In this document: positions 1-64,000 of the stretch, one piece after another
Numbering within the stretch: the first letter of the stretch is position 1
How the letters are laid out: the number at the start of each line of letters is the position of its first letter
Source: a virus
Lineage: Duplodnaviria; Caudoviricetes
Length of the DNA: 64,000 nt
IMG/VR virus record: IMGVR_UViG_3300007177_000042
Direction: 5' to 3' (one strand)
Notes under the pieces: model-generated
What the model was told of the DNA's origin: nothing
Database searches by the model: none
What the model saw: the letters and a program-made list of their open reading frames with translations, nothing else
Program-made: the position numbers and the translations under genes

Positions 1-4
1 CTCT

Positions 5-15
5 ATATTTATACC
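5..15 (+). promoter_or_regulatory. Putative late-promoter motif ATATTTATACC
   Basis: Identical 11-mer also at 42638 and 51847, each just upstream of a start codon. Confidence 0.55.
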
Positions 16-31
16 CTGACTAAAGAAGGGT

Positions 32-676
32 TTGTCTGTGTTAGATTTTATAGCATACAATCGAATCAATACGTTTGTGAATAAATTGGTAACTGTTTCT
101 GAAACGGTTACTGATGCAAACTATATTGATAATTCTCCTAACGGCATTTTCACCGGACCTAAAGGTACAATTCTTCAAAAACGAGGAAATGTACTGTCTT
201 ATAAGTACCCAACAGACGTAAACTATACTGTTTTGAATTATGCTAGTAATAGTATAGGTAATTTGTTAAACAAATACGCTGTAATTCTTAATAGAGGTGT
301 AAATAAAAACGTTACATGGATCAAACAAGATTCTGAAAACGGAACAAAATGGAAAAACCAAGGAACTTCCAACACAGATTGTCAAATTTGTGAAGTTATT
401 GTTCCGACATCTCCATGTTTGACGCCGGTAATCACTTATTTTGGTCCTCCAGCACCAACAAATCCTACTCCAATTCCACCTACACCGGGATGTACTAATA
501 TAAATTGTTTGTATGTGGACTATCTTACAGCAAATAACTTGGTTGTAATTAGTGAAAAATGTGAACCGGGCCCCGGAACGCCTGGCACATTTGGTGAAAT
601 CGTTATTTGTGAAAATTATATCTACGTCTACGACGGTGTGAAGTGGAAACGTACTGAACTTTCAGTTTATTATTAA
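32..676 (+). CDS. Putative virion structural (tail/fibre-type) protein with Pro/Thr-rich linker
   Basis: C-terminal GEIVICENYIYVYDGVKWKRTEL resembles a short terminal motif common in phage fibre/structural proteins; PPAPTNPTPIPPTPG linker; TTG start; preceded by ATATTTATACC. Confidence 0.45.
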   Translation: MSVLDFIAYNRINTFVNKLVTVSETVTDANYIDNSPNGIFTGPKGTILQKRGNVLSYKYPTDVNYTVLNYASNSIGNLLNKYAVILNRGVNKNVTWIKQDSENGTKWKNQGTSNTDCQICEVIVPTSPCLTPVITYFGPPAPTNPTPIPPTPGCTNINCLYVDYLTANNLVVISEKCEPGPGTPGTFGEIVICENYIYVYDGVKWKRTELSVYY

Positions 677-681
677 AGATC

Positions 682-710
682 TTTACCTTTACCCATTTCT
701 GTGGTATAGT
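682..710 (+). promoter_or_regulatory. Sigma70-type promoter, predicted leaderless transcript for uvsE
   Basis: TTTACC-N17-TATAGT with extended -10 TG; ATG lies 7 nt after the -10 box. Confidence 0.65.
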
Positions 711-716
711 AAGTCC

Positions 717-1646
717 ATGAAAAATATCAAATTTGGACTTTGTTGCATTTCTCTTCAACTTCAAGAACAAGGCATCAAAAGTTCTACAATGACTAAAACT
801 CGATTTTTGCAATTGGACCGCAAAAATGCAGAATCAATTGTTGCGGATCGTACACTCAACAACGTTTATGTTACACGACGTACTGTTGAACTGTGCGCAG
901 CCAAAGGGTGGAACTATCGTGTCAGTAGCGGTATGATGCCGTTGGAAACATTGCCAGACGCCAATTTGGTATTGGAAAATTGCTACAATTTCGATAAGAT
1001 TAAACGAGAGTTCGATCTTGCATCACAGATTATCAAACAACATAATATTCGTTGTAGTACACATCCCGATCAGTTTGTCGTACCAGCCAGTGGTAATCCT
1101 TCTGTAGTACAAAAGTCTATTGTTGAGTTGGAAGCTCATTCCAAAATGATGGATTATCTTGGTCTTCCTCAAAGTTACGACTCACCCATCAACATTCATA
1201 TGAATTGTTTCAAGGGTGCTGATTTAAAAGACATTGCAAAACGTTTTATTGACGTATACAACGCTTTTTCTGTAGGAGTGAGGAATAGACTGGTGTTGGA
1301 AAATGAAGACAAGCCTAATAGCTGGAATGTAGAACAGTTGTATGAACACATTTATTCACAGACCGGTATTCCTATTACTTACGACAATCTACATCACCGT
1401 TGCAATCCCGGTAAACAGACTGCCCAAGAAGCATATGATATGGCACGATCTACGTGGGCAACTTCTATTCCTCTATTTCATTTTAGCGGAAACGATGTAA
1501 CCAACACCAATCCCCGTGCTCATGCTGATTATGTTTCTCAATTTCCACATGAGTACAAAAACGAATTCAAACCTTTACATTTGGAAATGGAATTCAAAGC
1601 AAAAGATTATGCCATTGATAAGTTTTTGAAGGAAACATCTGCGTAA
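717..1646 (+). CDS. uvsE: UV DNA damage endonuclease (UvdE/UvsE family)
   Basis: FGLCCIS, YRVSSGMMP, STHPDQFVVPAS, INIHM, LVLENED, ITYDNLHH, PLFHFS, RAHADY, EFKAKD motifs. Confidence 0.93.
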   Translation: MKNIKFGLCCISLQLQEQGIKSSTMTKTRFLQLDRKNAESIVADRTLNNVYVTRRTVELCAAKGWNYRVSSGMMPLETLPDANLVLENCYNFDKIKREFDLASQIIKQHNIRCSTHPDQFVVPASGNPSVVQKSIVELEAHSKMMDYLGLPQSYDSPINIHMNCFKGADLKDIAKRFIDVYNAFSVGVRNRLVLENEDKPNSWNVEQLYEHIYSQTGIPITYDNLHHRCNPGKQTAQEAYDMARSTWATSIPLFHFSGNDVTNTNPRAHADYVSQFPHEYKNEFKPLHLEMEFKAKDYAIDKFLKETSA

Positions 1647-1663
1647 TAAAATAACACTTTTCA

Positions 1664-1691
1664 TTGACATATATGGTATATATGTTATGAT
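1664..1691 (+). promoter_or_regulatory. Strong sigma70-type promoter
   Basis: TTGACA-N16-TATGAT with extended -10 TG, followed by an A-rich leader. Confidence 0.75.
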
Positions 1692-1741
1692 ATTAGGAGT
1701 TAGTAAAAAACACTAACAAAAAATCAATAAAACAAAAAGTT

Positions 1742-1975
1742 ATGAAGATCAATACACAAAATAGACGACACATTATTCAGTCAACCACCGCCGGCCTCGC
1801 TGCACAATTTGTTGTGCCAGTCGCCGGTGCCCACCGTGCTACCACTCTTACGATCCGTACCGGAAATCGTTCGGTAGCACTCAATGGCCGCCAAGTTCGT
1901 GCTTTGCGTGATGTTCTTGCTAAGAGCACCGAGTTGGTTCGTGGGACGAGTAAGACACGTTCGTCTAAGCGTTAA
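1742..1975 (+). CDS. Small basic hypothetical protein (77 aa)
   Basis: Own promoter, A-rich leader, Arg-rich, GC-richer codon usage than neighbours. Confidence 0.7.
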   Translation: MKINTQNRRHIIQSTTAGLAAQFVVPVAGAHRATTLTIRTGNRSVALNGRQVRALRDVLAKSTELVRGTSKTRSSKR

Positions 1976-1992
1976 TAAGGGGGTGAATATTT

Positions 1993-2130
1993 ATGGGTAA
2001 AACATACAGACGTGATTCTGATTCGTTTGACAGACTTCGTAAGAAGTCCAAAACGAACAAGAATTCAAACAAGTCTAAGCCTAAGTTCGATAAGAACAAG
2101 GCATATGAACCAGTAGAATCCGAAGAATAA
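1993..2130 (+). CDS. Small Lys-rich hypothetical protein (45 aa, below the ORF-track cutoff)
   Basis: MGKTYRRDSDSFDRLRKKSKTNKNSNKSKPKFDKNKAYEPVESEE fills the gap exactly; stop is 1 nt before the next ATG. Confidence 0.7.
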   Translation: MGKTYRRDSDSFDRLRKKSKTNKNSNKSKPKFDKNKAYEPVESEE

Positions 2131-2131
2131 A

Positions 2132-2410
2132 ATGTTCAAAAAAGCAATATTATGGTCGTATATAGTATTGGCTTTATTTACCTATAAATTTCCGATATTA
2201 GTGCCACTAAGTTTAATCTTAGTGGCATTTTCTTTTTATCATATGCATCGGATTTTATTGATGAATAAAGACATAATCGACCAAAACACAGACGATGTTA
2301 ATCGTAGTATAACATCTTTACTTAACAATCAGAAAACCATACAATCTGACCTTAGAAAACTCAAATCATATACCGAGAAAAATGGCAAAAAAAGCGACAA
2401 CAAAAACTAA
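2132..2410 (+). CDS. Small membrane protein with C-terminal coiled coil
   Basis: Two N-terminal hydrophobic segments; operon packing. Confidence 0.6.
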   Translation: MFKKAILWSYIVLALFTYKFPILVPLSLILVAFSFYHMHRILLMNKDIIDQNTDDVNRSITSLLNNQKTIQSDLRKLKSYTEKNGKKSDNKN

Positions 2411-2894
2411 GAAGGTTCAGGTCGATGAAAGTGGTAATCCGATACCAAAAGCACTGGGTCTATTTGACCATGTGAATCATATACGTAAAGTCCAATCACT
2501 AGATTATTACGACACATTGTCTGATGTGGACAAAAAATCGTTTAATCATTTTATGATTTTGAGGACTTTATCGATGGACAGAAGTTCTATAGATTCGATT
2601 TCAAGTATAGCAAAATATCAATCTATAGTTCCCTCTAGAAATTTTTACATGTTGTGTACTGCTGTTACTAATCAAACTAATACCTATTTTCCTTATATCA
2701 AATCGTCTGCCAAATCGTTTAGTGATAAATTGATAGAATTGGTATCAAAAAAGTTTGAAGTGTCTACATTTGAAGCCAAAGAATATTGCAGAATTTATAT
2801 GAAAGATGAATCGGGTGTTAACGAGCTTCGACTCATATGTAAAGGGTACGGATTAACAGATAAAGAAGTTGATCAAGCAATGAAATATGAGTAA
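2382..2894 (+). CDS. Clamp loader small subunit (T4 gp62-like)
   Basis: LFDHVNHI...KSFNHFMILRTLSM...YFPYIK...LIELVSKKFEVS..EAKEY pattern resembles gp62; large subunit and clamp also in window. Confidence 0.65.
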   Translation: MAKKATTKTKKVQVDESGNPIPKALGLFDHVNHIRKVQSLDYYDTLSDVDKKSFNHFMILRTLSMDRSSIDSISSIAKYQSIVPSRNFYMLCTAVTNQTNTYFPYIKSSAKSFSDKLIELVSKKFEVSTFEAKEYCRIYMKDESGVNELRLICKGYGLTDKEVDQAMKYE

Positions 2895-3549
2895 ACGTTA
2901 TATTGGAATTTCAGGTGTAGCAAGATCTGGTAAAAACCTATTTTGTGACATATCAAAAAATATACTGACCGAGAAGTATGGAGTCACATGTAACTCCTAC
3001 GCATTGGCATTTTATCTAAAGAACGATTGTCGTGAGTTTATCAAAGACAAACTCGGATTGGATGTTTTCACCGAAAATACCGATGAAAAGAAAATTTTCA
3101 GAGAAATGCTTGTTTGGTATGGTGACGTAAAACGTAAACAGTCTAACGGTCGTTATTGGACGGAAAAGTTACAAGCTGATATTGAAAAGGACAATTCGGA
3201 TGTTATCTTTATTACAGACATTCGTTATGATTTTTATCCAAAAGATGAAGTATACTGGATTAAGAAAGACCTAAATGGAACTTTGATTCACGTATCCAAA
3301 TATACATATGGATTTCCTCCGGACGGTCGTCGTATTCGTAGTGATGTAGCTGACACACAACAAAAAATTTGGGTTGAACCTGCCAACGATCATGAACGTT
3401 GGAACGATCCAAAAGTTAAAGCAGCTGCAGATTATACTGTTGCGTGGCCACATATAAAATCAGATGGGAAGACATATGATGATATTGTTAGGGACGAGTA
3501 TCTTAATACATTGATTTCTCCTATTTACGAACGAATATTTGGAAAATGA
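2887..3549 (+). CDS. Deoxynucleoside monophosphate kinase (T4 gp1-like)
   Basis: P-loop IGISGVARSGKN, FREMLVWYG..KR, IFITDIRY..E. Confidence 0.8.
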   Translation: MSKRYIGISGVARSGKNLFCDISKNILTEKYGVTCNSYALAFYLKNDCREFIKDKLGLDVFTENTDEKKIFREMLVWYGDVKRKQSNGRYWTEKLQADIEKDNSDVIFITDIRYDFYPKDEVYWIKKDLNGTLIHVSKYTYGFPPDGRRIRSDVADTQQKIWVEPANDHERWNDPKVKAAADYTVAWPHIKSDGKTYDDIVRDEYLNTLISPIYERIFGK

Positions 3550-4385
3550 AAGGAATCATTCTATCAGGCGGCACTGGTTCTAGATTATATCCACTAACAA
3601 CGGTGGTCAATAAACAACTATTGCCTGTGTATGACAAACCAATGATATACTATCCTTTGTCTACACTTATATCGTGTGGGATAAAGGATATATGCATCAT
3701 TTCATCTTACGATTTTTTGCCTCTATATGAACGGTTGTTTGGCGACGGTAATAAACTTGGATTAAACTTGACATATAAAGTTCAACCAAAACCAGATGGT
3801 ATTGCCCAGTCTTTTATTATCGCTGAAGATTTTATCGGAGATGACAGTGTATCTTTGATTCTCGGTGATAATATTTTCCATGGGTTTAATCGAATGAGAG
3901 TCGATTTCACCGGTGCGGTTGTATTTGCTTACAAAGTCAATAATCCACAGGAATATGGTGTGGTTGAATTTAACGATGACGGTAAGGTTTTGTCCATTGA
4001 GGAAAAACCAACCTCACCTAAGACAAAATACGCCGTTCCTGGCCTATATTTCTACGACAACAGAGTCGTGAGTATAGCGAAACAACTAAAACCCTCTAAA
4101 CGAGGTGAACTAGAAATCACGGACATCAACCAAAAATATCTTGAAACCAACGATTTGAACGTGGTTAGGATGCCAAAAGGAACTGTTTGGCTGGATGCTG
4201 GTGTACCTTCTACTTTATCACAGGCAAGTAATTATGTACAAACAGTGCAAGAACGACAGGGGTGTAAAATAGCGTGTATTGAAGAAGATTGTTTGAATCA
4301 AGGGTTCATTGATAAAAAACAATTCAAGACGTTAATAAGCAAACTACCAAAATCGGAATATAGAACATACTTAGAATCTTTATGA
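3546..4385 (+). CDS. rmlA: Glucose-1-phosphate thymidylyltransferase
   Basis: GIILSGGTGSRLYPLT, KQLLPVYDKPMIYYPL, QPKPDGIAQSF, LILGDN, EEKP, RGELEITD, WLDAG. Confidence 0.95.
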   Translation: MKGIILSGGTGSRLYPLTTVVNKQLLPVYDKPMIYYPLSTLISCGIKDICIISSYDFLPLYERLFGDGNKLGLNLTYKVQPKPDGIAQSFIIAEDFIGDDSVSLILGDNIFHGFNRMRVDFTGAVVFAYKVNNPQEYGVVEFNDDGKVLSIEEKPTSPKTKYAVPGLYFYDNRVVSIAKQLKPSKRGELEITDINQKYLETNDLNVVRMPKGTVWLDAGVPSTLSQASNYVQTVQERQGCKIACIEEDCLNQGFIDKKQFKTLISKLPKSEYRTYLESL

Positions 4386-5248
4386 TATTATTACTTGGAT
4401 CAACGGGATATATTGGTACAGAATTTTATAGACAACTGTTTCAAAGGGGTATACCTACACGAAGTTGTACAGTACCCACAAAGGAATTGACGTTTAATCA
4501 GCTTAAAATGTTACACAAAACATTAAAATTGACAGCAGTTATTAACTGCGCTGGATATACCGGCAAACCAAACGTAGATGCTTGTGAGACTGACAAACAT
4601 AATGCGATATATGGAAACGTCGTTGTACCAGAAATGGTATCTATTTTTTGTGCTGATAACAACATCACGTTTGGACATGTATCATCTGGATGTATTTATA
4701 CGGGTCGTAGATTAGATGGACAACCATTTACAGAACATGATCGACCAAATTTTAGTTTTGAACAAAACAATTGTAGTTTTTATAGCGGAACTAAAGCTCT
4801 TGCAGAAGACATAATAAAGAAAAATGGAAACAAACATTATATATGGAGACTGCGTATACCATTTGAAGAGAAAAACAACTCTCGAAATTATTTGTCTAAA
4901 ATGTTGAATTACAAAAAACTTTTGGACGCAGAAAACTCTATATCTAATAAACAAGAATTTGTAAATGCTTGTATAGAAACATTGGTAAAAGAAGTTCCGT
5001 ATGGAATCTACAATGTTACAAACACTGGTTTTATAACCACCAAACATGTTATTCAAAAAATGCAAAATACAATCGCTAAAGACAAAGTGTTTGAATTTTT
5101 TGAAAATGAAGAAGACTTTTACAAGATCGCTGCAAAAACACCTAGATCAAATTGTGTGATGAGTAATAAAAAGTTATTGGATGCTGGTATTAAAATGCGA
5201 GATGTAGACGAAGCATTGGATTATTGTTTAACAAATTGGATCTCATGA
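4382..5248 (+). CDS. NDP-4-keto-6-deoxyglucose epimerase/reductase-like SDR (RmlD/UER1-like)
   Basis: GSTGYIG, VINCAGYTGKPNVDACE, SSGCIY, SFYSGTKALAE, RLRIPF, RNYLSKM; closer to the plant UER1/NRS-ER pattern than to canonical RmlD. Confidence 0.8.
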   Translation: MILLLGSTGYIGTEFYRQLFQRGIPTRSCTVPTKELTFNQLKMLHKTLKLTAVINCAGYTGKPNVDACETDKHNAIYGNVVVPEMVSIFCADNNITFGHVSSGCIYTGRRLDGQPFTEHDRPNFSFEQNNCSFYSGTKALAEDIIKKNGNKHYIWRLRIPFEEKNNSRNYLSKMLNYKKLLDAENSISNKQEFVNACIETLVKEVPYGIYNVTNTGFITTKHVIQKMQNTIAKDKVFEFFENEEDFYKIAAKTPRSNCVMSNKKLLDAGIKMRDVDEALDYCLTNWIS

Positions 5249-6204
5249 ACTTGCTTGTTACCGGCGGATGTGGTTTTATAGGATCACATTTTATAGATGA
5301 AATGTTAAAACGTGACAATGTATATTCCATTGTGAATGTGGATAACATGTCGTATGCAGCCAATAAACAACTTTCATTTTCAAACAATGAAAGATATCAT
5401 CACTACAGTCTGGATATTTCTAAAAATCCAATTGATTTTTTGCTAAAATCGTATCATATCACCGACATAGTACATTTTGCGGCTGAAAGTCACGTTGATA
5501 ATAGCATCAATGATAGTGATCCTTTTATACAAACAAACATCGTTGGAACACACAAACTTTTGACAGATTGTTTGAAATATTCAAAGACGACGAACATTAG
5601 GTTTATTCATGTATCAACGGACGAAGTGTTTGGAAGTTTGGACTATACAGATGAACGATTCACTGTGCGTAGTCCATATAGACCAAACAGTCCATATGCA
5701 GCCAGTAAAGCTGCAAGTGATTTATTGGTAAGAAGTTTTGTAAGAACACACAGATTTCCAGCAATCATAACCAATTGTAGCAACAATTTTGGTCCTCGAC
5801 AACATAAAGAAAAGATGATACCAACGTGCATTCGGAATTTGAGAAATAAAACTCCGATTCCACTGTACGGAACCGGAACAAATATTCGTGATTGGATTTA
5901 CGTAAAAGATCATGTAAACATGTTGGTAAAAATACTTTATCAGGGAACAATTGGAAAACAATACTTAATAGGTGGTGATAATGAGATGACCAATATCCAA
6001 TTGATTACAGCGATAAAAGAACAATATTCATTGTTAACAGGTATTGATGTTGATTGGACATGGGTAAAATATGTGAATGATCGAAAGGGTCACGATTTGC
6101 GTTATGCGATTGATAATACCGATCTCATTGCAGAGTTTGGTGATCTTAATTATAACAACTTTACAAATGCGTTAAAGCAGACTATATTGTCGTATATATC
6201 ATGA
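5245..6204 (+). CDS. rmlB: dTDP-glucose 4,6-dehydratase
   Basis: [68 protein letters not shown]; start placed at the ATGA overlap. Confidence 0.95.
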
Positions 6205-7544
6205 GTGAATTTTTTGAAATTGAATCGTCCGATAAAGAGTACAAACATAAGGTTTTAGTATGGCCAAACATTACATACTCTGAAAATCTTGAAAAAGACT
6301 CGTATGTTATTGTATTATCAAATGTTATTAAAGCATTGAAATCGGTTCGCGATGATATATTTTGGACTATTGTAACGCCTGCTCATACAAAACTGTTGCA
6401 ATATGAAAATACTGAACAACTTATTTACAAATTCCCGACTTATCCAAATACGATGCGAGTTCATTTCGATGTGGATAAAGTTGCAAATATTCTTGATGTA
6501 CATAATCAGGATTATGACATAATCTATTCTCATCTGCCAGAACATACACTACAATTGGCTAATTATATTTACAACAATGCTGGAATTCGTCCTAAAATTG
6601 TTGGATACTGTCATTGGTATGAAGTCGAAGAAAACACCGGATACAGCAAAAACGTATTTGATCTCAATATTCTAGGTACGTTGGAGATGGAACAATGTGG
6701 TGTCAACTCAAAGTGGTTGAAAGAATTGGTATTACAACGTGCCGAAAGAACATTTAGTGCAGAAGTAATAAACAAACTGAATAGAATTATTCAACCACAT
6801 TATCTATCAAGCGATAGTGATTTTGACAACACCAATAAAACGATTGATAAAAGCATATTTTTCAATCACCGACCAAATGACTATACAGGATGGAACAGTT
6901 TTGTACAAGTCATGGATAAGTTGTGGGAAAAACGACAAGATTTTACTGTATATGTGACTCTTGCTGACGAATGTCGTCCTTACATCAAACGTGTCGAGTT
7001 AGAACGAAACAAATATTTTGACTTCATCAAACAAATGCACGTCGGAGTTGGATATTTTCAGACATATAGTGCATGGTCTTTGAGTGTAACCGATGGATTA
7101 ACAAGAGGTCTTCCATATCTTCTTCCAAAGAAACTATGCTATCCTGAAATGGTTGGCCCCGACTATCCGTTATTTTACGAAAACGAGGCAGAGTTTTTGA
7201 ATAAGCTTGAGGCAGCATTGGATAATAAAAACTTCAAAGTCGATCACGCAAACGAAATGAAAGAAATCGCGGATAGTCTTAGTTATAAAAATACCGTGCT
7301 TCAATGGTTCGATGAGTGGAGTATATTTGATGAATACGAAGTAATAAAGAGAAGTAAGGCGTATACTGATATTGTTAAGTTTATTGAACAAAACAAATGT
7401 GTTTCAAAACGTGATATTCTTGATTACTTGAACTGGGGTAGACAAATATCGTTTACTCCATATCGAAATACATTGAGAGAAGATCCAAGAATCATATTGA
7501 CTAAGGATCGATACATTTTCAAGACCGAGAAAACGACCGGATAA
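6201..7544 (+). CDS. GT-B fold glycosyltransferase with a short C-terminal helical extension
   Basis: [40 protein letters not shown] resembles the GT-B donor-binding region. Confidence 0.7.
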
Positions 7545-7815
7545 TTGCGTTGTTGTGAACAAACGTAATTTTTGGTTGATCTAATACGGTAAAAAACACA
7601 TTGATATTGGCTGCTATTGTAGATGTCACCAACAATCTATATTGTGTTTCACATTCCATTTTAAGTCTGATTTTTTCTGCTTTTCGATTACACGAACACA
7701 TGTCTCTATAAGACTCGACAAGCAAAATATAATCCTTCATACCACCAATCGTATTTGAAATGGCATCATTGTTTTTAAGCAAATTGTAAAACTCCGTAAA
7801 ATTATTGATCGTCAT
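7519..7815 (-). CDS. Hypothetical protein
   Basis: ATGA-coupled to the upstream gene; last gene of the minus-strand operon. Confidence 0.6.
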
Positions 7816-8150
7816 AGAATCTTGTTCGTTATGGTAAAATATAACACCATTGATATTAAGTATTGAACACACACGGTATCGATTGTATTAAAGAAAATAG
7901 ACGATAGTATGTTAATCCAAAATCCTATACACCAAGGACACGATATCAATTTTGTAAAGAAACACGGATAAGTCGATTTTAACCAAGGAAGATATTCTAA
8001 TGTAAAATCGTTTTTGTATGCTTCTTCAAATTGGTCGATTTTGAATATCTTTGTTAACTTGAACAGTTTTGAGTATTCGATAAATGCTTCAGTATTGAAC
8101 CAAAGTATAAGTGTTACCGTCGAAAAGCATATTGTGTTTACAAAGTTCAT
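7812..8150 (-). CDS. Small membrane protein with CPWC motif (DUF1360-like)
   Basis: Hydrophobic segments and LISCPWCIGFW. Confidence 0.6.
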   Translation of the reverse strand: MNFVNTICFSTVTLILWFNTEAFIEYSKLFKLTKIFKIDQFEEAYKNDFTLEYLPWLKSTYPCFFTKLISCPWCIGFWINILSSIFFNTIDTVCVQYLISMVLYFTITNKIL

Positions 8151-9055
8151 AGGGCAGATCTGATAGTGTATTGGTTTTTGATCTGAAACTCTTGTAGGCA
8201 CCTGCCTAACGCCGCCTCAGCCTTACTCTTGAAGTTGTTTCTATCCTCAAAGTATACCACGTAGTTTTTGTATGGGTTTGACCGCAACAAATAGTTCTCT
8301 GCTACAATTATATTGTTCATCAGATATTGTTCAACGTCGATCTTGTTTAGTTTCATTATTTGCGCAGCAAACATAACATAGGTATCATCTACACCGTATG
8401 GACCCAATACGTCTGGAATATCGGTGTGAGTCAGTAAATTAGAACTGATCATGTTAAACCATCCACCACCAAACTTTATTGGATTGCATGGCATAAGATT
8501 GACCGAATCAGAGTATGATTTTCTATTTACCTCGAAATATGGGTTGATGGTTCGTTCACTGCCGTACTTGTTGTCAATAAACTGTGAATTTACCAAATGG
8601 TCCCATGTAGAATCCCATATTTTTGTTATTTGTGGAGAAACGATATAATACTTGTTGGAAATGTGTTTAGCACAATGTATAGCGTAAGCCAAAATCCCAA
8701 CGGGAAATACCAAATCAGAATCAAGATAGATGAATGCATCTACACTATTTCCGAATTTACGTACACTGTTTCGTCTTTTGTCGTTAATACCTCTACATGA
8801 ACCATAGTCATCCACGTCAAAAATATAGTTTTTTGCCCACGATGTGTGTGTTACATATTTCGTAAGCGATTCAAACTTTTCTATGAAAAACTCTTTCGGA
8901 ATTTTGGTTTGATCCCAATTTACAGTGTTTAGATTAAGAGTTACATCCAATGTAACTTCCGCAGAATCAATAACTTCTTGACTCAAAACAGTTAGTTGAC
9001 GTTCAAATTCGTCAAGTTCATGGGGTAGAAGATGTGTAACTATTTGAATTTTCAT
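8147..9055 (-). CDS. GT-A fold glycosyltransferase
   Basis: FIYLDSDLVFP DxD motif; GGGWF and GPYGVDDTYV. Confidence 0.7.
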   Translation of the reverse strand: MKIQIVTHLLPHELDEFERQLTVLSQEVIDSAEVTLDVTLNLNTVNWDQTKIPKEFFIEKFESLTKYVTHTSWAKNYIFDVDDYGSCRGINDKRRNSVRKFGNSVDAFIYLDSDLVFPVGILAYAIHCAKHISNKYYIVSPQITKIWDSTWDHLVNSQFIDNKYGSERTINPYFEVNRKSYSDSVNLMPCNPIKFGGGWFNMISSNLLTHTDIPDVLGPYGVDDTYVMFAAQIMKLNKIDVEQYLMNNIIVAENYLLRSNPYKNYVVYFEDRNNFKSKAEAALGRCLQEFQIKNQYTIRSAL

Positions 9056-10149
9056 AGGATGTGTTTCTTAAACTTATGCATAGCAGAAGATATTACCTGA
9101 TGCATATCATAATACTTATACTCAGCTAATCGACCGCCAAATATGTATTTTGAGTCTTCTGAGAATAATAATCGATATTGTTGATAACGGTGCATATTTT
9201 TTTCATCATTGATCGGATAGTATTTTTCTTTTCCACGTTCCCACGTTTGTGGAAATTCTTTTGATATAATTGTAAAGTCTTGCGTACCAAACTCAAAATG
9301 TTTGTGTTCGACAATACGAGTGTATGGAATTGATTGTTCTGTAAAGTTCATTACAGCACATCCTTGATAATCTGGTTTGTTTAATCTATATTCTTCGAAA
9401 CGAAGACTTCGATATTCAAGTTCTCCATATTTGTAATCACAAAATTCATCTAATGCACCAGTATAAACCACCTTTTTTGCTAGATTGTCCCATTTATCTT
9501 GGTTTTTCAAATAATCTTCGTTGAGGATAACATCACATCCTTCTTGCATGTTTTCCAACATACGTGTGTATCCTCCAATAGGAATGCCTTGATGACAATC
9601 ATAGAAATAGTTATCGTCAAAGTTGGTACGTATTGGTATTCTGGAAATTATGCTTTTAGGTAATTCTTTGGGTTCTCGTCCCCATTGTTTTTTAGTATAT
9701 CCATGAAAAAATTTCAAATAAATCTCTTCTCCAACCGTAGATAAAAGATGTTCCTCTAAGTTTGAAGGGTTATCAATTTTGACACGAACTTCATTTAGTT
9801 TATTTATAGCTTCTTCTGGAGTGTTGCATCCGAAGATTTGATACAATGTAAACAAATTGATCGGAAACGAGTATATTTGATTTTGATAGTTTACCTTTAC
9901 ACGATTAGTAAAGTGGTTGAATTTTGCAAATCTATTGACGTATGTCCATACGTCTGCATTGGATGTTCTAAAAATGTGAGGACCATATTTGTGGACGTTG
10001 ATGCCGTTGACATTTTCTGTGTACACGTTTCCAGCATTATGCGTCCGTTTGTCAATGATCAAACATTTTAGTCCATGTTCAGTTGCTTGTTGTGCAAAAA
10101 CACTACCAAACATACCACTACCCACTATCAAAAGGTCGTATGATTTCAT
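9052..10149 (-). CDS. glf: UDP-galactopyranose mutase
   Basis: IVGSGMFGSVFA, HKYGPHIF, YTKKQWG, QGIPIGGYT, YTRIVEHKHF, YYPIND, GRLAEYKYYDMHQ. Confidence 0.95.
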   Translation of the reverse strand: MKSYDLLIVGSGMFGSVFAQQATEHGLKCLIIDKRTHNAGNVYTENVNGINVHKYGPHIFRTSNADVWTYVNRFAKFNHFTNRVKVNYQNQIYSFPINLFTLYQIFGCNTPEEAINKLNEVRVKIDNPSNLEEHLLSTVGEEIYLKFFHGYTKKQWGREPKELPKSIISRIPIRTNFDDNYFYDCHQGIPIGGYTRMLENMQEGCDVILNEDYLKNQDKWDNLAKKVVYTGALDEFCDYKYGELEYRSLRFEEYRLNKPDYQGCAVMNFTEQSIPYTRIVEHKHFEFGTQDFTIISKEFPQTWERGKEKYYPINDEKNMHRYQQYRLLFSEDSKYIFGGRLAEYKYYDMHQVISSAMHKFKKHIL

Positions 10150-11093
10150 TTGCATAAATCAACCATCATATTTGCGTAATGTTTATATGTATTTGGTTTG
10201 TCATGTACAAACCCAGTATTTGTGTTTTTATATTTCGTAATATACGATTCTATAGCGTTAATCATTTCATCGGTGTTATTGAATGATTCGTGATCCGGAA
10301 CAGTGCTATGATTCTTTGCAAAAGTTTTCATTTGTTCTATCGGATTTAGTGCAAATACTTTTGAGTTACACATGGACGATTCCCCAAGTCTTACTGGATA
10401 CTCTAAATGTACTGGTCCAACTTGTTCGTGGAGAGTGACAATAGACCTGTTATAATAACCGATACACTCTTCTGGACTAATAAATCCGTTTCGATTATAT
10501 GTTACTTTGAATCCTCTACGTTCAAGAACATTTAGAATTTTTACGACATTTGGTCTGTTGTTGAGGGTGCCAAAATATGTAACATCAACGTCTTTGTTCA
10601 CAGATCGACGAATATTTGACTGTGCTAGAGAACATGGAATGTACATATAGAACAAATTATCCGTTAACTGATAAAGGTGTTCATTGATTTTTTTACTTTT
10701 TGCAATTTTTTTTCTGAACTCTATAACGTTGATACCCTCCAAACCATATCTTTGATATTCTGGATCGAACCCCTTTGTAAGATATTCTTCGATTACATCG
10801 TTATCGTGTAATATGCTTTTTGAACAAAGATAAAAGTTTGTTTGTGGATTTTTTGCAGCAAGTTGTTCAATATCAAATACTGACCACAAAAATACGTTTG
10901 TTATGTTTGTATATGGAATGTCGAAAAAATCTCCAGATTCTCCAAACAATACGTCTATGTATTTGTTTGAAATGTGATTTCGAAGAGGGGGTGCAAAATG
11001 ATGTGTAGATTGTATGCTCGAAAAAGCATCAATAAAGCCAGTGATTTTGTGTTTATCTCGTATCGCGATATCTCCCGTAACGGCTATTTGCAT
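10146..11093 (-). CDS. Putative GT-B glycosyltransferase
   Basis: VTYFGTLNNRP, YYNRSIVTLH, RLGESSMC resemble GT-B C-terminal lobe. Confidence 0.55.
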   Translation of the reverse strand: MQIAVTGDIAIRDKHKITGFIDAFSSIQSTHHFAPPLRNHISNKYIDVLFGESGDFFDIPYTNITNVFLWSVFDIEQLAAKNPQTNFYLCSKSILHDNDVIEEYLTKGFDPEYQRYGLEGINVIEFRKKIAKSKKINEHLYQLTDNLFYMYIPCSLAQSNIRRSVNKDVDVTYFGTLNNRPNVVKILNVLERRGFKVTYNRNGFISPEECIGYYNRSIVTLHEQVGPVHLEYPVRLGESSMCNSKVFALNPIEQMKTFAKNHSTVPDHESFNNTDEMINAIESYITKYKNTNTGFVHDKPNTYKHYANMMVDLCK

Positions 11094-11839
11094 AAAATTG
11101 AGTTTCTTTCTTTTGTTATAAGCACCGAATAACTATTAGATTTGTAATATACTTGATTTGATATATTTCCAAACGAATCTATTTTTTGAAGTACGTTTTC
11201 AATATAGTCCGTTGTTACATATAATTGTTCTAATGACTCGGGAACAAACGATAACTGGTTCAGAAGATCATTTCTAACCAATATTGCATTACCTGTATAG
11301 CAAACCATTTTATACCCTTTTGTTTGTGCTAATTTTGATACGGATAAAATAGAACATCCACCTGAAGATTTGAATTCTTGATCCACAGTATAGTTACTAT
11401 TTGTTTCTATTAGAACAATTTTTGGACGAAATTTGTTCATTGATTCAAATATCAAACAGTCGCAGGAGTCTACATCTATCGACATCAAACAAAATTCGTC
11501 ATCCGTCAAGTTAAATTTCGATTTTGTGAGAATGTTATCTATCGAATTGTTGTGATTTATGTCTGGTTCAATAAATGCGTTGATACATTCTATGTTTTTA
11601 TTTTTTGATGATAGATCGTTTAAATCCACACATCGAGATTTGTTTCCTTCGATCAATATCGCATTAAATCTCTGATCTTTCCATAAGTTAAATACGTTAC
11701 TCAAATATATGCCGTCCCATGCTCCAAATTCAACAACGACTCCATTAGAAATGTGTAATTCTTTAAACAACTGTTCTATAATACCGTCTTCTCCATTCTG
11801 AGAAAAAACGTTTTTTGCATATTTAATGTATCCATTCAT
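11084..11839 (-). CDS. FkbM-like SAM methyltransferase
   Basis: FSQNGEDGII, VVEFGAWDG..LSN, LMSIDVD. Confidence 0.8.
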   Translation of the reverse strand: MNGYIKYAKNVFSQNGEDGIIEQLFKELHISNGVVVEFGAWDGIYLSNVFNLWKDQRFNAILIEGNKSRCVDLNDLSSKNKNIECINAFIEPDINHNNSIDNILTKSKFNLTDDEFCLMSIDVDSCDCLIFESMNKFRPKIVLIETNSNYTVDQEFKSSGGCSILSVSKLAQTKGYKMVCYTGNAILVRNDLLNQLSFVPESLEQLYVTTDYIENVLQKIDSFGNISNQVYYKSNSYSVLITKERNSILCK

Positions 11840-11842
11840 AGT

Positions 11843-12550
11843 TTATATTTTGATGTATTCCACAGACGGAACGACAAAAAATTTTGTTTTCATTTGATAA
11901 TCATACCAACTTTCGTTAGTATTTGGTTTGATATGTGACGACATTATACAGATTTGTTTGAAATTTTGGTTAATATGTCGAATGGACGATGCCAACATAT
12001 GAGGTCCTGAATTTAAAGAAACAAAAGTATGACAACAGTTGATCAAGTCAACATATGTAGTAAGATCCGGTACCTCAATGTATTCAAATCCAAATGTTAA
12101 TCCGGAAGAATTTTTGTTTACAATCAATTTGACATTTGTATATGTTGACTTTATGTATTTTACAACACGGTCTATATCATATGATACGGTAATAGATCCC
12201 AAATCAATTAACACATCAATGTTTGATATATCGTTTTTTGGTTGATAGTATATCTTTGGAAAGCTGTTTTTTGGAACCAATCCATGAATATATTCCCAGT
12301 TTTTGATAAAATCATCGAATCGATTTTCGTATGATCTTCCGGGAATATCTCCCAATGTCCATTTGACATCTGATTGCCCTTTTATGTATGGATTTTTATC
12401 CCATACTATGGATCTTGTTGATGCGCTTCGAAACGGTGCGTCGTTGGTAAGAAACACCTCATGACCCTGTTCATGAAAACGTTCTGGTAAAGTGGAGAAT
12501 TGCAGCGTGTCACCTAGTCCACCAAAATAAGATTTGATTCCGTGTATCAT
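11843..12550 (-). CDS. GT9 (heptosyltransferase)-like glycosyltransferase
   Basis: GLGDTLQFSTLP and FVSLNSGPHMLA. Confidence 0.6.
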   Translation of the reverse strand: MIHGIKSYFGGLGDTLQFSTLPERFHEQGHEVFLTNDAPFRSASTRSIVWDKNPYIKGQSDVKWTLGDIPGRSYENRFDDFIKNWEYIHGLVPKNSFPKIYYQPKNDISNIDVLIDLGSITVSYDIDRVVKYIKSTYTNVKLIVNKNSSGLTFGFEYIEVPDLTTYVDLINCCHTFVSLNSGPHMLASSIRHINQNFKQICIMSSHIKPNTNESWYDYQMKTKFFVVPSVEYIKI

Positions 12551-13155
12551 GACCCAAAAATAAAACCCAATTGGTAGTTTTCAAAAATAGGAGATTTTCC
12601 AATTTGTGCCATAAATTCCTTTATCAGATATCCTTTGGCCATACTATCTTTATTTATATGATCGTCTATAACGATAAGTGTATGTGGTTGTAAATTCTTC
12701 ATGATCGCACAAAGTTCTTTCAGATGATGAATTTGTGACGGCATTGGGTTTTTTGTATCCAAATCAAATGAGTCGAGATAAACCATATCTACTTTTTCTT
12801 TGTATCCCCAAAGAAATGGAATTGAGTCTGAACATATTATGTTTGATTTTTTACTCACTTTAGAACGAGCATGTGAACAGTTTTTTTCGTTTATATCCAC
12901 TGAAGTAAAACTTCCACCATGTACATTTATAAATTGATCAAACAAAAAGGAGCTACATCCATCGTCACCAAAGGCCATATCACCGTGATCCGAACGCATG
13001 ACGCCAGTCTCCAAGATTACCGGGTTTGATATTTTCTCCAAATATTCAAATATAAACTGAAAGTTATCACCTCTGTTACGTATTGGATTGGAAGGATGTC
13101 CCGGTTTGAACATCAACGGATAATATGTAGATTTAAACGTCTCTGAAAATTTCAT
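12547..13155 (-). CDS. Class I SAM methyltransferase (Methyltransf_24-like)
   Basis: ILETG, VDIN, SDSIPFL, DMVYLDS, IVIDD. Confidence 0.75.
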   Translation of the reverse strand: MKFSETFKSTYYPLMFKPGHPSNPIRNRGDNFQFIFEYLEKISNPVILETGVMRSDHGDMAFGDDGCSSFLFDQFINVHGGSFTSVDINEKNCSHARSKVSKKSNIICSDSIPFLWGYKEKVDMVYLDSFDLDTKNPMPSQIHHLKELCAIMKNLQPHTLIVIDDHINKDSMAKGYLIKEFMAQIGKSPIFENYQLGFIFGS

Positions 13156-13961
13156 GGTAAATATAGGTTTTGGTTTCGTTTGGGACCACAGATCAAATCA
13201 CGATGTCGAGATAATACAATTTTTGAATTTTTGAAATTGGACATCAACAACCATTTTTTGGGTCTGTTGTTTTCTCTTGTACCACCCCACACATCTTGTG
13301 ATTCAAAATCGATCCAATAACATCCGGATTTGTATCCTTTTTTAAACGCTCTATAACACAAATCATGATCATCCATATCCTGTGGAGAAAATGATTCATC
13401 AAAATAATTCAATTCTTGTAAGACGCTGTGTTTCAACAATAACGGTCCTCGATTGACAGAATCACGCATAGCGAACGTGTTTCGATCTATATTTCTTCTA
13501 TCTGCGTGATCTGTGTGAAACAAAATATCGGCCCAATCGTTTCCGTGAAATTCTGATACATGTACATCTTTTGATTGAGGATTCAAAATCCAATTGTGAG
13601 CCATTCTGGCCGTTACCGCAAACACATCTCCGAACGTGTATATCGGTTTTAACATTCGTATGTTCCATCCGTGTTCCTTGACAATCATATCATCTTGAAC
13701 AATGATAATATGATCTCCGTCACTATTTTTTGCAGCCAAATTGTTTGCTTGTGTTTCGAATACATTTGGGGCATATAGTTTTTTTGTTTTTATGGATGGG
13801 TTGGATAACATGAACCGATCTACAATAGATTCAGATTCATCAGTACAACCATCTAGTACAATTACAAGTTCGTATGGACCGACTGTATTTTCTTTAATAC
13901 CATCGAGAACACGTTGTAAAAGAAACCCTTTGTTATGAACCGTTAAATTTACACTCAGCAT
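13152..13961 (-). CDS. GT2 glycosyltransferase
   Basis: LTVHNK, VIVLDGCTD, IIVQDDM, YFDESF..QDMDDHDLCYRA. Confidence 0.85.
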   Translation of the reverse strand: MLSVNLTVHNKGFLLQRVLDGIKENTVGPYELVIVLDGCTDESESIVDRFMLSNPSIKTKKLYAPNVFETQANNLAAKNSDGDHIIIVQDDMIVKEHGWNIRMLKPIYTFGDVFAVTARMAHNWILNPQSKDVHVSEFHGNDWADILFHTDHADRRNIDRNTFAMRDSVNRGPLLLKHSVLQELNYFDESFSPQDMDDHDLCYRAFKKGYKSGCYWIDFESQDVWGGTRENNRPKKWLLMSNFKNSKIVLSRHRDLICGPKRNQNLYLP

Positions 13962-13962
13962 A

Positions 13963-14637
13963 TTATTTCACGTCATTTACATTACATTTTACAAAACATC
14001 GCAATATACTAGGAAAGTATTGTTTGTTGTGTTTTATTATTAAATTTGATAGTACACTCTGATCATATCTGTGATCGACATATTCTGGTAAGTTAGGAAG
14101 ACCACAAACATTTGGATCGTCAGTGATAATACGTGCATCTTTACAATATCCAAGCCATTCTGATATAAAATCTTTGGATTCGTCGGTATTTTTAAATGCA
14201 CATATACCAGCTTCACATTGAATTTCGTCCCAATAATGATGTGAGTCACAGTTCATATAATAAAAGGTATCTCGTTTTGTATACATTTTATTTTTGAATG
14301 AACCTTTTAGAAACAACATTGATGGACTTGTCATGTTTTCTTTTATAACGTCGATTGCCTCTCCAGTGTATATGTCTGCACAATCGATATAAAACACAAC
14401 ATCTCCATGTGGTATTTGGGTTAACGCATCCAATATAATGTGTGGTTTCCACAGACAAAACCCACTCCCTCGTTCTCTATCCAAAATTGTTTTGTTTTCG
14501 GCATAAAACGACGTAGTTTTTAATTGATCAAACGTGTATGTAAAGGTATTCAAATTTAACGATTTTGAATATTCTTTCAAATTCATTTGATGATCTGTGT
14601 ATTTGTAATTTGAAAATGTAACAACGTGTATGTTCAT
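13963..14637 (-). CDS. Putative GT-A glycosyltransferase
   Basis: GFCLWKPHII, VFYIDCAD, HRYDQSVLS. Confidence 0.6.
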   Translation of the reverse strand: MNIHVVTFSNYKYTDHQMNLKEYSKSLNLNTFTYTFDQLKTTSFYAENKTILDRERGSGFCLWKPHIILDALTQIPHGDVVFYIDCADIYTGEAIDVIKENMTSPSMLFLKGSFKNKMYTKRDTFYYMNCDSHHYWDEIQCEAGICAFKNTDESKDFISEWLGYCKDARIITDDPNVCGLPNLPEYVDHRYDQSVLSNLIIKHNKQYFPSILRCFVKCNVNDVK

Positions 14638-14638
14638 A

Positions 14639-15703
14639 TCACACCTTATATTTATCTGTGTATTCCACGCGCGTATAGTATGCTTGCAAATATTCTTTTG
14701 GCTTCGATTTTAAGATGTTGTATAAACGGTCGTTTTGTGAAAAAAATGGATTTTTTGAAGAAGAATTTGAACCACGTTCGTGTTCAAAGTGATAAACAAT
14801 TCTATCTTTTAAATGTAATACTTTTGTTTCTAAATTTACAAAACGACTGTATCGTTCAAAGTCTTCGGGGCCATATGATACAAAATACTCATTTTCACCA
14901 CCATATTGTTTATAAGTATTTGTATTGAAAAATTGGCAATGTCCGAACCAACTTAGAAAATACATTGTTTCAAAATCAGAGTCTACCAATTTTGTAAGTG
15001 ACGGATCCACAATAATCTTGTCTCTACCAGACGGGTTTACCTTGTGTTGAAAGTTTCCGTAGCCATACGGATATACCAAATCATAGTTTTCATTTAGAAT
15101 TTTTTTACACGCTTCCACATAAGATTCAACAGGAAGCACAACATCTATATCATAATTCACCGTTATTGGTGTTTTTGACATGTTTAACATGTAATTTAGA
15201 TATCTAGTTCTATGAAATATTTGAGTATCGTTTTGTTCAAAAATGTGTGTTACATTGTCTTTGACAATATTTTGTAACTTTGAATGTTCATCCATTTCAT
15301 AGATTATGATATTGGTATCTAAATTGGTTGATAGATAATTTATCGTTGCATGAAAGTTCTGTAGTCTGTCGTTGCTGTCAATTTTTACGGGTATTATGAA
15401 AGTAGCATCCGTCAACTTTACAAACCCATTTGTTGTTGATTTTGCATGCTTTATTGTTATCTGTCCCTTTTTTAGGCTATTTGTTTTGTTGATACAATCC
15501 GACAAAAAAGTATTTTCGTTTTGGTTGTAATTGGGAATCGATATAGTTTCTTTAACTGTGTTGGTTTGCTGTGTCTCAAGAACCCGTAACAACGCAGGAT
15601 CAGCATTTCGTCGTCTTGCTTTATCGCTAATATATGAGTTATCGCCGTTCATGTTTTTTAAATCCGATTGTTTGTAGAGTTTGCCAGCATCAAATGTTTT
15701 CAT
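14639..15703 (-). CDS. GT2/GT7-like glycosyltransferase
   Basis: FIIPV, FHRTRYLN, VNYDIDV, GGENEYFVSYGPEDFER, YHFEH. Confidence 0.75.
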   Translation of the reverse strand: MKTFDAGKLYKQSDLKNMNGDNSYISDKARRRNADPALLRVLETQQTNTVKETISIPNYNQNENTFLSDCINKTNSLKKGQITIKHAKSTTNGFVKLTDATFIIPVKIDSNDRLQNFHATINYLSTNLDTNIIIYEMDEHSKLQNIVKDNVTHIFEQNDTQIFHRTRYLNYMLNMSKTPITVNYDIDVVLPVESYVEACKKILNENYDLVYPYGYGNFQHKVNPSGRDKIIVDPSLTKLVDSDFETMYFLSWFGHCQFFNTNTYKQYGGENEYFVSYGPEDFERYSRFVNLETKVLHLKDRIVYHFEHERGSNSSSKNPFFSQNDRLYNILKSKPKEYLQAYYTRVEYTDKYKV

Positions 15704-16518
15704 AGAAGAAGCCAGTCGGGTTGATATAAGTCTTTGGTGTCAAGATCTTTAAGGTGTTCTTTAAACCATCTAGAAGGCGCCACGGTTTTTTTGGAATTGG
15801 ACTTACTAAGCCAACAACCCCACCAACTATATGAACTATTTGCTAAAATATAATGATCACACATGGTCATGATACACAAATCTACATATTGATTTTTGCT
15901 TTCAGAGATGAAAAAATTATCTGATCCAGCAAAAGTTGATTTGGCCCAGTTGATATCGTCTGTTAAAACAATAAAATTGTAAGGTTTGTCTGAAAAATAT
16001 GTAGTCAATGCTTTGTTGTAATAGTCTGTTGTACAAATTCCTCCGTGCCATGGGAAATCTAAATAATCTCCACGACGCACGTGAATAGATACGGTTTCTT
16101 GATCTTTTTTTGGATCAACAAACGATCTTGCTTCAGAAATAATATCATCGTGAAACGTAAATTCTTTTTTAACCAGATCGTTTACATGGTCAAAATACTT
16201 GTTGGTTTGAAAATATCCACGCAGATTTACGTTGTCTCCTGTATTAAAGAATCTATCTTGAAAATGAAAGTTTTGATCACCCTCGGTTATTTCTGGATAC
16301 GATTGTGTTGTATGTTTTGCCGACAAATTAAAACACTTATTCAATGACAATATATCTCTTCTATTATCTACACCAAACTCTCTCCATGTTTTGGAGTCAC
16401 CGATATCATAATTTATACCATATTCACAATTTTGTTTTGATGCAATGCCAAGTAGGGCAGCATATTGAAACATTTGATTGCCCAAACGTCCGTGTGTACC
16501 GATCTTACATGTAATCAT
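15700..16518 (-). CDS. GT11 alpha-1,2-fucosyltransferase-like protein
   Basis: GRLGNQMFQYA, GYFQ, SIHVRRGDYL, NSSYSWWG, PSRWF. Confidence 0.9.
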   Translation of the reverse strand: MITCKIGTHGRLGNQMFQYAALLGIASKQNCEYGINYDIGDSKTWREFGVDNRRDILSLNKCFNLSAKHTTQSYPEITEGDQNFHFQDRFFNTGDNVNLRGYFQTNKYFDHVNDLVKKEFTFHDDIISEARSFVDPKKDQETVSIHVRRGDYLDFPWHGGICTTDYYNKALTTYFSDKPYNFIVLTDDINWAKSTFAGSDNFFISESKNQYVDLCIMTMCDHYILANSSYSWWGCWLSKSNSKKTVAPSRWFKEHLKDLDTKDLYQPDWLLL

Positions 16519-16519
16519 A

Positions 16520-17179
16520 TCATTTTCTTATGTTATCATCAGCTGAAAATTTGGACATGTATCTTTCATTGTCGTTGCGCTGTTTCTCTATCGTTTTTTC
16601 GTGATACAATGATAGTTCATATACATCCGGAATGTACGAATATTTGTCCATTCCAACAATCGTTTCGTGCAACTTTCGTTCCCACTTGATTCTAGGGTCA
16701 TTTTTATAGATTCTACTTTGATAATCTGGCCAATTGACCAATCCATCTTTATTGGTTCTCCACCCCCATTTCTTGATGTCGAGGTCAGTCATCCCAATAA
16801 ACATGTTTTTTCGTGGAACATGAAATACATCAATCTGAGGATTTGATTCGAAGATTGAAGGCAAGTTTAACAACAGTATTTCGTTTGGAAGTTCGTCACC
16901 ATCGATTTGAAATATGTACTTTCCATTGCACAAAGAGTTTCCATAATTCTTATGTTCTCCATAATGGTCGTTCAGAGCATGCTTATGTAGTTTGATAGAT
17001 TTGTTGTTACTCCATCGAGTTAGTATTTCGATGGTTTTTTCATCTGTAGAATAGTCATCTACAACAACAATTTCTTTGGTGTGATCACCGGATTCATAAG
17101 CTACTCTCCAAAACAATTTTTGAAGGTTTTCTCCTTCATTGTGGGTGGTGATTAGATACGATATCAAAATATCACTCAT
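16520..17179 (-). CDS. GT2 glycosyltransferase
   Basis: ITTHNE, VVVDDYSTD, IFQIDGDE, WPDYQSRIY, LHETI. Confidence 0.85.
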   Translation of the reverse strand: MSDILISYLITTHNEGENLQKLFWRVAYESGDHTKEIVVVDDYSTDEKTIEILTRWSNNKSIKLHKHALNDHYGEHKNYGNSLCNGKYIFQIDGDELPNEILLLNLPSIFESNPQIDVFHVPRKNMFIGMTDLDIKKWGWRTNKDGLVNWPDYQSRIYKNDPRIKWERKLHETIVGMDKYSYIPDVYELSLYHEKTIEKQRNDNERYMSKFSADDNIRK

Positions 17180-18489
17180 GGAGTAGGTGGTTTAGGGGTT
17201 GTAGGAACTTTGAGTTGAGGAATAACAATTTTTTGTTCGACTGCAAACTTTGGTACATAACTATCTAACAGTCCGTGTAAAACTTTATCCATTGCCTCCA
17301 ATGAAAATTCCGTAGAGTTTCGTTTACCCAATTCTTCTGCTTTATCTTTTGTTTTTTGACTCATTCCAAAGAACATATTTTTCAGTTTGTCTTGTGCGAG
17401 CCCATATGACACATTGAACCAACCAGATTCCTTTATTAACCACTGATTTGCAGCAGCGGGATTGATTTGTTCGACTTTTCCTTGTAGAAGATTTTCTGGA
17501 TTTGATGATAGAAAATCTAAATGTCCACTCCAATTAGGAGCAAGTACGGGTTTTCCACTCAATGACGCTAACAAAAGAGGATGTCCAAATCCTTCGCCGT
17601 GAGTAAATGAAACATGACATTTAACCTTTTCATGATTATACAAAGCGTTCATTTCAACGTCAGTTAGTTCGCCGTGTACAAGATATACCTTCGGAAGATC
17701 ACCACCGACCATAGATTCTACAATTTTGATTTTTTTGAGGGTGTCAGCACGATCCATCTTTGAAAAGTTTGTGCCACTAGTTTTCAAAATCAAACAAGGC
17801 TTTTGACTTCGATCTTTAAAGGTCTCAAGAAACGTCTTAATCAGGTTGCCTATGTCTTTTCGATCTGTGAATGGAGACGAACTAGTCCACTGACCTACAA
17901 ACAAAAATGCAAAGTTCTCAGGAATAGTAGACATGATTTTTTCTACAGATTCTACTTTCTCATCTGTCTTTTTATACACATTTGTATTTGCACCCCAGAA
18001 ACATACCTCCAAAGGTTTTTCAACTTTGAGTTTTTCGGTTCTTCCACTTCCATCTTTGTAAGTTTTTACATACTCGGCATCAAGAAATACTTTTTCGGAA
18101 TGCTTGGATGTAACGACGTTCATGTTCATTCTGTTCAGTCCATCGATCCATTCACCGGGTGCTGCTGTGGTTTCGATACCAGCCGTCATTCCAATGTTGT
18201 ATTTTCCAATAGGATTGAATTCATTTGGGATAGAAATTTGAATAAACAAGTCTGGTTGTCTATTCAATGGTTCACGAATAGTTTTTTCAAACAACAGTTT
18301 GTTCATTGGATCCGACATGTCCAAATCCTCTACATTGCGTTTGAGTACATTTGCGCCCCATTTTGTAGCTGCGATTTTTACATCGAATTTATCGTATCTA
18401 ATGATGCTTTTTGCGACTTCTTTTGCCCAATCGCCATATCCGCTACGGCTAAATACTGGGGCTTGTATAACACATAATGGTTTACTCAT
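17176..18489 (-). CDS. GT4 glycosyltransferase
   Basis: SRSGYG, FLFVGQW..DRK, HGEGFGHPLLLASLSGKPV. Confidence 0.85.
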   Translation of the reverse strand: MSKPLCVIQAPVFSRSGYGDWAKEVAKSIIRYDKFDVKIAATKWGANVLKRNVEDLDMSDPMNKLLFEKTIREPLNRQPDLFIQISIPNEFNPIGKYNIGMTAGIETTAAPGEWIDGLNRMNMNVVTSKHSEKVFLDAEYVKTYKDGSGRTEKLKVEKPLEVCFWGANTNVYKKTDEKVESVEKIMSTIPENFAFLFVGQWTSSSPFTDRKDIGNLIKTFLETFKDRSQKPCLILKTSGTNFSKMDRADTLKKIKIVESMVGGDLPKVYLVHGELTDVEMNALYNHEKVKCHVSFTHGEGFGHPLLLASLSGKPVLAPNWSGHLDFLSSNPENLLQGKVEQINPAAANQWLIKESGWFNVSYGLAQDKLKNMFFGMSQKTKDKAEELGKRNSTEFSLEAMDKVLHGLLDSYVPKFAVEQKIVIPQLKVPTTPKPPTP

Positions 18490-18491
18490 AG

Positions 18492-19052
18492 TTATTTGTT
18501 GAAAATTTTATTGTCTCGTTCTCTGATAGCTTCTGAATATTTCTGACCTACGCTAATTTGTGCTTCTTTGATCTTTAACAAGTCTTCCAATGTTCTTGGC
18601 GACGACTTGACTGGATTTTTTTGTGCATCGGTACTTCCAAATCCACCTGTTCCACGATCTGTTTCATCTAGATTATCGGTCTCTGTGAACGTGTAGTCCG
18701 AATACTTTTCAAAGATGATTTGAGCTATGGCTGTTTCTTTTCCATCTTTGATAATCGGTAGTGTAACATTTTTATCTCCATGGTTCACTAATGCAACGAG
18801 AAGTTCACCTCGGTAATCTGCGTCAATGACTCCTGCGAGTACATCAATTCCGTGTTTTACGGCTAAACCACTTCGTGGTGCAATACGTCCATATGTTCCT
18901 TCTGGAATTGCTAATGCTATACCTGTTTTGAAAATTTTTCTTTCGCCTGGCTTCAAAACATGACTTTCGATGGCGTATAGATCGTAGCCAGCAGCCAGTG
19001 ACGATGCTTTGGATGGAATTTTAGCGTGTTCTGATACTTTTTTTACGTTCAT
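18492..19052 (-). CDS. dut: Trimeric dUTPase with C-terminal extension
   Basis: AGYDL, GRIAPRSGLA, GVIDADYRGE, IAQII, RGTGGFGST (motifs I-V). Confidence 0.95.
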   Translation of the reverse strand: MNVKKVSEHAKIPSKASSLAAGYDLYAIESHVLKPGERKIFKTGIALAIPEGTYGRIAPRSGLAVKHGIDVLAGVIDADYRGELLVALVNHGDKNVTLPIIKDGKETAIAQIIFEKYSDYTFTETDNLDETDRGTGGFGSTDAQKNPVKSSPRTLEDLLKIKEAQISVGQKYSEAIRERDNKIFNK

Positions 19053-20029
19053 GTTAAGTTTTTAAGTTGTTCTTTGATTTTATTTACATCTGGTGATGGA
19101 AATGTCATACCGATGTGGTTATCCGGTTGAATGTTGTTGATATAATCATCAGTGGTGTGAATCGAAAACGACGGTTCTGGTTCAAAATTTGCAATAGTAT
19201 AGTCCATAGCAGCAATCAATTGATTGCACATGTTTTTTGCATTTAACCCACCTTCATTTAGGGCCCACCGTCTTCCTTCTCTTCCACACTTTTCTCTGAG
19301 TTCTGGTCCCGCCAAGTACCAGTACATTAAAGCTTCAACGATATCTGGAATCGATGCCATGTCATCAAAAATATATGGAGTTTGGTTACTACCATGCATA
19401 TCGTGATGAACTGGCCAAATAGGCTTGGCCCATGATCCATGTTTTTTGTAACGACCGATGTTGTTTGTAGAAAATTCTTTTGTGAATTCTACTGGGTTGC
19501 CGTTTTCGTCAACTTGTCCAATTTGATCCTGAAGACCGCCGGTCACATTCACAATAACGGGTGTTCCGGCCATGATGGATTCTGCTACGCTTAATCCAAA
19601 TCCTTCGTTACTTGCGATACCAACAGTGACATCAGCTAGATTGTACATCAAGTTCATATCTTTTGCTGAAATCTTTTGTTGTGAAAAATACACGGGATAG
19701 TCCTTGCACAATGATTCTTTAACTGCCAAAAGATCAGTACCATGTCCGTGTTGTCCTATTAGTTCGGTATGTAAAATAAGACAACATTTTTCTGATTGTT
19801 CTTTTGTTAAAGAATCACAAAACAATCGAAATGCTAACAACAAATTAGATACTTGTTTTCGTTTTGTATTTCGACTGTTGAAAAATACAGCATAATCATA
19901 TGACTTACCATTGTAAAATCTCTTTTTTCCTTCCAACAATTCTTTGTCATTGGAAGGCAGAGGCTTAAATGTTTCATCATTTATTCCGTGTGGAACATAA
20001 TGCAATAGTGTTTTACCTTTTACTGGCAT
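19049..20029 (-). CDS. GT4 glycosyltransferase, C-terminal part of a split gene
   Basis: YVPHGI, FFNSRNTKRK, YNLADV, NEGFGLSVAESIMAGTPVIVNVTGGLQDQ. Confidence 0.8.
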   Translation of the reverse strand: MPVKGKTLLHYVPHGINDETFKPLPSNDKELLEGKKRFYNGKSYDYAVFFNSRNTKRKQVSNLLLAFRLFCDSLTKEQSEKCCLILHTELIGQHGHGTDLLAVKESLCKDYPVYFSQQKISAKDMNLMYNLADVTVGIASNEGFGLSVAESIMAGTPVIVNVTGGLQDQIGQVDENGNPVEFTKEFSTNNIGRYKKHGSWAKPIWPVHHDMHGSNQTPYIFDDMASIPDIVEALMYWYLAGPELREKCGREGRRWALNEGGLNAKNMCNQLIAAMDYTIANFEPEPSFSIHTTDDYINNIQPDNHIGMTFPSPDVNKIKEQLKNLT

Positions 20030-20562
20030 AGCTTTCCTTCTTTATCTAGATCTCCATTGATAGTTGTACAGTTTTCAGGCCCCAATACCCATTTATTGAT
20101 GTTATATGTTTGTTTGCTTATGCTAAACAAAGCATCACAACTTTGATAAAAAGGTTTGTTCCACATCGGATAGGGCAAATCGTCCCAAATGTTAAGATAT
20201 GTGATGGGTATTTTCTTTCTAATTTCTTTTTCAATAGCATACAACCAATCCCAATATCTTGGATCTGTGAAATGCATGATTGCATCTGGGTTTTCTTTTG
20301 CCATAACTGAGTATAATATGTCTTCGTTTCCATATCCGTTTACCGGATAGATCATTAAATATGGGTCAGAAACATTTGTTTCTTTTTTCATTAGATCACG
20401 AACGTCAATAACTTTTCCGGCTTCTGGATGATCCCGAGCACCTGCTATTTGGACCCAATCGTAATGATGAATGGTGCCACGTACTAATTCTTTAGACATC
20501 GTAGCAACACCGCTATTCATTCTAAGATCATCACTAAGTAATAGAATTTTTTTCTTGTCCAT
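20020..20562 (-). CDS. GT4 glycosyltransferase, N-terminal part of a split gene
   Basis: KILLLSDD..SGVA, DAIMHFTDP, IWDDLP; overlaps the next ORF by 10 nt in the -1 frame. Confidence 0.75.
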   Translation of the reverse strand: MDKKKILLLSDDLRMNSGVATMSKELVRGTIHHYDWVQIAGARDHPEAGKVIDVRDLMKKETNVSDPYLMIYPVNGYGNEDILYSVMAKENPDAIMHFTDPRYWDWLYAIEKEIRKKIPITYLNIWDDLPYPMWNKPFYQSCDALFSISKQTYNINKWVLGPENCTTINGDLDKEGKLCQ

Positions 20563-20563
20563 A

Positions 20564-20788
20564 TTATGTTTGTTCAGATGCAACAGAAGTAATCACAGAT
20601 TGACTCTCTGGAGACAATTGTGATATCTGGTGGTTATAAATTTGATCTCTAAAGTTGGTATCATTTACAAACAGATGTAGCGATTTGTTCACTAAATCTT
20701 GTAAATAAAACTTCTTTGAAGACGATAGTTGTTTGAATTGTTCGTAGATTTCTTTATCTACTTTTACGCTTGTTAACGATTTTGACAT
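20564..20788 (-). CDS. Putative ribbon-helix-helix DNA-binding protein
   Basis: LTSVKVDKEIYEQFKQLS...LQDLVNKSLHLFV fits the strand-helix-helix pattern; first gene of the glycan operon. Confidence 0.55.
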   Translation of the reverse strand: MSKSLTSVKVDKEIYEQFKQLSSSKKFYLQDLVNKSLHLFVNDTNFRDQIYNHQISQLSPESQSVITSVASEQT

Positions 20789-20800
20789 AACTTTGAACAA

Positions 20801-20810
20801 TACATATATA
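20801..20810 (-). promoter_or_regulatory. TATATATGTA box upstream of the 13-kb glycan operon
   Basis: Same 10-mer in sense orientation at 42624-42633 (-) and 52722-52731 (+). Confidence 0.4.
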
Positions 20811-20836
20811 TTCGTTAACAGTGTATATATTTTTAT

Positions 20837-21742
20837 TTACTCTTTTTCTGATTTATCTTCTTTGGCATCACAATTTGTTTTGTAATGAGGACAATATTTG
20901 CAATTCTTCTTGTTTTTTCCGGGATTTTTTGGATAACGTCCGTTTTCGTTGTATTGTCCATCCGGTGTAAAACATTCGTCTACAAACTGAGTAAACGTCG
21001 TCAATGCACTAGAAATGTGTTGTTTTCCATGAGACGGTTCAAAAATCTGAATACGATTCTGTGGGAAATCTACATTTTCAAGCAGTTTTCTCTTCAAAAT
21101 GTAAAATTCAATATCAATCATGTTCAATGGAACGTCGAATTTCTTTGAATAAAACGCCTTGTACAAGAGTAACTGTGAAAACTTGCTTTCATCTGCAAGC
21201 TGATACTTGTTCCAACCAAGCGAACTGGTTTTGAAATCCCAAATTTTATATTTACCGGTGGTTTTATCTTTCAGGATCAAGTCTACATACGCAATAAAAT
21301 TCACGTTATTTTTGATAGGAACTTCAAGGGGAAGTTCAACGCCAATGAACTCATATTTCCTACTCGGAAAATGCTTCATACGATTTGTAGAACTAATGAA
21401 TGTATTGAGAATGTTTTCACCATCGGTGAGAAATTCTTGATATTCTTCCTCAGTATATTTTAGTTTATCTTTATTTTCGTCTAACTCATTACGAAATTCC
21501 TTACGGAATTCGGTAACCAAACTAATTTCATCTGCTTTTTCATGACCTTCCGTATACAGAGTTTTGATGTAATTCTGAATAGTATTGTGAATTGCAGTTC
21601 CGAAACAGGTGTTTAGACTAGCTTCATACACTCTTAAACCTTTCAGATAATTCAAATACCAACTATGTGCACATTTGAACCATCCAGCATACTGGGAAAA
21701 GCTTACCGATTTTTTCTTTTTTTCTTCTATATTTTCAGACAT
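20837..21742 (-). CDS. PD-(D/E)XK RecB/Cas4-like exonuclease with putative Fe-S cysteines
   Basis: SFSQ..C, FGTAIH, VELPL, VDLI, WDFKTS, QLLLY, C-terminal CKYCPHYKTNC. Confidence 0.85.
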   Translation of the reverse strand: MSENIEEKKKKSVSFSQYAGWFKCAHSWYLNYLKGLRVYEASLNTCFGTAIHNTIQNYIKTLYTEGHEKADEISLVTEFRKEFRNELDENKDKLKYTEEEYQEFLTDGENILNTFISSTNRMKHFPSRKYEFIGVELPLEVPIKNNVNFIAYVDLILKDKTTGKYKIWDFKTSSLGWNKYQLADESKFSQLLLYKAFYSKKFDVPLNMIDIEFYILKRKLLENVDFPQNRIQIFEPSHGKQHISSALTTFTQFVDECFTPDGQYNENGRYPKNPGKNKKNCKYCPHYKTNCDAKEDKSEKE

Positions 21743-21748
21743 AGTTAT

Positions 21749-21777
21749 ATGATATCATAACCAAAACCAAAAGTCCA
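21749..21777 (-). promoter_or_regulatory. Sigma70-type promoter, predicted leaderless
   Basis: TGGACT-N17-TATCAT with extended -10 TG; ATG 7 nt after the -10 box. Confidence 0.55.
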
Positions 21778-21791
21778 TTATATATTCACGT

Positions 21792-22559
21792 ATGAAAACT
21801 TTCGTCATTTCACTTTTATCCATTTTAACTGCTTTTAATTTATATTCTCAAGGAGTATTTTTTGTAGATAAACAAACCGGTACTGTATCTTTAGAAAATG
21901 TAGTGAATAATACTCTCTCAACTAATTCTCCATTATCCGGTCAGACATACACTATCAACAACCAAAATTATGCAATCAAAACAGGAACAAATTCGGACGT
22001 AACCTTATTTTTGTCTAATGACGTCTATATCAGATCCAAAGAATCTACTCACTTGACACTTGATAATTTTGATCAATCATTTTCAAACATCGATGGATTG
22101 CCATCTAAGACAAGTTACACAACATTTAACAGTTCTTTGTCTTTGATAGAAGGAGAACTTGAAGTGGTTTCTGATCAAAAATCTGGCGACGAAAACATTG
22201 CAATCGTTGCTACATCATTGGCTTCTATCGTGTTGTCTAAAGGAAAATATGTTATAAGTGCAGATGATCGCACAACAATTGTTGTTGTACTTGAAGGATC
22301 CGCCACGCTGTTAGACAATTCTTCTAAAAAGAAAGAGATTGTAAAATCAAATCATACAGCTGTAGTTGTACCAGCACCAAAGTTTCAAGGACGAGGCGTA
22401 GAGACTTCTATTAAACGAGGCAATATTTTTACGATCAAACAAACAGCGAATACCGATTCTGAATCATATCTATTGAACGTTAATACAGTTGAAGAATCTG
22501 CCAAACAGTTTAGATTTATAACAATCGATAAGACAGTTCGCGGTGTTAGAATAAATTGA
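21792..22559 (+). CDS. Secreted FecR-domain-like protein
   Basis: Signal peptide MKTFVISLLSILTAFNLYS; IKTGTNSDVTL.LSN, LSLIEGEL, IVATSLASI..GK, TIVVVLEGSA. Confidence 0.6.
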   Translation: MKTFVISLLSILTAFNLYSQGVFFVDKQTGTVSLENVVNNTLSTNSPLSGQTYTINNQNYAIKTGTNSDVTLFLSNDVYIRSKESTHLTLDNFDQSFSNIDGLPSKTSYTTFNSSLSLIEGELEVVSDQKSGDENIAIVATSLASIVLSKGKYVISADDRTTIVVVLEGSATLLDNSSKKKEIVKSNHTAVVVPAPKFQGRGVETSIKRGNIFTIKQTANTDSESYLLNVNTVEESAKQFRFITIDKTVRGVRIN

Positions 22560-22584
22560 CACGCAACATCTTGATTGATACTGT
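22556..22584 (+). promoter_or_regulatory. Sigma70-type promoter for the DNA polymerase unit
   Basis: TTGACA (containing the FecR stop codon)-N17-TACTGT; ATG at 22591 is 7 nt later. Confidence 0.5.
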
Positions 22585-22590
22585 GATTGG

Positions 22591-22821
22591 ATGAATCTTG
22601 AACAACTCCAATCATTGAACGACGACGAAATTTCGATGCTTTGGTATATTGTCAATAAACTGACAACACCAATTATATCAGGTATCGAACTGGAACCAAC
22701 ACTTTTTACATCTATTGATAACCGAGCATTGATTGATCGAGTCGTACAAGCACAATCATCCGTTACAGAGGCAGCATTGCCTATTTATGACAGTCTGAAA
22801 CTCAAGATGGGTATTAGTTAA
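22591..22821 (+). CDS. Hypothetical protein
   Basis: ORF fills the gap directly upstream of the polymerase. Confidence 0.65.
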   Translation: MNLEQLQSLNDDEISMLWYIVNKLTTPIISGIELEPTLFTSIDNRALIDRVVQAQSSVTEAALPIYDSLKLKMGIS

Positions 22822-22827
22822 TAAGTT

Positions 22828-25494
22828 ATGTATCAAAACATTTATATCGACAAAAAGAATGAAATCGTCCATTTGTGGGACGATCAAAAGGGTTATCTTC
22901 AATTTAAGATGCCTAAGTATGCATATCGTAAGAAAGCTGGCGGAAGATATCGTTCTGTATACGGTGATGAATTGGAAAAGGTTACCTTTTTTAATAGAAA
23001 CGATCCTAGTATTTTTGAAGGCGACGTACCAACCGAAACGAGAGTTCTGATTGATGCATACGAAGATAGTGACGAACCATCTAAAGGACACCGTATTTTG
23101 TTTTTCGATATCGAGGTTGACAGCGAAGGAGGATTTCCAAATATCGAAGAAGGAGATAAGGAAATCACCGCTATTGCCTTGTATGAAAGCGTAAGCAAAA
23201 AGTATATTGCCATGATTTTGGATAAGGAACAAAAGCTCCAAAATTATGAAACCGACGACACGACTGTATTGAGTTTTTCAGATGAAGAGTCGTTGATCAG
23301 TTACTTCATGAATAAGTGGGAAGAAATCCAACCAACCATTGTAACGGGATGGAATATTGATGGATTTGACGTTCCATATTTGTATAATCGTATCAAACGA
23401 GTCATGGGTGGAGCTTTTGCTAAAAGATTGAGTCCAATTCAGGAATGTTATTACAATACATTTTCTAAACGAATGGTTGTAGCTGGTATTTCCTGTCTTG
23501 ACTATCTTACGCTATATCAGAAGTTTAGTGGTAAGAACGAGCCTACTTATGCATTGGGTGCTATTGGTAAAAAAGTTGTTAATATCGAAAAGATTACGTA
23601 TCATGGTAGTTTGAATGATTTGTATAAAGCAGATCTTAAAAAGTACATTGATTATAACTTGAACGACGTTAAAATCGTTGTGGCAATCGACAAAAAGACA
23701 CAATTCATCGACTTGGCTCGTAGTATTTGCCATACTGGGCACGTTGGATACGAACAATTTGGAACATCTTCAAGATACCTTGAGGGTGCTATTCTGATGT
23801 ACTTGCGTCGTAAAGGACGTGTTGCACCTAATAAACCAATGGAGGGTCGAGACGAATATGAACAGAGATTGGAAGACGGAGAAGAAGGATTTGAGGGAGC
23901 TTATGTTAAAAGTCCTGTGCCTGGTCGTTACGAATGGGTTTATGATTTGGATCTTACATCAATGTATCCGAATATCATCATCTCACTTAACATATCTCCT
24001 GAAACTAAAGTAGGAGTAATCAATCGTATCGAATATGATGATTGTTATTTGGATGAACGTAAGGCTGAATTGATAGAGTCCTATGAAAATTTAAGTGACA
24101 GCACCAAATCTAAAACACCCGTAGAAGACTACATCAATCAACGATTGTATTTGTACAATGCTCGTATGTTCTCACAACGAAAAGTGAGTAAGTATTACAT
24201 TGGTAATATTGTATATACTCAAGATGAATTGGAGAATTTGTTGTTTCAGTCCAATATGAGCATTGCTAGCAATGGTGCTATCTATAAACTTCCAAAAGAA
24301 GTTGGTCAGGAAGGAACTGTTCCAAGCATTCTTATCAAGTGGTTCAATGAACGTAAAGAAATGCGTAAGTTGGCATCCAAGTATCATAATGAGGGAAACC
24401 ATGAGTTATATGAGTTTTATGATCTTCGTCAGAAGGTGCAAAAGATTTTGCTCAACTCTATTTACGGATGTCTTGGTCTTCCAGTCTTTCGATTTTATGA
24501 TAAGGACAATGCTGAGGCTGTAACACTAACAGGTGTGGACATTATTAAGACTGCTAATCGTTCAATCAACCAATATTATCGTGGTGTATTGAAAGACAAC
24601 ACCGTCAGAGATCATGTTATTTATGTAGACACCGATTCTTGTTTTGCAAGTGCGTTACCTATCATTCAACAAACCATGCCTGATGTAAATCTCAACGATG
24701 AAAAGCAAATGACCGATGCTATTTTGAAAGTCACTGCTGATGCACAAAAGTATGTAAATACAATGTTCGGCATAATGGCAAAGAAATTGTTCAATGTTGA
24801 ACGACATCGGTTTGACGCAAAACAGGAGGTTATTGCTAAGACGAGTTTTTGGCTTGCAAAAAAACGGTACTGTCAATTGATCATCAATAAAGGTGGATTG
24901 GTATGTGATGAACTAGAAGTCAAGGGCATTGACGTTGTTAGAACATCATTTCCACCACAATTTAGAAAGTTCATGGGAGAAATTCTCATGGATTTCTTAA
25001 AAAAGACAGACAGAGAAGTGGTTGATCAAAAAATCTTGGATTTCAAATCGTCAATTAAGAGTCTAAAAACATTTGATATTGCAAAAAATACAAGTGTTAA
25101 GTTTCGTAGTGGTGACAAGAAAAAGGATTACAATCCAAAACAACGACAACCATTTCAGATATTGAGCGGCACCCCAGCACAAGTAAAAGCTGCGTTGGTT
25201 TATAATGATCTTCTTGATAAGTTTGGACTGTCGAAAGTAGTACCGCCAATTTTCCACGGTCAGAAGATCAAGTGGGTATATGTAAGACAAAACGAGTTTG
25301 GTGTGGACTGTATTGCTATGAAAGCCGACGGTACCGATCCAAAACAAATTTTGGATTTTGTCGATAAATATATCGATAGAGACGCTATGTATGAACAAGA
25401 ATTGAAAAGCAAACTTCTTGAATTCTATAACGTATTGAAGTGGGAATATCCAAACGAAAATAGTGCGGTAGCGTCTGAGTTTTTTGATTTTTGA
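22828..25494 (+). CDS. Family B DNA polymerase (T4 gp43-like)
   Basis: Exonuclease FFDIEV, GWNIDGFDVPY, YNLNDV; polymerase DLTSMYPNII, KILLNSIYG, YVDTDS, KKRY. Confidence 0.97.
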   Translation: MYQNIYIDKKNEIVHLWDDQKGYLQFKMPKYAYRKKAGGRYRSVYGDELEKVTFFNRNDPSIFEGDVPTETRVLIDAYEDSDEPSKGHRILFFDIEVDSEGGFPNIEEGDKEITAIALYESVSKKYIAMILDKEQKLQNYETDDTTVLSFSDEESLISYFMNKWEEIQPTIVTGWNIDGFDVPYLYNRIKRVMGGAFAKRLSPIQECYYNTFSKRMVVAGISCLDYLTLYQKFSGKNEPTYALGAIGKKVVNIEKITYHGSLNDLYKADLKKYIDYNLNDVKIVVAIDKKTQFIDLARSICHTGHVGYEQFGTSSRYLEGAILMYLRRKGRVAPNKPMEGRDEYEQRLEDGEEGFEGAYVKSPVPGRYEWVYDLDLTSMYPNIIISLNISPETKVGVINRIEYDDCYLDERKAELIESYENLSDSTKSKTPVEDYINQRLYLYNARMFSQRKVSKYYIGNIVYTQDELENLLFQSNMSIASNGAIYKLPKEVGQEGTVPSILIKWFNERKEMRKLASKYHNEGNHELYEFYDLRQKVQKILLNSIYGCLGLPVFRFYDKDNAEAVTLTGVDIIKTANRSINQYYRGVLKDNTVRDHVIYVDTDSCFASALPIIQQTMPDVNLNDEKQMTDAILKVTADAQKYVNTMFGIMAKKLFNVERHRFDAKQEVIAKTSFWLAKKRYCQLIINKGGLVCDELEVKGIDVVRTSFPPQFRKFMGEILMDFLKKTDREVVDQKILDFKSSIKSLKTFDIAKNTSVKFRSGDKKKDYNPKQRQPFQILSGTPAQVKAALVYNDLLDKFGLSKVVPPIFHGQKIKWVYVRQNEFGVDCIAMKADGTDPKQILDFVDKYIDRDAMYEQELKSKLLEFYNVLKWEYPNENSAVASEFFDF

Positions 25495-25497
25495 GTT

Positions 25498-25899
25498 ATG
25501 AAAAGAAAAAGTCTATTACAAATACCAGAATCAGGCAGCGACCTGAAACTATATACATCATCTGGTACATTAATATCCAATGGTTATGAACGAGTTGTTA
25601 TTGGTGGTCGTGGTCCATACATTGAATTCACTGATAAACAAATTGAATTGAATTCGTTTGTAATTCCAAAAAATCAATTGTATCGACTAACGGATTTACG
25701 AATATACTACATCGAGTTTAGAAGCAACGATGAATCCAACGTAAAACTTTATTATCAATTGAAAACGGTAGCATATGCAGACTATAAAATCGGATATTTC
25801 TATATCGATCCACATGATCTGTACACAGATACCAACAAGAAATGTATAAAGACATTCGATTATGTAGATGAAACGGCACAGTCGTTTTTTGAATTATGA
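25498..25899 (+). CDS. Hypothetical protein
   Basis: Operon packing; RVVIGGRGPYIEF motif. Confidence 0.65.
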   Translation: MKRKSLLQIPESGSDLKLYTSSGTLISNGYERVVIGGRGPYIEFTDKQIELNSFVIPKNQLYRLTDLRIYYIEFRSNDESNVKLYYQLKTVAYADYKIGYFYIDPHDLYTDTNKKCIKTFDYVDETAQSFFEL

Positions 25900-26672
25900 A
25901 TATAGCCATATTGTTATCTGGTAGAACCGATTTATTTGAATATGCAGTACATGACAATTTGACAAAACTGATTCAACCGTTGATTCAGGATGGTCACGTC
26001 GTGCATTTACATGGCTCGTTTTGGGACACCGATGATGCAAAACAATGTATAAAAAAATACAATGAATATTGGAAAACGGTTGATGTTGAATCATTTACAG
26101 AATATTCATGTGGATTTATAAAAGATTTTAACGAATTCAAACAGTGTACACAAATATATGATTTAGAATATTCACACGCTGTACAAAACACACTTTACTT
26201 TTTGTATAAGATAAACCGTGGATACAAAATCATAAAACAGTACGAATTGACAAATAACTTTAAGTACGATTATTATATTAGATTGCGTCCGGACGTGTGT
26301 TTGGATTCTGAAATAGATATTGATACAATAAAAACCCTCAATGATCAATCGATAATGTTGTACGTAGATCATGTTTATCTACGTGACAACGAATATGTTG
26401 GATATCGAGAAGGGTGGGTCGATGATAATTTCTGTATCGCTACGAGACAACCATTTGAATTATTCTGTTCTGTGTATGATCGAGCAGTAGAACTTTCACA
26501 CAAATACCAATCGGTAGTCAGTCATATTTTGTTACAAAAACTGTTTATAGAAAACCAAATACAATGTATTAGACCCGATCCGAATCTGGTCATGTTTAAA
26601 AAACAAAATAACCAAATAAATCGGTTTGTGTTATTTGGACATACACATCCTGATATATATCCGCCGAAGTAG
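25896..26672 (+). CDS. Putative glycosyltransferase-like protein
   Basis: IAILLSG, YDYYIRLRPDV, DDNF pattern typical of glycan-locus proteins. Confidence 0.5.
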   Translation: MNIAILLSGRTDLFEYAVHDNLTKLIQPLIQDGHVVHLHGSFWDTDDAKQCIKKYNEYWKTVDVESFTEYSCGFIKDFNEFKQCTQIYDLEYSHAVQNTLYFLYKINRGYKIIKQYELTNNFKYDYYIRLRPDVCLDSEIDIDTIKTLNDQSIMLYVDHVYLRDNEYVGYREGWVDDNFCIATRQPFELFCSVYDRAVELSHKYQSVVSHILLQKLFIENQIQCIRPDPNLVMFKKQNNQINRFVLFGHTHPDIYPPK

Positions 26673-26678
26673 TAAATT

Positions 26679-28040
26679 ATGATTAAACTAGTTGTTTTTG
26701 ATTTGGATGGTGTTTTGGTAGAAACCAAAAAACTTCACTATGATGCGTTCAATAAAGCGTTACGCGACGTTGATCCAAAGTACGAAATTAGTTATGACGA
26801 ACATCTTGCCAAATATGATGGATTGAGTACCCACAAGAAATTGAATTTACTCGGTCGAGAAAAAGGATTGTCCGGAATGGAGTTTGAAAGTATATGGTTG
26901 CGTAAACAGTTGTATACTTCACAAATGTTACGTGAATTGAAACCAGATAATAGACTTATAGAGGTTCTTAGAAAATTAAAAGAAAAATATACTATCGCGG
27001 TAGCTAGCAATAGTATTCGTGATAGTGTTAAAATTACACTTTTGAAGTTGGGGATAATGGAGTATGTTGATTTTTATTTATCTAACGAGGATGTTAAACA
27101 CCACAAACCACATCCGGAAATATATTTGAGATCCATGATTAACGCCGGTTTTACACCAAAAGAAACTCTAATTGTAGAAGATAGTGTTATTGGTCGTAAT
27201 GCTGCAAATAACAGTGGATCATATTTACTTGGAGTAAACAATCCATCTGATGTAACATATGAACACATCATGGAACGTATAGATTGTATCAATAAAAATG
27301 TAAAAGTTCCAAAGTGGCAAGGAGGAAAAATGAACGTAATAATACCAATGGCGGGTGCGGGAAGTCGGTTTGAGAAAGCGGGATATACGTTTCCTAAACC
27401 ATTGATCGATGTTCGTGGAAAACCGATGATTCAATGGGTTGTGGACAACTTAAATGTAGAAGCTAAATATATTTTCATCGTACAACGCAGCCATTTTGAA
27501 AAATATAACTTAAAAGAAACACTTAGTAATTTTTGTCCTAACAACGAAATTGTTCAGATTGACGGAATTACAGAAGGAGCAGCGTGTACAACATTGTTAG
27601 CAAAACAGTATATTGATACAGACGAACCATTGATTATCGCAAACAGCGACCAATTTGTTGAGTGGAACAATGAAGAGTTTATTTATACATCGACCACTGC
27701 TGATTTGGATGGAAATATTTTGACGTTTACATCTACACACCCTAAGTGGAGTTACGTTAAAGTAAATGATTTGGGTTATGTGACGGAGGTAGCGGAAAAG
27801 CGTCCTATAAGCGATATTGCAACTGTAGGCATATACTACTGGAGAAAAGGAAGTGATTATGTTAAGTACGCTGAACAAATGATTGCTAAAAACACTCGGG
27901 TCAACAACGAATTTTACGTATGTCCGGTATTTAATGAAGCTATTGCGGATGGCAAGAAAATAAGAACGTTTAACATAGAAAAAATGTGGGGACTTGGTAC
28001 ACCCGAAGATTTGGAGCAGTTTTTGAAGAATTACAAATAA
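26679..28040 (+). CDS. HAD phosphatase fused to sugar-nucleotidyltransferase
   Basis: N-terminal FDLDGVLV, KPHPEIY, IVEDS; C-terminal IPMAGAGSRF..PKPLI, IANSDQ, EVAEK, GLGTPEDL. Confidence 0.85.
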   Translation: MIKLVVFDLDGVLVETKKLHYDAFNKALRDVDPKYEISYDEHLAKYDGLSTHKKLNLLGREKGLSGMEFESIWLRKQLYTSQMLRELKPDNRLIEVLRKLKEKYTIAVASNSIRDSVKITLLKLGIMEYVDFYLSNEDVKHHKPHPEIYLRSMINAGFTPKETLIVEDSVIGRNAANNSGSYLLGVNNPSDVTYEHIMERIDCINKNVKVPKWQGGKMNVIIPMAGAGSRFEKAGYTFPKPLIDVRGKPMIQWVVDNLNVEAKYIFIVQRSHFEKYNLKETLSNFCPNNEIVQIDGITEGAACTTLLAKQYIDTDEPLIIANSDQFVEWNNEEFIYTSTTADLDGNILTFTSTHPKWSYVKVNDLGYVTEVAEKRPISDIATVGIYYWRKGSDYVKYAEQMIAKNTRVNNEFYVCPVFNEAIADGKKIRTFNIEKMWGLGTPEDLEQFLKNYK

Positions 28041-28055
28041 GTTATATGATGTAAC

Positions 28056-28499
28056 ATGAAAATTATATCACACAGAGGAAACATTCGCGGTCCCAAACCA
28101 GAAAAAGAAAACCATCCATCATACATCCAAGATGCTTTCAAAAAGGGTTATGAGGTCGAAATAGATGTTTGGTATATTAATGATAATTGGTATCTTGGAC
28201 ACGATGAACCCCAATACGTAATACCATATGATTTTTTATTTAAAACGGGGTTGTGGCTTCATGCAAAAAATGGTGATGCGTTTTATGAACTCAAAACCAA
28301 CACATATGGGAATGTATTTTGGCATACTAATGAAGACTGGGTATTGACAAATAAAAACTACATATGGACATTTCCGGGTAAAAAGTTATACCCAAACAGC
28401 ATTTGTGTGTTGCCGGAACATGGTTATAACGGAGATATTGATCAATGTTATGCTATATGTACCGACTATCCACAAAAATTTGCAAAACAATATAATTAA
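28056..28499 (+). CDS. PI-PLC/GDPD-like phosphodiesterase domain protein
   Basis: ISHRGN, EVEIDVW, LGHD, WLHAKN. Confidence 0.65.
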   Translation: MKIISHRGNIRGPKPEKENHPSYIQDAFKKGYEVEIDVWYINDNWYLGHDEPQYVIPYDFLFKTGLWLHAKNGDAFYELKTNTYGNVFWHTNEDWVLTNKNYIWTFPGKKLYPNSICVLPEHGYNGDIDQCYAICTDYPQKFAKQYN

Positions 28500-28528
28500 T
28501 GGACAATGTGTTGTTCATGAGTTAAGAT
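28500..28528 (+). promoter_or_regulatory. Sigma70-type promoter
   Basis: TGGACA-N17-TAAGAT upstream of the clamp gene. Confidence 0.55.
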
Positions 28529-28552
28529 AGTTAAAGTAAAATAGTTACAAAT

Positions 28553-29296
28553 ATGACAAAAACAAATCTACAAAAGTTTATTTCAAAATACTCCCTCAAA
28601 GGGACGATCAATGCAGTAAAGTGGGCCGTCAGCACTGCCGACAAGACACTTAGTGTGAAAGCAATAACAGAAGACAAAACGCTTCTGATTGATTTGGTAT
28701 GGAACAATTTTACCGATTTGACCAATGACGTTGAGATCGGTGTCTATGAAACTGATAGACTTGAAAAAATGCTCAAGGCACTCTCCGAAGAGGTTTCTGT
28801 ATCAGTTAATGAGAATGATGGAAAAATCACGTCATTGAACCTTTCAGACGTGAATACGGAGATTCAGTTTATGACGGCTGAATTGACTGTTATTCCTAAG
28901 TCATCGAGTCTTAAGAAAACCCCTCCATATGAAGTAGAAATTGAACTCACCAAGGATTTTACCTCCAAGTTCAAAAGTGCTAAGGACGCTTTGTCTGATG
29001 AAGAGAAGCTAACATTTTTGATGGGCAAAAAGAGCAAGAAGTTGCAGATGGTTATTGGATATAGTTCAATCAACAGTAATAGAGTAACTTTGGATGTACC
29101 AGCGGTTGATGGAAAGGATACCATCAAGAGTGAATTGAGTTTCAACGCCACGTATTTCAAATCTATTTTGGATGCTAATGGAGACTGTGAAAATGCTGTA
29201 CTCAAAGTGTCTGAATCGGGACTTGCATCTGTACAATTTATTTGTGGCGACTTTGTTGCTACATATCACATGACCAAGGTTCAGTCGGCTGATTAA
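28553..29296 (+). CDS. DNA polymerase sliding clamp (gp45/PCNA-like)
   Basis: About 247 aa, repeated beta-alpha-beta pattern, FNATYFKSIL, LKVSESGLASVQF; adjacent to the clamp loader. Confidence 0.7.
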   Translation: MTKTNLQKFISKYSLKGTINAVKWAVSTADKTLSVKAITEDKTLLIDLVWNNFTDLTNDVEIGVYETDRLEKMLKALSEEVSVSVNENDGKITSLNLSDVNTEIQFMTAELTVIPKSSSLKKTPPYEVEIELTKDFTSKFKSAKDALSDEEKLTFLMGKKSKKLQMVIGYSSINSNRVTLDVPAVDGKDTIKSELSFNATYFKSILDANGDCENAVLKVSESGLASVQFICGDFVATYHMTKVQSAD

Positions 29297-29297
29297 T

Positions 29298-29831
29298 GTG
29301 GAAGACATATATCCTAGAGATCTGTTTATAGAAACCGGATCATTTATTGGGGATGGAATCGAACAAGCTTTAGAGTTGGGATACAAATCTGTAGTATCTA
29401 TTGAGTTGTCAGAAAAATACTACAATATTTGTTGTGAACGGTTTAGATTCCATCCCCATGTAAAAATAATCCACGGGGATTCCTATAAAGTTTTGCCAAA
29501 AGTGCTTGAACACGTTGAATGTGTGTGTACGTTTTGGCTTGATGGTCATTATTCTGGTGGTGACACTGCTCTAGGAGATTATAATTCGCCATTATTGTTG
29601 GAATTAGAATCGATTAAAAATCACTATATAAAATCACATACCATATTGATTGATGATTTGAGATGTTGGGTGAAAGATAAGACCCACTTTCATTACGAAA
29701 AAACAGATGTACGAAGCAATCAGTTTGATGTGACCGATATCATTACAAAAATAAAAGAAATCAACTCCGATTACAAATTGAAATATCTTGATGGATATGT
29801 CGAGAATGATGTATTGTTAGCACACTTATAA
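29298..29831 (+). CDS. Class I SAM methyltransferase
   Basis: FIETGSFIGDG, SIELS, GDS, FWLDGHYS, ILIDD; GTG start. Confidence 0.75.
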   Translation: MEDIYPRDLFIETGSFIGDGIEQALELGYKSVVSIELSEKYYNICCERFRFHPHVKIIHGDSYKVLPKVLEHVECVCTFWLDGHYSGGDTALGDYNSPLLLELESIKNHYIKSHTILIDDLRCWVKDKTHFHYEKTDVRSNQFDVTDIITKIKEINSDYKLKYLDGYVENDVLLAHL

Positions 29832-29834
29832 ACT

Positions 29835-30803
29835 ATGAATGACCTATTTGAAGAAGAAGTTAGACCAGAAACCAATGCACACTCGTTGTGGGTCGAAAAA
29901 TATCGACCAACTACTTTGCAAAATTACATTGGAAATGAATCATTGAAGACAACCATTGGGTTTCTTTTGCAAGAAAAGAAAGACATTCCACATCTGTTGT
30001 TTTATGGTGGTGCTGGTACAGGAAAGACCACACTGGCTAAATTGATTACAAAAAACATCAATTGTGATGTGATGTATGTCAACGCATCTGACGAAACAGG
30101 TGTGGAAAACATTAGAACTAGGGTCAAAAGTTTTGCATCATCTGCTGGTTTCAAACCACTAAAAGTGGTAATTCTGGACGAGTGCGATTATTTGTCAGCA
30201 AACTCACAAGCGGCTCTACGTAACATGATGGAGACGTTTTCTGCTACTACCCGGTTTATTCTTACGTGTAACTATTATGAAAGAATTATCGGACCATTGG
30301 TGTCAAGATGTCAGACATATCAGATTTCTCCTCTTTCTAAAAGAGAGGTGGCGATTCATTTGACTAAGATTCTTAATGACGAAAAGGTGTCATACACACC
30401 AGAAGACATTGGATATATTGTTAACACGTATTATCCCGACATTCGTAAGGTCATCAATTTTTCTCAACAGAATTCTATCAACGGTGTGTTGAAAATTTCA
30501 AAGGAGAACGCTCTTAAAACAGACATTCATGAAAAGTTGATTTATCAGTTGAAAAATGGAATTGGAAAGCCTGCTGCGTTCAACGAGATTCGGCAATTTA
30601 TTGCGGATGCGGACATTACACAATTTGACGAATACTTTGAATTGTTGTATAACAAAGTTGACGAGTATGCTCCGGGAAAACAAGTAATTGCGACTGTTAT
30701 CATTGCAGAATATATGTATCAGAGTGCATTGGTTGTTGGTGCATTGAAAGAAGTGTCTTTTATGGCATGTATTAGTAAACTTCTTACAGATCTTAGAAAA
30801 TGA
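29835..30803 (+). CDS. Clamp loader large subunit (gp44/RFC AAA+)
   Basis: WVEKYRP, GGAGTGKTT, NASDE, ILDECD, SRC motif. Confidence 0.95.
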   Translation: MNDLFEEEVRPETNAHSLWVEKYRPTTLQNYIGNESLKTTIGFLLQEKKDIPHLLFYGGAGTGKTTLAKLITKNINCDVMYVNASDETGVENIRTRVKSFASSAGFKPLKVVILDECDYLSANSQAALRNMMETFSATTRFILTCNYYERIIGPLVSRCQTYQISPLSKREVAIHLTKILNDEKVSYTPEDIGYIVNTYYPDIRKVINFSQQNSINGVLKISKENALKTDIHEKLIYQLKNGIGKPAAFNEIRQFIADADITQFDEYFELLYNKVDEYAPGKQVIATVIIAEYMYQSALVVGALKEVSFMACISKLLTDLRK

Positions 30804-30988
30804 AACGTATCGATCAAATAAAACAAATGTTTGGATCTAAATCTTGGTTTAATAGAATAGAAAATGGATGCACAAATCGTGAATTCGTAATTTATTCTAA
30901 TGGATACCCTTACACAGAAGACAATAATGTGTATGATTATGCCAAAGCCAACAAAATAAAAATAAAGATCATTCCAATCGGCGGATAA
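30800..30988 (+). CDS. Hypothetical protein
   Basis: ATGA-coupled small ORF. Confidence 0.55.
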   Translation: MKRIDQIKQMFGSKSWFNRIENGCTNREFVIYSNGYPYTEDNNVYDYAKANKIKIKIIPIGG

Positions 30989-30996
30989 TTATCAAC

Positions 30997-31368
30997 ATGG
31001 TAAAAATAAGTGTAGACGAAGCATATGCTTTCGATATCCTGAGTATTTATGCTGTCAAAATGATCAACTGTACTGACCCTCTGAGACACAAATCAAGCTC
31101 TATCGCATACAATTGTTTGTTCAATGAATTAGAGCAAACTTTTGGTTATGAAAAAATGAGGGATATCATGAACTCTAAAGAATATAGATCTTTGTTTAGA
31201 GCAAACGAAGATACATTTCATTTGGTAGACAAAATACGTTCTAGTAATGAAGTATCTGTTGGAAAAGATATTGATAATGCTAATATGGAGAGATTTTTTT
31301 GTAAACGTCGATTGCAAGAAAAGTTTTTTGAAGGAAAATTGTTAGAAACAAAGACACAACATGAATAA
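30997..31368 (+). CDS. Helical protein resembling DUF6165-type proteins of glycan loci
   Basis: ISVDEAYAFDILSI...ANEDTFHLVDKIR...NMERFFCK. Confidence 0.4.
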   Translation: MVKISVDEAYAFDILSIYAVKMINCTDPLRHKSSSIAYNCLFNELEQTFGYEKMRDIMNSKEYRSLFRANEDTFHLVDKIRSSNEVSVGKDIDNANMERFFCKRRLQEKFFEGKLLETKTQHE

Positions 31369-31564
31369 GAAACAGATACTAAAAGAAATTTGGGACAATT
31401 GGGCTCACAAACAATGGTTTAAGTTTGCCAATTACGAATCCGAACAATCTAATAAGATTGTCGTCGAAACACATTATTATCCGGCGTTGGAAGTAGCACA
31501 GTTTAGAATGTTTGTTGGAAAGTATCCGGATATAATTGTAGAGTTCAAAAACCCACGACAATAA
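31361..31564 (+). CDS. Hypothetical protein
   Basis: Overlap-coupled small ORF. Confidence 0.55.
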   Translation: MNKKQILKEIWDNWAHKQWFKFANYESEQSNKIVVETHYYPALEVAQFRMFVGKYPDIIVEFKNPRQ

Positions 31565-31571
31565 TCTTCAT

Positions 31572-34500
31572 ATGGACAAGTCTGTTTTCAACATTTTACC
31601 AACTTATGTAGGTTCACTCCGTGATAAATCCAAGATTTTGTATATAACACAATCGGGTACAAGCGGATACGCAAACGCTGCTAAAGGATATATTTATGAT
31701 TTGATCCAAAAAAAGTTTTCGGTAAAAATACAGACTGTCGATTTGGATGATTCTCGGAACGTAGAAAAGACTGAATTTGATGAATATATCACATCACATA
31801 ATCAATCCGTAGGTCATTTTTATGATACAGTCATTGTACACACAACACCAAACATTTGGGAGTCTCTTCTATCAAAAGAGAAAATCGGTACAAATAGATA
31901 TGTAATAGGTAGAACCGTGTGGGAGTTTGATCAACTTCCGGTCGAGTTAGTAAATTGTATAAACCAAAGCCGGGTTAATATCGTAAGTGTTCCAACACAA
32001 TGGAACAAAGACACTTTTGAAAAAAGTGGAGTGATAAAACCTATAGTTGTCGAACCCCATATACATGTTACGTTTCCGTATAAAAACAAAGACCTTCGTC
32101 AAATAATCTCTTCATTTGGAGAAGTTTTTTTTGACGGCGACATTAACAGTATTGATTTTAAACAGTCGTATAAGTTTTATACAATTGGTCAATTCATTAC
32201 AAGAAAAGGTATCGAAGAAACAATAGAATCTTTCTGTAAAACATTTATAAGAACAGACAATGTAATCTTGATTGTAAAAACATTTGGGAAAAATTACTCA
32301 AATGAACAGATAGAAATTTGTAGAAACAAAATACAAACTATTATAAAAAATCACCGATCAGATGCGGGTCATGCACCTATCGTGTACTTAAAAGATCAAT
32401 TGTCATATGATGTCATACAGTCATTGCACGATCAGTGTGATTGTTATATACAACTGACAAGGACCGAAGGATTTGGATTGGGTATATTTGAAGCATATAA
32501 TCGTGGGAAAAAAGTTATTGTCACAAATTATGGTGGACACACTGAATTTATACCAAAAACATATCATGGACTAGTAGATTACGAATTACAAAACGTAACA
32601 GATCCCATTTTCTATAATATCCATTTAAACAACACATACAAATGGGCAAAACCATCTATTACTCATGCTCAGACTTTGATGAAACTTCAATATGTTCATT
32701 CAAGAAAACATGATGTTGAGATTTCATTGGTTTCTGGGTTCTATCCAAGAGAAAATTTTAATGTTGATCCATCAAAAAACGGAAACGTATCTAGTTGGAC
32801 AAAAGAATCGTGTCATATTTCGGTATTGGATCCATATAATCAGTACACTTACTCAATCACATTGTTTAATCACTATGGCGAAAATAAATATGTGTGCGTA
32901 AAAAATGAAGAGATTGACATAAAGTTTGATATCAGCCACGGACAAAACAATATAACATTTACAACAACCCTTCCAGAGGTAAAATTGACATGGCATAAAT
33001 CATTTTGTCCAAGAGAGTTGACAAATACAGATGATCATCGCATTTTGGGAGCAGTAATCGAAAATATATTCGTTAATGGACGAAACGTAAACATTATAAA
33101 TCATGTCTTCAAGCAAAATATGAAGTCTAACTTCAGTGGACTTGTTAGATTTGAACCAAAAGAAATTGAAGGAAAGAAAGTAGGAATAGTTGGATATATA
33201 CCAAAACCCGATATTTCCAATGCAAATAATACATTTTATAAACACATTCATTCAAGCAAATCATATGCAGGAGTAATACTATTTTCTGATTCGGGATGGG
33301 ATAATACAATAAGAGTCGAAGATCCTTTGTCAGTCGTAAAGAAAAATAAAGACTCAATCGGATTGTGGACTTTTTATAAGAGCCTCATTATTGCAAAGAA
33401 ATATGAATTAGACTATTTTTTAATGGTTGAATCCGATTGTAGATTTTTGAAAGAAAATTGGGATTATGACTTATTTAAGACAGCAATTGATAACGACATT
33501 TACTGTTACGGATCGCTTAATGTAAGCAAATATACTACTGATAACGATGAGTTGAAATGGTTATCAGATGTTGAGGTATGTAATCACGATAGAATTGATG
33601 AAAATACATCATACAAAACTTTCCCTTGCATTTCTCAAGGAGATGTTTCTGGTAAGAGTCCACATTATATTTGGACAAACGGAGCGTGTTCAGTTTATAA
33701 AACTCAGGCATTTTATGACCTATTGAACGGAGACTTAAATGTCATTTTAGACAAATGGTTTACTTGGGATTTAGACACTGGGAAGGTTATAGTTGATACG
33801 CTTGGAATGGCAGAGGCAAAAAATAAAGTTGTACATTGCGGCACAATAGCATCTAATGTTGATAGTATTGTTACACCAAAATTTGTATACAATAACAAAC
33901 ATAATTTTGCAGCAATACATCCGGTGAAAAACAAGTGGTGTCCACCGAAAGATGGTGTATACAAATTTTACCACAGTGGAGATCTAGGTGATATCATATA
34001 TTCGTTGCCAGCAATAAAAACGATTGGAGGGGGTCATTTAATAATTGGCAATCAGTCAAATTCGACATCTGGATTTTGTACGAGAGAGCCAATGACTTTC
34101 AAACGATACGAATTCATTCTACCTCTTCTTAAAAAGGTAGGTTATTTGCATTCCGTATCATACTCCGATGAAACGGAAAACCAATGTGATTACAATTTTA
34201 ACGAATTTAGGTATTATTGGAACGATTCCACGTACAGGTCTTCGCAAAAAATCGACAGGTTGATTGATATGAACTTAGATTTTGTTGGGTTGAGAGGGAT
34301 GTTTGATGATACACAGTCGTGGATTGAAGTTGAAAAAACCGTTACCAAAAAATATGTGGTTTCTCGTTCCAAGAGATATCGAGATGATACATTTCCATGG
34401 AAAGACATATATAACATCATAAAAAACGACTGTATATTTGTTGGTTTGGATGATGAACACTTAGATTTCTGTGAAAATTTTGGTCCTATCGAACATGTAA

Positions 34501-34709
34501 AAGTAAAAGACGCATTGCAATTGGCTGAAATAATAAACGGATCAGAATGTTTCATCGGAAACCAATCGTTTCCAATGTCACTCGCCGTCGCGATGAATAA
34601 ATCTATTATTCAAGAATATAGTAGTCATGCCAAAGATTGTATTTTTGACAGCCGTAATAACTTCAAAACAAAAGAAAACTACAGAGAGATTATTGTAGAG
34701 GAAAAATGA
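31572..34709 (+). CDS. Multidomain glycosyltransferase (GT4 + beta-rich module + GT-A-like + GT9-like)
   Basis: GT4: TSGYA, TVWE, RKG, RTEGFGL; middle: FLMVESDC; C-terminal: HSGDLGDIIYSLP and FIGNQSFPMSLA. Confidence 0.8.
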   Translation: MDKSVFNILPTYVGSLRDKSKILYITQSGTSGYANAAKGYIYDLIQKKFSVKIQTVDLDDSRNVEKTEFDEYITSHNQSVGHFYDTVIVHTTPNIWESLLSKEKIGTNRYVIGRTVWEFDQLPVELVNCINQSRVNIVSVPTQWNKDTFEKSGVIKPIVVEPHIHVTFPYKNKDLRQIISSFGEVFFDGDINSIDFKQSYKFYTIGQFITRKGIEETIESFCKTFIRTDNVILIVKTFGKNYSNEQIEICRNKIQTIIKNHRSDAGHAPIVYLKDQLSYDVIQSLHDQCDCYIQLTRTEGFGLGIFEAYNRGKKVIVTNYGGHTEFIPKTYHGLVDYELQNVTDPIFYNIHLNNTYKWAKPSITHAQTLMKLQYVHSRKHDVEISLVSGFYPRENFNVDPSKNGNVSSWTKESCHISVLDPYNQYTYSITLFNHYGENKYVCVKNEEIDIKFDISHGQNNITFTTTLPEVKLTWHKSFCPRELTNTDDHRILGAVIENIFVNGRNVNIINHVFKQNMKSNFSGLVRFEPKEIEGKKVGIVGYIPKPDISNANNTFYKHIHSSKSYAGVILFSDSGWDNTIRVEDPLSVVKKNKDSIGLWTFYKSLIIAKKYELDYFLMVESDCRFLKENWDYDLFKTAIDNDIYCYGSLNVSKYTTDNDELKWLSDVEVCNHDRIDENTSYKTFPCISQGDVSGKSPHYIWTNGACSVYKTQAFYDLLNGDLNVILDKWFTWDLDTGKVIVDTLGMAEAKNKVVHCGTIASNVDSIVTPKFVYNNKHNFAAIHPVKNKWCPPKDGVYKFYHSGDLGDIIYSLPAIKTIGGGHLIIGNQSNSTSGFCTREPMTFKRYEFILPLLKKVGYLHSVSYSDETENQCDYNFNEFRYYWNDSTYRSSQKIDRLIDMNLDFVGLRGMFDDTQSWIEVEKTVTKKYVVSRSKRYRDDTFPWKDIYNIIKNDCIFVGLDDEHLDFCENFGPIEHVKVKDALQLAEIINGSECFIGNQSFPMSLAVAMNKSIIQEYSSHAKDCIFDSRNNFKTKENYREIIVEEK

Positions 34710-35344
34710 AAATTTATACGTTTTATCATAAGTTGGTCGATTTAATACACAACGATCAGATTAAACTTATTGATTTGTGGAGTAAAAGTTGGGCGTATTA
34801 TGGATGGACGCCCGTAGTATTAATGATGGATGATGTAACATCACATCCCAATTATGAGACTTTTAATACCATTTGTAGAAAATTTCCAACAGTAAATGGT
34901 TTGGAGTTTGAAGTAATGTGTTATCTTCGATGGCTACCGATGTCGTCGAGAGGTGGATGGTTTACCGACTATGATGTTATCAATTATGGATTCGAACCAA
35001 TCGATTATGGTGATAAAATTGTAACCACTACATGTCAGATAGGTGGATCCACAGTATTTGGCCCTATAAGTTTTTATAACCATGTAGTTGAAACAATTCA
35101 AAACTATACTGTTACCGATACAGACGTTATAACATTGAATGGCAAAACAAGTCCTCATTTATCAGACTTATATTTGTTGTCAAAAACAATTCGACCCGAT
35201 TTGATGTTGGACATTGAAAAATGTTATGGAATCGATGGATATGAATCGTCTAAACTTGTCCATTATGGTAATGCGTATATCAAACGACCACACAATCGGC
35301 TAGATGTTATAAAAAACGACCCTCGGTGCAACAAATTTCTATGA
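34706..35344 (+). CDS. Putative GT-A glycosyltransferase
   Basis: CYLRW, GGWFTDYDV (DxD). Confidence 0.55.
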   Translation: MKIYTFYHKLVDLIHNDQIKLIDLWSKSWAYYGWTPVVLMMDDVTSHPNYETFNTICRKFPTVNGLEFEVMCYLRWLPMSSRGGWFTDYDVINYGFEPIDYGDKIVTTTCQIGGSTVFGPISFYNHVVETIQNYTVTDTDVITLNGKTSPHLSDLYLLSKTIRPDLMLDIEKCYGIDGYESSKLVHYGNAYIKRPHNRLDVIKNDPRCNKFL

Positions 35345-35877
35345 AACAATATTGTGAAAAAATAACAAAGGAAATGACGACGCAATTTGGAGAAACTTAT
35401 TGTCGTCGATCATTGACACAGCCCTTTTGTAAAGGTAACGGAATAGATGTAGGATCACAGGGATCACCAGTTAATCCGGATTCAATTCAGATTGAATATG
35501 ACCGAAACAGATTTGATGTTGATGTTCCCATTCAATGGGAAGGAGATGGAACAAAAAATCTGCCATTTAAAGATGGTGTGTTGGATTATGTGTACAGCAG
35601 TCATTTGCTTGAGGATTATGAGGATTGGGTTCCCATCTTAAATGAATGGAATAGGGTACTTAAAGTTGGAGGACACATTGTCATCATGATACCCGACAAA
35701 AATATATTTCGTGAAAAAGTAAAAAACGGACAGCCCGATAATCCAAACCATAAACACGAAGGATATCCCGGTGAATTGACCGAATATTATCATCGACATT
35801 TTCAAAACTTTTGTGTTATAAAAGATGAAATCACCGATGGATATAATATTTTGTTTGTAGCTCAAAAATTACTATGA
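35341..35877 (+). CDS. SAM methyltransferase (type 11)
   Basis: GIDVGS, LPFKDGVLDYVYSSHLLED, RVLKVGG. Confidence 0.85.
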   Translation: MKQYCEKITKEMTTQFGETYCRRSLTQPFCKGNGIDVGSQGSPVNPDSIQIEYDRNRFDVDVPIQWEGDGTKNLPFKDGVLDYVYSSHLLEDYEDWVPILNEWNRVLKVGGHIVIMIPDKNIFREKVKNGQPDNPNHKHEGYPGELTEYYHRHFQNFCVIKDEITDGYNILFVAQKLL

Positions 35878-37241
35878 AATTTGACAGCGAAATATACGAT
35901 AGTGAATTGTTCGAACTAAAAGGATTTCATCCACACGAAGTCGAATCCGATGCAAACGGAACCAAATTTTTTTGGACCGATACCGTTTTCAAAATATTAG
36001 TGATGCGATATTCTGGATGTATCTACATGGTGTTCAGAACTAGTTCTGATAAAAATCTAGTAATCATGGTCGAAGGCAAATGTGGAGTATCTAAACGTGA
36101 GTTTAAAATACATCCTTCTGGCGAATACATACTTAAAGTAAAAGCAGATTTGGGTGATATTATATCTGTAATTACAGAACCAAATTTCCCACCGCCTGTA
36201 AATGATCTTCGCAAACTCGGATTGTATACTACTAAAATATTTTGTTCAAGTCACGAACTTGGTCAGCAACATATTGAACTTTTTCAAAAAGACCATATCA
36301 GCGTCGAAGACAAAACGGTTATGTTTAACTTTGAAAAAGTTGTTGATGAACAAAACCGTATTGCAATTCCTTTTAATCAACAATCGCCAAATGTTGAGAT
36401 TCTTCCATTCACATATAGCAAAAAAAATCATGAATTCAATTCTGCTGTTTTTGATTTCAGACAAAATCGTTATATCATAACAAGAAATACAAAAGTTGTT
36501 TTTAACAACATATCGCATAATACTCTTAATTTGTATGAATTCGGAACATATAGAAAATTGGAACTAAACATTATCGATGAAGTTGATGACGAACAGTATG
36601 AAGATCCGAGAGTGTTTACTCACAATGATAAAATATATGTGAGTTGTGCAAATTACATTTATGGAAATTTAAGTAACATACATCAAAAAATACTTGTATT
36701 TGATAATACGTTCACCCATATTAACAACATTCACACCAAATATGGATTTAATGGAAAATCTATCAAACAAAACAGCGGGGTAGAAAAAAATTGGACGTAT
36801 TTTGTACATGATGACAGATTGATGTGCATATACAAAATGAACCCCCATGTGGTGCTTGAGTTGAATTGGAGTGGTGAGGTAGTAACAGAGTATATTACAC
36901 ATTTTGATCTTAAATCTCATTGGAAATATGGTGAGTGTCGAGGAGGAACTAATCCGATACTAAAAGATGGTTATTATCATGCGTTTTTTCACAGTAGTCT
37001 TCCGTGGGATAGGGGCCGTCGTCATTACTTTATGGGAAAGTATGTATTTGAAAGCAAACCACCATTTAGGATTGTCGAAATAACATCAGAACCAATACTT
37101 TGGGGTAACACTACCGATGAAAGAATACTACCAGATAAAAATCCATTAGTAGTTTTTCCATGTGGTGTGGTCATACAACAAGATAAGTTTTTGGTGAGTT
37201 TCGGAATTAATGACGAAAAAACAGGAATAGTAACATTATGA
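35874..37241 (+). CDS. GH130-like five-bladed beta-propeller glycosidase/phosphorylase with N-terminal beta module
   Basis: YEDPRV, EKNW, GGTNP, FFHS, PPFRI..EP, VVFPCG. Confidence 0.7.
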   Translation: MKFDSEIYDSELFELKGFHPHEVESDANGTKFFWTDTVFKILVMRYSGCIYMVFRTSSDKNLVIMVEGKCGVSKREFKIHPSGEYILKVKADLGDIISVITEPNFPPPVNDLRKLGLYTTKIFCSSHELGQQHIELFQKDHISVEDKTVMFNFEKVVDEQNRIAIPFNQQSPNVEILPFTYSKKNHEFNSAVFDFRQNRYIITRNTKVVFNNISHNTLNLYEFGTYRKLELNIIDEVDDEQYEDPRVFTHNDKIYVSCANYIYGNLSNIHQKILVFDNTFTHINNIHTKYGFNGKSIKQNSGVEKNWTYFVHDDRLMCIYKMNPHVVLELNWSGEVVTEYITHFDLKSHWKYGECRGGTNPILKDGYYHAFFHSSLPWDRGRRHYFMGKYVFESKPPFRIVEITSEPILWGNTTDERILPDKNPLVVFPCGVVIQQDKFLVSFGINDEKTGIVTL

Positions 37242-37867
37242 GTATACTTCAACAACTAGGGGAGATAAACGGTACAGATAAACATGACGATAATCATCGT
37301 TTTTCTGGAAAAACATATTTAGATGTGTATGAAGAATATTTCAATACATACAGAGAGTCGGTGACATGTATGTTAGAGATTGGTGTCCTTAGAGGGCAAT
37401 CACTTAAAACATGGAGGGACTATTTTATTAATGCACAAATATGGGGCATTGATATTGACCCAATAGCAAAAGCGGATTATGGCGAACGTATTAACGTTAT
37501 CACTGGAAGTCAGATTGATGAATCTGCATTAAAAAACGTTGCTCCTGATCAACAATTTGATATCATAATTGATGATGGAAGTCATTTAGTCGATCATATC
37601 ATTCGTAGCTACGAACTTTTATGGCCAAGAGTAAAGTCTGGGGGATATTATGTTATTGAAGATCTTGGATGTACTTATGGTGACAATACACCATTAATCA
37701 ACATATGGCCTGGACAAAATCTAAACCCGCCGGACACTAATTTTGTAAATGATCGTACAAAGTTGAACGCTTTTTTTATTGATATTGTCCACGGTATAGA
37801 TGCTAGAAAAACAAACGTAAGAAACATAAGTTTTACATATAGTCAATGTTTCATTAAAAAAATATGA
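37238..37867 (+). CDS. Sugar O-methyltransferase-like SAM enzyme
   Basis: GTDK, LEIGV..GQSLKTW, GIDID, IIIDDGSH, YVIEDL. Confidence 0.85.
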   Translation: MSILQQLGEINGTDKHDDNHRFSGKTYLDVYEEYFNTYRESVTCMLEIGVLRGQSLKTWRDYFINAQIWGIDIDPIAKADYGERINVITGSQIDESALKNVAPDQQFDIIIDDGSHLVDHIIRSYELLWPRVKSGGYYVIEDLGCTYGDNTPLINIWPGQNLNPPDTNFVNDRTKLNAFFIDIVHGIDARKTNVRNISFTYSQCFIKKI

Positions 37868-38535
37868 ACAACACCTTTCCAAAAATCATCTGTCTGACAC
37901 TAAAAGAAACACCGGCTCGTAGACAGTATGCTGAAGACCATTTCATAAAACATGGATTAAATGTTACTTTTTTTGAAGGTATTCATGCAAGAAACTTTGG
38001 TTTGACTACGGTTATTCCATATATGGATGACCAACCAAATTGGAAGCCAGGCGATGGACCTCCATATTACATAACACAAGGTCACGTAGGGTGTATTTTG
38101 TCCCATTACATGTTATGGAAAACTATAAGTTATCTTCCGGACGATGAATATTTGATCTTGGAAGATGACGTAGTTTTATGTGATGGATTTAAAGAAAAGT
38201 TGATGGACTATAAATCAAGACTTCCGGATGATTGGCAATATGTTTTTGTCGGGCATTGTTGTTGTCCCGACGAAAATTGGAGATATAAACAGGCTGAAAA
38301 TATTTATACCACATCACATCCACCATTGTGTACTCACGCATACATGATAAAGAAGGAGGCAACAAAAACATTAATTGAAACAAATAGTGTTGCGTGGTCA
38401 CACATAGATATACAGATACAGAAAAGAACACTGTGGGATCATAAGTTAAAATACTATGTCTGTATTCCTCCACTTGCTGAACAAATTTCTATAAACTGGC
38501 CAACCGATAGTAATTTCAAATCTCTAACATCATGA
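37864..38535 (+). CDS. GT25 glycosyltransferase
   Basis: ICLTLK..R, FFEGI, GHVGCILSHYMLW, LILEDD, CTHAYMI. Confidence 0.88.
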   Translation: MNNTFPKIICLTLKETPARRQYAEDHFIKHGLNVTFFEGIHARNFGLTTVIPYMDDQPNWKPGDGPPYYITQGHVGCILSHYMLWKTISYLPDDEYLILEDDVVLCDGFKEKLMDYKSRLPDDWQYVFVGHCCCPDENWRYKQAENIYTTSHPPLCTHAYMIKKEATKTLIETNSVAWSHIDIQIQKRTLWDHKLKYYVCIPPLAEQISINWPTDSNFKSLTS

Positions 38536-39344
38536 TTGATCCTATTTACCATTTCATATTTGGGTTGGATTCAAACTTTGCAAACAAACCGTTTGGATAT
38601 TTTCACTATTTGTGTTTGAAGAGTTGTTATTTGACTCAGAACAAACCAAAAATATGGATGCACATAATTCACGAACCAAATAACAATATTTGGTGGGAGC
38701 AATCGAAAGAATTTTTTACCATTGTAAAACACGATAAATTGCCCGATATGTGTTATACATGTAACGGGTTGGAGGTATATCGACCAGAACACAGAGCAGA
38801 TATATTTCGATTGTTATTGTTGAAAGAATACGGTGGAGTATATGCTGATATAGATACATTATTTTACAAACCATTTTTCCCACATTTTGACAAAAAAGAA
38901 ATGGTCATGGGATTGGAGGGTATGTACCATATCGGATGGGATCATTGGGATACACATGGATTATGTAATGCGTTGATTATTTCAAAAAAAGACTCTGTGT
39001 TTATAGATTTGTGGCTACAAGAATATAGAATGTCATATGACAACTATGACTGGAACGCATTTTCTGTGAGAAAACCATATGCGTTGTCACAACAGTACAA
39101 AGAATTTATAGATGTCGAACCAGTACATACATTTCACAAATATAATTGGTGTGGATTATTTTACGATGAGGTGACCGATCAAAATGGGTTTTATTTAAAC
39201 TATATGAGCGACGATGGGATATTTAGTAAACATATGTCCGAATCTAAAGTATATGATCGATTGGCATCATTAACCGATGAAACACTAAAAAACAGTACAA
39301 GTTTATTTGCTAGAATGTGTAGAAATATTGATGGATTACTATGA
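38532..39344 (+). CDS. GT32 (DxD, OCH1-like) glycosyltransferase
   Basis: HRADIFRLLLLKEYGGVYADID, NALI. Confidence 0.85.
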   Translation: MIDPIYHFIFGLDSNFANKPFGYFHYLCLKSCYLTQNKPKIWMHIIHEPNNNIWWEQSKEFFTIVKHDKLPDMCYTCNGLEVYRPEHRADIFRLLLLKEYGGVYADIDTLFYKPFFPHFDKKEMVMGLEGMYHIGWDHWDTHGLCNALIISKKDSVFIDLWLQEYRMSYDNYDWNAFSVRKPYALSQQYKEFIDVEPVHTFHKYNWCGLFYDEVTDQNGFYLNYMSDDGIFSKHMSESKVYDRLASLTDETLKNSTSLFARMCRNIDGLL

Positions 39345-39925
39345 AAGAAGCATTTGAAAATATATACCGACGTGGAGATTGGATAAATTCGTCTGGAGGT
39401 ACGGAAAGTGGTCCGGGGTCTAGTTTAGAATGTTCAAAACAATATCTAACATTTTTGACACAATTTGTAAGAAATAATAACGTAGTGTCTGTTTTAGATA
39501 TTGGATGTGGAGATTTCAATTTGATGAGACATTTTGATTTCACTGGAATAAAGTATCTTGGTATCGATCTGGTTGATTTTGTTATCGAATCCAATAGAAT
39601 CAAACATCAATCAGAAAATGTTCAATTTCAATGTGTTGATATTTTGAACGATGTTATTGATGTGAGTAGATATGACTTGGTTGTAATAAAAGATGTGTTT
39701 CAACACCTTGACAATACAACTATATCTCGATTGTTAAATAAACTAAAAGACGCAAACTGTATATTGATAACAAACGATTATACGACACAAAACTGTGACT
39801 GTTCTATAGGCGGATATAGGCCAGTGAACTTATGTATTGACCCATTTAATTTACAAGGCAGTTTTGTGTTTGAATGGGATTCGTGTGGATTTTACAAAAA
39901 AACATTTTTGGTTGAACGCACATGA
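39341..39925 (+). CDS. Class I SAM methyltransferase
   Basis: SGPGS, VLDIGCGD, YLGIDL, DLVVIKDVFQHL. Confidence 0.85.
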   Translation: MKEAFENIYRRGDWINSSGGTESGPGSSLECSKQYLTFLTQFVRNNNVVSVLDIGCGDFNLMRHFDFTGIKYLGIDLVDFVIESNRIKHQSENVQFQCVDILNDVIDVSRYDLVVIKDVFQHLDNTTISRLLNKLKDANCILITNDYTTQNCDCSIGGYRPVNLCIDPFNLQGSFVFEWDSCGFYKKTFLVERT

Positions 39926-39930
39926 CAGAT

Positions 39931-40626
39931 TCAATCAAAGTTTCTATGCCGGCCGAAGGTTTCGATATGTTTATTTTCATCAAATACCGATTCTTTTGAA
40001 AAATGACATGCCAGTTCGAACGGGCAAAACTTGGCCCCTTGATTTTCATATAACTCACGAGCATACACACAGATGAAAAAATCTTCATGTGGTATATAAA
40101 ATGTATCATCTACTCGTTTTGTTTCTGATAAAAACGGAACATTTATGTACTTACTTGATTCCATCATTCTTTTGCTTCGTAGACTGAATCCACCGTTGCC
40201 TACACGAAGATCGTCATTGTCTGTCGGAACCATATTCCACTTGTGATCGAAGAATCTACACTTGTCCCACGGCCAGTGCATATGTTTGAATGATACCCAC
40301 GGAGCACCAATATAGTCATACTCCAAAAACCGTGGATTCCACAGATTGGGATTTGTTACTTTTCCATCGTGTTGTACAATTAAACAAAATTCGGTGTCGA
40401 TGTGTTTGTATAGTTCATAAATCATGAAATGACTATAGTCTTGTAGTGATGCAAGTTTTCTACATTTTTCAACCTCGATGCTTGAATCTACAACGACATC
40501 TTCACTTGTGATGAGTTTTATTTTTCCAAACTCGATTTCCTTCGATGAGTCCAAAATCGATGATACGGATTTATCGATGTTTACCGATGTGACACAAACC
40601 AACGTTATGTCTTTTAGTTTTATCAT
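39931..40626 (-). CDS. DUF5672-like (GT-A-related) protein
   Basis: LIVQHDG, YDYIGAPW, VGNGGFSLRSK, EDFF, FGRH. Confidence 0.8.
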   Translation of the reverse strand: MIKLKDITLVCVTSVNIDKSVSSILDSSKEIEFGKIKLITSEDVVVDSSIEVEKCRKLASLQDYSHFMIYELYKHIDTEFCLIVQHDGKVTNPNLWNPRFLEYDYIGAPWVSFKHMHWPWDKCRFFDHKWNMVPTDNDDLRVGNGGFSLRSKRMMESSKYINVPFLSETKRVDDTFYIPHEDFFICVYARELYENQGAKFCPFELACHFSKESVFDENKHIETFGRHRNFD

Positions 40627-41363
40627 ATAACTGATTTTTCTAATATATCGTATTGATATCCATGAACAAAATCAGTTCCGTTGAAATCATGCGTGAATTC
40701 ATTTTCAACCAAAGTTGTCCAGTCACGATCATGTCTATGACCCCAAGTCGATACTTTTTTTAACATTTCTTCTTTGGTACGTACCCATGAAAAGTGATGG
40801 GCCATTATGTTATTTTTGTATGTTGTACATCTAAACTTTGTGTTGGTTGAATTATCAAATAACGATGTTCTATCCTGATACATCACATTTTCTATTTGAA
40901 GATTTTTTCTAAACATTAGTGTGATTGGATCTTCGTGTTGTTTTGCACGATATATTGGTTCTCGGAAATACCAATAACAAAGAAGTTTAAAATCAGAACC
41001 ATAAGAAAAATCTTTGTCTGTAACAAATTGAGTAAACAGATCAGATTCAATAACTTCATCTGCATCTATGAACAAGATATAATCTGATGTAATAGACGAT
41101 TGATCGACTGCAAACTTTCGTGAGTAAGAACACCACTCGACACTGGAGAATCTGTTTGGCGTGTATTGTATATTCAGAAACTCGACATTCTTGTTTTCAT
41201 AAAAAGTTCTGTTTAGTATATCCATGTTTTCATCGGAACCATCATAGAAGTTATTGGCATAGGTAACAATTATACGATCTGAAAATGGACGAACTGAATC
41301 GATGGATGATTTGATAAATCGATATTCTGTGGTACAATAGTTAATTATTGTGGTTATAGTCAT
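40623..41363 (-). CDS. GT2-like glycosyltransferase
   Basis: ILFIDADEV, HHFSWVRTKEEMLKK; start placed at the ATGA overlap. Confidence 0.7.
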   Translation of the reverse strand: MTITTIINYCTTEYRFIKSSIDSVRPFSDRIIVTYANNFYDGSDENMDILNRTFYENKNVEFLNIQYTPNRFSSVEWCSYSRKFAVDQSSITSDYILFIDADEVIESDLFTQFVTDKDFSYGSDFKLLCYWYFREPIYRAKQHEDPITLMFRKNLQIENVMYQDRTSLFDNSTNTKFRCTTYKNNIMAHHFSWVRTKEEMLKKVSTWGHRHDRDWTTLVENEFTHDFNGTDFVHGYQYDILEKSVI

Positions 41364-42025
41364 ATGTCTGTTGGAAAAAACGGAGAATACATTATAGTCG
41401 AATGAAGATGTGTACTTCGGCCTGGTATACACGTTGCAACTTTTCTATTTTTGGATCTTAGTTCGATAAACGTCAGATAGTCCCACCACCCGTCATGCTG
41501 AAGATTGTTAAACCATACATCACGGTCTTCATATAAAGTGCGTCGTAAACATGCGAAAGTACCTGTTGTTGAATTTGTATATTTCCAATGACTATGGTTT
41601 GTCAAAAAAACAGTAGTAGACTCTCCTAATGACACTATTTCTGGATTTTTGTGTGGATGTTGACCATATTTGTCCGGATGATCATACAATGTAACATATT
41701 CAGAATGTTGCAATCCCTCTTGAATTAATATGTCTGACTGTGCCAGATGAAAATAGTCGTCTTCTACCAAATATAGTTGGTCATCGTCTTTAAAGTTATT
41801 GATGCAAAAGTTGATTTTATCAACCATCCATTGTTTTCTTCCTCTTACTTTATTCTCTATGTGTTTGGGACGTAATTGTTTAATGAATTCTAAAGTGCCA
41901 TCGCTCAAATTATCTCCCAAAACATAAATGTCGTTTGTGGCGAATGTGGAAAACAAATTAAGACAAACTTTCTCTTTAGAAAAAGTAGAGTTGGTATTTT
42001 CACAGATTGATAATATAACTTTCAT
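41360..42025 (-). CDS. Putative GT-A glycosyltransferase
   Basis: YLVEDDYFH, YVTLYDHPDKY, STTGTF, PGRSTH. Confidence 0.6.
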   Translation of the reverse strand: MKVILSICENTNSTFSKEKVCLNLFSTFATNDIYVLGDNLSDGTLEFIKQLRPKHIENKVRGRKQWMVDKINFCINNFKDDDQLYLVEDDYFHLAQSDILIQEGLQHSEYVTLYDHPDKYGQHPHKNPEIVSLGESTTVFLTNHSHWKYTNSTTGTFACLRRTLYEDRDVWFNNLQHDGWWDYLTFIELRSKNRKVATCIPGRSTHLHSTIMYSPFFPTDI

Positions 42026-42038
42026 TGGATGATATAGA

Positions 42039-42590
42039 TTATAACCAGACTATTCCTGTTCCAGACCAATGACCGATTGATGTAATGTCCAGTTTTTTGT
42101 ACTTGATGTTGTTCCAAAATTGTATCATTTCATTGTTAAGATATATATCATCAAAGATCACGGTTCCTGTATAATTGATATATGATAACCAATTCATGAA
42201 CTCAGTTTCGTGTATACCATCGTGAACAGTATCATAGAAAATGATCGGGGAATTTCTTACTAAATCCAGATGATTCTGAAAACTATCAATTATAAACTTT
42301 ACGTTTTCGGGAATTGGGTTCAAAACAACACTATCACATATATCAAACGAATAAATTTTGTTTAACGGATTGTTTGATAAAGCAGCAGCCGAAAATCCTT
42401 TGAAAGAACCTACATCAACAATTGTATTGTTATTAAACTGATGACTAAACCATGCTAACAGTCGATAGTGTTCAGTTCCCGCTGAAAGGTTTATATACTG
42501 TTTGAAAGAATCTTCGTCGGAAACTCTATTCAGTATATTTGTAAGATCTATTTGATTCAAGATTTCTACTGTCGGGAAATTCATAATCAT
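42039..42590 (-). CDS. Class I SAM methyltransferase
   Basis: IVDVGSFKG.SA, YSFDI, IFYDT.H, VIFDDI. Confidence 0.75.
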   Translation of the reverse strand: MIMNFPTVEILNQIDLTNILNRVSDEDSFKQYINLSAGTEHYRLLAWFSHQFNNNTIVDVGSFKGFSAAALSNNPLNKIYSFDICDSVVLNPIPENVKFIIDSFQNHLDLVRNSPIIFYDTVHDGIHETEFMNWLSYINYTGTVIFDDIYLNNEMIQFWNNIKYKKLDITSIGHWSGTGIVWL

Positions 42591-42623
42591 AACTATCGGT
42601 TATATCGAAAAAAGTCTTTGATT

Positions 42624-42633
42624 TACATATATA
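42624..42633 (-). promoter_or_regulatory. TATATATGTA box upstream of the 42.6-39.9 kb glycan operon
   Basis: Recurrent intergenic 10-mer. Confidence 0.4.
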
Positions 42634-42637
42634 TTGG

Positions 42638-42648
42638 ATATTTATACC
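42638..42648 (+). promoter_or_regulatory. Putative late-promoter motif ATATTTATACC
   Basis: Ends 2 nt before the ATG at 42651, the head of the putative virion-cargo operon. Confidence 0.55.
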
Positions 42649-42650
42649 AC

Positions 42651-43211
42651 ATGACCTATAAAGACTTTTTCAAAGAAAATAACATGAGTCAGATACCTAT
42701 CGGTGGACAACCCACACTTTCAGGTCAATCTGGTACATACGCTTCGCCCGATGTAACCCAAAATCCCGGTTCATTTCCAGCCGATAGTTCCAAGGTAAAT
42801 ATTGTTCCACCAGTGGATCAAGACATTAAGTCGAAAATTGATCCTGAACAATACAAAAAGGACGTGGACACGATCAAAACGAAAGTCACACCCGATGATA
42901 TCATTCAGGGTATAGAATACGAACTCAAAAAACAAATTTACAAGAACAAGATGGTTGCAAAAGAAACGGTTGTTCAAAATTTGAAGAAGAATCCACGATT
43001 CTATCGAGACTTAGATATGTTGACTGGTGGCCCCGAGATGATGAAAGAAAATAACCAGAAAGAAGAAATTGCAAAGATTATCCAAAACATGGCCGTAGAA
43101 TCAAAAGGACGTGAACGTGTAGAACAAAAGTACGGCAATTTTGATGCTATCAAGAAGTTGATGGATGAAAAATGGGAAGAAAAGAAAAAGAGAAGGAACT
43201 ACAATGGATAA
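42651..43211 (+). CDS. Putative virion/head protein with DUF5661-like module
   Basis: VTPDDIIQGIEYE...AKETVVQNLKKNPRFYRDL parallels a module in the 43395 ORF. Confidence 0.55.
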   Translation: MTYKDFFKENNMSQIPIGGQPTLSGQSGTYASPDVTQNPGSFPADSSKVNIVPPVDQDIKSKIDPEQYKKDVDTIKTKVTPDDIIQGIEYELKKQIYKNKMVAKETVVQNLKKNPRFYRDLDMLTGGPEMMKENNQKEEIAKIIQNMAVESKGRERVEQKYGNFDAIKKLMDEKWEEKKKRRNYNG

Positions 43212-43398
43212 ACTTAAAGGCGATTGGTATGTAATAGGGGCTCAAGATAAAATTCAAGATCCATTGATTGGTCACCCAGCCATGAAAGGTCGTAGATGGC
43301 AAATTGACTATGCATATCCATCCAACGGATATGATAAAATGCAACAAGCTGCAAAAGAAGCGGAAAAGTATAAACAAAAAGGAAATAATAGACCATGA
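43204..43398 (+). CDS. Hypothetical protein
   Basis: Overlap-coupled at both ends. Confidence 0.5.
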   Translation: MDKLKGDWYVIGAQDKIQDPLIGHPAMKGRRWQIDYAYPSNGYDKMQQAAKEAEKYKQKGNNRP

Positions 43399-44033
43399 AT
43401 TACAAAGATTTTTACCCCGAAGTTGCACAAGGTCAACAACCAAAACTTGTTGGGGGTGTAGGTGATGCAACAGCACCAGCCGATGTAGATCCAGCCGAGT
43501 TAGCTATGGGTTCTACAGTTGAGATGGAACACACTACCGATCCTGATATCGCCACGGAAATTGCATTGGACCATTTGACAGATGATCCACAATATTACAC
43601 TAAACTCAAAAAAGCGGGATTGGCCAAAGAACTAGACGCGTGCGGCAATCCTTCTGGATTGGGCGATCCAGACCACCCGATCAATGATAAACCGAGATTG
43701 GGTACTGTTGTGACTGCTTCTCCGGGAAATAATATTGTAAAGGTTGACAAAACTCCGGATGGATCTATAGAGGGAAGACGTGATGTACCTCCTATTGTAA
43801 AAAAAGACTTTACTGTTGATATCGATATTAAAGATCCAAACGAACTGGAAACCATATTTAAAGAGGCATTGTTATCAGAAAAGAATGTACCAACTAACAA
43901 ATCATTATGGTCCAGAGCAAAAGCTGAAGCTCGTAAAAGATTCAAAGTATATCCAAGCGCATATGCAAATGGTTGGGCTGTAAAGTGGTATAAAAAACAC
44001 GGCGGTGGATGGAGAAAGACGAGTAAAAAATGA
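43395..44033 (+). CDS. Modular putative head protein (DUF5661-like plus basic C-terminal module)
   Basis: ELAMGSTVEMEHTTD..IATEIALDHL..DPQYYTKL; C-terminal LWSRAKAEARKRFKVYPSAYANGWAVKWYKKHGGGW. Confidence 0.65.
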   Translation: MNYKDFYPEVAQGQQPKLVGGVGDATAPADVDPAELAMGSTVEMEHTTDPDIATEIALDHLTDDPQYYTKLKKAGLAKELDACGNPSGLGDPDHPINDKPRLGTVVTASPGNNIVKVDKTPDGSIEGRRDVPPIVKKDFTVDIDIKDPNELETIFKEALLSEKNVPTNKSLWSRAKAEARKRFKVYPSAYANGWAVKWYKKHGGGWRKTSKK

Positions 44034-45064
44034 TCAAATTAACCGACATTGTTAAAAGTATATTGAAAGAAGGTGGTAAACTGTTTGGCGATAAAGCACA
44101 ACGTGTTACAACCGACGAGATGTATAGTGTATTTGATGAGATCAAAAAGAAGTTGGCAAATAAGTTTGATCGATTCAACATATCCACAAAACTAGCCTCC
44201 AAGGTGGATCATGGTGATATTGACATTGTTGTATTGCCGAAGACAGGACAGACTACCAGAAACATAGTATTGTCAACTCTATCATCAAATATCGTAAAGG
44301 ACGAAAACAATCAACCAATCGTCAGTACAAACGATAATATTTTGTCCGTATTGTATCTTCCACAAAAGTTGGACAAACAGGTTCATGTTGATTTTATTAC
44401 AGCTGGATCGGAAGATGATTTTGAGACAAAAGAACATTATTTATCATACAATGATTTCTCGGGTATGGTCGGTGTTATGTCCAGAAAACTAGGTTTCAAA
44501 TATGGAAGCGAAGGATTTTTCAAGATATTTACCGATAACAAAGGACAAAATCACGACATTTTAATCACAAAAAACCTTCGTGATGGATTGAAAATTCTAG
44601 GATTTCGTAAAGTTGACACCAATTTTTCAAATATTCGTAGCGAAGACGACATTGTTGAATTTATAAAAACATCACCATTATTTGATGTTCGTCAATATAC
44701 TACTGATCTAAACAGTGGAGATTTGAAAAAAATGAGATCAGCACGTAAAAGCGCTCAATACATTCGTGACGAATTGATTAAAAGTAATCAACATCGATCC
44801 ATTGAAGATAATGATCACTTTTTCAAACAGTTGTTTCCTCAAAAATATGAATGGGTAGAATCTGAAAAACAGAGACTCAATGTACCCGTGATCAAAACAT
44901 CAAAGTATACCGGTGAATGGATCATAAAGACATTCAATTTGAAGCCAGGCAAGGTTATAGGACAAGTTAAAGACTTTTTGAACAATCGGTATGGTGATGA
45001 TTTAGACAACGTGCCTGAAGATCAAGTGATTGCTACTGTTAAACAATATTTATCTAAGATATGA
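44030..45064 (+). CDS. Pol-beta superfamily nucleotidyltransferase-like protein with MIKL..I..ILKE leader
   Basis: HGDIDIV, VHVDFI (third Asp), C-terminal TGEWII..FNLKPGKVIG resembling CCA/poly(A) enzyme tails. Confidence 0.6.
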   Translation: MIKLTDIVKSILKEGGKLFGDKAQRVTTDEMYSVFDEIKKKLANKFDRFNISTKLASKVDHGDIDIVVLPKTGQTTRNIVLSTLSSNIVKDENNQPIVSTNDNILSVLYLPQKLDKQVHVDFITAGSEDDFETKEHYLSYNDFSGMVGVMSRKLGFKYGSEGFFKIFTDNKGQNHDILITKNLRDGLKILGFRKVDTNFSNIRSEDDIVEFIKTSPLFDVRQYTTDLNSGDLKKMRSARKSAQYIRDELIKSNQHRSIEDNDHFFKQLFPQKYEWVESEKQRLNVPVIKTSKYTGEWIIKTFNLKPGKVIGQVKDFLNNRYGDDLDNVPEDQVIATVKQYLSKI

Positions 45065-46983
45065 ACGAACTTACAAAAGATCAGTGGAAACGTAGTATGT
45101 CAACCGGATTTGGAGACGGTGATCATCCTATAAATCATGATAATCCCCATCACGATAGATTGGTAGTACAATTGGAAAATGCGGAAATGTCAATGAGTGA
45201 TGTAACAAAGATTATCAAGTATAGTCAAAAGTTACAGTCTATGTTTTCTACCACCGACAATCTTGAAGATTGGGTGAAAGCAAAACTTAATCATGCTTGT
45301 GATTATGTCGCTACCGTTCGTGATTATCTGAAGTTTTATAATTCCGAAAAAGAACAGAATACAGAACAATCAGCCATCAACGAAAAGTGGTCTAGTAGTT
45401 ACAAAAAGAGTATCAATTGCAACAACCCAAAAGGATTTAGTCAAAAAGCTCATTGTAGAGCTAGACAATTGAGAAAATCAGGAGTTCAAACCAAAAGCAA
45501 ACCTGTCAAGGAATATTACAAAGAGGCCGTATTGGAATTGATACGTGAACAAGACAGTAGTATGGCAATGGGAGCTCTTAAACAACTCAATAGTGATGCA
45601 AAAGAACTTGCACATATGTTGAAGCCTGAAATGAATTTGGAAGATTGGGTAAAAGCTAAGTTGAATTTAGCAGGCGAATATCTTGATGATGTGTATCATC
45701 ACTTGGATCATTTCGGACCAGAAGGTCGTAAACTCGACGAATCTTCTGATATTGAAGAGGGTTGGAAAGATATTGCTGCTGCCGGTCTTTTGGGTCTTGC
45801 AACATTGAAAGGATCCGCTGCACAATCAGCGAAACCAAGTGCTACTAAACCATCCAAAGTCACGGTATCGAAAGTCGTCACTCCTATGGTATCAAAAGTT
45901 GCTGCTAAACCTGATACAAAAGTGACCAAACTTGAATTGGACCAATCGTTTATTGACTATATCAAAACAGTAGAAAATGCGGGCAAAACTGGATATAATA
46001 AACAAAAGAAATTGTGGTTTCCTCATAAAAGTTTTGAAGGAGGCAGTGATACCATTGGGTACGGACACAAAATTCAAAAAGGAGAAGATTTTAGTAAGGG
46101 TATTACAGATTCTCAAGCCGAAGATTTATTGAAAAAAGATTTGGATAAAGCAAAAGAACAAGTTTATAAAGAACTTGGAAACCGCCAATTGACTAAAAAA
46201 CAGTTGGAAATGTTTGTTGATTTTGTATTCAATATGGGAACTCTCAAAAAGTTTCCAAAGTTTACTATTGCAGCACTTAAAAATGATACACAAGGAATGA
46301 AATCTCAATACAAGAGATTCGCTGGAGGTAAAGAGTTAAAAGGGCGTAACACAGCATTTCTTGGAAGATTTTTGTCTGAGAATTTAAACGAATTGGACTA
46401 TGAGGGCGGAGTTGGAATACACGAATTGATGATGTTTTATGCTAAAGCTACACCAGATCAATGTGACCAATTGGAGGGGTGTATGAAAAATCAAAATATT
46501 CAGTGTGTAAAAAGTCTAATAACCAAAGTAACAGGTATGACTATGGATAAGATTCAAGAGGGTTTTTATGCCGGATCCAAGAATTACTGGATCAGTCCAT
46601 CTGGAAAACTGATTGATATTGAGAAAGAAGGATTTCCACTGAATGATCATGCGACATGGGCAGTTGTAAACGTTTTATCTGATGCTGATCCCGAATATGC
46701 TAAAGCAAAAGGTAAAGATGTTAATTGGGTTTATCAAAACTACTCCGGACAAACATCGGTATATACCACAATGATTGAATATGGATATATTCGTTGTGTT
46801 GTGATGACAACACGACGTGAAGTTGCATTGGATTTTGCGGATCATACCGATGAATGGAGAAAATATCTTAGTAAATCACAAGCATCTGCTGTAATCAAAT
46901 ATGCTATTGATAAAGAATACAAAGTAATCGTGGATAGTTCAAATAAAGTTTTGTATGATCCACCAAAACCAGATGATGTATGA
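45061..46983 (+). CDS. Modular putative virion protein with two internal repeats and a GH24-like lysozyme domain
   Basis: Repeat NLEDWVKAKLN twice; KTVEN...EGGSDTIGYGHK, GITDSQAEDLLKKDL, FVDFVFNMG. Confidence 0.75.
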   Translation: MNELTKDQWKRSMSTGFGDGDHPINHDNPHHDRLVVQLENAEMSMSDVTKIIKYSQKLQSMFSTTDNLEDWVKAKLNHACDYVATVRDYLKFYNSEKEQNTEQSAINEKWSSSYKKSINCNNPKGFSQKAHCRARQLRKSGVQTKSKPVKEYYKEAVLELIREQDSSMAMGALKQLNSDAKELAHMLKPEMNLEDWVKAKLNLAGEYLDDVYHHLDHFGPEGRKLDESSDIEEGWKDIAAAGLLGLATLKGSAAQSAKPSATKPSKVTVSKVVTPMVSKVAAKPDTKVTKLELDQSFIDYIKTVENAGKTGYNKQKKLWFPHKSFEGGSDTIGYGHKIQKGEDFSKGITDSQAEDLLKKDLDKAKEQVYKELGNRQLTKKQLEMFVDFVFNMGTLKKFPKFTIAALKNDTQGMKSQYKRFAGGKELKGRNTAFLGRFLSENLNELDYEGGVGIHELMMFYAKATPDQCDQLEGCMKNQNIQCVKSLITKVTGMTMDKIQEGFYAGSKNYWISPSGKLIDIEKEGFPLNDHATWAVVNVLSDADPEYAKAKGKDVNWVYQNYSGQTSVYTTMIEYGYIRCVVMTTRREVALDFADHTDEWRKYLSKSQASAVIKYAIDKEYKVIVDSSNKVLYDPPKPDDV

Positions 46984-47306
46984 ATTTTAACACACAAAAC
47001 TTTGGAGCAATGATGAATATGATGGCTGGGGCGCGTGAAATATCAGCCACGCAAAACGATCCTATACATCAAATGTTGGTTCGTAGAAAACAAGGTGGAG
47101 AAGATACACAAATTCCTCCACAACAATCATTTCCACAGGAAGACATTGATGCTTTAGAAAAATTCTGTCAAAAACATGGAATTTTGGGATTTAATTTTGG
47201 AAGAATGCATCCTAGAGCAGCATTGAACATGTTGAAAAACAAAATGGGAATGCCGTCACATACCGAAGTAACTGATTCGCATTGCAAAACTTTGTTGAAA
47301 GGATAA
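46980..47306 (+). CDS. Hypothetical protein
   Basis: ATGA-coupled ORF in the operon. Confidence 0.65.
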   Translation: MNFNTQNFGAMMNMMAGAREISATQNDPIHQMLVRRKQGGEDTQIPPQQSFPQEDIDALEKFCQKHGILGFNFGRMHPRAALNMLKNKMGMPSHTEVTDSHCKTLLKG

Positions 47307-47307
47307 T

Positions 47308-47856
47308 ATGGAAGAACAATTGTTGATAAAAACACTTCAACTAGATGAAGATTTGAAACAATGGTTTAGTAAAACTCACCCAAAGGGCAATTGGAAAGCT
47401 TTTAATACATCCGGAAAGTCAATTGGTGCGTGCGGATCTCGTAAAAAAGGACAACCATATGCTGCTTGTCTTGGTAATAAATATGCTGCTCGTTTGAGAG
47501 CAAAAGGTGGTAGAAAAGCTATTGCTAACTGGGTTCGTAGGAAATTAGCGGCTCAGAGAAAATCGGGACATGGTAAAAAAGGTGGAGGATCGACCGGTCG
47601 TAAGCCAGTAAGAGTCAGTTATAAAGAAACTCTTCAAGAAGTATTTTCTGTAAAAAATAGAGATGAGTTAAAAAAAGATCTCACTCAATTTTTACAACAA
47701 CAATTCGAAAAAGGAGATTTGATTTCTACACATCAAGGTATCAGTACGACAGAATATAAACCAGACGATTGGTATGAAAATATTGCTGACAACATTATCA
47801 ATCGAATGATTCAATATTTTCAAGTTACAAAAGGTCAAACAGAAAGGAATTTATGA
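47308..47856 (+). CDS. Modular basic putative head protein
   Basis: LDE-DLKQWFSK..PKGNW...CG....PYAAC module; second module after LQE. Confidence 0.55.
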   Translation: MEEQLLIKTLQLDEDLKQWFSKTHPKGNWKAFNTSGKSIGACGSRKKGQPYAACLGNKYAARLRAKGGRKAIANWVRRKLAAQRKSGHGKKGGGSTGRKPVRVSYKETLQEVFSVKNRDELKKDLTQFLQQQFEKGDLISTHQGISTTEYKPDDWYENIADNIINRMIQYFQVTKGQTERNL

Positions 47857-48794
47857 AAAAACACATAGTTATACCTATATTGGTCATAGCATTATTATTG
47901 TCTGGGTGTGCATCATGGTGGAAAAAGACAAATCCAAACACCGACAAAGTTAATACAGCACAACAACAGGTTCAAGAAGCTAAAGACGCTTTGTCACTCA
48001 ACACGAAGGAAAAACTTAATCAGGTTAGATCTACAGCCGCTGGCGTAGATTATGCGTTGTCTAAAGTGACCAATCCACCCGTAACGGTGTCTGTAGCAAA
48101 AGAACTCAATAACAGAACTACAAGCATAGTGGGCACCCCCAATGTTGACGAATTGGCCCGTATGAAACAGATTGTAGACGATCTCACTTCACAACTTGAA
48201 GAAGAACAAAAGCGTGGTAAAAAGATGTTATCTGAAAAAGATAAAGAGATTTTGGGTGTCCAACAAGAAACAGAAAGATTGAAAAAAGAACTGAGTGAGA
48301 AAAACGACGAACTAAAAAAAACAGCAGAAACAGTAGCGAAAACTGCCGATGAATATAAAACCACAGTAGATAGAGTCAATAGTTTCTTTGGTCTTGGTGG
48401 TGTTATTTATGGACTCAAAAAGTTTGTTGCAAGTTGTTTGTTGTTCATATTGATTTTTGGTATCATATTTTTGGTTCTTCGTATATTGTCAAATACCAAT
48501 CCTATTGCCAAAGCCGCATTTATGTTTTTTGATATGATCGGAAGCGTCATACTAAATCTAATACGCGGACTCATGCCCAACTCTATTAGTATGTCTAAGT
48601 TGGTAGACGAAACAAAACACAATTCATATAAAAACGCATTGTACAAGATTATTGATTCGGTTCAGGAAATCAAAACAGACAAGTCGGAACAAAATCCAAC
48701 ATTAAATTCGTTGCTTGATAAACTTTCTAAAAACATGAATGACTCTGACAAACAGATCGTTGATGATATCAAACGAGAACTACGTTGGAAGTAA
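47853..48794 (+). CDS. Lipoprotein with coiled coil and C-terminal TM segment(s); spanin-like candidate
   Basis: Lipobox LLSG-C19; heptad-rich helical body; TM FVASCLLFILIFGIIFLVLRIL. Confidence 0.6.
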   Translation: MKKHIVIPILVIALLLSGCASWWKKTNPNTDKVNTAQQQVQEAKDALSLNTKEKLNQVRSTAAGVDYALSKVTNPPVTVSVAKELNNRTTSIVGTPNVDELARMKQIVDDLTSQLEEEQKRGKKMLSEKDKEILGVQQETERLKKELSEKNDELKKTAETVAKTADEYKTTVDRVNSFFGLGGVIYGLKKFVASCLLFILIFGIIFLVLRILSNTNPIAKAAFMFFDMIGSVILNLIRGLMPNSISMSKLVDETKHNSYKNALYKIIDSVQEIKTDKSEQNPTLNSLLDKLSKNMNDSDKQIVDDIKRELRWK

Positions 48795-48833
48795 ATTAAG
48801 TTGTAAAAGCATCTTTTTGATGTTATTGTCTTG

Positions 48834-48872
48834 AAAAACAAACGTTAACGAAATATATTAACGTTTGTTTTT
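48834..48872. repeat. Perfect 15-bp inverted repeat with 9-nt spacer
   Basis: AAAAACAAACGTTAA-cgaaatata-TTAACGTTTGTTTTT in the intergenic region. Confidence 0.9.
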
Positions 48873-48894
48873 ATGCGTATATTAGTTATCACAT

Positions 48895-49197
48895 ATGAAA
48901 TATTATATACTAGATCGTCAAGTTTCTAACAAACCTGCCATTTTTAATTCCGTACCCGAAGTGGTCAACACTTTGGAAAGAGTCGTACAATATAAGTTCA
49001 ATATGACACGAAAACAATATATGCAGAACCTTATTGACTTAGGATATGGAGCCGACGACTCATTGGGACGAACATTTACAGAATCTATGGCCGAACAACT
49101 TGAAATTGGAGTTGTTAAACCTAATGGAGCGTGTGTTCGTTGTAACATCCATGAAGCTGCACATCATGCTAAGTACATTAATGAAATGGGTCATTGA
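48895..49197 (+). CDS. Hypothetical protein
   Basis: ORF coupled to the helicase gene. Confidence 0.65.
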   Translation: MKYYILDRQVSNKPAIFNSVPEVVNTLERVVQYKFNMTRKQYMQNLIDLGYGADDSLGRTFTESMAEQLEIGVVKPNGACVRCNIHEAAHHAKYINEMGH

Positions 49198-50831
49198 TAA
49201 TGATAAATCTGGATATCAAGTGGGGCGAACCGTTTGAACAAAAAGACGGTGACAAAATACTGTGGAGACGTGAGTGGTTGATCCCAACCCAGTATCGTTC
49301 TGCATTTTTTATTTACTGGAAGAGCAACAGTTTCAAGCTCAAAGACAAAGGATATGGTGTCCAAAAAAAGGACAACGATTGGTTTTTGACTGAAACACAG
49401 TTGTCAAAACAGGCATTTAAAGAACAAAAACCACAAACCACAAAAGAACCAGAAGAAGTTGTATTAAAGCCGTATACTGTCAAAAATGAAAATGGTCTGA
49501 GACCATGGCAGGTTACCAGCGTATCAAAATTGTGTTCAGTTATAAATAAGTGGGGGTGTGCAATTGATGGTAGTGATGTAGGCATAGGTAAAACATACGT
49601 CGCATGCGGTGTTGCCCGTGAGTTAGATATGGACATATTGATTGTGTGTCCAAAAGCGGTTATGGAAAGTTGGAGGCGGGTTATAGTGAACCATTTCAAG
49701 ATGAAAGGCAAACTGATTGGTATCATAAACTATGAACGTCTTCGTATGGGTAAGTCCGATTCATTGATTGCGTCGTATGTTAAAAATAAAAAGACTCATG
49801 TTGAAGAGTTTAAATGGAAGATTCCAAAGTCTACGTTGATTGTTTGGGATGAAAGTCAAAAGTTAAAAGGCGCCAGTACACAAAACAGTAAAGTTTGTCT
49901 TGAAGCACTAAAAGCTGGATACAAAATGTTGTTTTGCAGCGCTACAAATGCTACCAATCCACTGGAATTGAGAACTGTGGGTATGGCTCTTAAACTGTTT
50001 GAGAACAACAGACAATATTATAGCTGGCTCTACAAACACGGTGTCAACAAAGGACGATTTGGTCTTCAATTCAATGGCAACCCTGATGTATTGAAGAAAC
50101 TCAACAAAGATATTTTTGTTGACCGTGGGTCTCGTCTTACAAGAGACACGATTCCAAATTTCCCAGAGTCACAAATTATTGCGGATTGTTATGACATGGA
50201 AGAAGATGCTCAAAACAAAATCAACGAGATTTATGACGAAATGGAAGTTGAATTGGCAAAGTTGAGTAAAAAAGTAAAGAAAGAGCAAAAAGACGGAATA
50301 AATGAGTTGACCGCTATATTGCGAGCAAGACAAAAAGTTGAATTGGTTAAAGTTCCTTTGTTTGTTGAGATGATCGAAGAGTCTCTTGAAAACGGAATGA
50401 GTGTTGTAGTATTTTTGAATTTTACAGAAACCATTTCAGCGTTGTCTAATCGACTAAATACAAAATGTATTGTCAATGGACAAGTATCTGATGTTGATCG
50501 TCAGAAAAATATAGATGATTTTCAATCCGACAAAGAACGAGTAATTCTTGTCAACATTGCGGCCGGCGGCGCCGGATTGTCGTTACATGATATCAACGGC
50601 AAATATCCACGTATAGCTATCATCTCACCATCGTACTCTGCTGTGTTAATGAGACAGGCAACAGGTAGAGTTTGGCGTGATAGCGCAAAAAGCAAAAGCA
50701 TTCAAAAAATTGTGTTTGTTGCAAAAACTGTGGAAGAAAAGGTCTGTGACAGTGTAAATCAAAAACTGAAAAACATGGATCTGTTAAACGATGGTGATCT
50801 AAAATATGAAAAACCACAAAATAACAGTTAA
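49194..50831 (+). CDS. SF2 (SNF2-like) helicase/ATPase
   Basis: DVGIGKT, VCPK, WDESQ, SAT, AGGAGLSL, QATGRVWR. Confidence 0.9.
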   Translation: MIMINLDIKWGEPFEQKDGDKILWRREWLIPTQYRSAFFIYWKSNSFKLKDKGYGVQKKDNDWFLTETQLSKQAFKEQKPQTTKEPEEVVLKPYTVKNENGLRPWQVTSVSKLCSVINKWGCAIDGSDVGIGKTYVACGVARELDMDILIVCPKAVMESWRRVIVNHFKMKGKLIGIINYERLRMGKSDSLIASYVKNKKTHVEEFKWKIPKSTLIVWDESQKLKGASTQNSKVCLEALKAGYKMLFCSATNATNPLELRTVGMALKLFENNRQYYSWLYKHGVNKGRFGLQFNGNPDVLKKLNKDIFVDRGSRLTRDTIPNFPESQIIADCYDMEEDAQNKINEIYDEMEVELAKLSKKVKKEQKDGINELTAILRARQKVELVKVPLFVEMIEESLENGMSVVVFLNFTETISALSNRLNTKCIVNGQVSDVDRQKNIDDFQSDKERVILVNIAAGGAGLSLHDINGKYPRIAIISPSYSAVLMRQATGRVWRDSAKSKSIQKIVFVAKTVEEKVCDSVNQKLKNMDLLNDGDLKYEKPQNNS

Positions 50832-51117
50832 TTCTGCCAAGGAAATATACAATATGGAAATCGAAAATTTTTTCGATGATCCATTTATGGAAGCGTGTAC
50901 TAGGGTAGTAGAACTCAAAAAGAAAACAGAACAAAACTTATTTTTGCCACCTTTCATGATAGCAAAATATGACAGAAAAAACGCAAAGGAAAAGGTATAC
51001 AATACATATATAGTCCTCACCAACAGTGGTTTACATAAACAGGCAGAAAATTTGAGGACCAAATTCAGACAAGATAGCGGAGTAGATCTAAAAGAAGAAC
51101 CAACTTGTTCAAAATAA
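50806..51117 (+). CDS. Hypothetical protein
   Basis: Operon packing. Confidence 0.6.
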   Translation: MKNHKITVNSAKEIYNMEIENFFDDPFMEACTRVVELKKKTEQNLFLPPFMIAKYDRKNAKEKVYNTYIVLTNSGLHKQAENLRTKFRQDSGVDLKEEPTCSK

Positions 51118-51118
51118 T

Positions 51119-51844
51119 ATGGATATTCCAGAACAATTACCAAAGAGCATTCTTGATGAAATAGAGAAGCTAAAAAATGAAGTACGAGAAATAAAACAGT
51201 TACAAGGATTGGGAGAGTCTGTCGTTGAAGAAATTCAACGAGAAAAAGAACGTGAAATTGCAGAAAGACTGGGTGTACCATATCTTCGTGACAAACAAGA
51301 CTCATTGAAAGTAAAGTTAAAACGAGGCAAAGGAACTCGACCTTTACTACAATCTGAAATTGAAGCTGCCCAGTCTGTGTCGAAAAGTGCTAGAGAGGCA
51401 GCAAGAAAATTGGGAGTAAACTATCTTACATACAGAAAATATGCAAGACTGTATGGTATTCACACATTGTTGAATCAATTTAACAGAGGCATAAAGAAAA
51501 ACGTAGATCCTGATAGTGGGAAATATCCAATTAGTGAAGTTCTTGACGGAAAACACCCAGACTATCCTGTTTTTAGATTAAAAGACAAACTTATTCGTTC
51601 CAAAATTAAAGAAGCATGTTGTGAAATGTGTGGATATAAAGAACGCCGTATTACAGACGGAAAAATTCCTTTGTTGATTAACTTTGAAGATGGTAATTCA
51701 AAAAATCATAAGTTGGAAAATATCAAATTGTTGTGTTATAACTGCACATTTGTAGCTGGAAAAGGATTTATAAAGAGAGGAACCAAACAATTTGATCCAG
51801 ATATAATTCAAGGATCAAAACAATTGTTTTCAACGAGATTTTAA
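51119..51844 (+). CDS. HTH plus degenerate HNH/zinc-finger DNA-binding protein
   Basis: SAREAARKLGVNYLTYRKYA; CEMC...LLINFEDGNSKNHKLENIKLLCYNC. Confidence 0.7.
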   Translation: MDIPEQLPKSILDEIEKLKNEVREIKQLQGLGESVVEEIQREKEREIAERLGVPYLRDKQDSLKVKLKRGKGTRPLLQSEIEAAQSVSKSAREAARKLGVNYLTYRKYARLYGIHTLLNQFNRGIKKNVDPDSGKYPISEVLDGKHPDYPVFRLKDKLIRSKIKEACCEMCGYKERRITDGKIPLLINFEDGNSKNHKLENIKLLCYNCTFVAGKGFIKRGTKQFDPDIIQGSKQLFSTRF

Positions 51845-51846
51845 TC

Positions 51847-51857
51847 ATATTTATACC
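51847..51857 (+). promoter_or_regulatory. Putative late-promoter motif ATATTTATACC
   Basis: Ends 2 nt before the ATG at 51860. Confidence 0.55.
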
Positions 51858-51859
51858 CG

Positions 51860-52360
51860 ATGAATCCATCAAGTACACATATTCTTTCGGAACATGGCAT
51901 CATGTCTAGTTTTTCAATAGCAAAGAAAATTAGTCAGGATCAAGTAAAAAAGTTAGCACAACAACTAAATTTGTCAGAAGATTCTAAAGAGTTTCAAGAA
52001 CATTTGAAAAAACAAATACTTCGTGACACTCAGCTTGCATTGCATAACAACAAAATTCCGGGGATTATATACAATCAAACAGTTAAAAACACAGAAAGTA
52101 AACAACCTGTTTCATCGCAACAAAACGGATCAGTCAAAAAGTTTTCGTTGGATGAAAAGAAAAAAGCAAAACTTGCGTTGTTTGCCACTCTAATTGTTCA
52201 AAAAATATTGGAACAAAAATCAACAACAGAAGAAAAGTGTTTTTTGATTGTACAGATTGTAAACGGACTTGGACTAAAAGATTCTGATTTCAAGAAGTAT
52301 CATATGAGACATGAAGATGTAGATGATACAGACGATGAAGACGACGAAGACGAATTTTAA
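51860..52360 (+). CDS. Hypothetical protein with acidic C-terminus
   Basis: Ends EDVDDTDDEDDEDEF. Confidence 0.65.
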   Translation: MNPSSTHILSEHGIMSSFSIAKKISQDQVKKLAQQLNLSEDSKEFQEHLKKQILRDTQLALHNNKIPGIIYNQTVKNTESKQPVSSQQNGSVKKFSLDEKKKAKLALFATLIVQKILEQKSTTEEKCFLIVQIVNGLGLKDSDFKKYHMRHEDVDDTDDEDDEDEF

Positions 52361-52716
52361 TAGAAGTACACTTTTATTTTGTCACCCGTTTCAACTACAC
52401 TAAGTCCTGTGTAGATCCAATTTTCGCTTTTAGAACGCAGAATAAGACGTGTATACTCATAAGAGTCTTTGACTTCAAATACACGTCCGTCTACTCTTGG
52501 AGAATTATTGGATGAGTAATGAATTGAAAACAAATTTTTGAACGGTTCACTCGACTCATAAAAATTCCAAATTCTGTTTTTACATTTTTCAACATGTTCA
52601 CGGGAAGCATTTTGCTTTAAAGATGTCACAAACGAATACAACCCCGGAAACGTTTTTATTACATCCGTATAAAACGAATCGCTTGTCAAAAGTAAATAGA
52701 ATAATTCTTCTTTCAT
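52357..52716 (-). CDS. Hypothetical protein
   Basis: Convergent with 51860 ORF; probable start MKEELF. Confidence 0.55.
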   Translation of the reverse strand: MKEELFYLLLTSDSFYTDVIKTFPGLYSFVTSLKQNASREHVEKCKNRIWNFYESSEPFKNLFSIHYSSNNSPRVDGRVFEVKDSYEYTRLILRSKSENWIYTGLSVVETGDKIKVYFY

Positions 52717-52721
52717 AACCG

Positions 52722-52731
52722 TATATATGTA
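52722..52731 (+). promoter_or_regulatory. TATATATGTA box upstream of gmd
   Basis: TATATATGTATTG is a 13-nt match to the site upstream of 20788. Confidence 0.4.
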
Positions 52732-52763
52732 TTGGAAACGGTACACACAAACGTTATTTTAAT

Positions 52764-53972
52764 ATGGAATCACTGAACATTAAAGAAACCCTACATGGTA
52801 AAAAAATTGACACCGCCAACATCCTAAATATCTCGGAAGCAAGAGCTTTGAGAGACGAATTTGTAAAGAATTCTGTGTCTGACACTGACTTTGAAAATAA
52901 AGTCGTTGTGATAACAGGTGTAACCGGACAAGATGGTAGTTATATGGTAGACTATCTTTTGAAAAATACCAAAGCATTGATTTTCGGTGGTGTACGCAGA
53001 CTGAGTGTGTACAATCATAAAAATCTCTCACATATCAAAAACAAGCGGTTTAATTTGGTCAATTTTGATCTTACTGATGCCCACTCTATTGGGGCTCTAG
53101 TAGAACAGGTAAAACCCGACTACTTTATTAATTTTGCTGCACAAAGTTTTGTAGCAAGTAGCTGGGACTTTGCTCGCCAAACATGGCAAACCAATAGTAC
53201 AGCTGTATTAGATATTTTGGAAGCTATTCGACAGTACAAACCCAATTGTAGGTTTTATAACGCTGGATCATCCGAGGAGTTTGGTAATGTTGCCTACAGT
53301 CCGCAAGACGAAAAGCATCCACTACGTCCTCGTAGTCCATATGGAGCAAGCAAAGCCGCTGCCCGTCAAGTGGTGAAGGTTTATAGAGAGAGTTATAACC
53401 TATACGCAATTCAGAGTTGGTTATTTAACCATGAGGGGCCTAGACGAGGTGAAGAGTTCGTTACACGAAAAATTACAAAAGGTGTAGCTCGTATAGCATA
53501 TTGTATTAAAAATAACATTCCTTTTCATCCAATTGAGTTGGGAAACGTATATGCACAAAGAGATTGGAGCGACAGCGAAGACTTTGTTGAATGTGTATGG
53601 ATGATGTTAAACCAAGATGTTTATCGAAAAGACAAATCAGAAATCAAGGAATATGTGTTGAGTAGCAATGAAACTCATACAATTAAAGAGTTTGTGGAAA
53701 AAGCATTTACAATAGCTGGAATAAATGGTGTATGGCATGGTGAAGGATTGAATGAGGAATTTTCTGTATCTACGGAAGATGCTATACGACTTGACATTCC
53801 CTCATCTGTGTTGGTAAAAATCAATAGTAATTTTTATCGCCCAGCCGAAGTAGAATTGCTTTTGGGTGATAGTACATTGTTTAGAAATGATTTTCAATGG
53901 AAACCAAAAACCAGTTTCAATAATTTGGTGACCAAAATGGTTATGTCAGATTTAAAAGAACTTGGCTTATGA
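52764..53972 (+). CDS. gmd: GDP-mannose 4,6-dehydratase with N-terminal extension
   Basis: ITGVTGQDGSY, NFAAQSFV..SW, RFYNAGSSE, PRSPYGASK, FNHEGPRRGEEFVTRKIT, RDW, FYRPAEVELLLGD. Confidence 0.95.
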   Translation: MESLNIKETLHGKKIDTANILNISEARALRDEFVKNSVSDTDFENKVVVITGVTGQDGSYMVDYLLKNTKALIFGGVRRLSVYNHKNLSHIKNKRFNLVNFDLTDAHSIGALVEQVKPDYFINFAAQSFVASSWDFARQTWQTNSTAVLDILEAIRQYKPNCRFYNAGSSEEFGNVAYSPQDEKHPLRPRSPYGASKAAARQVVKVYRESYNLYAIQSWLFNHEGPRRGEEFVTRKITKGVARIAYCIKNNIPFHPIELGNVYAQRDWSDSEDFVECVWMMLNQDVYRKDKSEIKEYVLSSNETHTIKEFVEKAFTIAGINGVWHGEGLNEEFSVSTEDAIRLDIPSSVLVKINSNFYRPAEVELLLGDSTLFRNDFQWKPKTSFNNLVTKMVMSDLKELGL

Positions 53973-54367
53973 GCGAATATACACTATACAATCAGACAGT
54001 GATGGATCATTTCATGAATCCACGTAATCTAGGCGATCTTAAAGACGCAGACGCTGTAGGTGAAGTGGGAGCCGCTGCTTGTGGTGATATCATGAAAATT
54101 AGTCTAAAAATTGATGAAGCCACAAATAAAGTAATTGATGCAAGATTCAAGACATTTGGGTGTGGTAGTGCAATAGCAGCGTCCAGCATGGCAACAGAAT
54201 TGATTAAAGGACGATCCATTGAAGAATTAGAAAAAAATTTCACTAATGATCAAATTGTAGATGCATTGGGCGGTCTTCCGCCAGTGAAAATTCATTGTAG
54301 TGTTTTAGCTCATGAAGCATTGCAAGCAGCGTTAGATGACTATAAAAAACGAAAAGGAATAAATTAA
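53969..54367 (+). CDS. iscU: Fe-S cluster assembly scaffold (IscU/NifU-N)
   Basis: DHFMNPRN, ACGD, FKTFGCGSAIASS-like, LPPVKIHCS; three Cys and His intact. Confidence 0.95.
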   Translation: MSEYTLYNQTVMDHFMNPRNLGDLKDADAVGEVGAAACGDIMKISLKIDEATNKVIDARFKTFGCGSAIAASSMATELIKGRSIEELEKNFTNDQIVDALGGLPPVKIHCSVLAHEALQAALDDYKKRKGIN

Positions 54368-54370
54368 GAT

Positions 54371-55027
54371 ATGAAAAGTAATTACACAAAAATTGTGTTT
54401 GTTATTGATAGAAGCGGAAGCATGATAAAGATCAAGACCGACATGGAGGGTGGGTTTAGAACATTTATTGCAGAACAAAAGAAGGCAAATCTTGGTAAAT
54501 GTGATGTAAGTGTATATCAGTTTGATGACGTTTATGAATCTGTATTTGAAAACAAGGACATTAATGAAGTCCCAGAATACAATTTGTATCCACGCAACAT
54601 GACAGCGTTGTATGATGCCATTGGAAAAACCATCAATCGTGTTGGTCAACATTTGTCCGATTTGAATGAGAATGATCGACCAGACAAGGTTATGATGGTG
54701 ATTATTACAGACGGCCTCGAAAATTCTAGCACAGAATTCAATGATAAAAAGGTCCGAGAATTGGTCAAACATCAATCTGAAAAATATAATTGGCAATTTA
54801 GTTATCTTGGTAGTAACCAAGATGCCTGGGCGGTGGGTTCTACGTTGGGTATCAATAAAGCATCAACGTTGACATATGCAAATAATAGCAAGGGTGTTGA
54901 AAGTTCGTGGGAGTCTCTTACACGAGCAACTGTGACTTTCAGATCATGTGCTGATACAAAAAGTGCTGTGTTGGCATATACCGATGTTGACTTGAAAGCA
55001 CAACAGGAAGCATTTAAGCAACCATAA
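54371..55027 (+). CDS. von Willebrand factor A domain protein
   Basis: MIDAS DRSGS, TALYDAIG, IITDGLEN.S.E. Confidence 0.9.
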   Translation: MKSNYTKIVFVIDRSGSMIKIKTDMEGGFRTFIAEQKKANLGKCDVSVYQFDDVYESVFENKDINEVPEYNLYPRNMTALYDAIGKTINRVGQHLSDLNENDRPDKVMMVIITDGLENSSTEFNDKKVRELVKHQSEKYNWQFSYLGSNQDAWAVGSTLGINKASTLTYANNSKGVESSWESLTRATVTFRSCADTKSAVLAYTDVDLKAQQEAFKQP

Positions 55028-55045
55028 CACCTATCTGATATACTG

Positions 55046-55981
55046 ATGAAAAAGAAAGCCTACGTATTGTTTGCTGTAGGACAGTCGTATATCAATAAGA
55101 TTGAATCGTTGGTAGAACACCTGTTGAAGTATTCTACCAACGACATTCTTTTGTATTATTCAGAAGGCGCTGTAGATTATAAACACGAACGACTACACTC
55201 TATCTATATTGCTATACCTTATTTGATTGATTTCAACATTCCCGGTCATAAACCTACATCAGTACGAAACTTGTATTTGATGACATACAAGCCTGACATC
55301 TGTAAACACGCAATATTAAACACCCGATATGATGAGTTTTTGTATTTAGATTCGGATGTGTTACCAACACCAAACATTGATTTGGTGTTGAACGAATGGT
55401 CACAACAATGTACCAACTATCCACTGTATAGCAGATATCCTACTGATAACTGCTATATTGATGATCGTCCGTTAGTTCTTGATAAAGTTCTACATATGCT
55501 CGGAATTGACCGCAGCAGAAAGTCAACATTTGAATTGTGTGCTGGATTTTTCTTTTTCAACAAACAGTGTCTATCGTTTATTGAACATTGGATCACTTTT
55601 GTTCATAGTAAAGAATACACAGACTCGTTTGTATTACCAAATTCAACTGGAAACATTGACCTTTGTCATTATTCAGACGAGGGAGCAGCCAATGCGTTAC
55701 TTTGGTATTATGGATACAATCGGTTTATTGGACCGATGGTATGGACTGGACAGGGGGAGTGTGTCAAGTATGTATTGACAACGAATTATGAACCAGAATC
55801 GGTTGTAGTACATCCCGAAGACAATGTTGCGTATATTAGAATACCAAATGCTTATGCCGATCCGTATACACGAAATATTTCATATTTTCCTGTGGATAGG
55901 TCTAGGTTATTTGCATTCCACGGAATAAAAAACCAAGAGGATTATATCAAAGGATTGAGATATGTTGACAAGTTTTACTGA
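55046..55981 (+). CDS. GT-A fold glycosyltransferase-like protein
   Basis: YKP, FLYLDSDVLP, CAGFFFF, DEGAAN, FHG. Confidence 0.6.
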   Translation: MKKKAYVLFAVGQSYINKIESLVEHLLKYSTNDILLYYSEGAVDYKHERLHSIYIAIPYLIDFNIPGHKPTSVRNLYLMTYKPDICKHAILNTRYDEFLYLDSDVLPTPNIDLVLNEWSQQCTNYPLYSRYPTDNCYIDDRPLVLDKVLHMLGIDRSRKSTFELCAGFFFFNKQCLSFIEHWITFVHSKEYTDSFVLPNSTGNIDLCHYSDEGAANALLWYYGYNRFIGPMVWTGQGECVKYVLTTNYEPESVVVHPEDNVAYIRIPNAYADPYTRNISYFPVDRSRLFAFHGIKNQEDYIKGLRYVDKFY

Positions 55982-56145
55982 GGATTATTAATCATTACAT
56001 CCATCAGCTTTTTGTAGAATTTTTCAATGCCCTTTTTTGTTACTCTCTGTTTTCGTGTTGCAGATTTATAACGCTCGATCAATTCATTATTCAATTCGAT
56101 TTCGTCGTCATCTATTCTTATCGTAATTGTTTGTGATTTGACCAT
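55975..56145 (-). CDS. Small hypothetical protein
   Basis: MVKSQTITIRIDDDEIELN...; overlaps the convergent gene at the stop codon. Confidence 0.5.
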   Translation of the reverse strand: MVKSQTITIRIDDDEIELNNELIERYKSATRKQRVTKKGIEKFYKKLMDVMINNPQ

Positions 56146-56197
56146 AAAAAAACTCTGAACGATAAATATTCGTTCAGAGTTTGTTTTGTAGTTTTTT

Positions 56198-56863
56198 TTA
56201 GGCTTCAACCAAAAAATGTTTCCAGTCTTGGTGCTTTGCTTCACGAATCAAAGCGTACATAGGAACTGGTTGAGGAACGGAAGGCTCTTTGAGAAGAGTC
56301 AATCCGATTTCACTATTCAACTTGTTTCCTTTCTTGCTGTTGATGTCCTTGGAGCACAACACGAAGTTTTCCCAACTGTCTGCACCACCTCGACTACGAG
56401 GAATAACGTGGTCAACAGTAGCGTTGTGTCTATCCAACTTTTTACCGCTGTACTGACACACACCATTGTCACGATTATAGATCGCGTCTTTGCTTGGCTT
56501 ACCTTTGAAATGCTTTACTGGCATTTTCTTGAAGTTGGTAGCGATTATTACCGTAGGAACACGGTAGATACGATTGACACTGGAGACCGTCAAATCCCAA
56601 CTACGAATTGGAAGCGTCATCCACTCATCCCAACTAACAGGGTTCATGCTCTTAGGAGAATCCATGATAGGATCACCATGATCATCCACCTCATAGTCGA
56701 TATCCAATGCAAGTGAGTTTGGCTTACCATTGTGATCACAACCACACAGATCAACAATAGCGTCCTTAACAGTCTTGAACCCAACTGGCTGCCAGTTGGC
56801 ATTAAGATTCAAACAAATTGCTTTATTTATGATACTTCCATTCATAACGTCATCATACCTCAT
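56198..56863 (-). CDS. HNH endonuclease
   Basis: LNLNANWQP, IYNRDNGVCQYSG, TVDHVIPRSRGG..SWENFV.C...NSKKG. Confidence 0.9.
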   Translation of the reverse strand: MRYDDVMNGSIINKAICLNLNANWQPVGFKTVKDAIVDLCGCDHNGKPNSLALDIDYEVDDHGDPIMDSPKSMNPVSWDEWMTLPIRSWDLTVSSVNRIYRVPTVIIATNFKKMPVKHFKGKPSKDAIYNRDNGVCQYSGKKLDRHNATVDHVIPRSRGGADSWENFVLCSKDINSKKGNKLNSEIGLTLLKEPSVPQPVPMYALIREAKHQDWKHFLVEA

Positions 56864-57189
56864 TTTCTATAAAAGTCAAGAGAAAAAGTTTCTTCTTGAT
56901 CTAGGGTTTCGTCCAATCGATTTTTGGCAATTGTCAAATCGACTTTGAACCATTCGTTTTTGATTTCCAAAGCAAAATGGTTCATCATCTGACGAATTTT
57001 TTGTTCAGCCGTGTAACAATCAGGGTGTTTGATGTAATATTCGATTTTGTAATCTCTATATGGCGCTGCGGTTTGATATGTACGCAAACGGCTTTTTATA
57101 TCGCTTGTAACACCAATTTTGTAGAAGTTTGGAAACGCTTTGTTACTTACGATATATACAAATCCTTCTTTGGAACGCTGTTTACCCAT
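56860..57189 (-). CDS. GIY-YIG/T5orf172-domain protein
   Basis: GFVYIV, YKIGVT..IKSRLRTYQT..P, EWF. Confidence 0.85.
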   Translation of the reverse strand: MGKQRSKEGFVYIVSNKAFPNFYKIGVTSDIKSRLRTYQTAAPYRDYKIEYYIKHPDCYTAEQKIRQMMNHFALEIKNEWFKVDLTIAKNRLDETLDQEETFSLDFYRK

Positions 57190-57229
57190 GTCAATAAGTA
57201 TACAGCGGAACTCAAGAATTTTGTTTTTG

Positions 57230-57853
57230 TTACACGATTTCGTCTACAAGTCCATATTTCAAACATTCGTTAGCGTCCAAATACAGATCTTGTTTTAGTA
57301 TATCTTCCAGTTCATCTTCTGTGAATTTGGTGTGTTTAAGATAAATTGATTTGATGTACGACATAATCAATTCTAGGTTTTTAACTTCTTCCTTTATTTC
57401 TTCGAAAGGTCCCCACAATCCACCTCGTACTTCATGAATCAACATGAAACTGTTTTTTCGAATATATCGTTTATGCGCACATACACTCAACAAAGTTGCA
57501 GCACTTGCTGCCATACCTTCTACATAAGTATGAATTTCAACCGGACTTGCAATAATACGATCTACAGCACTAAATGCACTAAATACTTCTCCACCGTCGC
57601 TTCCAACATACAATTCGATTGGTGGTGTTGATTTTAGATTGTAACTAATCTTTAGTACCTGAACTGATTTAGCAGCAATATCTAACTGTCTATTCAAATT
57701 GTAAATGCTACTTTTGGTTACATCATCGTAGAAAAAAATTTGGTTTAATCCAATTTGTGATGATATTTCTTTGGATGGTTTAACTGAGTCTGAATCGGTA
57801 TCGTCATCCAACGTTGCCCGGGGATTTTTGTAAAGCATGGTTTTGTTTGTCAT
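57230..57853 (-). CDS. ClpP-like serine protease (S14)
   Basis: SDGGEV, GMAASAA (Ser), MLIHE (His), DLYLDANECLKYGLVDEI (Asp); exact start uncertain. Confidence 0.88.
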   Translation of the reverse strand: MTNKTMLYKNPRATLDDDTDSDSVKPSKEISSQIGLNQIFFYDDVTKSSIYNLNRQLDIAAKSVQVLKISYNLKSTPPIELYVGSDGGEVFSAFSAVDRIIASPVEIHTYVEGMAASAATLLSVCAHKRYIRKNSFMLIHEVRGGLWGPFEEIKEEVKNLELIMSYIKSIYLKHTKFTEDELEDILKQDLYLDANECLKYGLVDEIV

Positions 57854-58025
57854 AAACGTTATTGGATCCATCGTCCAATAAATATACTTTGTCACAATGA
57901 AATCCCAATAAAACCTCTTCGATGTTCAAAAAGCGATAATCATCGTTGCATAAACAAAGCATACCATATGACATTTTTGTAGATTTTTTTAGAGCCGCAT
58001 TACAATAGATACAATGTACGTTCAT
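57804..58025 (-). CDS. Small Cys-containing hypothetical protein
   Basis: Fills the gap between the 58091 ORF and ClpP but overlaps the ClpP start. Confidence 0.35.
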   Translation of the reverse strand: MNVHCIYCNAALKKSTKMSYGMLCLCNDDYRFLNIEEVLLGFHCDKVYLLDDGSNNVYDKQNHALQKSPGNVG

Positions 58026-58090
58026 AGTATCATGTAAAATATCAAAAATGGAGAACAAACTCAACGTTAATCGTCGTTGTCACCAACTTG

Positions 58091-58750
58091 TCACAGTATA
58101 TATGGCAATAGTATTTCTTCAGGATTGCCGGTGAATATGTAGTGGAGATTATATTCGATTATCCGGCTACTTACGTATGATGCATGTCTGTTAAAACAGT
58201 TGATATCACCAATATATAGTTCTCTGTCTATGTTTGTGGTTTCTAACCATTTCAAAATTCGTTCATAAAATGGTTTAGAATGACGCAGGATCGACGATTT
58301 TGAAACCATAAACTGTCCATAACCCAAAAACGTCAAAGTGTCAGGCATAACCAACTCCGACGTAAAGATGTCAGACCAATTACGAGTCATCCACAAATCA
58401 AAACTTTTGCGATAATCGTTTTCAATATCTTCAAAGTCATAGATTTTACTGAAATATTGTTCTTCATACCGCCTGGTATTCACATTTACATAGTCTAATG
58501 ACCAATTTAGATTATTTGCAATGTACCACCCCGGATAATCTTGATGATGTGACGTTTCATGGGCATGCAGAACCAATATTCTGTCTGGAAGACAATAATA
58601 GTGATCCACAATAAACTTCATGGTAGACCAATGTTCCAATCCAACATTTATAGATTGTTTTGTTTTGTCAAAAAAATACGTTTCGTGAACAATTTTACTT
58701 GCCCATGAAACGTTTTCGTTGAAGTGTGTTATTAAAACAATCTTAGTCAC
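58091..58750 (-). CDS. DUF3431-like protein (GT-related)
   Basis: NVGLE, FIVDHY..LPD..LVLHAH, GQFMVSKSSI..HSKPFY, EYNLHYIF. Confidence 0.75.
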   Translation of the reverse strand: MTKIVLITHFNENVSWASKIVHETYFFDKTKQSINVGLEHWSTMKFIVDHYYCLPDRILVLHAHETSHHQDYPGWYIANNLNWSLDYVNVNTRRYEEQYFSKIYDFEDIENDYRKSFDLWMTRNWSDIFTSELVMPDTLTFLGYGQFMVSKSSILRHSKPFYERILKWLETTNIDRELYIGDINCFNRHASYVSSRIIEYNLHYIFTGNPEEILLPYIL

Positions 58751-58752
58751 AT

Positions 58753-59499
58753 TTACAGATCACCATACCACTTGATTTGGACATTCATCGTATTGTTGCT
58801 ATCATGCAAAACATAATAGTTACAGTGACTCACGTCCAAACACAGATTTTGGCTGTAATCTTTGGACAATGGAGAACCTTCATTGATCCAACGAGGCTTT
58901 CGTTGTGGGGTGTGTCCAAAAATTTGGTTTACTCCTACAATAGGTGCAAACTCGTCGGCGTCACACCAGTCGATGCCACCGTGCAATTCACGACCACCAC
59001 GGCTCATACCAGCCATCATGATTGGTTTGGCCGGTTGATGAGCAAAGGCAGTTTCAAGAGCATCATCACAAGTGTCTTTCAACCAAGTCTTGAAATCTTT
59101 TCCATTTCCATACTTAGTATAAAAATATTTGTGAACACCAGCGTGACTGCAAAGCCACTCTCCAACCCAAGTGTACAGAGGAAGTTTACGCCAATCCTGC
59201 TCTTTTAGGATTTCAGAAATGGCATAATCCTTGCCTGCCTCGTAACCACTACACTTGTAACTTCTGTGAGGAAAAGCATAGTTTGTATCATGATTTCCCA
59301 TGATATGAATACGATTCTTTTGTCCCAAAGAAGCAGCCAGCCAATCTGCGGTCTCGACGGCGATACGATAGTCGTCACCAAAGTCATCGAAGTAATCGCC
59401 AAGAAAAACGATCTTGTCGGGTGTTTCGTGCTTTATGATTTTCTCAGCTTTCTCCCACTTGTTGTGGATATCAGAGAGAATTAGAGTTCTGATGTTCAT
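58753..59499 (-). CDS. Calcineurin-like metallophosphoesterase
   Basis: SDIH, LGDYFD, GNHD, SHAG, GHTP. Confidence 0.9.
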   Translation of the reverse strand: MNIRTLILSDIHNKWEKAEKIIKHETPDKIVFLGDYFDDFGDDYRIAVETADWLAASLGQKNRIHIMGNHDTNYAFPHRSYKCSGYEAGKDYAISEILKEQDWRKLPLYTWVGEWLCSHAGVHKYFYTKYGNGKDFKTWLKDTCDDALETAFAHQPAKPIMMAGMSRGGRELHGGIDWCDADEFAPIVGVNQIFGHTPQRKPRWINEGSPLSKDYSQNLCLDVSHCNYYVLHDSNNTMNVQIKWYGDL

Positions 59500-59507
59500 A
59501 GACAACT

Positions 59508-59536
59508 ATCGTATCATTCAATAGAATGAATGTCAA
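59508..59536 (-). promoter_or_regulatory. Sigma70-type promoter, near-leaderless
   Basis: TTGACA-N17-TACGAT with extended -10 TG; 8 nt between the -10 box and the ATG at 59499. Confidence 0.7.
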
Positions 59537-59661
59537 CGTTCTTTTTTCTTTTTTCTAGGTTTATGACCCCAATTGATAGAGTCGTAATTTTTATCGTATT
59601 GGCTTTTATTGACCGGTCTTGGCTTATCTCCTTTACCTGCTTGGTTATTCGATTCCTTCAT
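59533..59661 (-). CDS. Small basic protein (42 aa, below the ORF-track cutoff)
   Basis: MKESNNQAGKGDKPRPVNKSQYDKNYDSINWGHKPRKKKKER; the GKG.KPRP...Y..N.D.I pattern is familiar from phage microproteins. Confidence 0.7.
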   Translation of the reverse strand: MKESNNQAGKGDKPRPVNKSQYDKNYDSINWGHKPRKKKKER

Positions 59662-60325
59662 ATGAACTTTTTTGTATAGTTGTTAAGTTTTTTGGATCTA
59701 CTAAACTATTAAAATTTGGAAGTTTGCTACATTTGTAGAAGAAACTGTGAATTTCTTTATCTGAGATTTTGAATCCCAAAGAAGAATATTTCAAAAGACG
59801 TTTCAATAGGACCTGAGGAATGTTTACCGTTTCGATTTTGATTTCTTTATTGTCGATATCAGTGATGCAGTTTTCAGCGTGAAAAAGGTGTGTACCATCA
59901 AAACCAATTTGACAGATATTCAAATCAAACGAGTCGAGTAGATTACAAACACTAGTAAAAAACTTTTTGTGAATCAATTGAAGTTTGTAATTTTTGTTTC
60001 TGAACACAATGGCATAGGTCACGTGCCATTCTGCGTGATCCATTTTTTCTACTCTAAACAAATTGTTGCTTAGTGACTTACCATTTTTCATGTTTATTGC
60101 ATCTAATTTATTAATGTAGTCTTTGTATTGTGGTTCATCCCTAAAAAAAATATCAATATCGGTGGTCAATCCCAAGTTGAGATATGTACGCAACAACGAT
60201 CCTCCAGCAATCCAAGGTCCGTTTTCCGACAAAGGCGGAAGAACATCCAACAAAAACTCCAATTCGGTAACGTTTTTAGAGTTTTTGGTAATATCGGCCA
60301 ATTTAGTTTTTATGTAATTAGGCAT
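59645..60325 (-). CDS. Poly(A) polymerase/CCA-like nucleotidyltransferase head-domain protein
   Basis: WIAGGSLLR, DIDIFF, LQLI, SFDLNICQ. Confidence 0.7.
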   Translation of the reverse strand: MPNYIKTKLADITKNSKNVTELEFLLDVLPPLSENGPWIAGGSLLRTYLNLGLTTDIDIFFRDEPQYKDYINKLDAINMKNGKSLSNNLFRVEKMDHAEWHVTYAIVFRNKNYKLQLIHKKFFTSVCNLLDSFDLNICQIGFDGTHLFHAENCITDIDNKEIKIETVNIPQVLLKRLLKYSSLGFKISDKEIHSFFYKCSKLPNFNSLVDPKNLTTIQKSSYEGIE

Positions 60326-60355
60326 ATCTCCAGTATACCATAGGGCATCGGATCG

Positions 60356-60538
60356 TCAATCAACAAAATGGGCAGTGGCACACTTTTCACACAACTGACC
60401 GCACCCCTCTACGTAGTTTTTTCTAAAGTCAATAGACATTGATCGTGGCACTTGAGTGTCTACAGAACATATTACACATTTTTCTGTTTCTACCTTGTAG
60501 AAATCGCCGTTTTCTGTTTGAACGATGGTGGTATTCAT
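60356..60538 (-). CDS. Small putative zinc-finger protein
   Basis: CVIC...YVEGCGQLCEKC. Confidence 0.6.
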   Translation of the reverse strand: MNTTIVQTENGDFYKVETEKCVICSVDTQVPRSMSIDFRKNYVEGCGQLCEKCATAHFVD

Positions 60539-60539
60539 T

Positions 60540-60878
60540 CTATTTCCAAAATATTTGAAGTATGAGCGTAAGAGTTGATAAACCGATCAAGATTCCAGTT
60601 TTCAACGATGGCTTTTCATCAAAATATATAGAAGTCAAAACGGTGAATAGTATAATTCCCAAACTGAATGTCAATATTCGATTGGGCCACATTTGACCAT
60701 TGAAGTAATCATTTATGAATTTTACCGATTTGATAGACAAATAGGTTGTTGGAATACTCAATAACAACAAATATGGTTCGTACTTTTTAAACCACGGATG
60801 AATGAATTGACCATGAAGTTGATGCCATCCAACTGTATATACAATCAACAATAATCCGATTCCTGCTAGTAATTTCAT
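60540..60878 (-). CDS. Small multi-pass membrane protein
   Basis: Four hydrophobic segments. Confidence 0.65.
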   Translation of the reverse strand: MKLLAGIGLLLIVYTVGWHQLHGQFIHPWFKKYEPYLLLLSIPTTYLSIKSVKFINDYFNGQMWPNRILTFSLGIILFTVLTSIYFDEKPSLKTGILIGLSTLTLILQIFWK

Positions 60879-61348
60879 TTTTTGATTTCTTCTAGAATAG
60901 CCAAAAGTTCAGAATCATCCACGGGATTAAAATTGGCATGGTTCTTCGTCAAGGATTTATGAAATCGTTTCATCCACCCCCTATTTGAATAACCAACATC
61001 GTCAATTTGACCGGTATATTCACAGAAATTACCACACATATATTCGACAAACGAAATGACTTCGCTTGTACGTTCGTCTCCACCCTCAACATAATATCTA
61101 AGAGTCGAAAACTTTTCTTTTACCTGCACAACTCTAATTTGTTCAACACACTTGTGATCGTTTGGATATTTTTCTGCCCATGTATTTTTTTGGTCGATAT
61201 AATTCTGCAAATAATTGCTAAGCCACAAAAGTGGTCTAAACCAACCATCATTACATTCAAATTTCCATTCGTTGAAAGGACATTCCAAGTCGTGTTTATA
61301 CAGTTTTGGAAACTTATTCAACAAGTATTCTTCTAATTTAGGATTCAT
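60875..61348 (-). CDS. Conserved phage hypothetical protein
   Basis: FECNDGWF...VQVKEKFSTLRYY...CEYTG. Confidence 0.7.
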   Translation of the reverse strand: MNPKLEEYLLNKFPKLYKHDLECPFNEWKFECNDGWFRPLLWLSNYLQNYIDQKNTWAEKYPNDHKCVEQIRVVQVKEKFSTLRYYVEGGDERTSEVISFVEYMCGNFCEYTGQIDDVGYSNRGWMKRFHKSLTKNHANFNPVDDSELLAILEEIKK

Positions 61349-61428
61349 GATTGTTTTTTTCTATTAAGAATTGATGTGACAGTGATAACTGTAGCCACCA
61401 ATAATTACTATTGGGTTGTTTAACTTAA

Positions 61429-62550
61429 CTATACTGCTACTTCACCTTTAATTGCTGGATGTGGGTTATAATCTATAATTTCGATATCTTCAAACTTAAT
61501 ATCAAATATTGATTTGCCCGGCGTCTTGATATTCAATCGTGGTAATTCTTTAATATCTCTGGTTAATTGTAATTTAACTTGTTCCAAATGATTTTCATAT
61601 AAATGAACATCTGCCGCACTATATACTAGTTGATTTGGAATCATGTTAAGTTGATTTGCAATTAAATGTGTAAACAACGCATAAAATGCACAATTAAATG
61701 GTAGACCTAAGAAAGTATCAGATGATCGCATATTGAAGTAACAATTTAAACGAAATACTGGGATGTTTTCTTCATTCAATTTTTGAATAACCCAAGTTTC
61801 TGACTTTGGTAGATTCACGGGACCAACTCTGGCTTGTAGAATCTCTACTCGTTCTTGTAAAGTCAACTGTTCAGTTCCAAACTGAATATAATTGTGACAT
61901 GCTGGCAATAGAGCATCTTCTCGGTTATTACTATGATATGGATGCCAAGCGGTAATAATGATTCTGCGACTATCTGGATTATTCTTCAGATCATTGATTG
62001 CATTAGTAAGTTGATCCACCGTTTCAACAGACCAACCTTTGACAATCATGTGATCACCATTGTTTTGACCAATTGGGCTAATACGATGTGGAAAGTTTCT
62101 CCACATACCACCATAACCATATTGCCCAATACTTCCCCATTTTTTGGCAAATTCATCATCGTTAATGATTTCTTGCTCAAATTCTTTTTGTGTCATTTCA
62201 CGTACACAATTTTTTTCAAGATCCTCGGTATGAACATCATAATCGGGTTCGGTGAGTGTTTTGCAATGGTTAAGATACGTTTGATAGGGCCATTCGGTCC
62301 AGAATGTAACGCCGTTCTTTAGAAGATACTGAATGTTGGTGTCTCCCTTAATCATCCACAATAGTTCGTGCACTACACTCTTCCAGTGCATTTTCTTTGT
62401 GGTGAGTAATGGAAATCCTTCTTGTAGGTTGATGTGCATTTGTGCACCCCAATATTTGTAGGTATTGATTCCTGTTCTGTTTTTTGAATAAACACCTTCT
62501 TCAAGAATTCCACGCAATAAATCCAGATATTTTTCTTCGTAATCGTTCAT
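61429..62550 (-). CDS. thyA: Thymidylate synthase with insertions
   Basis: FPLLTTKK, ELLWMIKG, SRRIII, LPACH, RSSDTFLGLPFN, DVHLYENH. Confidence 0.95.
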   Translation of the reverse strand: MNDYEEKYLDLLRGILEEGVYSKNRTGINTYKYWGAQMHINLQEGFPLLTTKKMHWKSVVHELLWMIKGDTNIQYLLKNGVTFWTEWPYQTYLNHCKTLTEPDYDVHTEDLEKNCVREMTQKEFEQEIINDDEFAKKWGSIGQYGYGGMWRNFPHRISPIGQNNGDHMIVKGWSVETVDQLTNAINDLKNNPDSRRIIITAWHPYHSNNREDALLPACHNYIQFGTEQLTLQERVEILQARVGPVNLPKSETWVIQKLNEENIPVFRLNCYFNMRSSDTFLGLPFNCAFYALFTHLIANQLNMIPNQLVYSAADVHLYENHLEQVKLQLTRDIKELPRLNIKTPGKSIFDIKFEDIEIIDYNPHPAIKGEVAV

Positions 62551-62562
62551 ATTAGTCTCTAC

Positions 62563-62591
62563 ATACTACACCAAAACCAAATATGTGTCAA
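62563..62591 (-). promoter_or_regulatory. Sigma70-type promoter for thyA
   Basis: TTGACA-N17-TAGTAT. Confidence 0.65.
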
Positions 62592-62597
62592 CTTTTT

Positions 62598-62632
62598 GCA
62601 AAATAAATGCCAGCATAGTTTTATGCTGGCAT
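62598..62632 (-). terminator. Intrinsic terminator
   Basis: 11-bp stem ATGCCAGCATA/TATGCTGGCAT with 4-nt loop, followed on the minus strand by TTATTTT. Confidence 0.8.
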
Positions 62633-62661
62633 ACGTTGTTTGAGTTGAAAATTGTATTATA

Positions 62662-63435
62662 TCAACTATACGTTTTATTATCGGTTTTCGTATAGGATAT
62701 TGAAGTTGGTTCTTTTGTTACACCGTTTTCTAAAAATGAAAAACTGTAACTATACTTTCCGATGTGAGCCAATCTAATTGTTGTATCACAATACAGTGTG
62801 ATACCAGCTTTTCTTAATCGATGACAAAATGCAAAATCTTCTCCAAGATACTCGTCGTTGTGTAGGATAGGATAAAAATATGGATAGACTTCGTATTGAC
62901 CACCCCAGATTTTTACTCGTTTCATTTTTTCATTAGAAACGATTGCATCATATACGCTTCGGTGGGTATACATAAACCCCGTGGCAGCATAAACCACTTC
63001 ATATAATCCACCCTTTTCACCAAGAATAACTTTTTTATCAACGAATTCGGTGGTTAATGCTGGCCAACCCTTGACACTATATGGGGCACTTACAAATTTT
63101 AGACCCGATCTAACAACCTTTTCAACATCGTAAGGCCAAAATGCTACATCTGCATCAATCCAAACTATATGTTCAAATCCATCATCCAATGCTTCTTGTG
63201 CCATTGCACAACGACCTTGATCAATTGCACTAAAACCGTATTTTCTACGAACCGTGTAACCAAACGACTCCAATTTTCGTAATGATTCATCAACAGCGGG
63301 TTCGATACTATGTGCAACGGGTACCAAAATAACAACCGAGTTGGGTTTTACCGGTTGTTCAAACATCGTTGTTATTTTTGCTTTTTTAGATGTTCGCAAT
63401 TTTTGAAATAATCCAATAATATAATCTATGATCAT
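62662..63435 (-). CDS. GT-A fold glycosyltransferase-like protein
   Basis: IDQGR..MA, IVWIDADV, ATGF, GEDFAFC, LAHIG. Confidence 0.75.
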   Translation of the reverse strand: MIIDYIIGLFQKLRTSKKAKITTMFEQPVKPNSVVILVPVAHSIEPAVDESLRKLESFGYTVRRKYGFSAIDQGRCAMAQEALDDGFEHIVWIDADVAFWPYDVEKVVRSGLKFVSAPYSVKGWPALTTEFVDKKVILGEKGGLYEVVYAATGFMYTHRSVYDAIVSNEKMKRVKIWGGQYEVYPYFYPILHNDEYLGEDFAFCHRLRKAGITLYCDTTIRLAHIGKYSYSFSFLENGVTKEPTSISYTKTDNKTYS

Positions 63436-63470
63436 AACTTTGATAAGTATTGTTAAAAATTCTAATACAT

Positions 63471-63860
63471 TTATGGTCTATTCGGATCGACTCCTGCATA
63501 TGACTGTATTTGAATTGGTTGTGGTCGATCCGATGCCGTGATTCTTATTGTTACGGAACTTAACGCAGCCGGTGTCAACAAATTTGTATTGAATCGTCTG
63601 CCAGATCGTTCATTGAAAAACGTAATGTACCGGTTTGCATTTGTTTGATCGTGTTTGATTGTAAGAACGGTCAAATCACTTGCTAGTACAGGATAGTTTT
63701 TGTAATATGAAGACAATGCGTTAGTTGCAAATGAATATTTGTTGGTACTCAACAACAATTCAGATTCATATCGCTTTGGAATTTCCAATAAATTGTCTTT
63801 AGACAATAATGTCTGCATTGTACATACCGACAAAATGAGTGTTAGTATAATTGATTTCAT
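63471..63860 (-). CDS. Secreted hypothetical protein
   Basis: Signal peptide MKSIILTLILSVCTMQTLLS; preceded by ATATTTATT. Confidence 0.6.
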   Translation of the reverse strand: MKSIILTLILSVCTMQTLLSKDNLLEIPKRYESELLLSTNKYSFATNALSSYYKNYPVLASDLTVLTIKHDQTNANRYITFFNERSGRRFNTNLLTPAALSSVTIRITASDRPQPIQIQSYAGVDPNRP

Positions 63861-63928
63861 GGTTTGTTAATAAATATGGGTTATTGAGATAATCAACGTA
63901 TCTTATTACATACTGTAGAACTTTGTTA

Positions 63929-64000
63929 TTAGTTTTTCTTCAACTCACGCATTTGTTGATTTTGTTTTCTCACGTTATTGCACGTATCCAACAAACGAAC
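63929..64000 (-). CDS. 3' end of a CDS truncated by the window edge
   Basis: Open frame VRLLDTCNNVRKQNQQMRELKKN* running to the edge. Confidence 0.4.
   Translation of the reverse strand, partial: VRLLDTCNNVRKQNQQMRELKKN

Follow-up and report, generated by a model that had tools for sequence, protein, structure and literature searches.

What would a phage glycosylate if roughly half of a long stretch of its genome were given over to glycan genes? The window (the whole stretch analyzed here, 64,000 nucleotides) belongs to a 171,680-bp freshwater phage record in IMG/VR that probably represents about half of the ~340-kb genome of an uncultured jumbo myovirus, with Bacteroidota as the probable host. 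The record encodes a tail sheath, tape measure, UvsX, DnaB-like helicase and RNR, and its T4-type PolB has 2,677 phage matches, the top one (Mel-JY01) at 42%. The record does not include the capsid genes, which belong to the other half of the genome. A chimera with a host polysaccharide locus can be dismissed, because GC content is even across the sequence (0.32–0.38), gene order is collinear in three 95–134-kb relatives and syntenic in 17 IMG/VR loci, near-identical copies of the stretch occur in 20 runs from 11 studies, and the best bacterial match of its UDP-galactopyranose mutase (Glf) reaches only 59%. The contig is genuine phage; across relatives its gene order is conserved and its cassettes vary.

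The 83 ORFs called in the window are mostly linked through overlaps of 1–30 nt. Glycan-related ORFs sum to ~33.6 kb (52% of the window), in agreement with the original prediction of about half, and they are interleaved, as also predicted, with T4-type replication and nucleotide genes: PolB, clamp, clamp loader, dUTPase, ThyA, a PD-(D/E)XK nuclease, a SNF2 helicase and UvdE. The proposed total of about 22 glycosyltransferase (GT)-like genes is plausible, but just 14 are backed by Pfam, Atlas or fold evidence; ~9 more are candidates with weak matches or DXD-type motifs only (ORF starts 11843, 13963, 14639, 25896, 34706, 40623, 41360 and 62662). All four Pfam-negative ORFs sampled were GT-like (6201-7544, 8147-9055, 10146-11093 and 55046-55981). 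Three of the seven proposed methyltransferases are firm (35326, 37238, 39341), and the others are probable, two from weak Pfam matches (12547, 42039) and two from motifs (11084, 29298). Families GT2, GT4, GT11, GT25 and GT32 are at or above Pfam cut-offs in the window, and the GH130-like call also held, with weak NCBIfam matches to mannobiose phosphorylases. The GT9-like assignment fared less well: the Pfam GT9 match lies outside the window, and the in-window protein is a motif candidate with zero database matches.

Table 1. Positions of the glycan-related genes, their neighbors and the variable regions in the window.
Feature	Position	Strand	Evidence or remark
RmlA, glucose-1-phosphate thymidylyltransferase	3546-4385	+	Pfam NTP_transferase 207.9 bits
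NRS/ER-type bifunctional 3,5-epimerase/4-reductase	4382-5248	+	best PDB match 4QQR, 98 bits
RmlB, dTDP-glucose 4,6-dehydratase	5224-6204	+	Pfam GDP_Man_Dehyd/Epimerase
GT-B (GT4-like), 447 aa	6201-7544	+	conserved N-terminal FF(D/E)x peptide
Small hydrophobic protein, end of minus-strand glycan block	7812-8201	-	weak DUF1360 match
GT-A fold GT (GT2/GT7C-like)	8147-9055	-	Atlas features 0.97-0.99
Glf, UDP-galactopyranose mutase	9052-10155	-	Pfam GLF 254.8 bits
Hot spot 1	9057-14796		cassette missing or replaced in strain with 98-99% identical flanks
GT-B fold GT	10146-11093	-	Atlas features 0.96
Candidate FkbM-like methyltransferase	11084-11839	-	glycine-rich SAM-type motif by eye; weak GT-D match, 16 bits
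Candidate GT9-like protein	11843-12550	-	N-terminal GGLGD motif by eye
Probable methyltransferase	12547-13155	-	Methyltransf_24 20 bits (sub-cut-off); phrog_24975 E 1.8e-48
GT2	13152-13961	-	Pfam 44.2 bits, above 23.3
Candidate GT-A	13963-14637	-	DXD-type motif, by eye alone
Conserved candidate GT-A (GT7C-like)	14639-15703	-	weak Glyco_transf_7C match; phrog_15655 E 3.6e-67
GT11 (alpha-1,2-fucosyltransferase family)	15700-16518	-	Pfam 88.5 bits
GT2, clade-wide core	16520-17179	-	Pfam 49.7 bits
GT-B, 437 aa	17176-18489	-	Glycos_transf_1 23.3 bits, under Pfam cut-off
Canonical dUTPase within GT core	18492-19052	-	Pfam 120.7 bits; NF001862 132.8 bits, above 103
GT4-type GT-B, two ORFs	19049-20583	-	N-domain 20020-20583, C-domain 19049-20029
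PD-(D/E)XK nuclease, head of conserved core	20837-21742	-	Pfam 71.8 bits
Secreted-looking Ser/Thr-rich protein adjoining glycan blocks	21792-22559
Conserved candidate GT directly after PolB	25896-26672	+	weak Glyco_transf_15 match; phrog_13607
HAD (beta-phosphoglucomutase-like) domain + sugar-1-phosphate nucleotidyltransferase fusion	26679-28040	+
Clamp	28553-29296
Candidate methyltransferase between clamp and clamp loader	29298-29831	+	motif by eye alone
N-terminal GT4 module + ~670 aa more, 1045 aa	31572-34709	+
Hot spot 2	32563-42286		mosaic of retained and missing genes between near-identical strains
Candidate GT32-like GT-A	34706-35344	+	DYD motif, GT32-like context, by eye
SAM methyltransferase	35326-35877	+	Methyltransf_11 39.6 bits
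GH130-like enzyme (beta-mannoside phosphorylase family)	35874-37241	+	Pfam 31.6 bits, cut-off 26
SAM methyltransferase	37238-37867	+	Methyltransf_24 36.5 bits; weak RMNT_CmcI (rhamnosyl O-methyltransferase/CmcI)
GT25	37864-38535	+	Pfam 79.5 bits
GT32 (DXD sugar-binding region)	38532-39344	+	Gly_transf_sug 36.0 bits
SAM methyltransferase	39341-39925	+	Methyltransf_12 36.6 bits, Methyltransf_25 35.0 bits
Minus-strand unit of four	39931-42590	-	partly deleted in other strains
DUF5672 protein, counted as GT	39931-40626	-	Pfam 77.3 bits
Two candidate GT-A	40623-41432, 41360-42025	-	DXD motifs by eye
Probable methyltransferase	42039-42590	-	Methyltransf_24 21.6 bits
GDP-mannose 4,6-dehydratase	52764-53972	+	Pfam 329 bits
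GT-A fold GT (GT6/GT8-like)	55046-55981	+	AF2 pLDDT 82.7
DUF3431 protein, GT-like role suspected	58091-58750	-	Pfam 68.8 bits
Candidate GT-A	62662-63435	-	phrog_1574 E 1.3e-18 (weak glycosyltransferase phrog); DAD motif by eye

The enzymes predicted from Pfam and NCBIfam searches show a phage that supplies its own donors, namely dTDP-L-rhamnose, UDP-galactofuranose and a GDP-6-deoxyhexose, as had been proposed. RmlA (TIGR01207, 389.9 bits, cut-off 360.65) and Glf (TIGR00031, 363.8 bits, cut-off 303.75) pass their equivalog models, RmlB falls just under its own (TIGR01181, 347 bits, cut-off 365), and the GDP-mannose 4,6-dehydratase, which is kept in three relatives, scores 315 bits (TIGR01472, cut-off 415). 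No RmlC domain was found in the 171-kb record, and the predicted epimerase-reductase stands in for RmlC plus RmlD. It is of the plant and mimivirus type: its second PDB match is a UDP-L-rhamnose synthase (7JID), whereas bacterial RmlD entries score 28–44 bits and the rmlD model TIGR01214 gives 79.6 against a cut-off of 224. The nearest bacterial homologues of Glf are 51–59% identical and mostly from Bacteroidota. The phosphatase-nucleotidyltransferase fusion (HAD_2, 104.7 bits; NTP_transferase, 41.2 bits; NCBIfam support), conserved at up to 90%, points to one further NDP-sugar.

Several GTs were recognized by structure or neighborhood in protein space. The 447-aa GT-B had no Pfam or PDB sequence match; its Atlas neighbors are Glycos_transf_1 clusters (score 0.95–0.99), the nearest all viral, and it has at least 1,163 homologues. 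The structure of 8147-9055 aligns with GT2 clusters (TM 0.59–0.67), and that of 10146-11093 with Glyco_trans_1_2, GT1 and GT47-like clusters (TM 0.56–0.68). For 55046-55981, the top Foldseek matches are GT6 blood-group and alpha-3-GalT enzymes and LgtC (probability 1.0, TM 0.43–0.54), and its DSD motif is invariant, as are the DID and GPED motifs among eight homologues of 14639-15703. In the 1045-aa protein, Glycos_transf_1 (39.1 bits) covers residues 197–335, and the remainder beyond the GT4 module has no PDB match; paralogues are present, among them the 437-aa GT-B (phmmer E 4.5e-14). The latter is the most conserved GT (57–82% in relatives, 41% in immuto, 39% in Mel-JY01). It forms part of a nuclease/GT-B/GT-B/GT2 core common to the cultured Flavobacterium phage immuto and the Microcystis phage Mel-JY01, in both of which the nuclease is syntenic and the GT2 is recognizable (42% and 34%, respectively). 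Both halves of the split GT-B (Glycos_transf_1, 44.4 bits; GT4-conflict, 29.4 bits) correspond to a single 480-aa GT in immuto and to two ORFs in Mel-JY01.

Strains that are 98–99% identical differ by swaps at two hot spots. At the first, reads of run X5 cover the flanks, have no depth inside and end loosely at 9057 and 14796; among relatives, only the closest, G002, has its genes. At the second, depth in runs X5, X8 and X10 is zero over ~32.6–36.0 kb and stays close to zero as far as 37.8 kb. The C-terminal two thirds of the 1045-aa protein fall in this region and are missing in other strains. Reads also join 38535 to 40297 and 40626 to 42286, and the region is patchy in relatives.

The reading we favor, to which we give an even chance, is that virion proteins are glycosylated in the cytoplasm and that the methylated glycan they receive varies between strains. 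Assembly would take place within the infected cell, straight onto a soluble acceptor, for which structural proteins of the phage are the likeliest candidates. The base of the glycan would come from the conserved core (nuclease, two GT-B, GT2 and GT11), and the GT, methyltransferase and sugar-pathway cassettes of the hot spots would be interchangeable, giving "serotype-like" variation of the outer sugars. No initiating phosphoglycosyl transferase (Bac_transf or WecA-type domains), flippase, polymerase, ligase or ABC exporter was found in the visible 171 kb, and the glycan units encode no polytopic membrane protein, with hydrophobic segments at most weak. The strongest pointer to a virion-protein acceptor lies 36–41 kb upstream of the window, where three GT genes sit between tail-fiber and tail-sheath genes. 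TibC is a protein O-glycosyltransferase that modifies serines on a beta-helical protein in the cytoplasm. Residues 341–689 of one trio member (G000 3094-5172) form a full-length homologue of TibC (PDB: 4RAP; E 4.6e-67, 230 bits), with the catalytic Asp110 and all four iron-finger cysteines (339/342/358/370) aligned (PMC4358343). By comparison, the match to the LPS heptosyltransferase WaaF is only at E 0.09. The other members are a GT4 and a paralogue of the TibC-like module; the tail sheath carries a 620-aa N-terminal extension with 21.6% Ser/Thr, and in Mel-JY01 the module is fused within a 1226-aa protein adjoining a structural gene. The TibC-like gene may serve the tail only, in which case it would not identify the acceptors of the ~20 GTs in the window. 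The glycan units run in the same direction as replication and nucleotide genes and overlap these rather than late structural genes, and they lack the TATTTATA motif found ahead of structural genes, which suggests expression earlier than the virion genes.

Host-envelope remodeling is an unlikely alternative, in which soluble phage GTs and the phage sugar pathways would act on host undecaprenyl-linked intermediates, using the host initiating enzyme and exporters, and alter LPS, capsule, EPS or a Bacteroidota O-glycan during infection, thereby blocking superinfection or preventing re-adsorption of progeny. For the LPS-like genes that large T4-like cyanophages carry, a similar role has been suggested, and GTs for O-antigen are as a rule soluble or peripheral proteins. 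The gene set (GT2, GT4, GT11, GT25, GT32, Rml, Glf, Gmd) resembles an O-antigen or capsule locus, cassette swapping is typical of surface-antigen loci, the Glf relatives are from Bacteroidota, and glycan blocks adjoin the Ser/Thr-rich protein and the small membrane protein (hydrophobic segments by eye; kept in relatives). In cyanophage S-SCSM1, 13 such genes were interpreted as cell-wall modification (PMC9602691). Against this stand the missing initiation and export functions noted above and the protein-directed TibC-type enzyme. The core GTs, moreover, are conserved to the same degree as PolB across phages of hosts as different as Flavobacterium and Microcystis, which fits poorly with host-specific lipid-linked intermediates. 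The visible 171 kb holds no sign of lysogeny, and therefore the time for a surface change would be short.

Equally improbable in our view is DNA as the sugar acceptor: at least one plus-strand set of genes (clamp-loader subunit, P-loop kinase, RmlA, epimerase-reductase, RmlB and the 447-aa GT-B), perhaps with the GT-B core, would add sugars to the phage DNA at the replication fork or behind it, shielding it from restriction and other DNA-targeting defenses, with the hot-spot cassettes diversifying the DNA glycan. T4 and RB69 protect their DNA by glycosylation. The 447-aa GT-B begins M-S-E-F-F-E, all 117 full-length homologues begin with a related FFE- or IFDF-type peptide, and the PolB proteins of this phage and of 16 relatives terminate in ...FFxF, which resembles the clamp-binding tail of the RB69 and T4 polymerases; FF[DE][FILVM] occurs eight times in the proteome, four of them in protein termini. 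Given this likeness, a DNA-directed sub-module is possible. Every glycan unit is chained to replication or nucleotide genes, and in relatives this GT-B adjoins DruA-like, UvdE and dUTPase-family genes without rml genes. Known DNA arabinosyl- and hexosyltransferases are GT4-like GT-B enzymes with phage NDP-sugar genes, which in phage RL38J1 include UDP-galactopyranose mutase (PMC13326640), and one window GT matches GT4-conflict. However, no enzyme that makes an acceptor base was found in the visible half of the genome, and searches for TET/JBP, C5-methyltransferase and T4 glucosyltransferase domains were negative. Known DNA glycans consist of one to three sugars and lack O-methylation; ~20 GTs and seven methyltransferases would build far more, and the gene number far exceeds any known DNA glycosylation system, as originally argued. 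The dUTPase is canonical, and the sole thymidylate-synthase homologue scores above the ThyA equivalog cut-off and retains the diagnostic residues C146, L143, D169 and N177 (PMC13326640). Immuto, which holds a homologous nuclease, GT-B, GT-B, GT2 and sugar-gene cluster (37–54% identical), has only dA, dC, dT and fdPreQ1 in its virion DNA by LC-UV-MS, an analysis not designed for sugar detection (PMC10516641).

Virion-protein glycosylation is strengthened by the TibC-type GT beside the tail sheath and by the lack of a glycosylated nucleoside in immuto despite its homologous core. Of the autonomous methylated glycan first proposed, for virion coat or cell surface, the gene content supports an unusually large and largely self-sufficient machinery, and the virion is the likelier destination; the acceptor is a prediction. 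Giant viruses provide a precedent, with autonomous glycosylation and clade-specific clusters (PMC10117803, PMC9614988). Glycosylated virions of mycobacteriophages, cited in PMC12619734, provide another. A virus-made glycan coat has so far been shown mainly in giant viruses of algae and amoebae.

Pfam scans covered 74 of the 83 ORFs called in the window, and PHROGs or NCBIfam scans covered about 30. Nine glycosyltransferase (GT)-type proteins scored above the Pfam cut-offs (two GT2, two GT4, GT11, GT25, GT32, DUF5672, and DUF3431), the last two being suspected GTs by family only. A tenth is the GT-B protein at 17176, clearly paralogous to the GT4 module in a 1045-aa protein. All four of the ORFs sampled from those without a Pfam match turned out to be GT-like, and about nine more are candidates from weak matches or DXD-type motifs read by eye only. 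The total of about 22 GT-like genes in the original prediction is therefore credible as a number, with 14 well supported and roughly nine dependent on weak matches or motifs. The whole 171 kb encodes at least 19 GTs, and the window at least 14 well-supported ones. Three of the seven methyltransferases in that prediction are firm, two are sub-threshold, and two were recognized by motifs alone. The GH130-like enzyme held up, with a Pfam score above the cut-off, as did the donor-supply enzymes: RmlA and UDP-galactopyranose mutase (Glf) exceeded their NCBIfam equivalog cut-offs, and RmlB and GDP-mannose 4,6-dehydratase (Gmd) fell slightly under theirs. A beta-phosphoglucomutase-like HAD domain is fused to a sugar-1-phosphate nucleotidyltransferase, and this conserved fusion points to one further NDP-sugar besides those assigned. 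Taken together, the candidates occupy 52% of the window, in agreement with the expected half. All functional assignments are predictions.

Features of the glycan and replication genes. Coordinates prefixed G000 are those of the whole 171,680-bp record; the others are those of the window.
Feature	Coordinates	Description
GT4-like GT-B	6201-7544(+)	Sampled ORF without Pfam match; clade-kept
GT-A fold	8147-9055	Sampled ORF without Pfam match
GT-B fold	10146-11093	Sampled ORF without Pfam match
GT-A candidate	14639-15703	Clade-kept
GT-B	17176-18489	Clade-kept, 57-82% identity
Split GT-B, whole	19049-20583(-)	Clade-kept
Split GT-B, C-domain	19049-20029	326 aa
Split GT-B, N-domain	20020-20583	187 aa
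PD-(D/E)XK nuclease	20837	Clade-kept
GT2, GT11		Clade-kept
dUTPase		Clade-kept
rml genes, Gmd, HAD-nucleotidyltransferase fusion		Clade-kept
Protein with signal peptide	21792-22559(+)	255 aa
ORF with HRG motif	28056-28499(+)	147 aa
Putative clamp	28553-29296	
1045-aa protein	31572-34709(+)	GT4 module
IscU/NifU_N scaffold, VWA-domain protein	53969-55027(+)	Directly 3' of Gmd
GT6/GT8-like fold	55046-55981	Sampled ORF without Pfam match; AF2 model, pLDDT 82.7
ORF with GGS...DxD pattern	59645-60325(-)	226 aa
Thymidylate synthase	61429-62550(-)	
Variable stretch 1	9.1-14.8 kb	Glf, GT-B, methyltransferase candidates, GT2
Variable stretch 2	32.6-42.3 kb	C-terminal two thirds of 1045-aa protein, methyltransferases, GH130, GT25, GT32, DUF5672, others
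TATATATGTA sites	20801-20810(-), 42624-42633(-), 51003-51012(-), 52722-52731(+)	
FF(D/E)x peptide, PolB	25470-25494	C-terminal
FF(D/E)x peptide, 133-aa ORF after PolB	25880-25899	C-terminal
FF(D/E)x peptide, GT-B at 6201	6201-6230	N-terminal
FF(D/E)x peptide, DruA-like protein	G000:C1:40569-40610	N-terminal
DruA-like (DUF4338) gene	G000:C1:40569-41753	
GT trio	G000:C1:620-9432	Tail-fibre end to tail sheath
Trio gene 1		GT4, 825 aa
Trio gene 2	G000 3094-5172	692 aa, GT4 module and TibC-like module
Trio gene 3		274 aa, paralogue of TibC-like module
GTs beyond the window	G000:C1:120428-123022 and 158737-160107	Two GT2 (one with TPR repeats), 456-aa GT4

Deeper searches were less productive. A PHROGs search of 20 Pfam-negative ORFs added almost nothing, and sequence and profile searches of the PDB gave no match for the ORFs at 6201, 17176, and 55046, for G000 620-3097, or for the C-terminal two thirds of the 1045-aa protein. 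A three-module reading of the latter was reduced to the GT4 module, which alone was confirmed; the 456-aa GT4 beyond the window is a paralogue of this protein. The AF2 model of the GT-A candidate at 14639, built from an 8-sequence alignment, reached a pLDDT of 52, below use for fold search. The 147-aa ORF that follows the HAD-nucleotidyltransferase fusion has an N-terminal HRG motif like that of glycerophosphodiester phosphodiesterases; it has no database match and is 57-64% conserved in relatives. The 226-aa ORF shows a pattern typical of nucleotidyltransferase-fold proteins and has no Pfam match.

The predicted dTDP-rhamnose route departs from the bacterial RmlABCD pathway. RmlA scored 389.9 bits against TIGR01207, above the cut-off, and RmlB 347 bits against TIGR01181, slightly below 365, but no dTDP_sugar_isom domain, and hence no RmlC, was found in the 171 kb. 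The reductase-like gene initially read as RmlD scored 79.6 bits against the RmlD model (cut-off 224), so that no separate RmlD was identified, and it matched the plant bifunctional 3,5-epimerase/4-reductase (PDB: 4QQR, 98 bits) and, second best, the UDP-L-rhamnose synthase 7JID (58 bits) better than any bacterial RmlD (28–44 bits). A putative NRS/ER-type bifunctional enzyme, as in plants and Mimivirus, is predicted to complete the pathway without RmlC.

The record, of which the window is bases 41,754–105,753, is that of a tailed phage. Upstream of the window it encodes a 1112-aa tail sheath, a tape measure, UvsX recombinase, a DnaB/gp41-like helicase, and ribonucleotide reductase. The window itself carries a T4-type family B polymerase (PolB; 2,677 phage matches, the best being the cultured Microcystis phage Mel-JY01 at 42%), a clamp-like gene, clamp loader, dUTPase, ThyA, PD-(D/E)XK nuclease, SNF2 helicase, UvdE, ClpP, and a 640-aa protein with a lysozyme domain. 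No tRNA genes were found in the window, and megablast with 20 kb of sequence found no match among 50,697 phage records. A giant eukaryotic virus, considered because DUF5672, DUF3431, GT32, and the NRS/ER enzyme are present, was ruled out by the tail sheath, tape measure, T4-type replication genes, and overlapping operons. CheckV rated the record 49% complete and relatives of 49–134 kb 15–43% complete, which gives the same genome-size estimate; the full genome is probably about 340 kb, with approximately half visible here. The closest bacterial Glf shares 59% identity and the best 80 matches are mostly Bacteroidota; a Bacteroidota host is probable, being consistent with the Glf matches and the 35% GC content, although proven by neither.

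A chimera with a host polysaccharide locus was checked for and rejected: GC content is even (0.32–0.38 from end to end), relatives are syntenic, the genes recur in independent metagenomes, and the best bacterial Glf is no closer than stated. Gene order, including the glycan genes, is collinear in three relatives of 95–134 kb, and 22-kb PolB neighbourhoods in 17 IMG/VR contigs are collinear with the window. Where glycan genes adjoin replication genes, contigs from one sequencing run (X1) span the joints at >99% identity. A 9.9-kb segment of the glycan block on the minus strand was found in 20 runs, which belong to 11 metagenome studies covering freshwater, aquaculture, estuary, and lagoon.

Conservation across the clade is bimodal. 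One set of genes persists throughout the clade (clade-kept in the table), some of them as well conserved as PolB, and the quartet of nuclease, GT-B, GT-B, and GT2 occurs in identical order in Mel-JY01 and in the cultured Flavobacterium phage immuto, whose very different hosts are Microcystis elabens and Flavobacterium sp. LMO8, respectively. One of these GT-Bs is split into two overlapping ORFs here and in Mel-JY01 and is a single 480-aa gene in immuto, where aminotransferases, an epimerase, a methyltransferase, and further GTs lie downstream of the homologue. Two other stretches are variable: contigs of other studies with flanks 98–99% identical to the window miss or replace exactly these segments, and a more distant relative has a GT8, an oxidoreductase, and a methyltransferase 3' of the core. 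The pattern resembles the exchange of cassettes at surface-antigen loci of bacteria, which would imply diversifying selection on the structure of the glycan.

Three consecutive GT genes lie 36–41 kb upstream of the window. The tail-fibre gene on one side of them, at the contig start, has collagen-like repeats and a chaperone-type end (read by eye); in the sheath on the other side, the N-terminal 620 aa are 21.6% Ser/Thr. Residues 341–689 of the second trio protein matched residues 26–386 of the 406 in TibC (PDB: 4RAP; phmmer, E 4.6e-67, 230 bits), whereas the LPS heptosyltransferase WaaF gave only E 0.09 against the same module. Homology to the BAHT family spans the entire TibC protomer, from the beta-barrel and catalytic lobes to the thumb and iron finger, and the catalytic Asp110 and iron-finger cysteines C339, C342, C358, and C370 of TibC (PMC4358343) are aligned and identical at 5/5 positions. 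TibC and AAH form dodecameric rings that act in the cytoplasm, where they O-heptosylate serines of a beta-helical protein with ADP-heptose as donor (PMC4358343); for the phage enzyme, candidate acceptors are the adjacent tail fibre and the Ser/Thr-rich extension of the sheath. The trio and the sheath are conserved together in relatives, the TibC-like module of Mel-JY01 forms part of a 1226-aa fusion protein whose gene adjoins a structural one, and a full-length homologue is encoded by a 735-kb huge phage.

As to acceptor, order of action, and benefit, which we infer, we give cytoplasmic glycosylation of virion proteins about an even chance of being the main function of the system. The conserved core would build an inner glycan on these proteins, the exchangeable cassettes would supply outer, partly O-methylated sugars, and sugar-coated virions could alter adsorption, stability, grazing, or immune recognition. 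Against this, the glycan units of the window lack TATTTATA, a motif that precedes structural genes, and they travel with replication genes. Another motif, TATATATGTA, has four copies in the 171 kb, all in the window, compared with about 2.4 expected from base composition by our own estimate; three of the four lie 0–35 nt upstream of glycan units, a link that is suggestive but not significant by count. Nucleotide-metabolism genes are preceded by sigma70-like TTGACA-N17-TAnnnT pairs. Two further genes are noted here. Iron is needed by the TibC-like enzyme, and an IscU/NifU_N iron-sulfur scaffold (164.7 bits) is also phage-encoded, with no functional tie implied. A gene divergent from the nuclease-GT block and kept in relatives encodes a protein that has a clear signal peptide, a Ser/Thr content of 23.5%, and weak matches to FecR and DUF4402; this protein may accept glycans or else be a secreted or periplasmic factor.

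DNA is a less likely acceptor, and its glycosylation, chiefly by the unit of the GT-B at 6201, is a live rival reading of low probability. This GT-B has an N-terminal FFE- or IFDF-type peptide that resembles both the strictly C-terminal FFxF of the clade's PolB and the clamp-binding tail of RB69 polymerase. Terminal FF(D/E)x peptides, conserved in 16 PolB relatives and 117 homologues of the GT-B, also occur in a DruA-like protein and a 133-aa ORF and are candidate sliding-clamp motifs; complex prediction with the putative clamp and residues 1–40 of the GT-B scored 0.02, which speaks neither for nor against. The glycan units are, in addition, chained to replication genes, and published DNA glycosylation systems combine GT4-like enzymes with phage sugar pathways, even Glf (PMC13326640). 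Against DNA as acceptor, the visible half of the genome has a single thymidylate-synthase homologue, which carries the canonical ThyA residue at all diagnostic positions; a role as hydroxymethylase or hydroxylase, for which N177D, D169N, or a change at L143 would be diagnostic (PMC13326640), was thereby ruled out. The dUTPase is also canonical, and the visible half has no dCTPase and no TET/JBP (Tet_JBP), C5-methyltransferase (DNA_methylase), or T4-type glucosyltransferase domain. Published LC-UV-MS of immuto virion DNA found dA, dC, dT, and formylated deazaguanine, with no sugar adduct (PMC10516641). Homologues of the GT-B at 6201 number at least 1,163; the nearest clusters are all viral, and none is found in 50,697 deposited phage genomes. 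One or two DruA-like genes lie beside it in this phage and at four loci of relatives (L031–L034), and in relatives a second DruA-like gene takes the place of the rml genes. The thymidylate synthase is ~100 aa longer than E. coli ThyA, with an insert at residues 227–266 and a canonical active site.

Remodelling of the host envelope by the phage GTs is a second live rival, of similarly low probability. The visible 171 kb contains no phosphoglycosyl transferase (Bac_transf) or WecA-type (Glycos_transf_4) domain and no polytopic membrane protein except the tape measure, and none of the 74 scanned window proteins had a Pfam match to a flippase, polymerase, or ABC exporter; the genes do not make up a Wzx/Wzy- or ABC-dependent surface polysaccharide locus. 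Any polymer for the cell surface would thus have to rely entirely on carriers and exporters of the host, which fits poorly with a core common to phages of Flavobacterium and of a cyanobacterium. Least probable, and in our estimate very doubtful, are two glycoconjugates, a serotype-like, cassette-variable methylated coat on virion proteins and a new DNA glycosylation in which a clamp-tethered GT-B at 6201 would move rhamnose or another sugar to replicating DNA without a hydroxymethyl- or hydroxy-pyrimidine pathway.

If glycosylation of virion proteins is correct, a bacteriophage would rival giant viruses in the autonomous building of a complex methylated glycan, and that glycan would vary between otherwise identical strains, as O-antigens do in bacteria. 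On the phage surface or on DNA, this would be an unrecognised layer of phage-host or phage-environment conflict in a clade that is widespread in the metagenomes of the 11 studies. The GT core of immuto and Mel-JY01, both cultured, opens the question to bench work now. As an enzyme source, the locus is compact too and offers the three-gene rhamnose route, a phage TibC-type protein GT, and many unclassified GTs.

Several known systems resemble parts of this one. Phage DNA glycosylation (T4 glucosyl-hmC, RB69 and DLP3 polyarabinosyl-5hoC, and RL38J1 hexosyl-5hoC with Glf; PMC13326640) shares GT4-like GT-Bs, phage NDP-sugar genes including a mutase, a nucleotide kinase beside GTs, and linkage to replication; the phage studied here differs in its canonical ThyA and dUTPase, in the absence of a hydroxy- or hydroxymethyl-pyrimidine synthase or dCTPase from the visible half, and in its methyltransferases and far more numerous GTs. 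Unlike TibC and AAH, the phage module follows a GT4 module in one fused protein, whose gene lies between those for tail fibre and sheath, with no autotransporter substrate, and the ADP-heptose donor of TibC may not exist in the probable host. The large T4-like cyanophages S-SCSM1, P-SSM2, and S-SSM7 carry LPS/cell-wall-like clusters (PMC9602691), and the likeness extends to Gmd, fucosyltransferases, several GTs, and a dTDP-glucose dehydratase in a lytic myovirus (PMC9602691); that group belongs to a different phage lineage, has about 13 genes compared with 35–40 here, and lacks a methyltransferase set, a TibC-like enzyme, and any report of cassette swapping. Moraphages, freshwater jumbo phages of Bacteroidota with genomes of 200–307 kb and four core GT orthogroups (PMC12619734), are similar in habitat, jumbo size, probable host, and GTs among the core genes, whereas the present phage has a rich T4-type replication set and no DnaK in the visible half. 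As summarized in PMC12619734, the capsid and tail proteins of mycobacteriophages are glycosylated in the cytoplasm, with a proposed shielding role (Freeman et al., 2023). Their GTs likewise adjoin structural genes, but in that summary they number 2–4 genes with no donor pathways, compared with at least 14 GTs, donors, methyltransferases, and strain-level cassettes here.

The closest parallel in scope is with giant viruses, in which chlorovirus capsid N-glycans and, from clade-specific clusters, Mimivirus/Megavirinae fibril glycans are made autonomously (PMC9614988, PMC10117803, PMC8456856). Those are nucleocytoplasmic viruses of eukaryotes; this one, whose glycan is a prediction, is a tailed phage of a bacterium, with overlapping prokaryotic operons among T4-type replication genes. 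Common to both are virus-encoded NDP-sugar pathways with many soluble GTs, a predicted NRS/ER-type rhamnose route, sugar-methyltransferase candidates, and gene sets that differ among close lineages; donors and multiple GTs here appear independent of host secretory and membrane machinery. Phage GT clusters (mycobacteriophages, cyanophages, and moraphages) and autonomous giant-virus glycosylation are already known. New are the scale, with donors and methyltransferases beside the GTs of the window, a putative plant/mimivirus-type rhamnose route of three genes in a phage, a predicted TibC-family enzyme inside a tail gene cluster, a GT core common to cultured phages, and strain-level cassette exchange.

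Follow-up and report, generated by a model that had tools for sequence, protein, structure and literature searches.

The proteins encoded between positions 42651 and 47856 of the window (the whole stretch of 64,000 nucleotides that was analyzed) can be regarded, with moderate confidence, as internal (ejection) proteins, here in polyprotein form, of the T4-type head of a freshwater jumbo myovirus. As judged from sequence, their leaders and module joints carry the motif of a T4-type head protease, (L/I)xE, which suggests that these proteins are probably packaged in the capsid, cleaved into pieces and injected along with the genome. In the mechanism that we propose, short N-terminal leaders would act like the T4 capsid-targeting sequence (CTS) and draw the precursors into the core of the prohead, and a prohead protease of the gp21 family (Peptidase S77) would cut after the Glu of (L/I)-x-E, not only at the leader but at every joint; several products would thus be obtained from one gene. 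The predicted products are basic Cys-containing peptides that would be associated with the DNA, helical pro-segments of acidic character, a lysozyme anchored by a weakly hydrophobic segment and a Pol X-like nucleotidyltransferase, and the processed products would leave the capsid together with the genome. An earlier note on this DNA had proposed injected, polyprotein-like head proteins; this view gains from the CTS-like leaders, the logo of the joints and the S77 protease and MCP propeptide of relatives, whereas the FKE, YPE and QLE ends described below do not agree with it.

Operon layout and upstream motif

The source is an uncultured freshwater jumbo phage, the record of which is a 171.7-kb fragment (49% complete). 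The stop and start codons of genes A to F and of the downstream lipoprotein gene overlap or are spaced by 1 nt, and these genes look like a single late operon (Table 1). Glycan genes lie on one side of the operon and an SNF2 helicase gene on the other, and, as a point against our interpretation, it is not part of a head module. The operon follows a ATATTTATACC motif, as the earlier note had claimed. Across the whole record, 7 of 18 copies of the core TATTTATA precede a start on the same strand by 12–35 nt, among them copies before tail genes and the tape measure gene, compared with 0 of 18 for the comparison motif TATAAATA; the core is common to the operon and several tail genes. Sigma-70-like sites inside the operon were not above chance.

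Table 1. Features of the operon and its (L/I)xE sites (a slash within a sequence marks the predicted cut)
Feature	Position	Strand	Description	Sites (residue of Glu)
ATATTTATACC motif (core TATTTATA)	42638-42648	+	Candidate late-type promoter, 2 nt before the first ATG	
Gene A	42651-43211	+	186 aa; leader MTYKDFFKE, then DUF5661-like helical module (residues ~82-123)	
Gene A2	43204-43398	+	64 aa, pI 9.4; conserved small basic protein; start overlaps stop of A	
Gene B	43395-44033	+	212 aa; leader MNYKDFYPE, acidic DUF5661 part, basic DUF5872 module	LLSE/KNV (162)
Gene C	44030-45064	+	344 aa; leader MIKLTDIVKSILKE, then Pol X-like (Pol beta/lambda palm-thumb) nucleotidyltransferase	ILKE/GGK (14)
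Gene D	45061-46983	+	640 aa; string of modules including GH24 lysozyme	INE/KWS (108), IRE/QDS (163), LDE/SS (227), IEE/GWK (233), LSE/NLNE/LDY (440, 444), IQE/GFY (500)
Gene E	46980-47306	+	108 aa; conserved, without (L/I)xE	
Gene F	47308-47856	+	182 aa; leader, very basic Cys module, acidic C-terminal module	LDE/DLK (14), LQE/VFS (111)
Lipoprotein gene	47853-48794		C-terminal membrane helices; directly downstream of F	

Frequency and placement of the motif

Every (L/I)xE site that had been quoted previously is present (Table 1). The overall frequency of the motif is ordinary: genes A to F contain 13 occurrences versus 12.3 expected from composition, and the pattern occurs genome-wide at 1.06 per 100 aa. 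An (L/I)xE ends at residues 5–20 in 54 of 260 ORFs; the bare pattern is therefore not specific, and the N-terminal motif was ruled out as a discriminator. A leader matrix built from relatives placed 18 of 260 N-termini above a threshold passed by 2% of interior windows, which amounts to modest enrichment; leaders of the A/B type escape this matrix.

Such ordinary frequencies would be expected if these were mosaic multi-domain ('polyvalent'-type) proteins working uncut, packaged or not, in which (L/I)xE is a frequent feature of helix ends or acidic linkers and persists because modules are swapped together with their linkers. This explanation, which we consider unlikely, also agrees with the position of several sites inside predicted helices (108, 455 and 500 of gene D, AF2), with the A and B families, for which no motif association was found among the listed breakpoints, and with N4-type polyvalent proteins, which are packaged unprocessed (PMC5512222). 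However, the placement of the motif in gene D argues against it. We took the ends of homology segments from an exhaustive homology search, and 155 of 361 were within 4 aa of the 8 sites of gene D, compared with 40 ± 34 for random sites (P = 0.005). Seven of the 8 sites were at boundary clusters (binomial P = 0.002), and [LI]xE ranked first at gene D boundaries among 45 comparable tripeptide patterns. An automated breakpoint test of all operon families showed only ~2-fold enrichment (64 versus 32.8) in heavily replicated data. The proposal that module boundaries fall at (L/I)xE, and that they do so more often than background, thus stands for placement in gene D (P ~0.002–0.005), but not for the listed A and B breakpoints or the raw count.

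The joint logo, for which homologues were clustered at 50% identity and 235 unique 12-mers were used, contained Glu at P1 in 63% (1.76 bits) and Leu or Ile at P3 in 64% (1.24 bits), with P2 and the flanks weakly conserved, and the codons at P3 and P1 vary among homologues. Conservation that is specific to P3 and P1 likewise speaks against uncut proteins. A conserved DNA linker as the source of the joints was rejected because the codons vary.

Leaders and gene fusions

The near-identical leaders reported previously at 42651 and 43395 are both present; they end in FKE and YPE (aromatic P3, with Pro at P2 in YPE), not (L/I)xE, and the first joint of gene D reads QLE. The leaders of genes C and F end exactly in (L/I)xE, at E14 in each. 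We compared the leaders of the window, MTYKDFFKE, MNYKDFYPE, MIKLTDIVKSILKE/ and ...LQLDE/, with those of T4, namely MKTYQEFIAE/ (IPII and IPIII), MKTFKEF...ITE/ (IPI) and MAKINE/LLRE/ (gp24). The role of the CTS is documented, as is the cleavage by T4 gp21 after Glu that the earlier note had given as background (PMC9026906, PMC5694885). In the T4 CTS, cleavage is blocked when Glu at P1 is changed to Asp (PMC9026906). A protein of a distant relative begins with MRAKEFISE/KWS, and many stand-alone homologues of the lysozyme of gene D start with MIKLKxLIxE/ or MKNFKTFYLNE/.

In the gene C family, the leaders are 6–17 aa in length and nearly all end in [LI]xE directly before GGKLFG, a regularity that uncut proteins would not explain well; E14 is at least 90% conserved. 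The AF2 model of gene C has a pLDDT of 89.6, with residues 1–16 below 50, and in this model the leader is structurally detached. The homologue of gene C in Stenotrophomonas phage Moby is without a leader, and the leader is also absent from the more distant homologues of gene B.

Fusion proteins of B and C retain ...IKLAEIAKQVLIE/GGKLFG internally, and in a fusion of C with a further module the joint reads SLNE/SLNE/LDYEG. In relatives of gene D, the modules of which are shuffled, the motif flanks inserted modules (LTE/...LLE/KWS in L023 and LDE/GYD...LEE/GWKD in L020). Comparison of these sequences indicates that gene fusions keep the leader of the downstream gene as an internal (L/I)xE joint, and new precursors appear to arise by the fusion of leader-bearing genes, in which the old leader becomes an internal cleavable joint. 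We tentatively suggest that the head-protease site might be a standard connector, such that fused leader-bearing cargo genes are still delivered as separate proteins.

Modules and predicted cargo

The core module of gene A is 52% identical (E 1e-11) to the C-terminus of an Acb1-like protein of the relative G004, in which an Acb1-like 2H domain is fused to an A-type module, and the gene A homologues in L006 and L007 contain a ~420-aa ArdC-N insertion after LLLE/EEDLNE/. Gene B matched DUF5661 (38 bits) and DUF5872 (26.8 bits) in Pfam; the DUF5661 part (residues 10–162) has a pI of 4.5 and the DUF5872 module (~163–212) a pI of ~10.9, and relatives of gene B have LEE/..LEE/..LDE/ ahead of the basic module. 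In a cultured Vibrio phage, DUF5661 forms part of a DUF2213 protein, the gene of which is flanked by the terminase gene and the gene of a DUF2184 protein. The model of gene C matched Pol beta/lambda in Foldseek (E 5e-7). The basic Cys module of gene F (15–111) has a pI of 11.2.

Gene D consists of a helical part (residues 40–108), a basic Cys module (109–163, pI 10.1), a helical repeat (164–227), a Gly/Ala-rich hydrophobic segment, linker and GH24 lysozyme (234–440; Pfam Phage_lysozyme at 328–428), a helical Cys module (445–500) and an alpha/beta module (501–640). Its AF2 model has low confidence at 228–283, 441–448 and 504–575. A Foldseek search with the whole model matched muramidases; lysozyme alone was recovered, and the other modules were without known-fold match. 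The 'small basic peptides' claimed in the earlier note fit three predicted fragments (pI 10–11). If the joints are standard connectors, acidic pro-segments could mask basic DNA-binding peptides until cleavage.

We also considered the possibility that the operon serves mainly as a cassette for lysis or the envelope, with D as a membrane-tethered (SAR-like) endolysin, the lipoprotein as a spanin-like partner and the rest as unrelated passengers. The GH24 muramidase of D is indeed preceded by a Gly/Ala-rich, weakly hydrophobic segment, the next gene, encoding the lipoprotein, has a lipobox and hydrophobic helices, and some stand-alone lysozyme homologues carry signal peptides. However, the segment (~236–256 of 640) begins behind 230 aa of soluble modules and is therefore not N-terminal as in SAR endolysins, the membrane segment of which is at the extreme N-terminus of the muramidase; in D it would reach this position only once the predicted cut at E233 had been made. 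Moreover, ~200 residues follow the enzyme in D, the homologous lysozyme gene of G004 adjoins the MCP gene and encodes a cleavable-type leader without a membrane segment, and the lipoprotein gene travels with the operon in the closest relatives only. A lysis cassette is therefore highly improbable.

The cargo-type modules found here and in relatives (GH24 lysozyme, Pol X-like nucleotidyltransferase, ArdC-N and Acb1-like enzyme) are, by analogy, of kinds that other phages package and inject. Searches of the window proteins against Pfam and PHROG gave no match to internal virion protein families. With (L/I)xE connectors, ArdC-type and Acb1-type modules, the Pol X-like nucleotidyltransferase and the anchored lysozyme might be swapped as cassettes among lake jumbo phages.

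Head genes and protease in relatives

A gp21 homologue, which the earlier note expected elsewhere in the genome, was not found on the 171.7-kb fragment, but an S77 protease is present in relatives. We searched this fragment and the operon-bearing G001 with Pfam S77, Gp23, Portal_T4 and Terminase_6C, and found one weak capsid-like fragment and no S77 protease, T4-type portal, terminase or MCP. A scan with the contig-start ORF was negative, and contig walking via identical proteins added ~28 kb beyond the far end, without head genes. A 289,645-bp contig is recorded as carrying an identical C protein and is not included in the list of protease homologues; in the fragments with the protease, the operon is absent. 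Peptidase_S77 was above the Pfam cut-off in G002, G003, G004, G006 and G013–G016, among which G002–G004 are complete relatives and G006 is 78% complete. The protease was therefore inferred from relatives, which are ~42% identical on average. No nucleotide match to cultured phages was found, and protein searches gave module-level or ~22%-identical matches only.

The complete relative G004 (~297 kb) shares 62 ORFs with this phage in syntenic blocks and carries a T4-like portal, an S77 protease at 275753–276379 and an MCP, the latter two T4-like as well. Four [LI]xE sites fill the propeptide of this MCP, which again disfavors a role of the motif in uncut proteins, and head-module proteins and the lysozyme of G004 start with such leaders. 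Upstream of SNF2, the G004 operon encodes three paralogues, all of which start with MKKSELKALIKE/, and the C-terminal motif of gene E recurs in this syntenic operon.

The lack of a protease on the fragment would also suit cleavage by another protease, or only after injection, or cytoplasmic polyproteins without capsid targeting, and the ArdC-type insertion of L006 and L007, which is the only place where HExxH is present, recalls the processing metallopeptidases of polyvalent proteins, which have this motif as well. We give very little credence to this alternative: the operon proteins of the window have no peptidase domain or family match, the motif is the same as the logo of T4 gp21, and this enzyme occurs in relatives.

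Implications and comparison with known systems

If our interpretation as capsid-loaded precursors is true, capsid targeting and prohead-protease processing, until now known from a handful of T4 proteins, would serve abundant, uncultured jumbo phages as a general and modular means of delivery. At DNA entry, a single gene would supply several ready-made proteins, among them likely counter-defence enzymes, and leaders with (L/I)xE joints would provide a simple sequence rule by which proteins injected by phages could be predicted in metagenomes. The leaders and linkers found in nature might be tried in the existing T4 protein-packaging system.

Head-loaded anti-restriction proteins, some of them processed, are also found in the Dar system of phage P1 (DarA, DdrB and partners), as summarized in PMC5512222; however, the proteins and the head type are different, and that summary describes no joints of the (L/I)xE type in them. 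Polyvalent proteins (Iyer et al. 2017, PMC5512222) similarly combine several conflict-related domains in one polypeptide thought to enter with DNA. ArdC-N, 2H and lysozyme are among the listed domains of injected proteins (PMC5512222), and the shared domain types are ArdC-N, lysozyme, 2H and pol-beta NTase. At least two conflict-type effector domains per polypeptide are found when the relatives and the operon are taken together, and gene D joins lysozyme to at least five modules without assigned function. However, the proposed cutter of polyvalent proteins is their own zincin-like metallopeptidase (PMC5512222), whereas the window is without such a domain and its joints carry the head-protease motif.

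The inner-body or ejection proteins of phiKZ, 201phi2-1 and SPN3US, which are processed by gp175/gp245, also belong to jumbo myoviruses with a diverged gp21-type protease; this enzyme cleaves after Glu in many head proteins, frequently at several positions of one protein (PMC9026906, PMC5694885). No homology to these inner-body proteins was seen, and the SPN3US protease uses AxE and that of phiKZ SxE (PMC5694885), compared with Leu/Ile-x-Glu here. Known cleavages in SPN3US, protease self-cleavage aside, remove long N-terminal propeptides only, and multi-product processing is therefore without that precedent.

Closest are IPI, IPII, IPIII and Alt of T4, with short leaders that end in hydrophobic-x-Glu, close to MKTYQEFIAE. 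Similarities to the T4 internal proteins include paralogues with one common leader (here in G004), genes outside the head cluster, basic products and a gp21 homologue, which is present in relatives of this phage. The mature parts differ in that they have no sequence homology, although such homology is not a defining feature of the class (PMC9026906), and the modules here are shuffled among relatives. A T4 precursor yields one product and a 10-residue propeptide, whereas here up to six or more modules are present with the motif at every joint, and several products per gene are therefore predicted. The sequences thus point most likely to a T4-type internal-protein system, of which the new part is the polyprotein form.

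Source genome and organization of the operon

The window corresponds to positions 41754-105753 of the source record (171,680 bp; 49% complete by CheckV). The record has a coding density of ~95% and carries genes for a tail sheath, a tape measure protein, a UvsX-like recombinase, a DnaB-like helicase and a family B DNA polymerase (best cultured match, Microcystis phage Mel-JY01, 42%), from which we take it to be a large myovirus. The stops and starts of the seven operon genes overlap or are spaced 1 nt apart, and no plus-strand terminator-like sites, and no excess of sigma-70-like promoter matches over chance, were found within the operon stretch. The lipoprotein encoded by an eighth gene (Table), which was found in the closest relatives only, has a lipobox (LLSGC), a long coiled coil and hydrophobic helices towards the C-terminus.

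The ATATTTATACC motif that the earlier note described ahead of the operon was confirmed. The TATTTATA core occurs in 18 copies in the record, seven of which are located 12-35 nt 5΄ of the start codon of a gene on the same strand. These seven copies, all plus-strand, precede this operon, the tape measure gene and several genes of the tail region. The T4 motif TATAAATA, from which TATTTATA is distinct, showed no comparable start-codon placement in the record. We propose TATTTATA as a late-promoter candidate for this group of phages; its distribution suggests that the operon is co-expressed with structural genes, and the transcripts may be nearly leaderless (mRNA leaders very short or absent) because the motif lies so near the ATG.

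Coordinates of the features discussed (window positions, unless a record, locus or protein is named)
Feature	Location	Description
Genes A, A2, B, C, D, E, F	42651-47856 (+)	operon
Lipoprotein gene	47853-48794	eighth gene, coupled to the operon as A-F are
TATTTATA before starts	42638-42648, 51847-51857, 5-15; whole record 9654, 11022, 11707, 13229, 23736
Basic piece of B	residues ~163-212	pI ~10.9
Basic piece of D	residues 109-163	pI 10.1
Basic piece of F	residues 15-111	pI 11.2
Anchored lysozyme of D	residues 234-440	basic, pI 9.8
Phage lysozyme domain of D	residues 328-428	Pfam/PHROGs
B		DUF5661 and sub-threshold DUF5872 match (Pfam/PHROGs)
C		'DNA polymerase' PHROG
MIKL-type-leader proteins	whole record 11719-12078, 23759-25384, 35752-36423; window 31361-31564
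A homologues with insertion	L006:4286-6115; L007:4298-6127	related loci
Acb1-like protein	G004 140773-141696 (L132:773-1696)	complete relative
B homologue with insertion	L010:5715-7709 (also L011, L015, L021)	related loci
Distant C homologue	84489-85664 (L153)	Stenotrophomonas phage Moby
Head block	G004 260186-297258 (region compared)
Glycosyltransferase and tail sheath genes	whole record 620-9432 (region compared)
104-aa ORF	whole record 117232-117546 (-); L029:1486-1800
Homing-endonuclease-like genes	G004 138577-139572, 141717-142493 (L131, L132)	GIY-YIG + NUMOD3 type

Placement and conservation of (L/I)xE motifs

The earlier note had pointed to (L/I)xE motifs at module boundaries and to two similar leaders, MTYKDFFKE (A) and MNYKDFYPE (B); both leaders and all quoted motifs were found, each motif where it had been placed. 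What is striking about these motifs is their placement, not their number, which is ordinary: A-F contain 13, against 12.3 expected from composition, with 1.06 per 100 residues genome-wide and a motif ending at residues 5-20 in 54 of 260 ORFs. An exhaustive profile-free search with D as the query returned 3,611 relatives, mostly matching one or a few modules, and 155 of 361 homologous-segment ends lay no more than 4 residues from D's eight sites, compared with 40 ± 34 for random placement (P = 0.005). Boundary clusters, which span 32% of the protein, coincided with seven of these sites (P = 0.002), and of 45 tripeptide patterns with comparable frequencies, [LI]xE had the strongest boundary association in D. 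A cruder boundary test of all operon families gave a two-fold excess only, and the listed breakpoints of the A and B families showed no association.

The operon is kept, with its modules shuffled, in twenty-three related loci, and inserted modules are flanked by the motif: one relative reads LTE/...LLE/KWS (slashes, predicted cuts), and another has a copy of the D-terminal module type inserted between LDE/ and LEE/GWKD. In relatives in which D ends after the lysozyme, FLAE/ is followed by an eight-residue tail. A logo of 235 unique twelve-residue windows from seven joints (homologues clustered at 50% identity) peaked at P1 Glu (63%) and P3 Leu/Ile (64%), with a variable polar P2 and weakly conserved flanks; as its columns were picked for motif presence in the query, it shows conservation, not discovery. 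The leader of the C family varies in length (6, 10, 14 or 17 residues) and nearly always ends in [LI]xE abutting GGKLFG, and residue E14 of C is at least 90% conserved. Two B-C fusion proteins in the database retain this leader internally (...IKLAEIAKQVLIE/GGKLFG), and in one C fusion the D 445-500 module is attached after SLNE/SLNE/LDYEG. The P3 and P1 codons vary across relatives (ATC, ATA, CTT, TTA, TTG; GAA, GAG), which argues against a conserved DNA linker as the source of the joints. Mosaic proteins that stay uncut, with the motifs reflecting a linker bias, are an unlikely alternative, for which the ordinary motif count speaks and against which the boundary ranking of [LI]xE in D speaks.

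Predicted cargo and domain content

The predicted cuts would yield alternating acidic and basic pieces (Table). Pfam and PHROGs recognized few parts of the operon. The AlphaFold model of D comprised confident helical modules and a muramidase, with low-confidence stretches between them (228-283, 441-448, 504-575). That the operon is a lysis cassette around this anchored endolysin appears very improbable. C is modelled with confidence (pLDDT 89.6); its nearest solved folds are those of DNA polymerases beta and lambda (palm and thumb), and its leader is detached from the fold. The distant C homologue of phage Moby is leaderless and is encoded within a tRNA gene cluster, near phosphoesterase and polynucleotide kinase genes; this neighborhood hints at a role of the Pol X-like enzyme in nucleic-acid end repair. 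A cultured Vibrio phage also has DUF5661, within a DUF2213 protein whose gene lies between those for a terminase and a DUF2184 protein. Proteins with DUF2184 are in most cases major capsid proteins, and this context hints at a head-interior role.

In two close relatives, the A homologue (609 aa) retains the MTYKDFFKE leader and has ArdC-N (41 bits) with an HExxH motif inserted after LLLE/EEDLNE/, which looks like an anti-restriction module in frame with a cargo protein. The syntenic operon of the complete relative G004 encodes a 307-aa protein that matches Acb1 (anti-CBASS; 38 bits, above cut-off) as well as 2H phosphoesterases, and its C-terminus is the helical module of gene A. In T4, the gene adjoining ipI is 57B (acb1). 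Polyvalent proteins, which are presumed to accompany the DNA into the host, have domains including ArdC-N, 2H, lysozyme and pol-beta nucleotidyltransferase (PMC5512222). Separately, a B homologue carries a ~230-residue insertion in the conserved YPSAYANGW motif of its DUF5872 module. The first residue of the insertion is Cys, and its end, ...ITGN, precedes a Ser; Pfam Intein_splicing scored 22 bits, below cut-off. The insertion probably represents an intein, located in a putative gene for head cargo.

Head genes in relatives

No portal, terminase, capsid or protease genes were recognizable on this fragment or on the operon-bearing relative G001, so the missing part presumably carries the head module. 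The gp21 homologue that the earlier note proposed to look for was not found on this fragment; Peptidase_S77 scored above the Pfam cut-off in five fragments and three complete relatives (~300 kb). That the precursors are processed by a different protease, or only after entry, seems very improbable. G004, which has 62 ORFs in common with this phage in syntenic blocks (mean identity 42%), carries T4-like portal, protease and major capsid genes, and its capsid propeptide contains four [LI]xE sites. Leaders of the [LI]xE type, one being MNLTDIAKKILKE/, start small proteins flanking the protease gene and a lysozyme adjoining the capsid gene. The syntenic operon lies 5΄ of an SNF2 gene, and its three paralogues all start MKKSELKALIKE/.

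The terminase-portal-protease-capsid block of G004 is located between the gene for the homologue of the 692-aa glycosyltransferase and that for the tail sheath. These two neighbors are only ~1 kb apart in our record, indicating that its head block was relocated. The early-gene region contains a 104-aa ORF whose end is like the start of a mature T4-type capsid protein (...PLVNKVFPEISAKEIISVQPM; Pfam Gp23, 19 bits); this is a piece of a capsid gene or else a small protein that mimics the capsid protein. The homing-endonuclease-like genes within the G004 cargo operon could aid module transfer among phages.

Comparison with known systems

From the motifs, where they lie and how they are conserved, from module shuffling and the fusion proteins, and from the occurrence of the protease in relatives, we consider it reasonably probable that the operon is a T4-type internal-protein system in polyprotein form. 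Its proteins would be targeted to the capsid, the precursors would be cleaved at (L/I)xE sites, several products per precursor would be retained, and the products would be ejected. Counting against this reading, the fragment has no head genes, the operon lies outside any head cluster, the FKE, YPE and QLE endings are non-canonical, and three sites are within predicted helices; in SPN3US, moreover, substrate cleavages take off N-terminal propeptides only. Capsid-targeting sequences, gp21 processing and polyvalent proteins are each already known; in the literature searched, we found no description of multi-module precursors with a head-protease motif at every joint, or of such precursors being shuffled among jumbo phages that are uncultured.

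For capsid targeting, the ten N-terminal residues of IPIII are enough; gp21 removes them with a cut after Glu, and the diverged gp21 homologues of phiKZ and SPN3US likewise cut after this residue (PMC9026906, PMC5694885). In the T4 sequences that we fetched, IPII and IPIII start MKTYQEFIAE/, IPI starts MKTFKEF...ITE/ and gp24 starts MAKINE/LLRE/. Four further proteins of this phage have MIKL-type leaders (MKISKADLISLIHE/, MNRENIIKSILLE/, MKLDDLRKLVKE/ and MNKKQILKE/); TATTTATA lies ahead of two of the four, and two are coiled-coil proteins of acidic composition that contain numerous (L/I)xE sites and in this recall scaffold or core proteins. The leaders of A, B and a distant relative (MRAKEFISE/KWS) resemble those of the T4 internal proteins, while the leader of C is similar to that of gp24, as are those of many stand-alone homologues of the lysozyme (MIKLKxLIxE/). 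Paralogues with a common leader, a hallmark of the T4 internal proteins, are likewise found in the three paralogues of the G004 operon.
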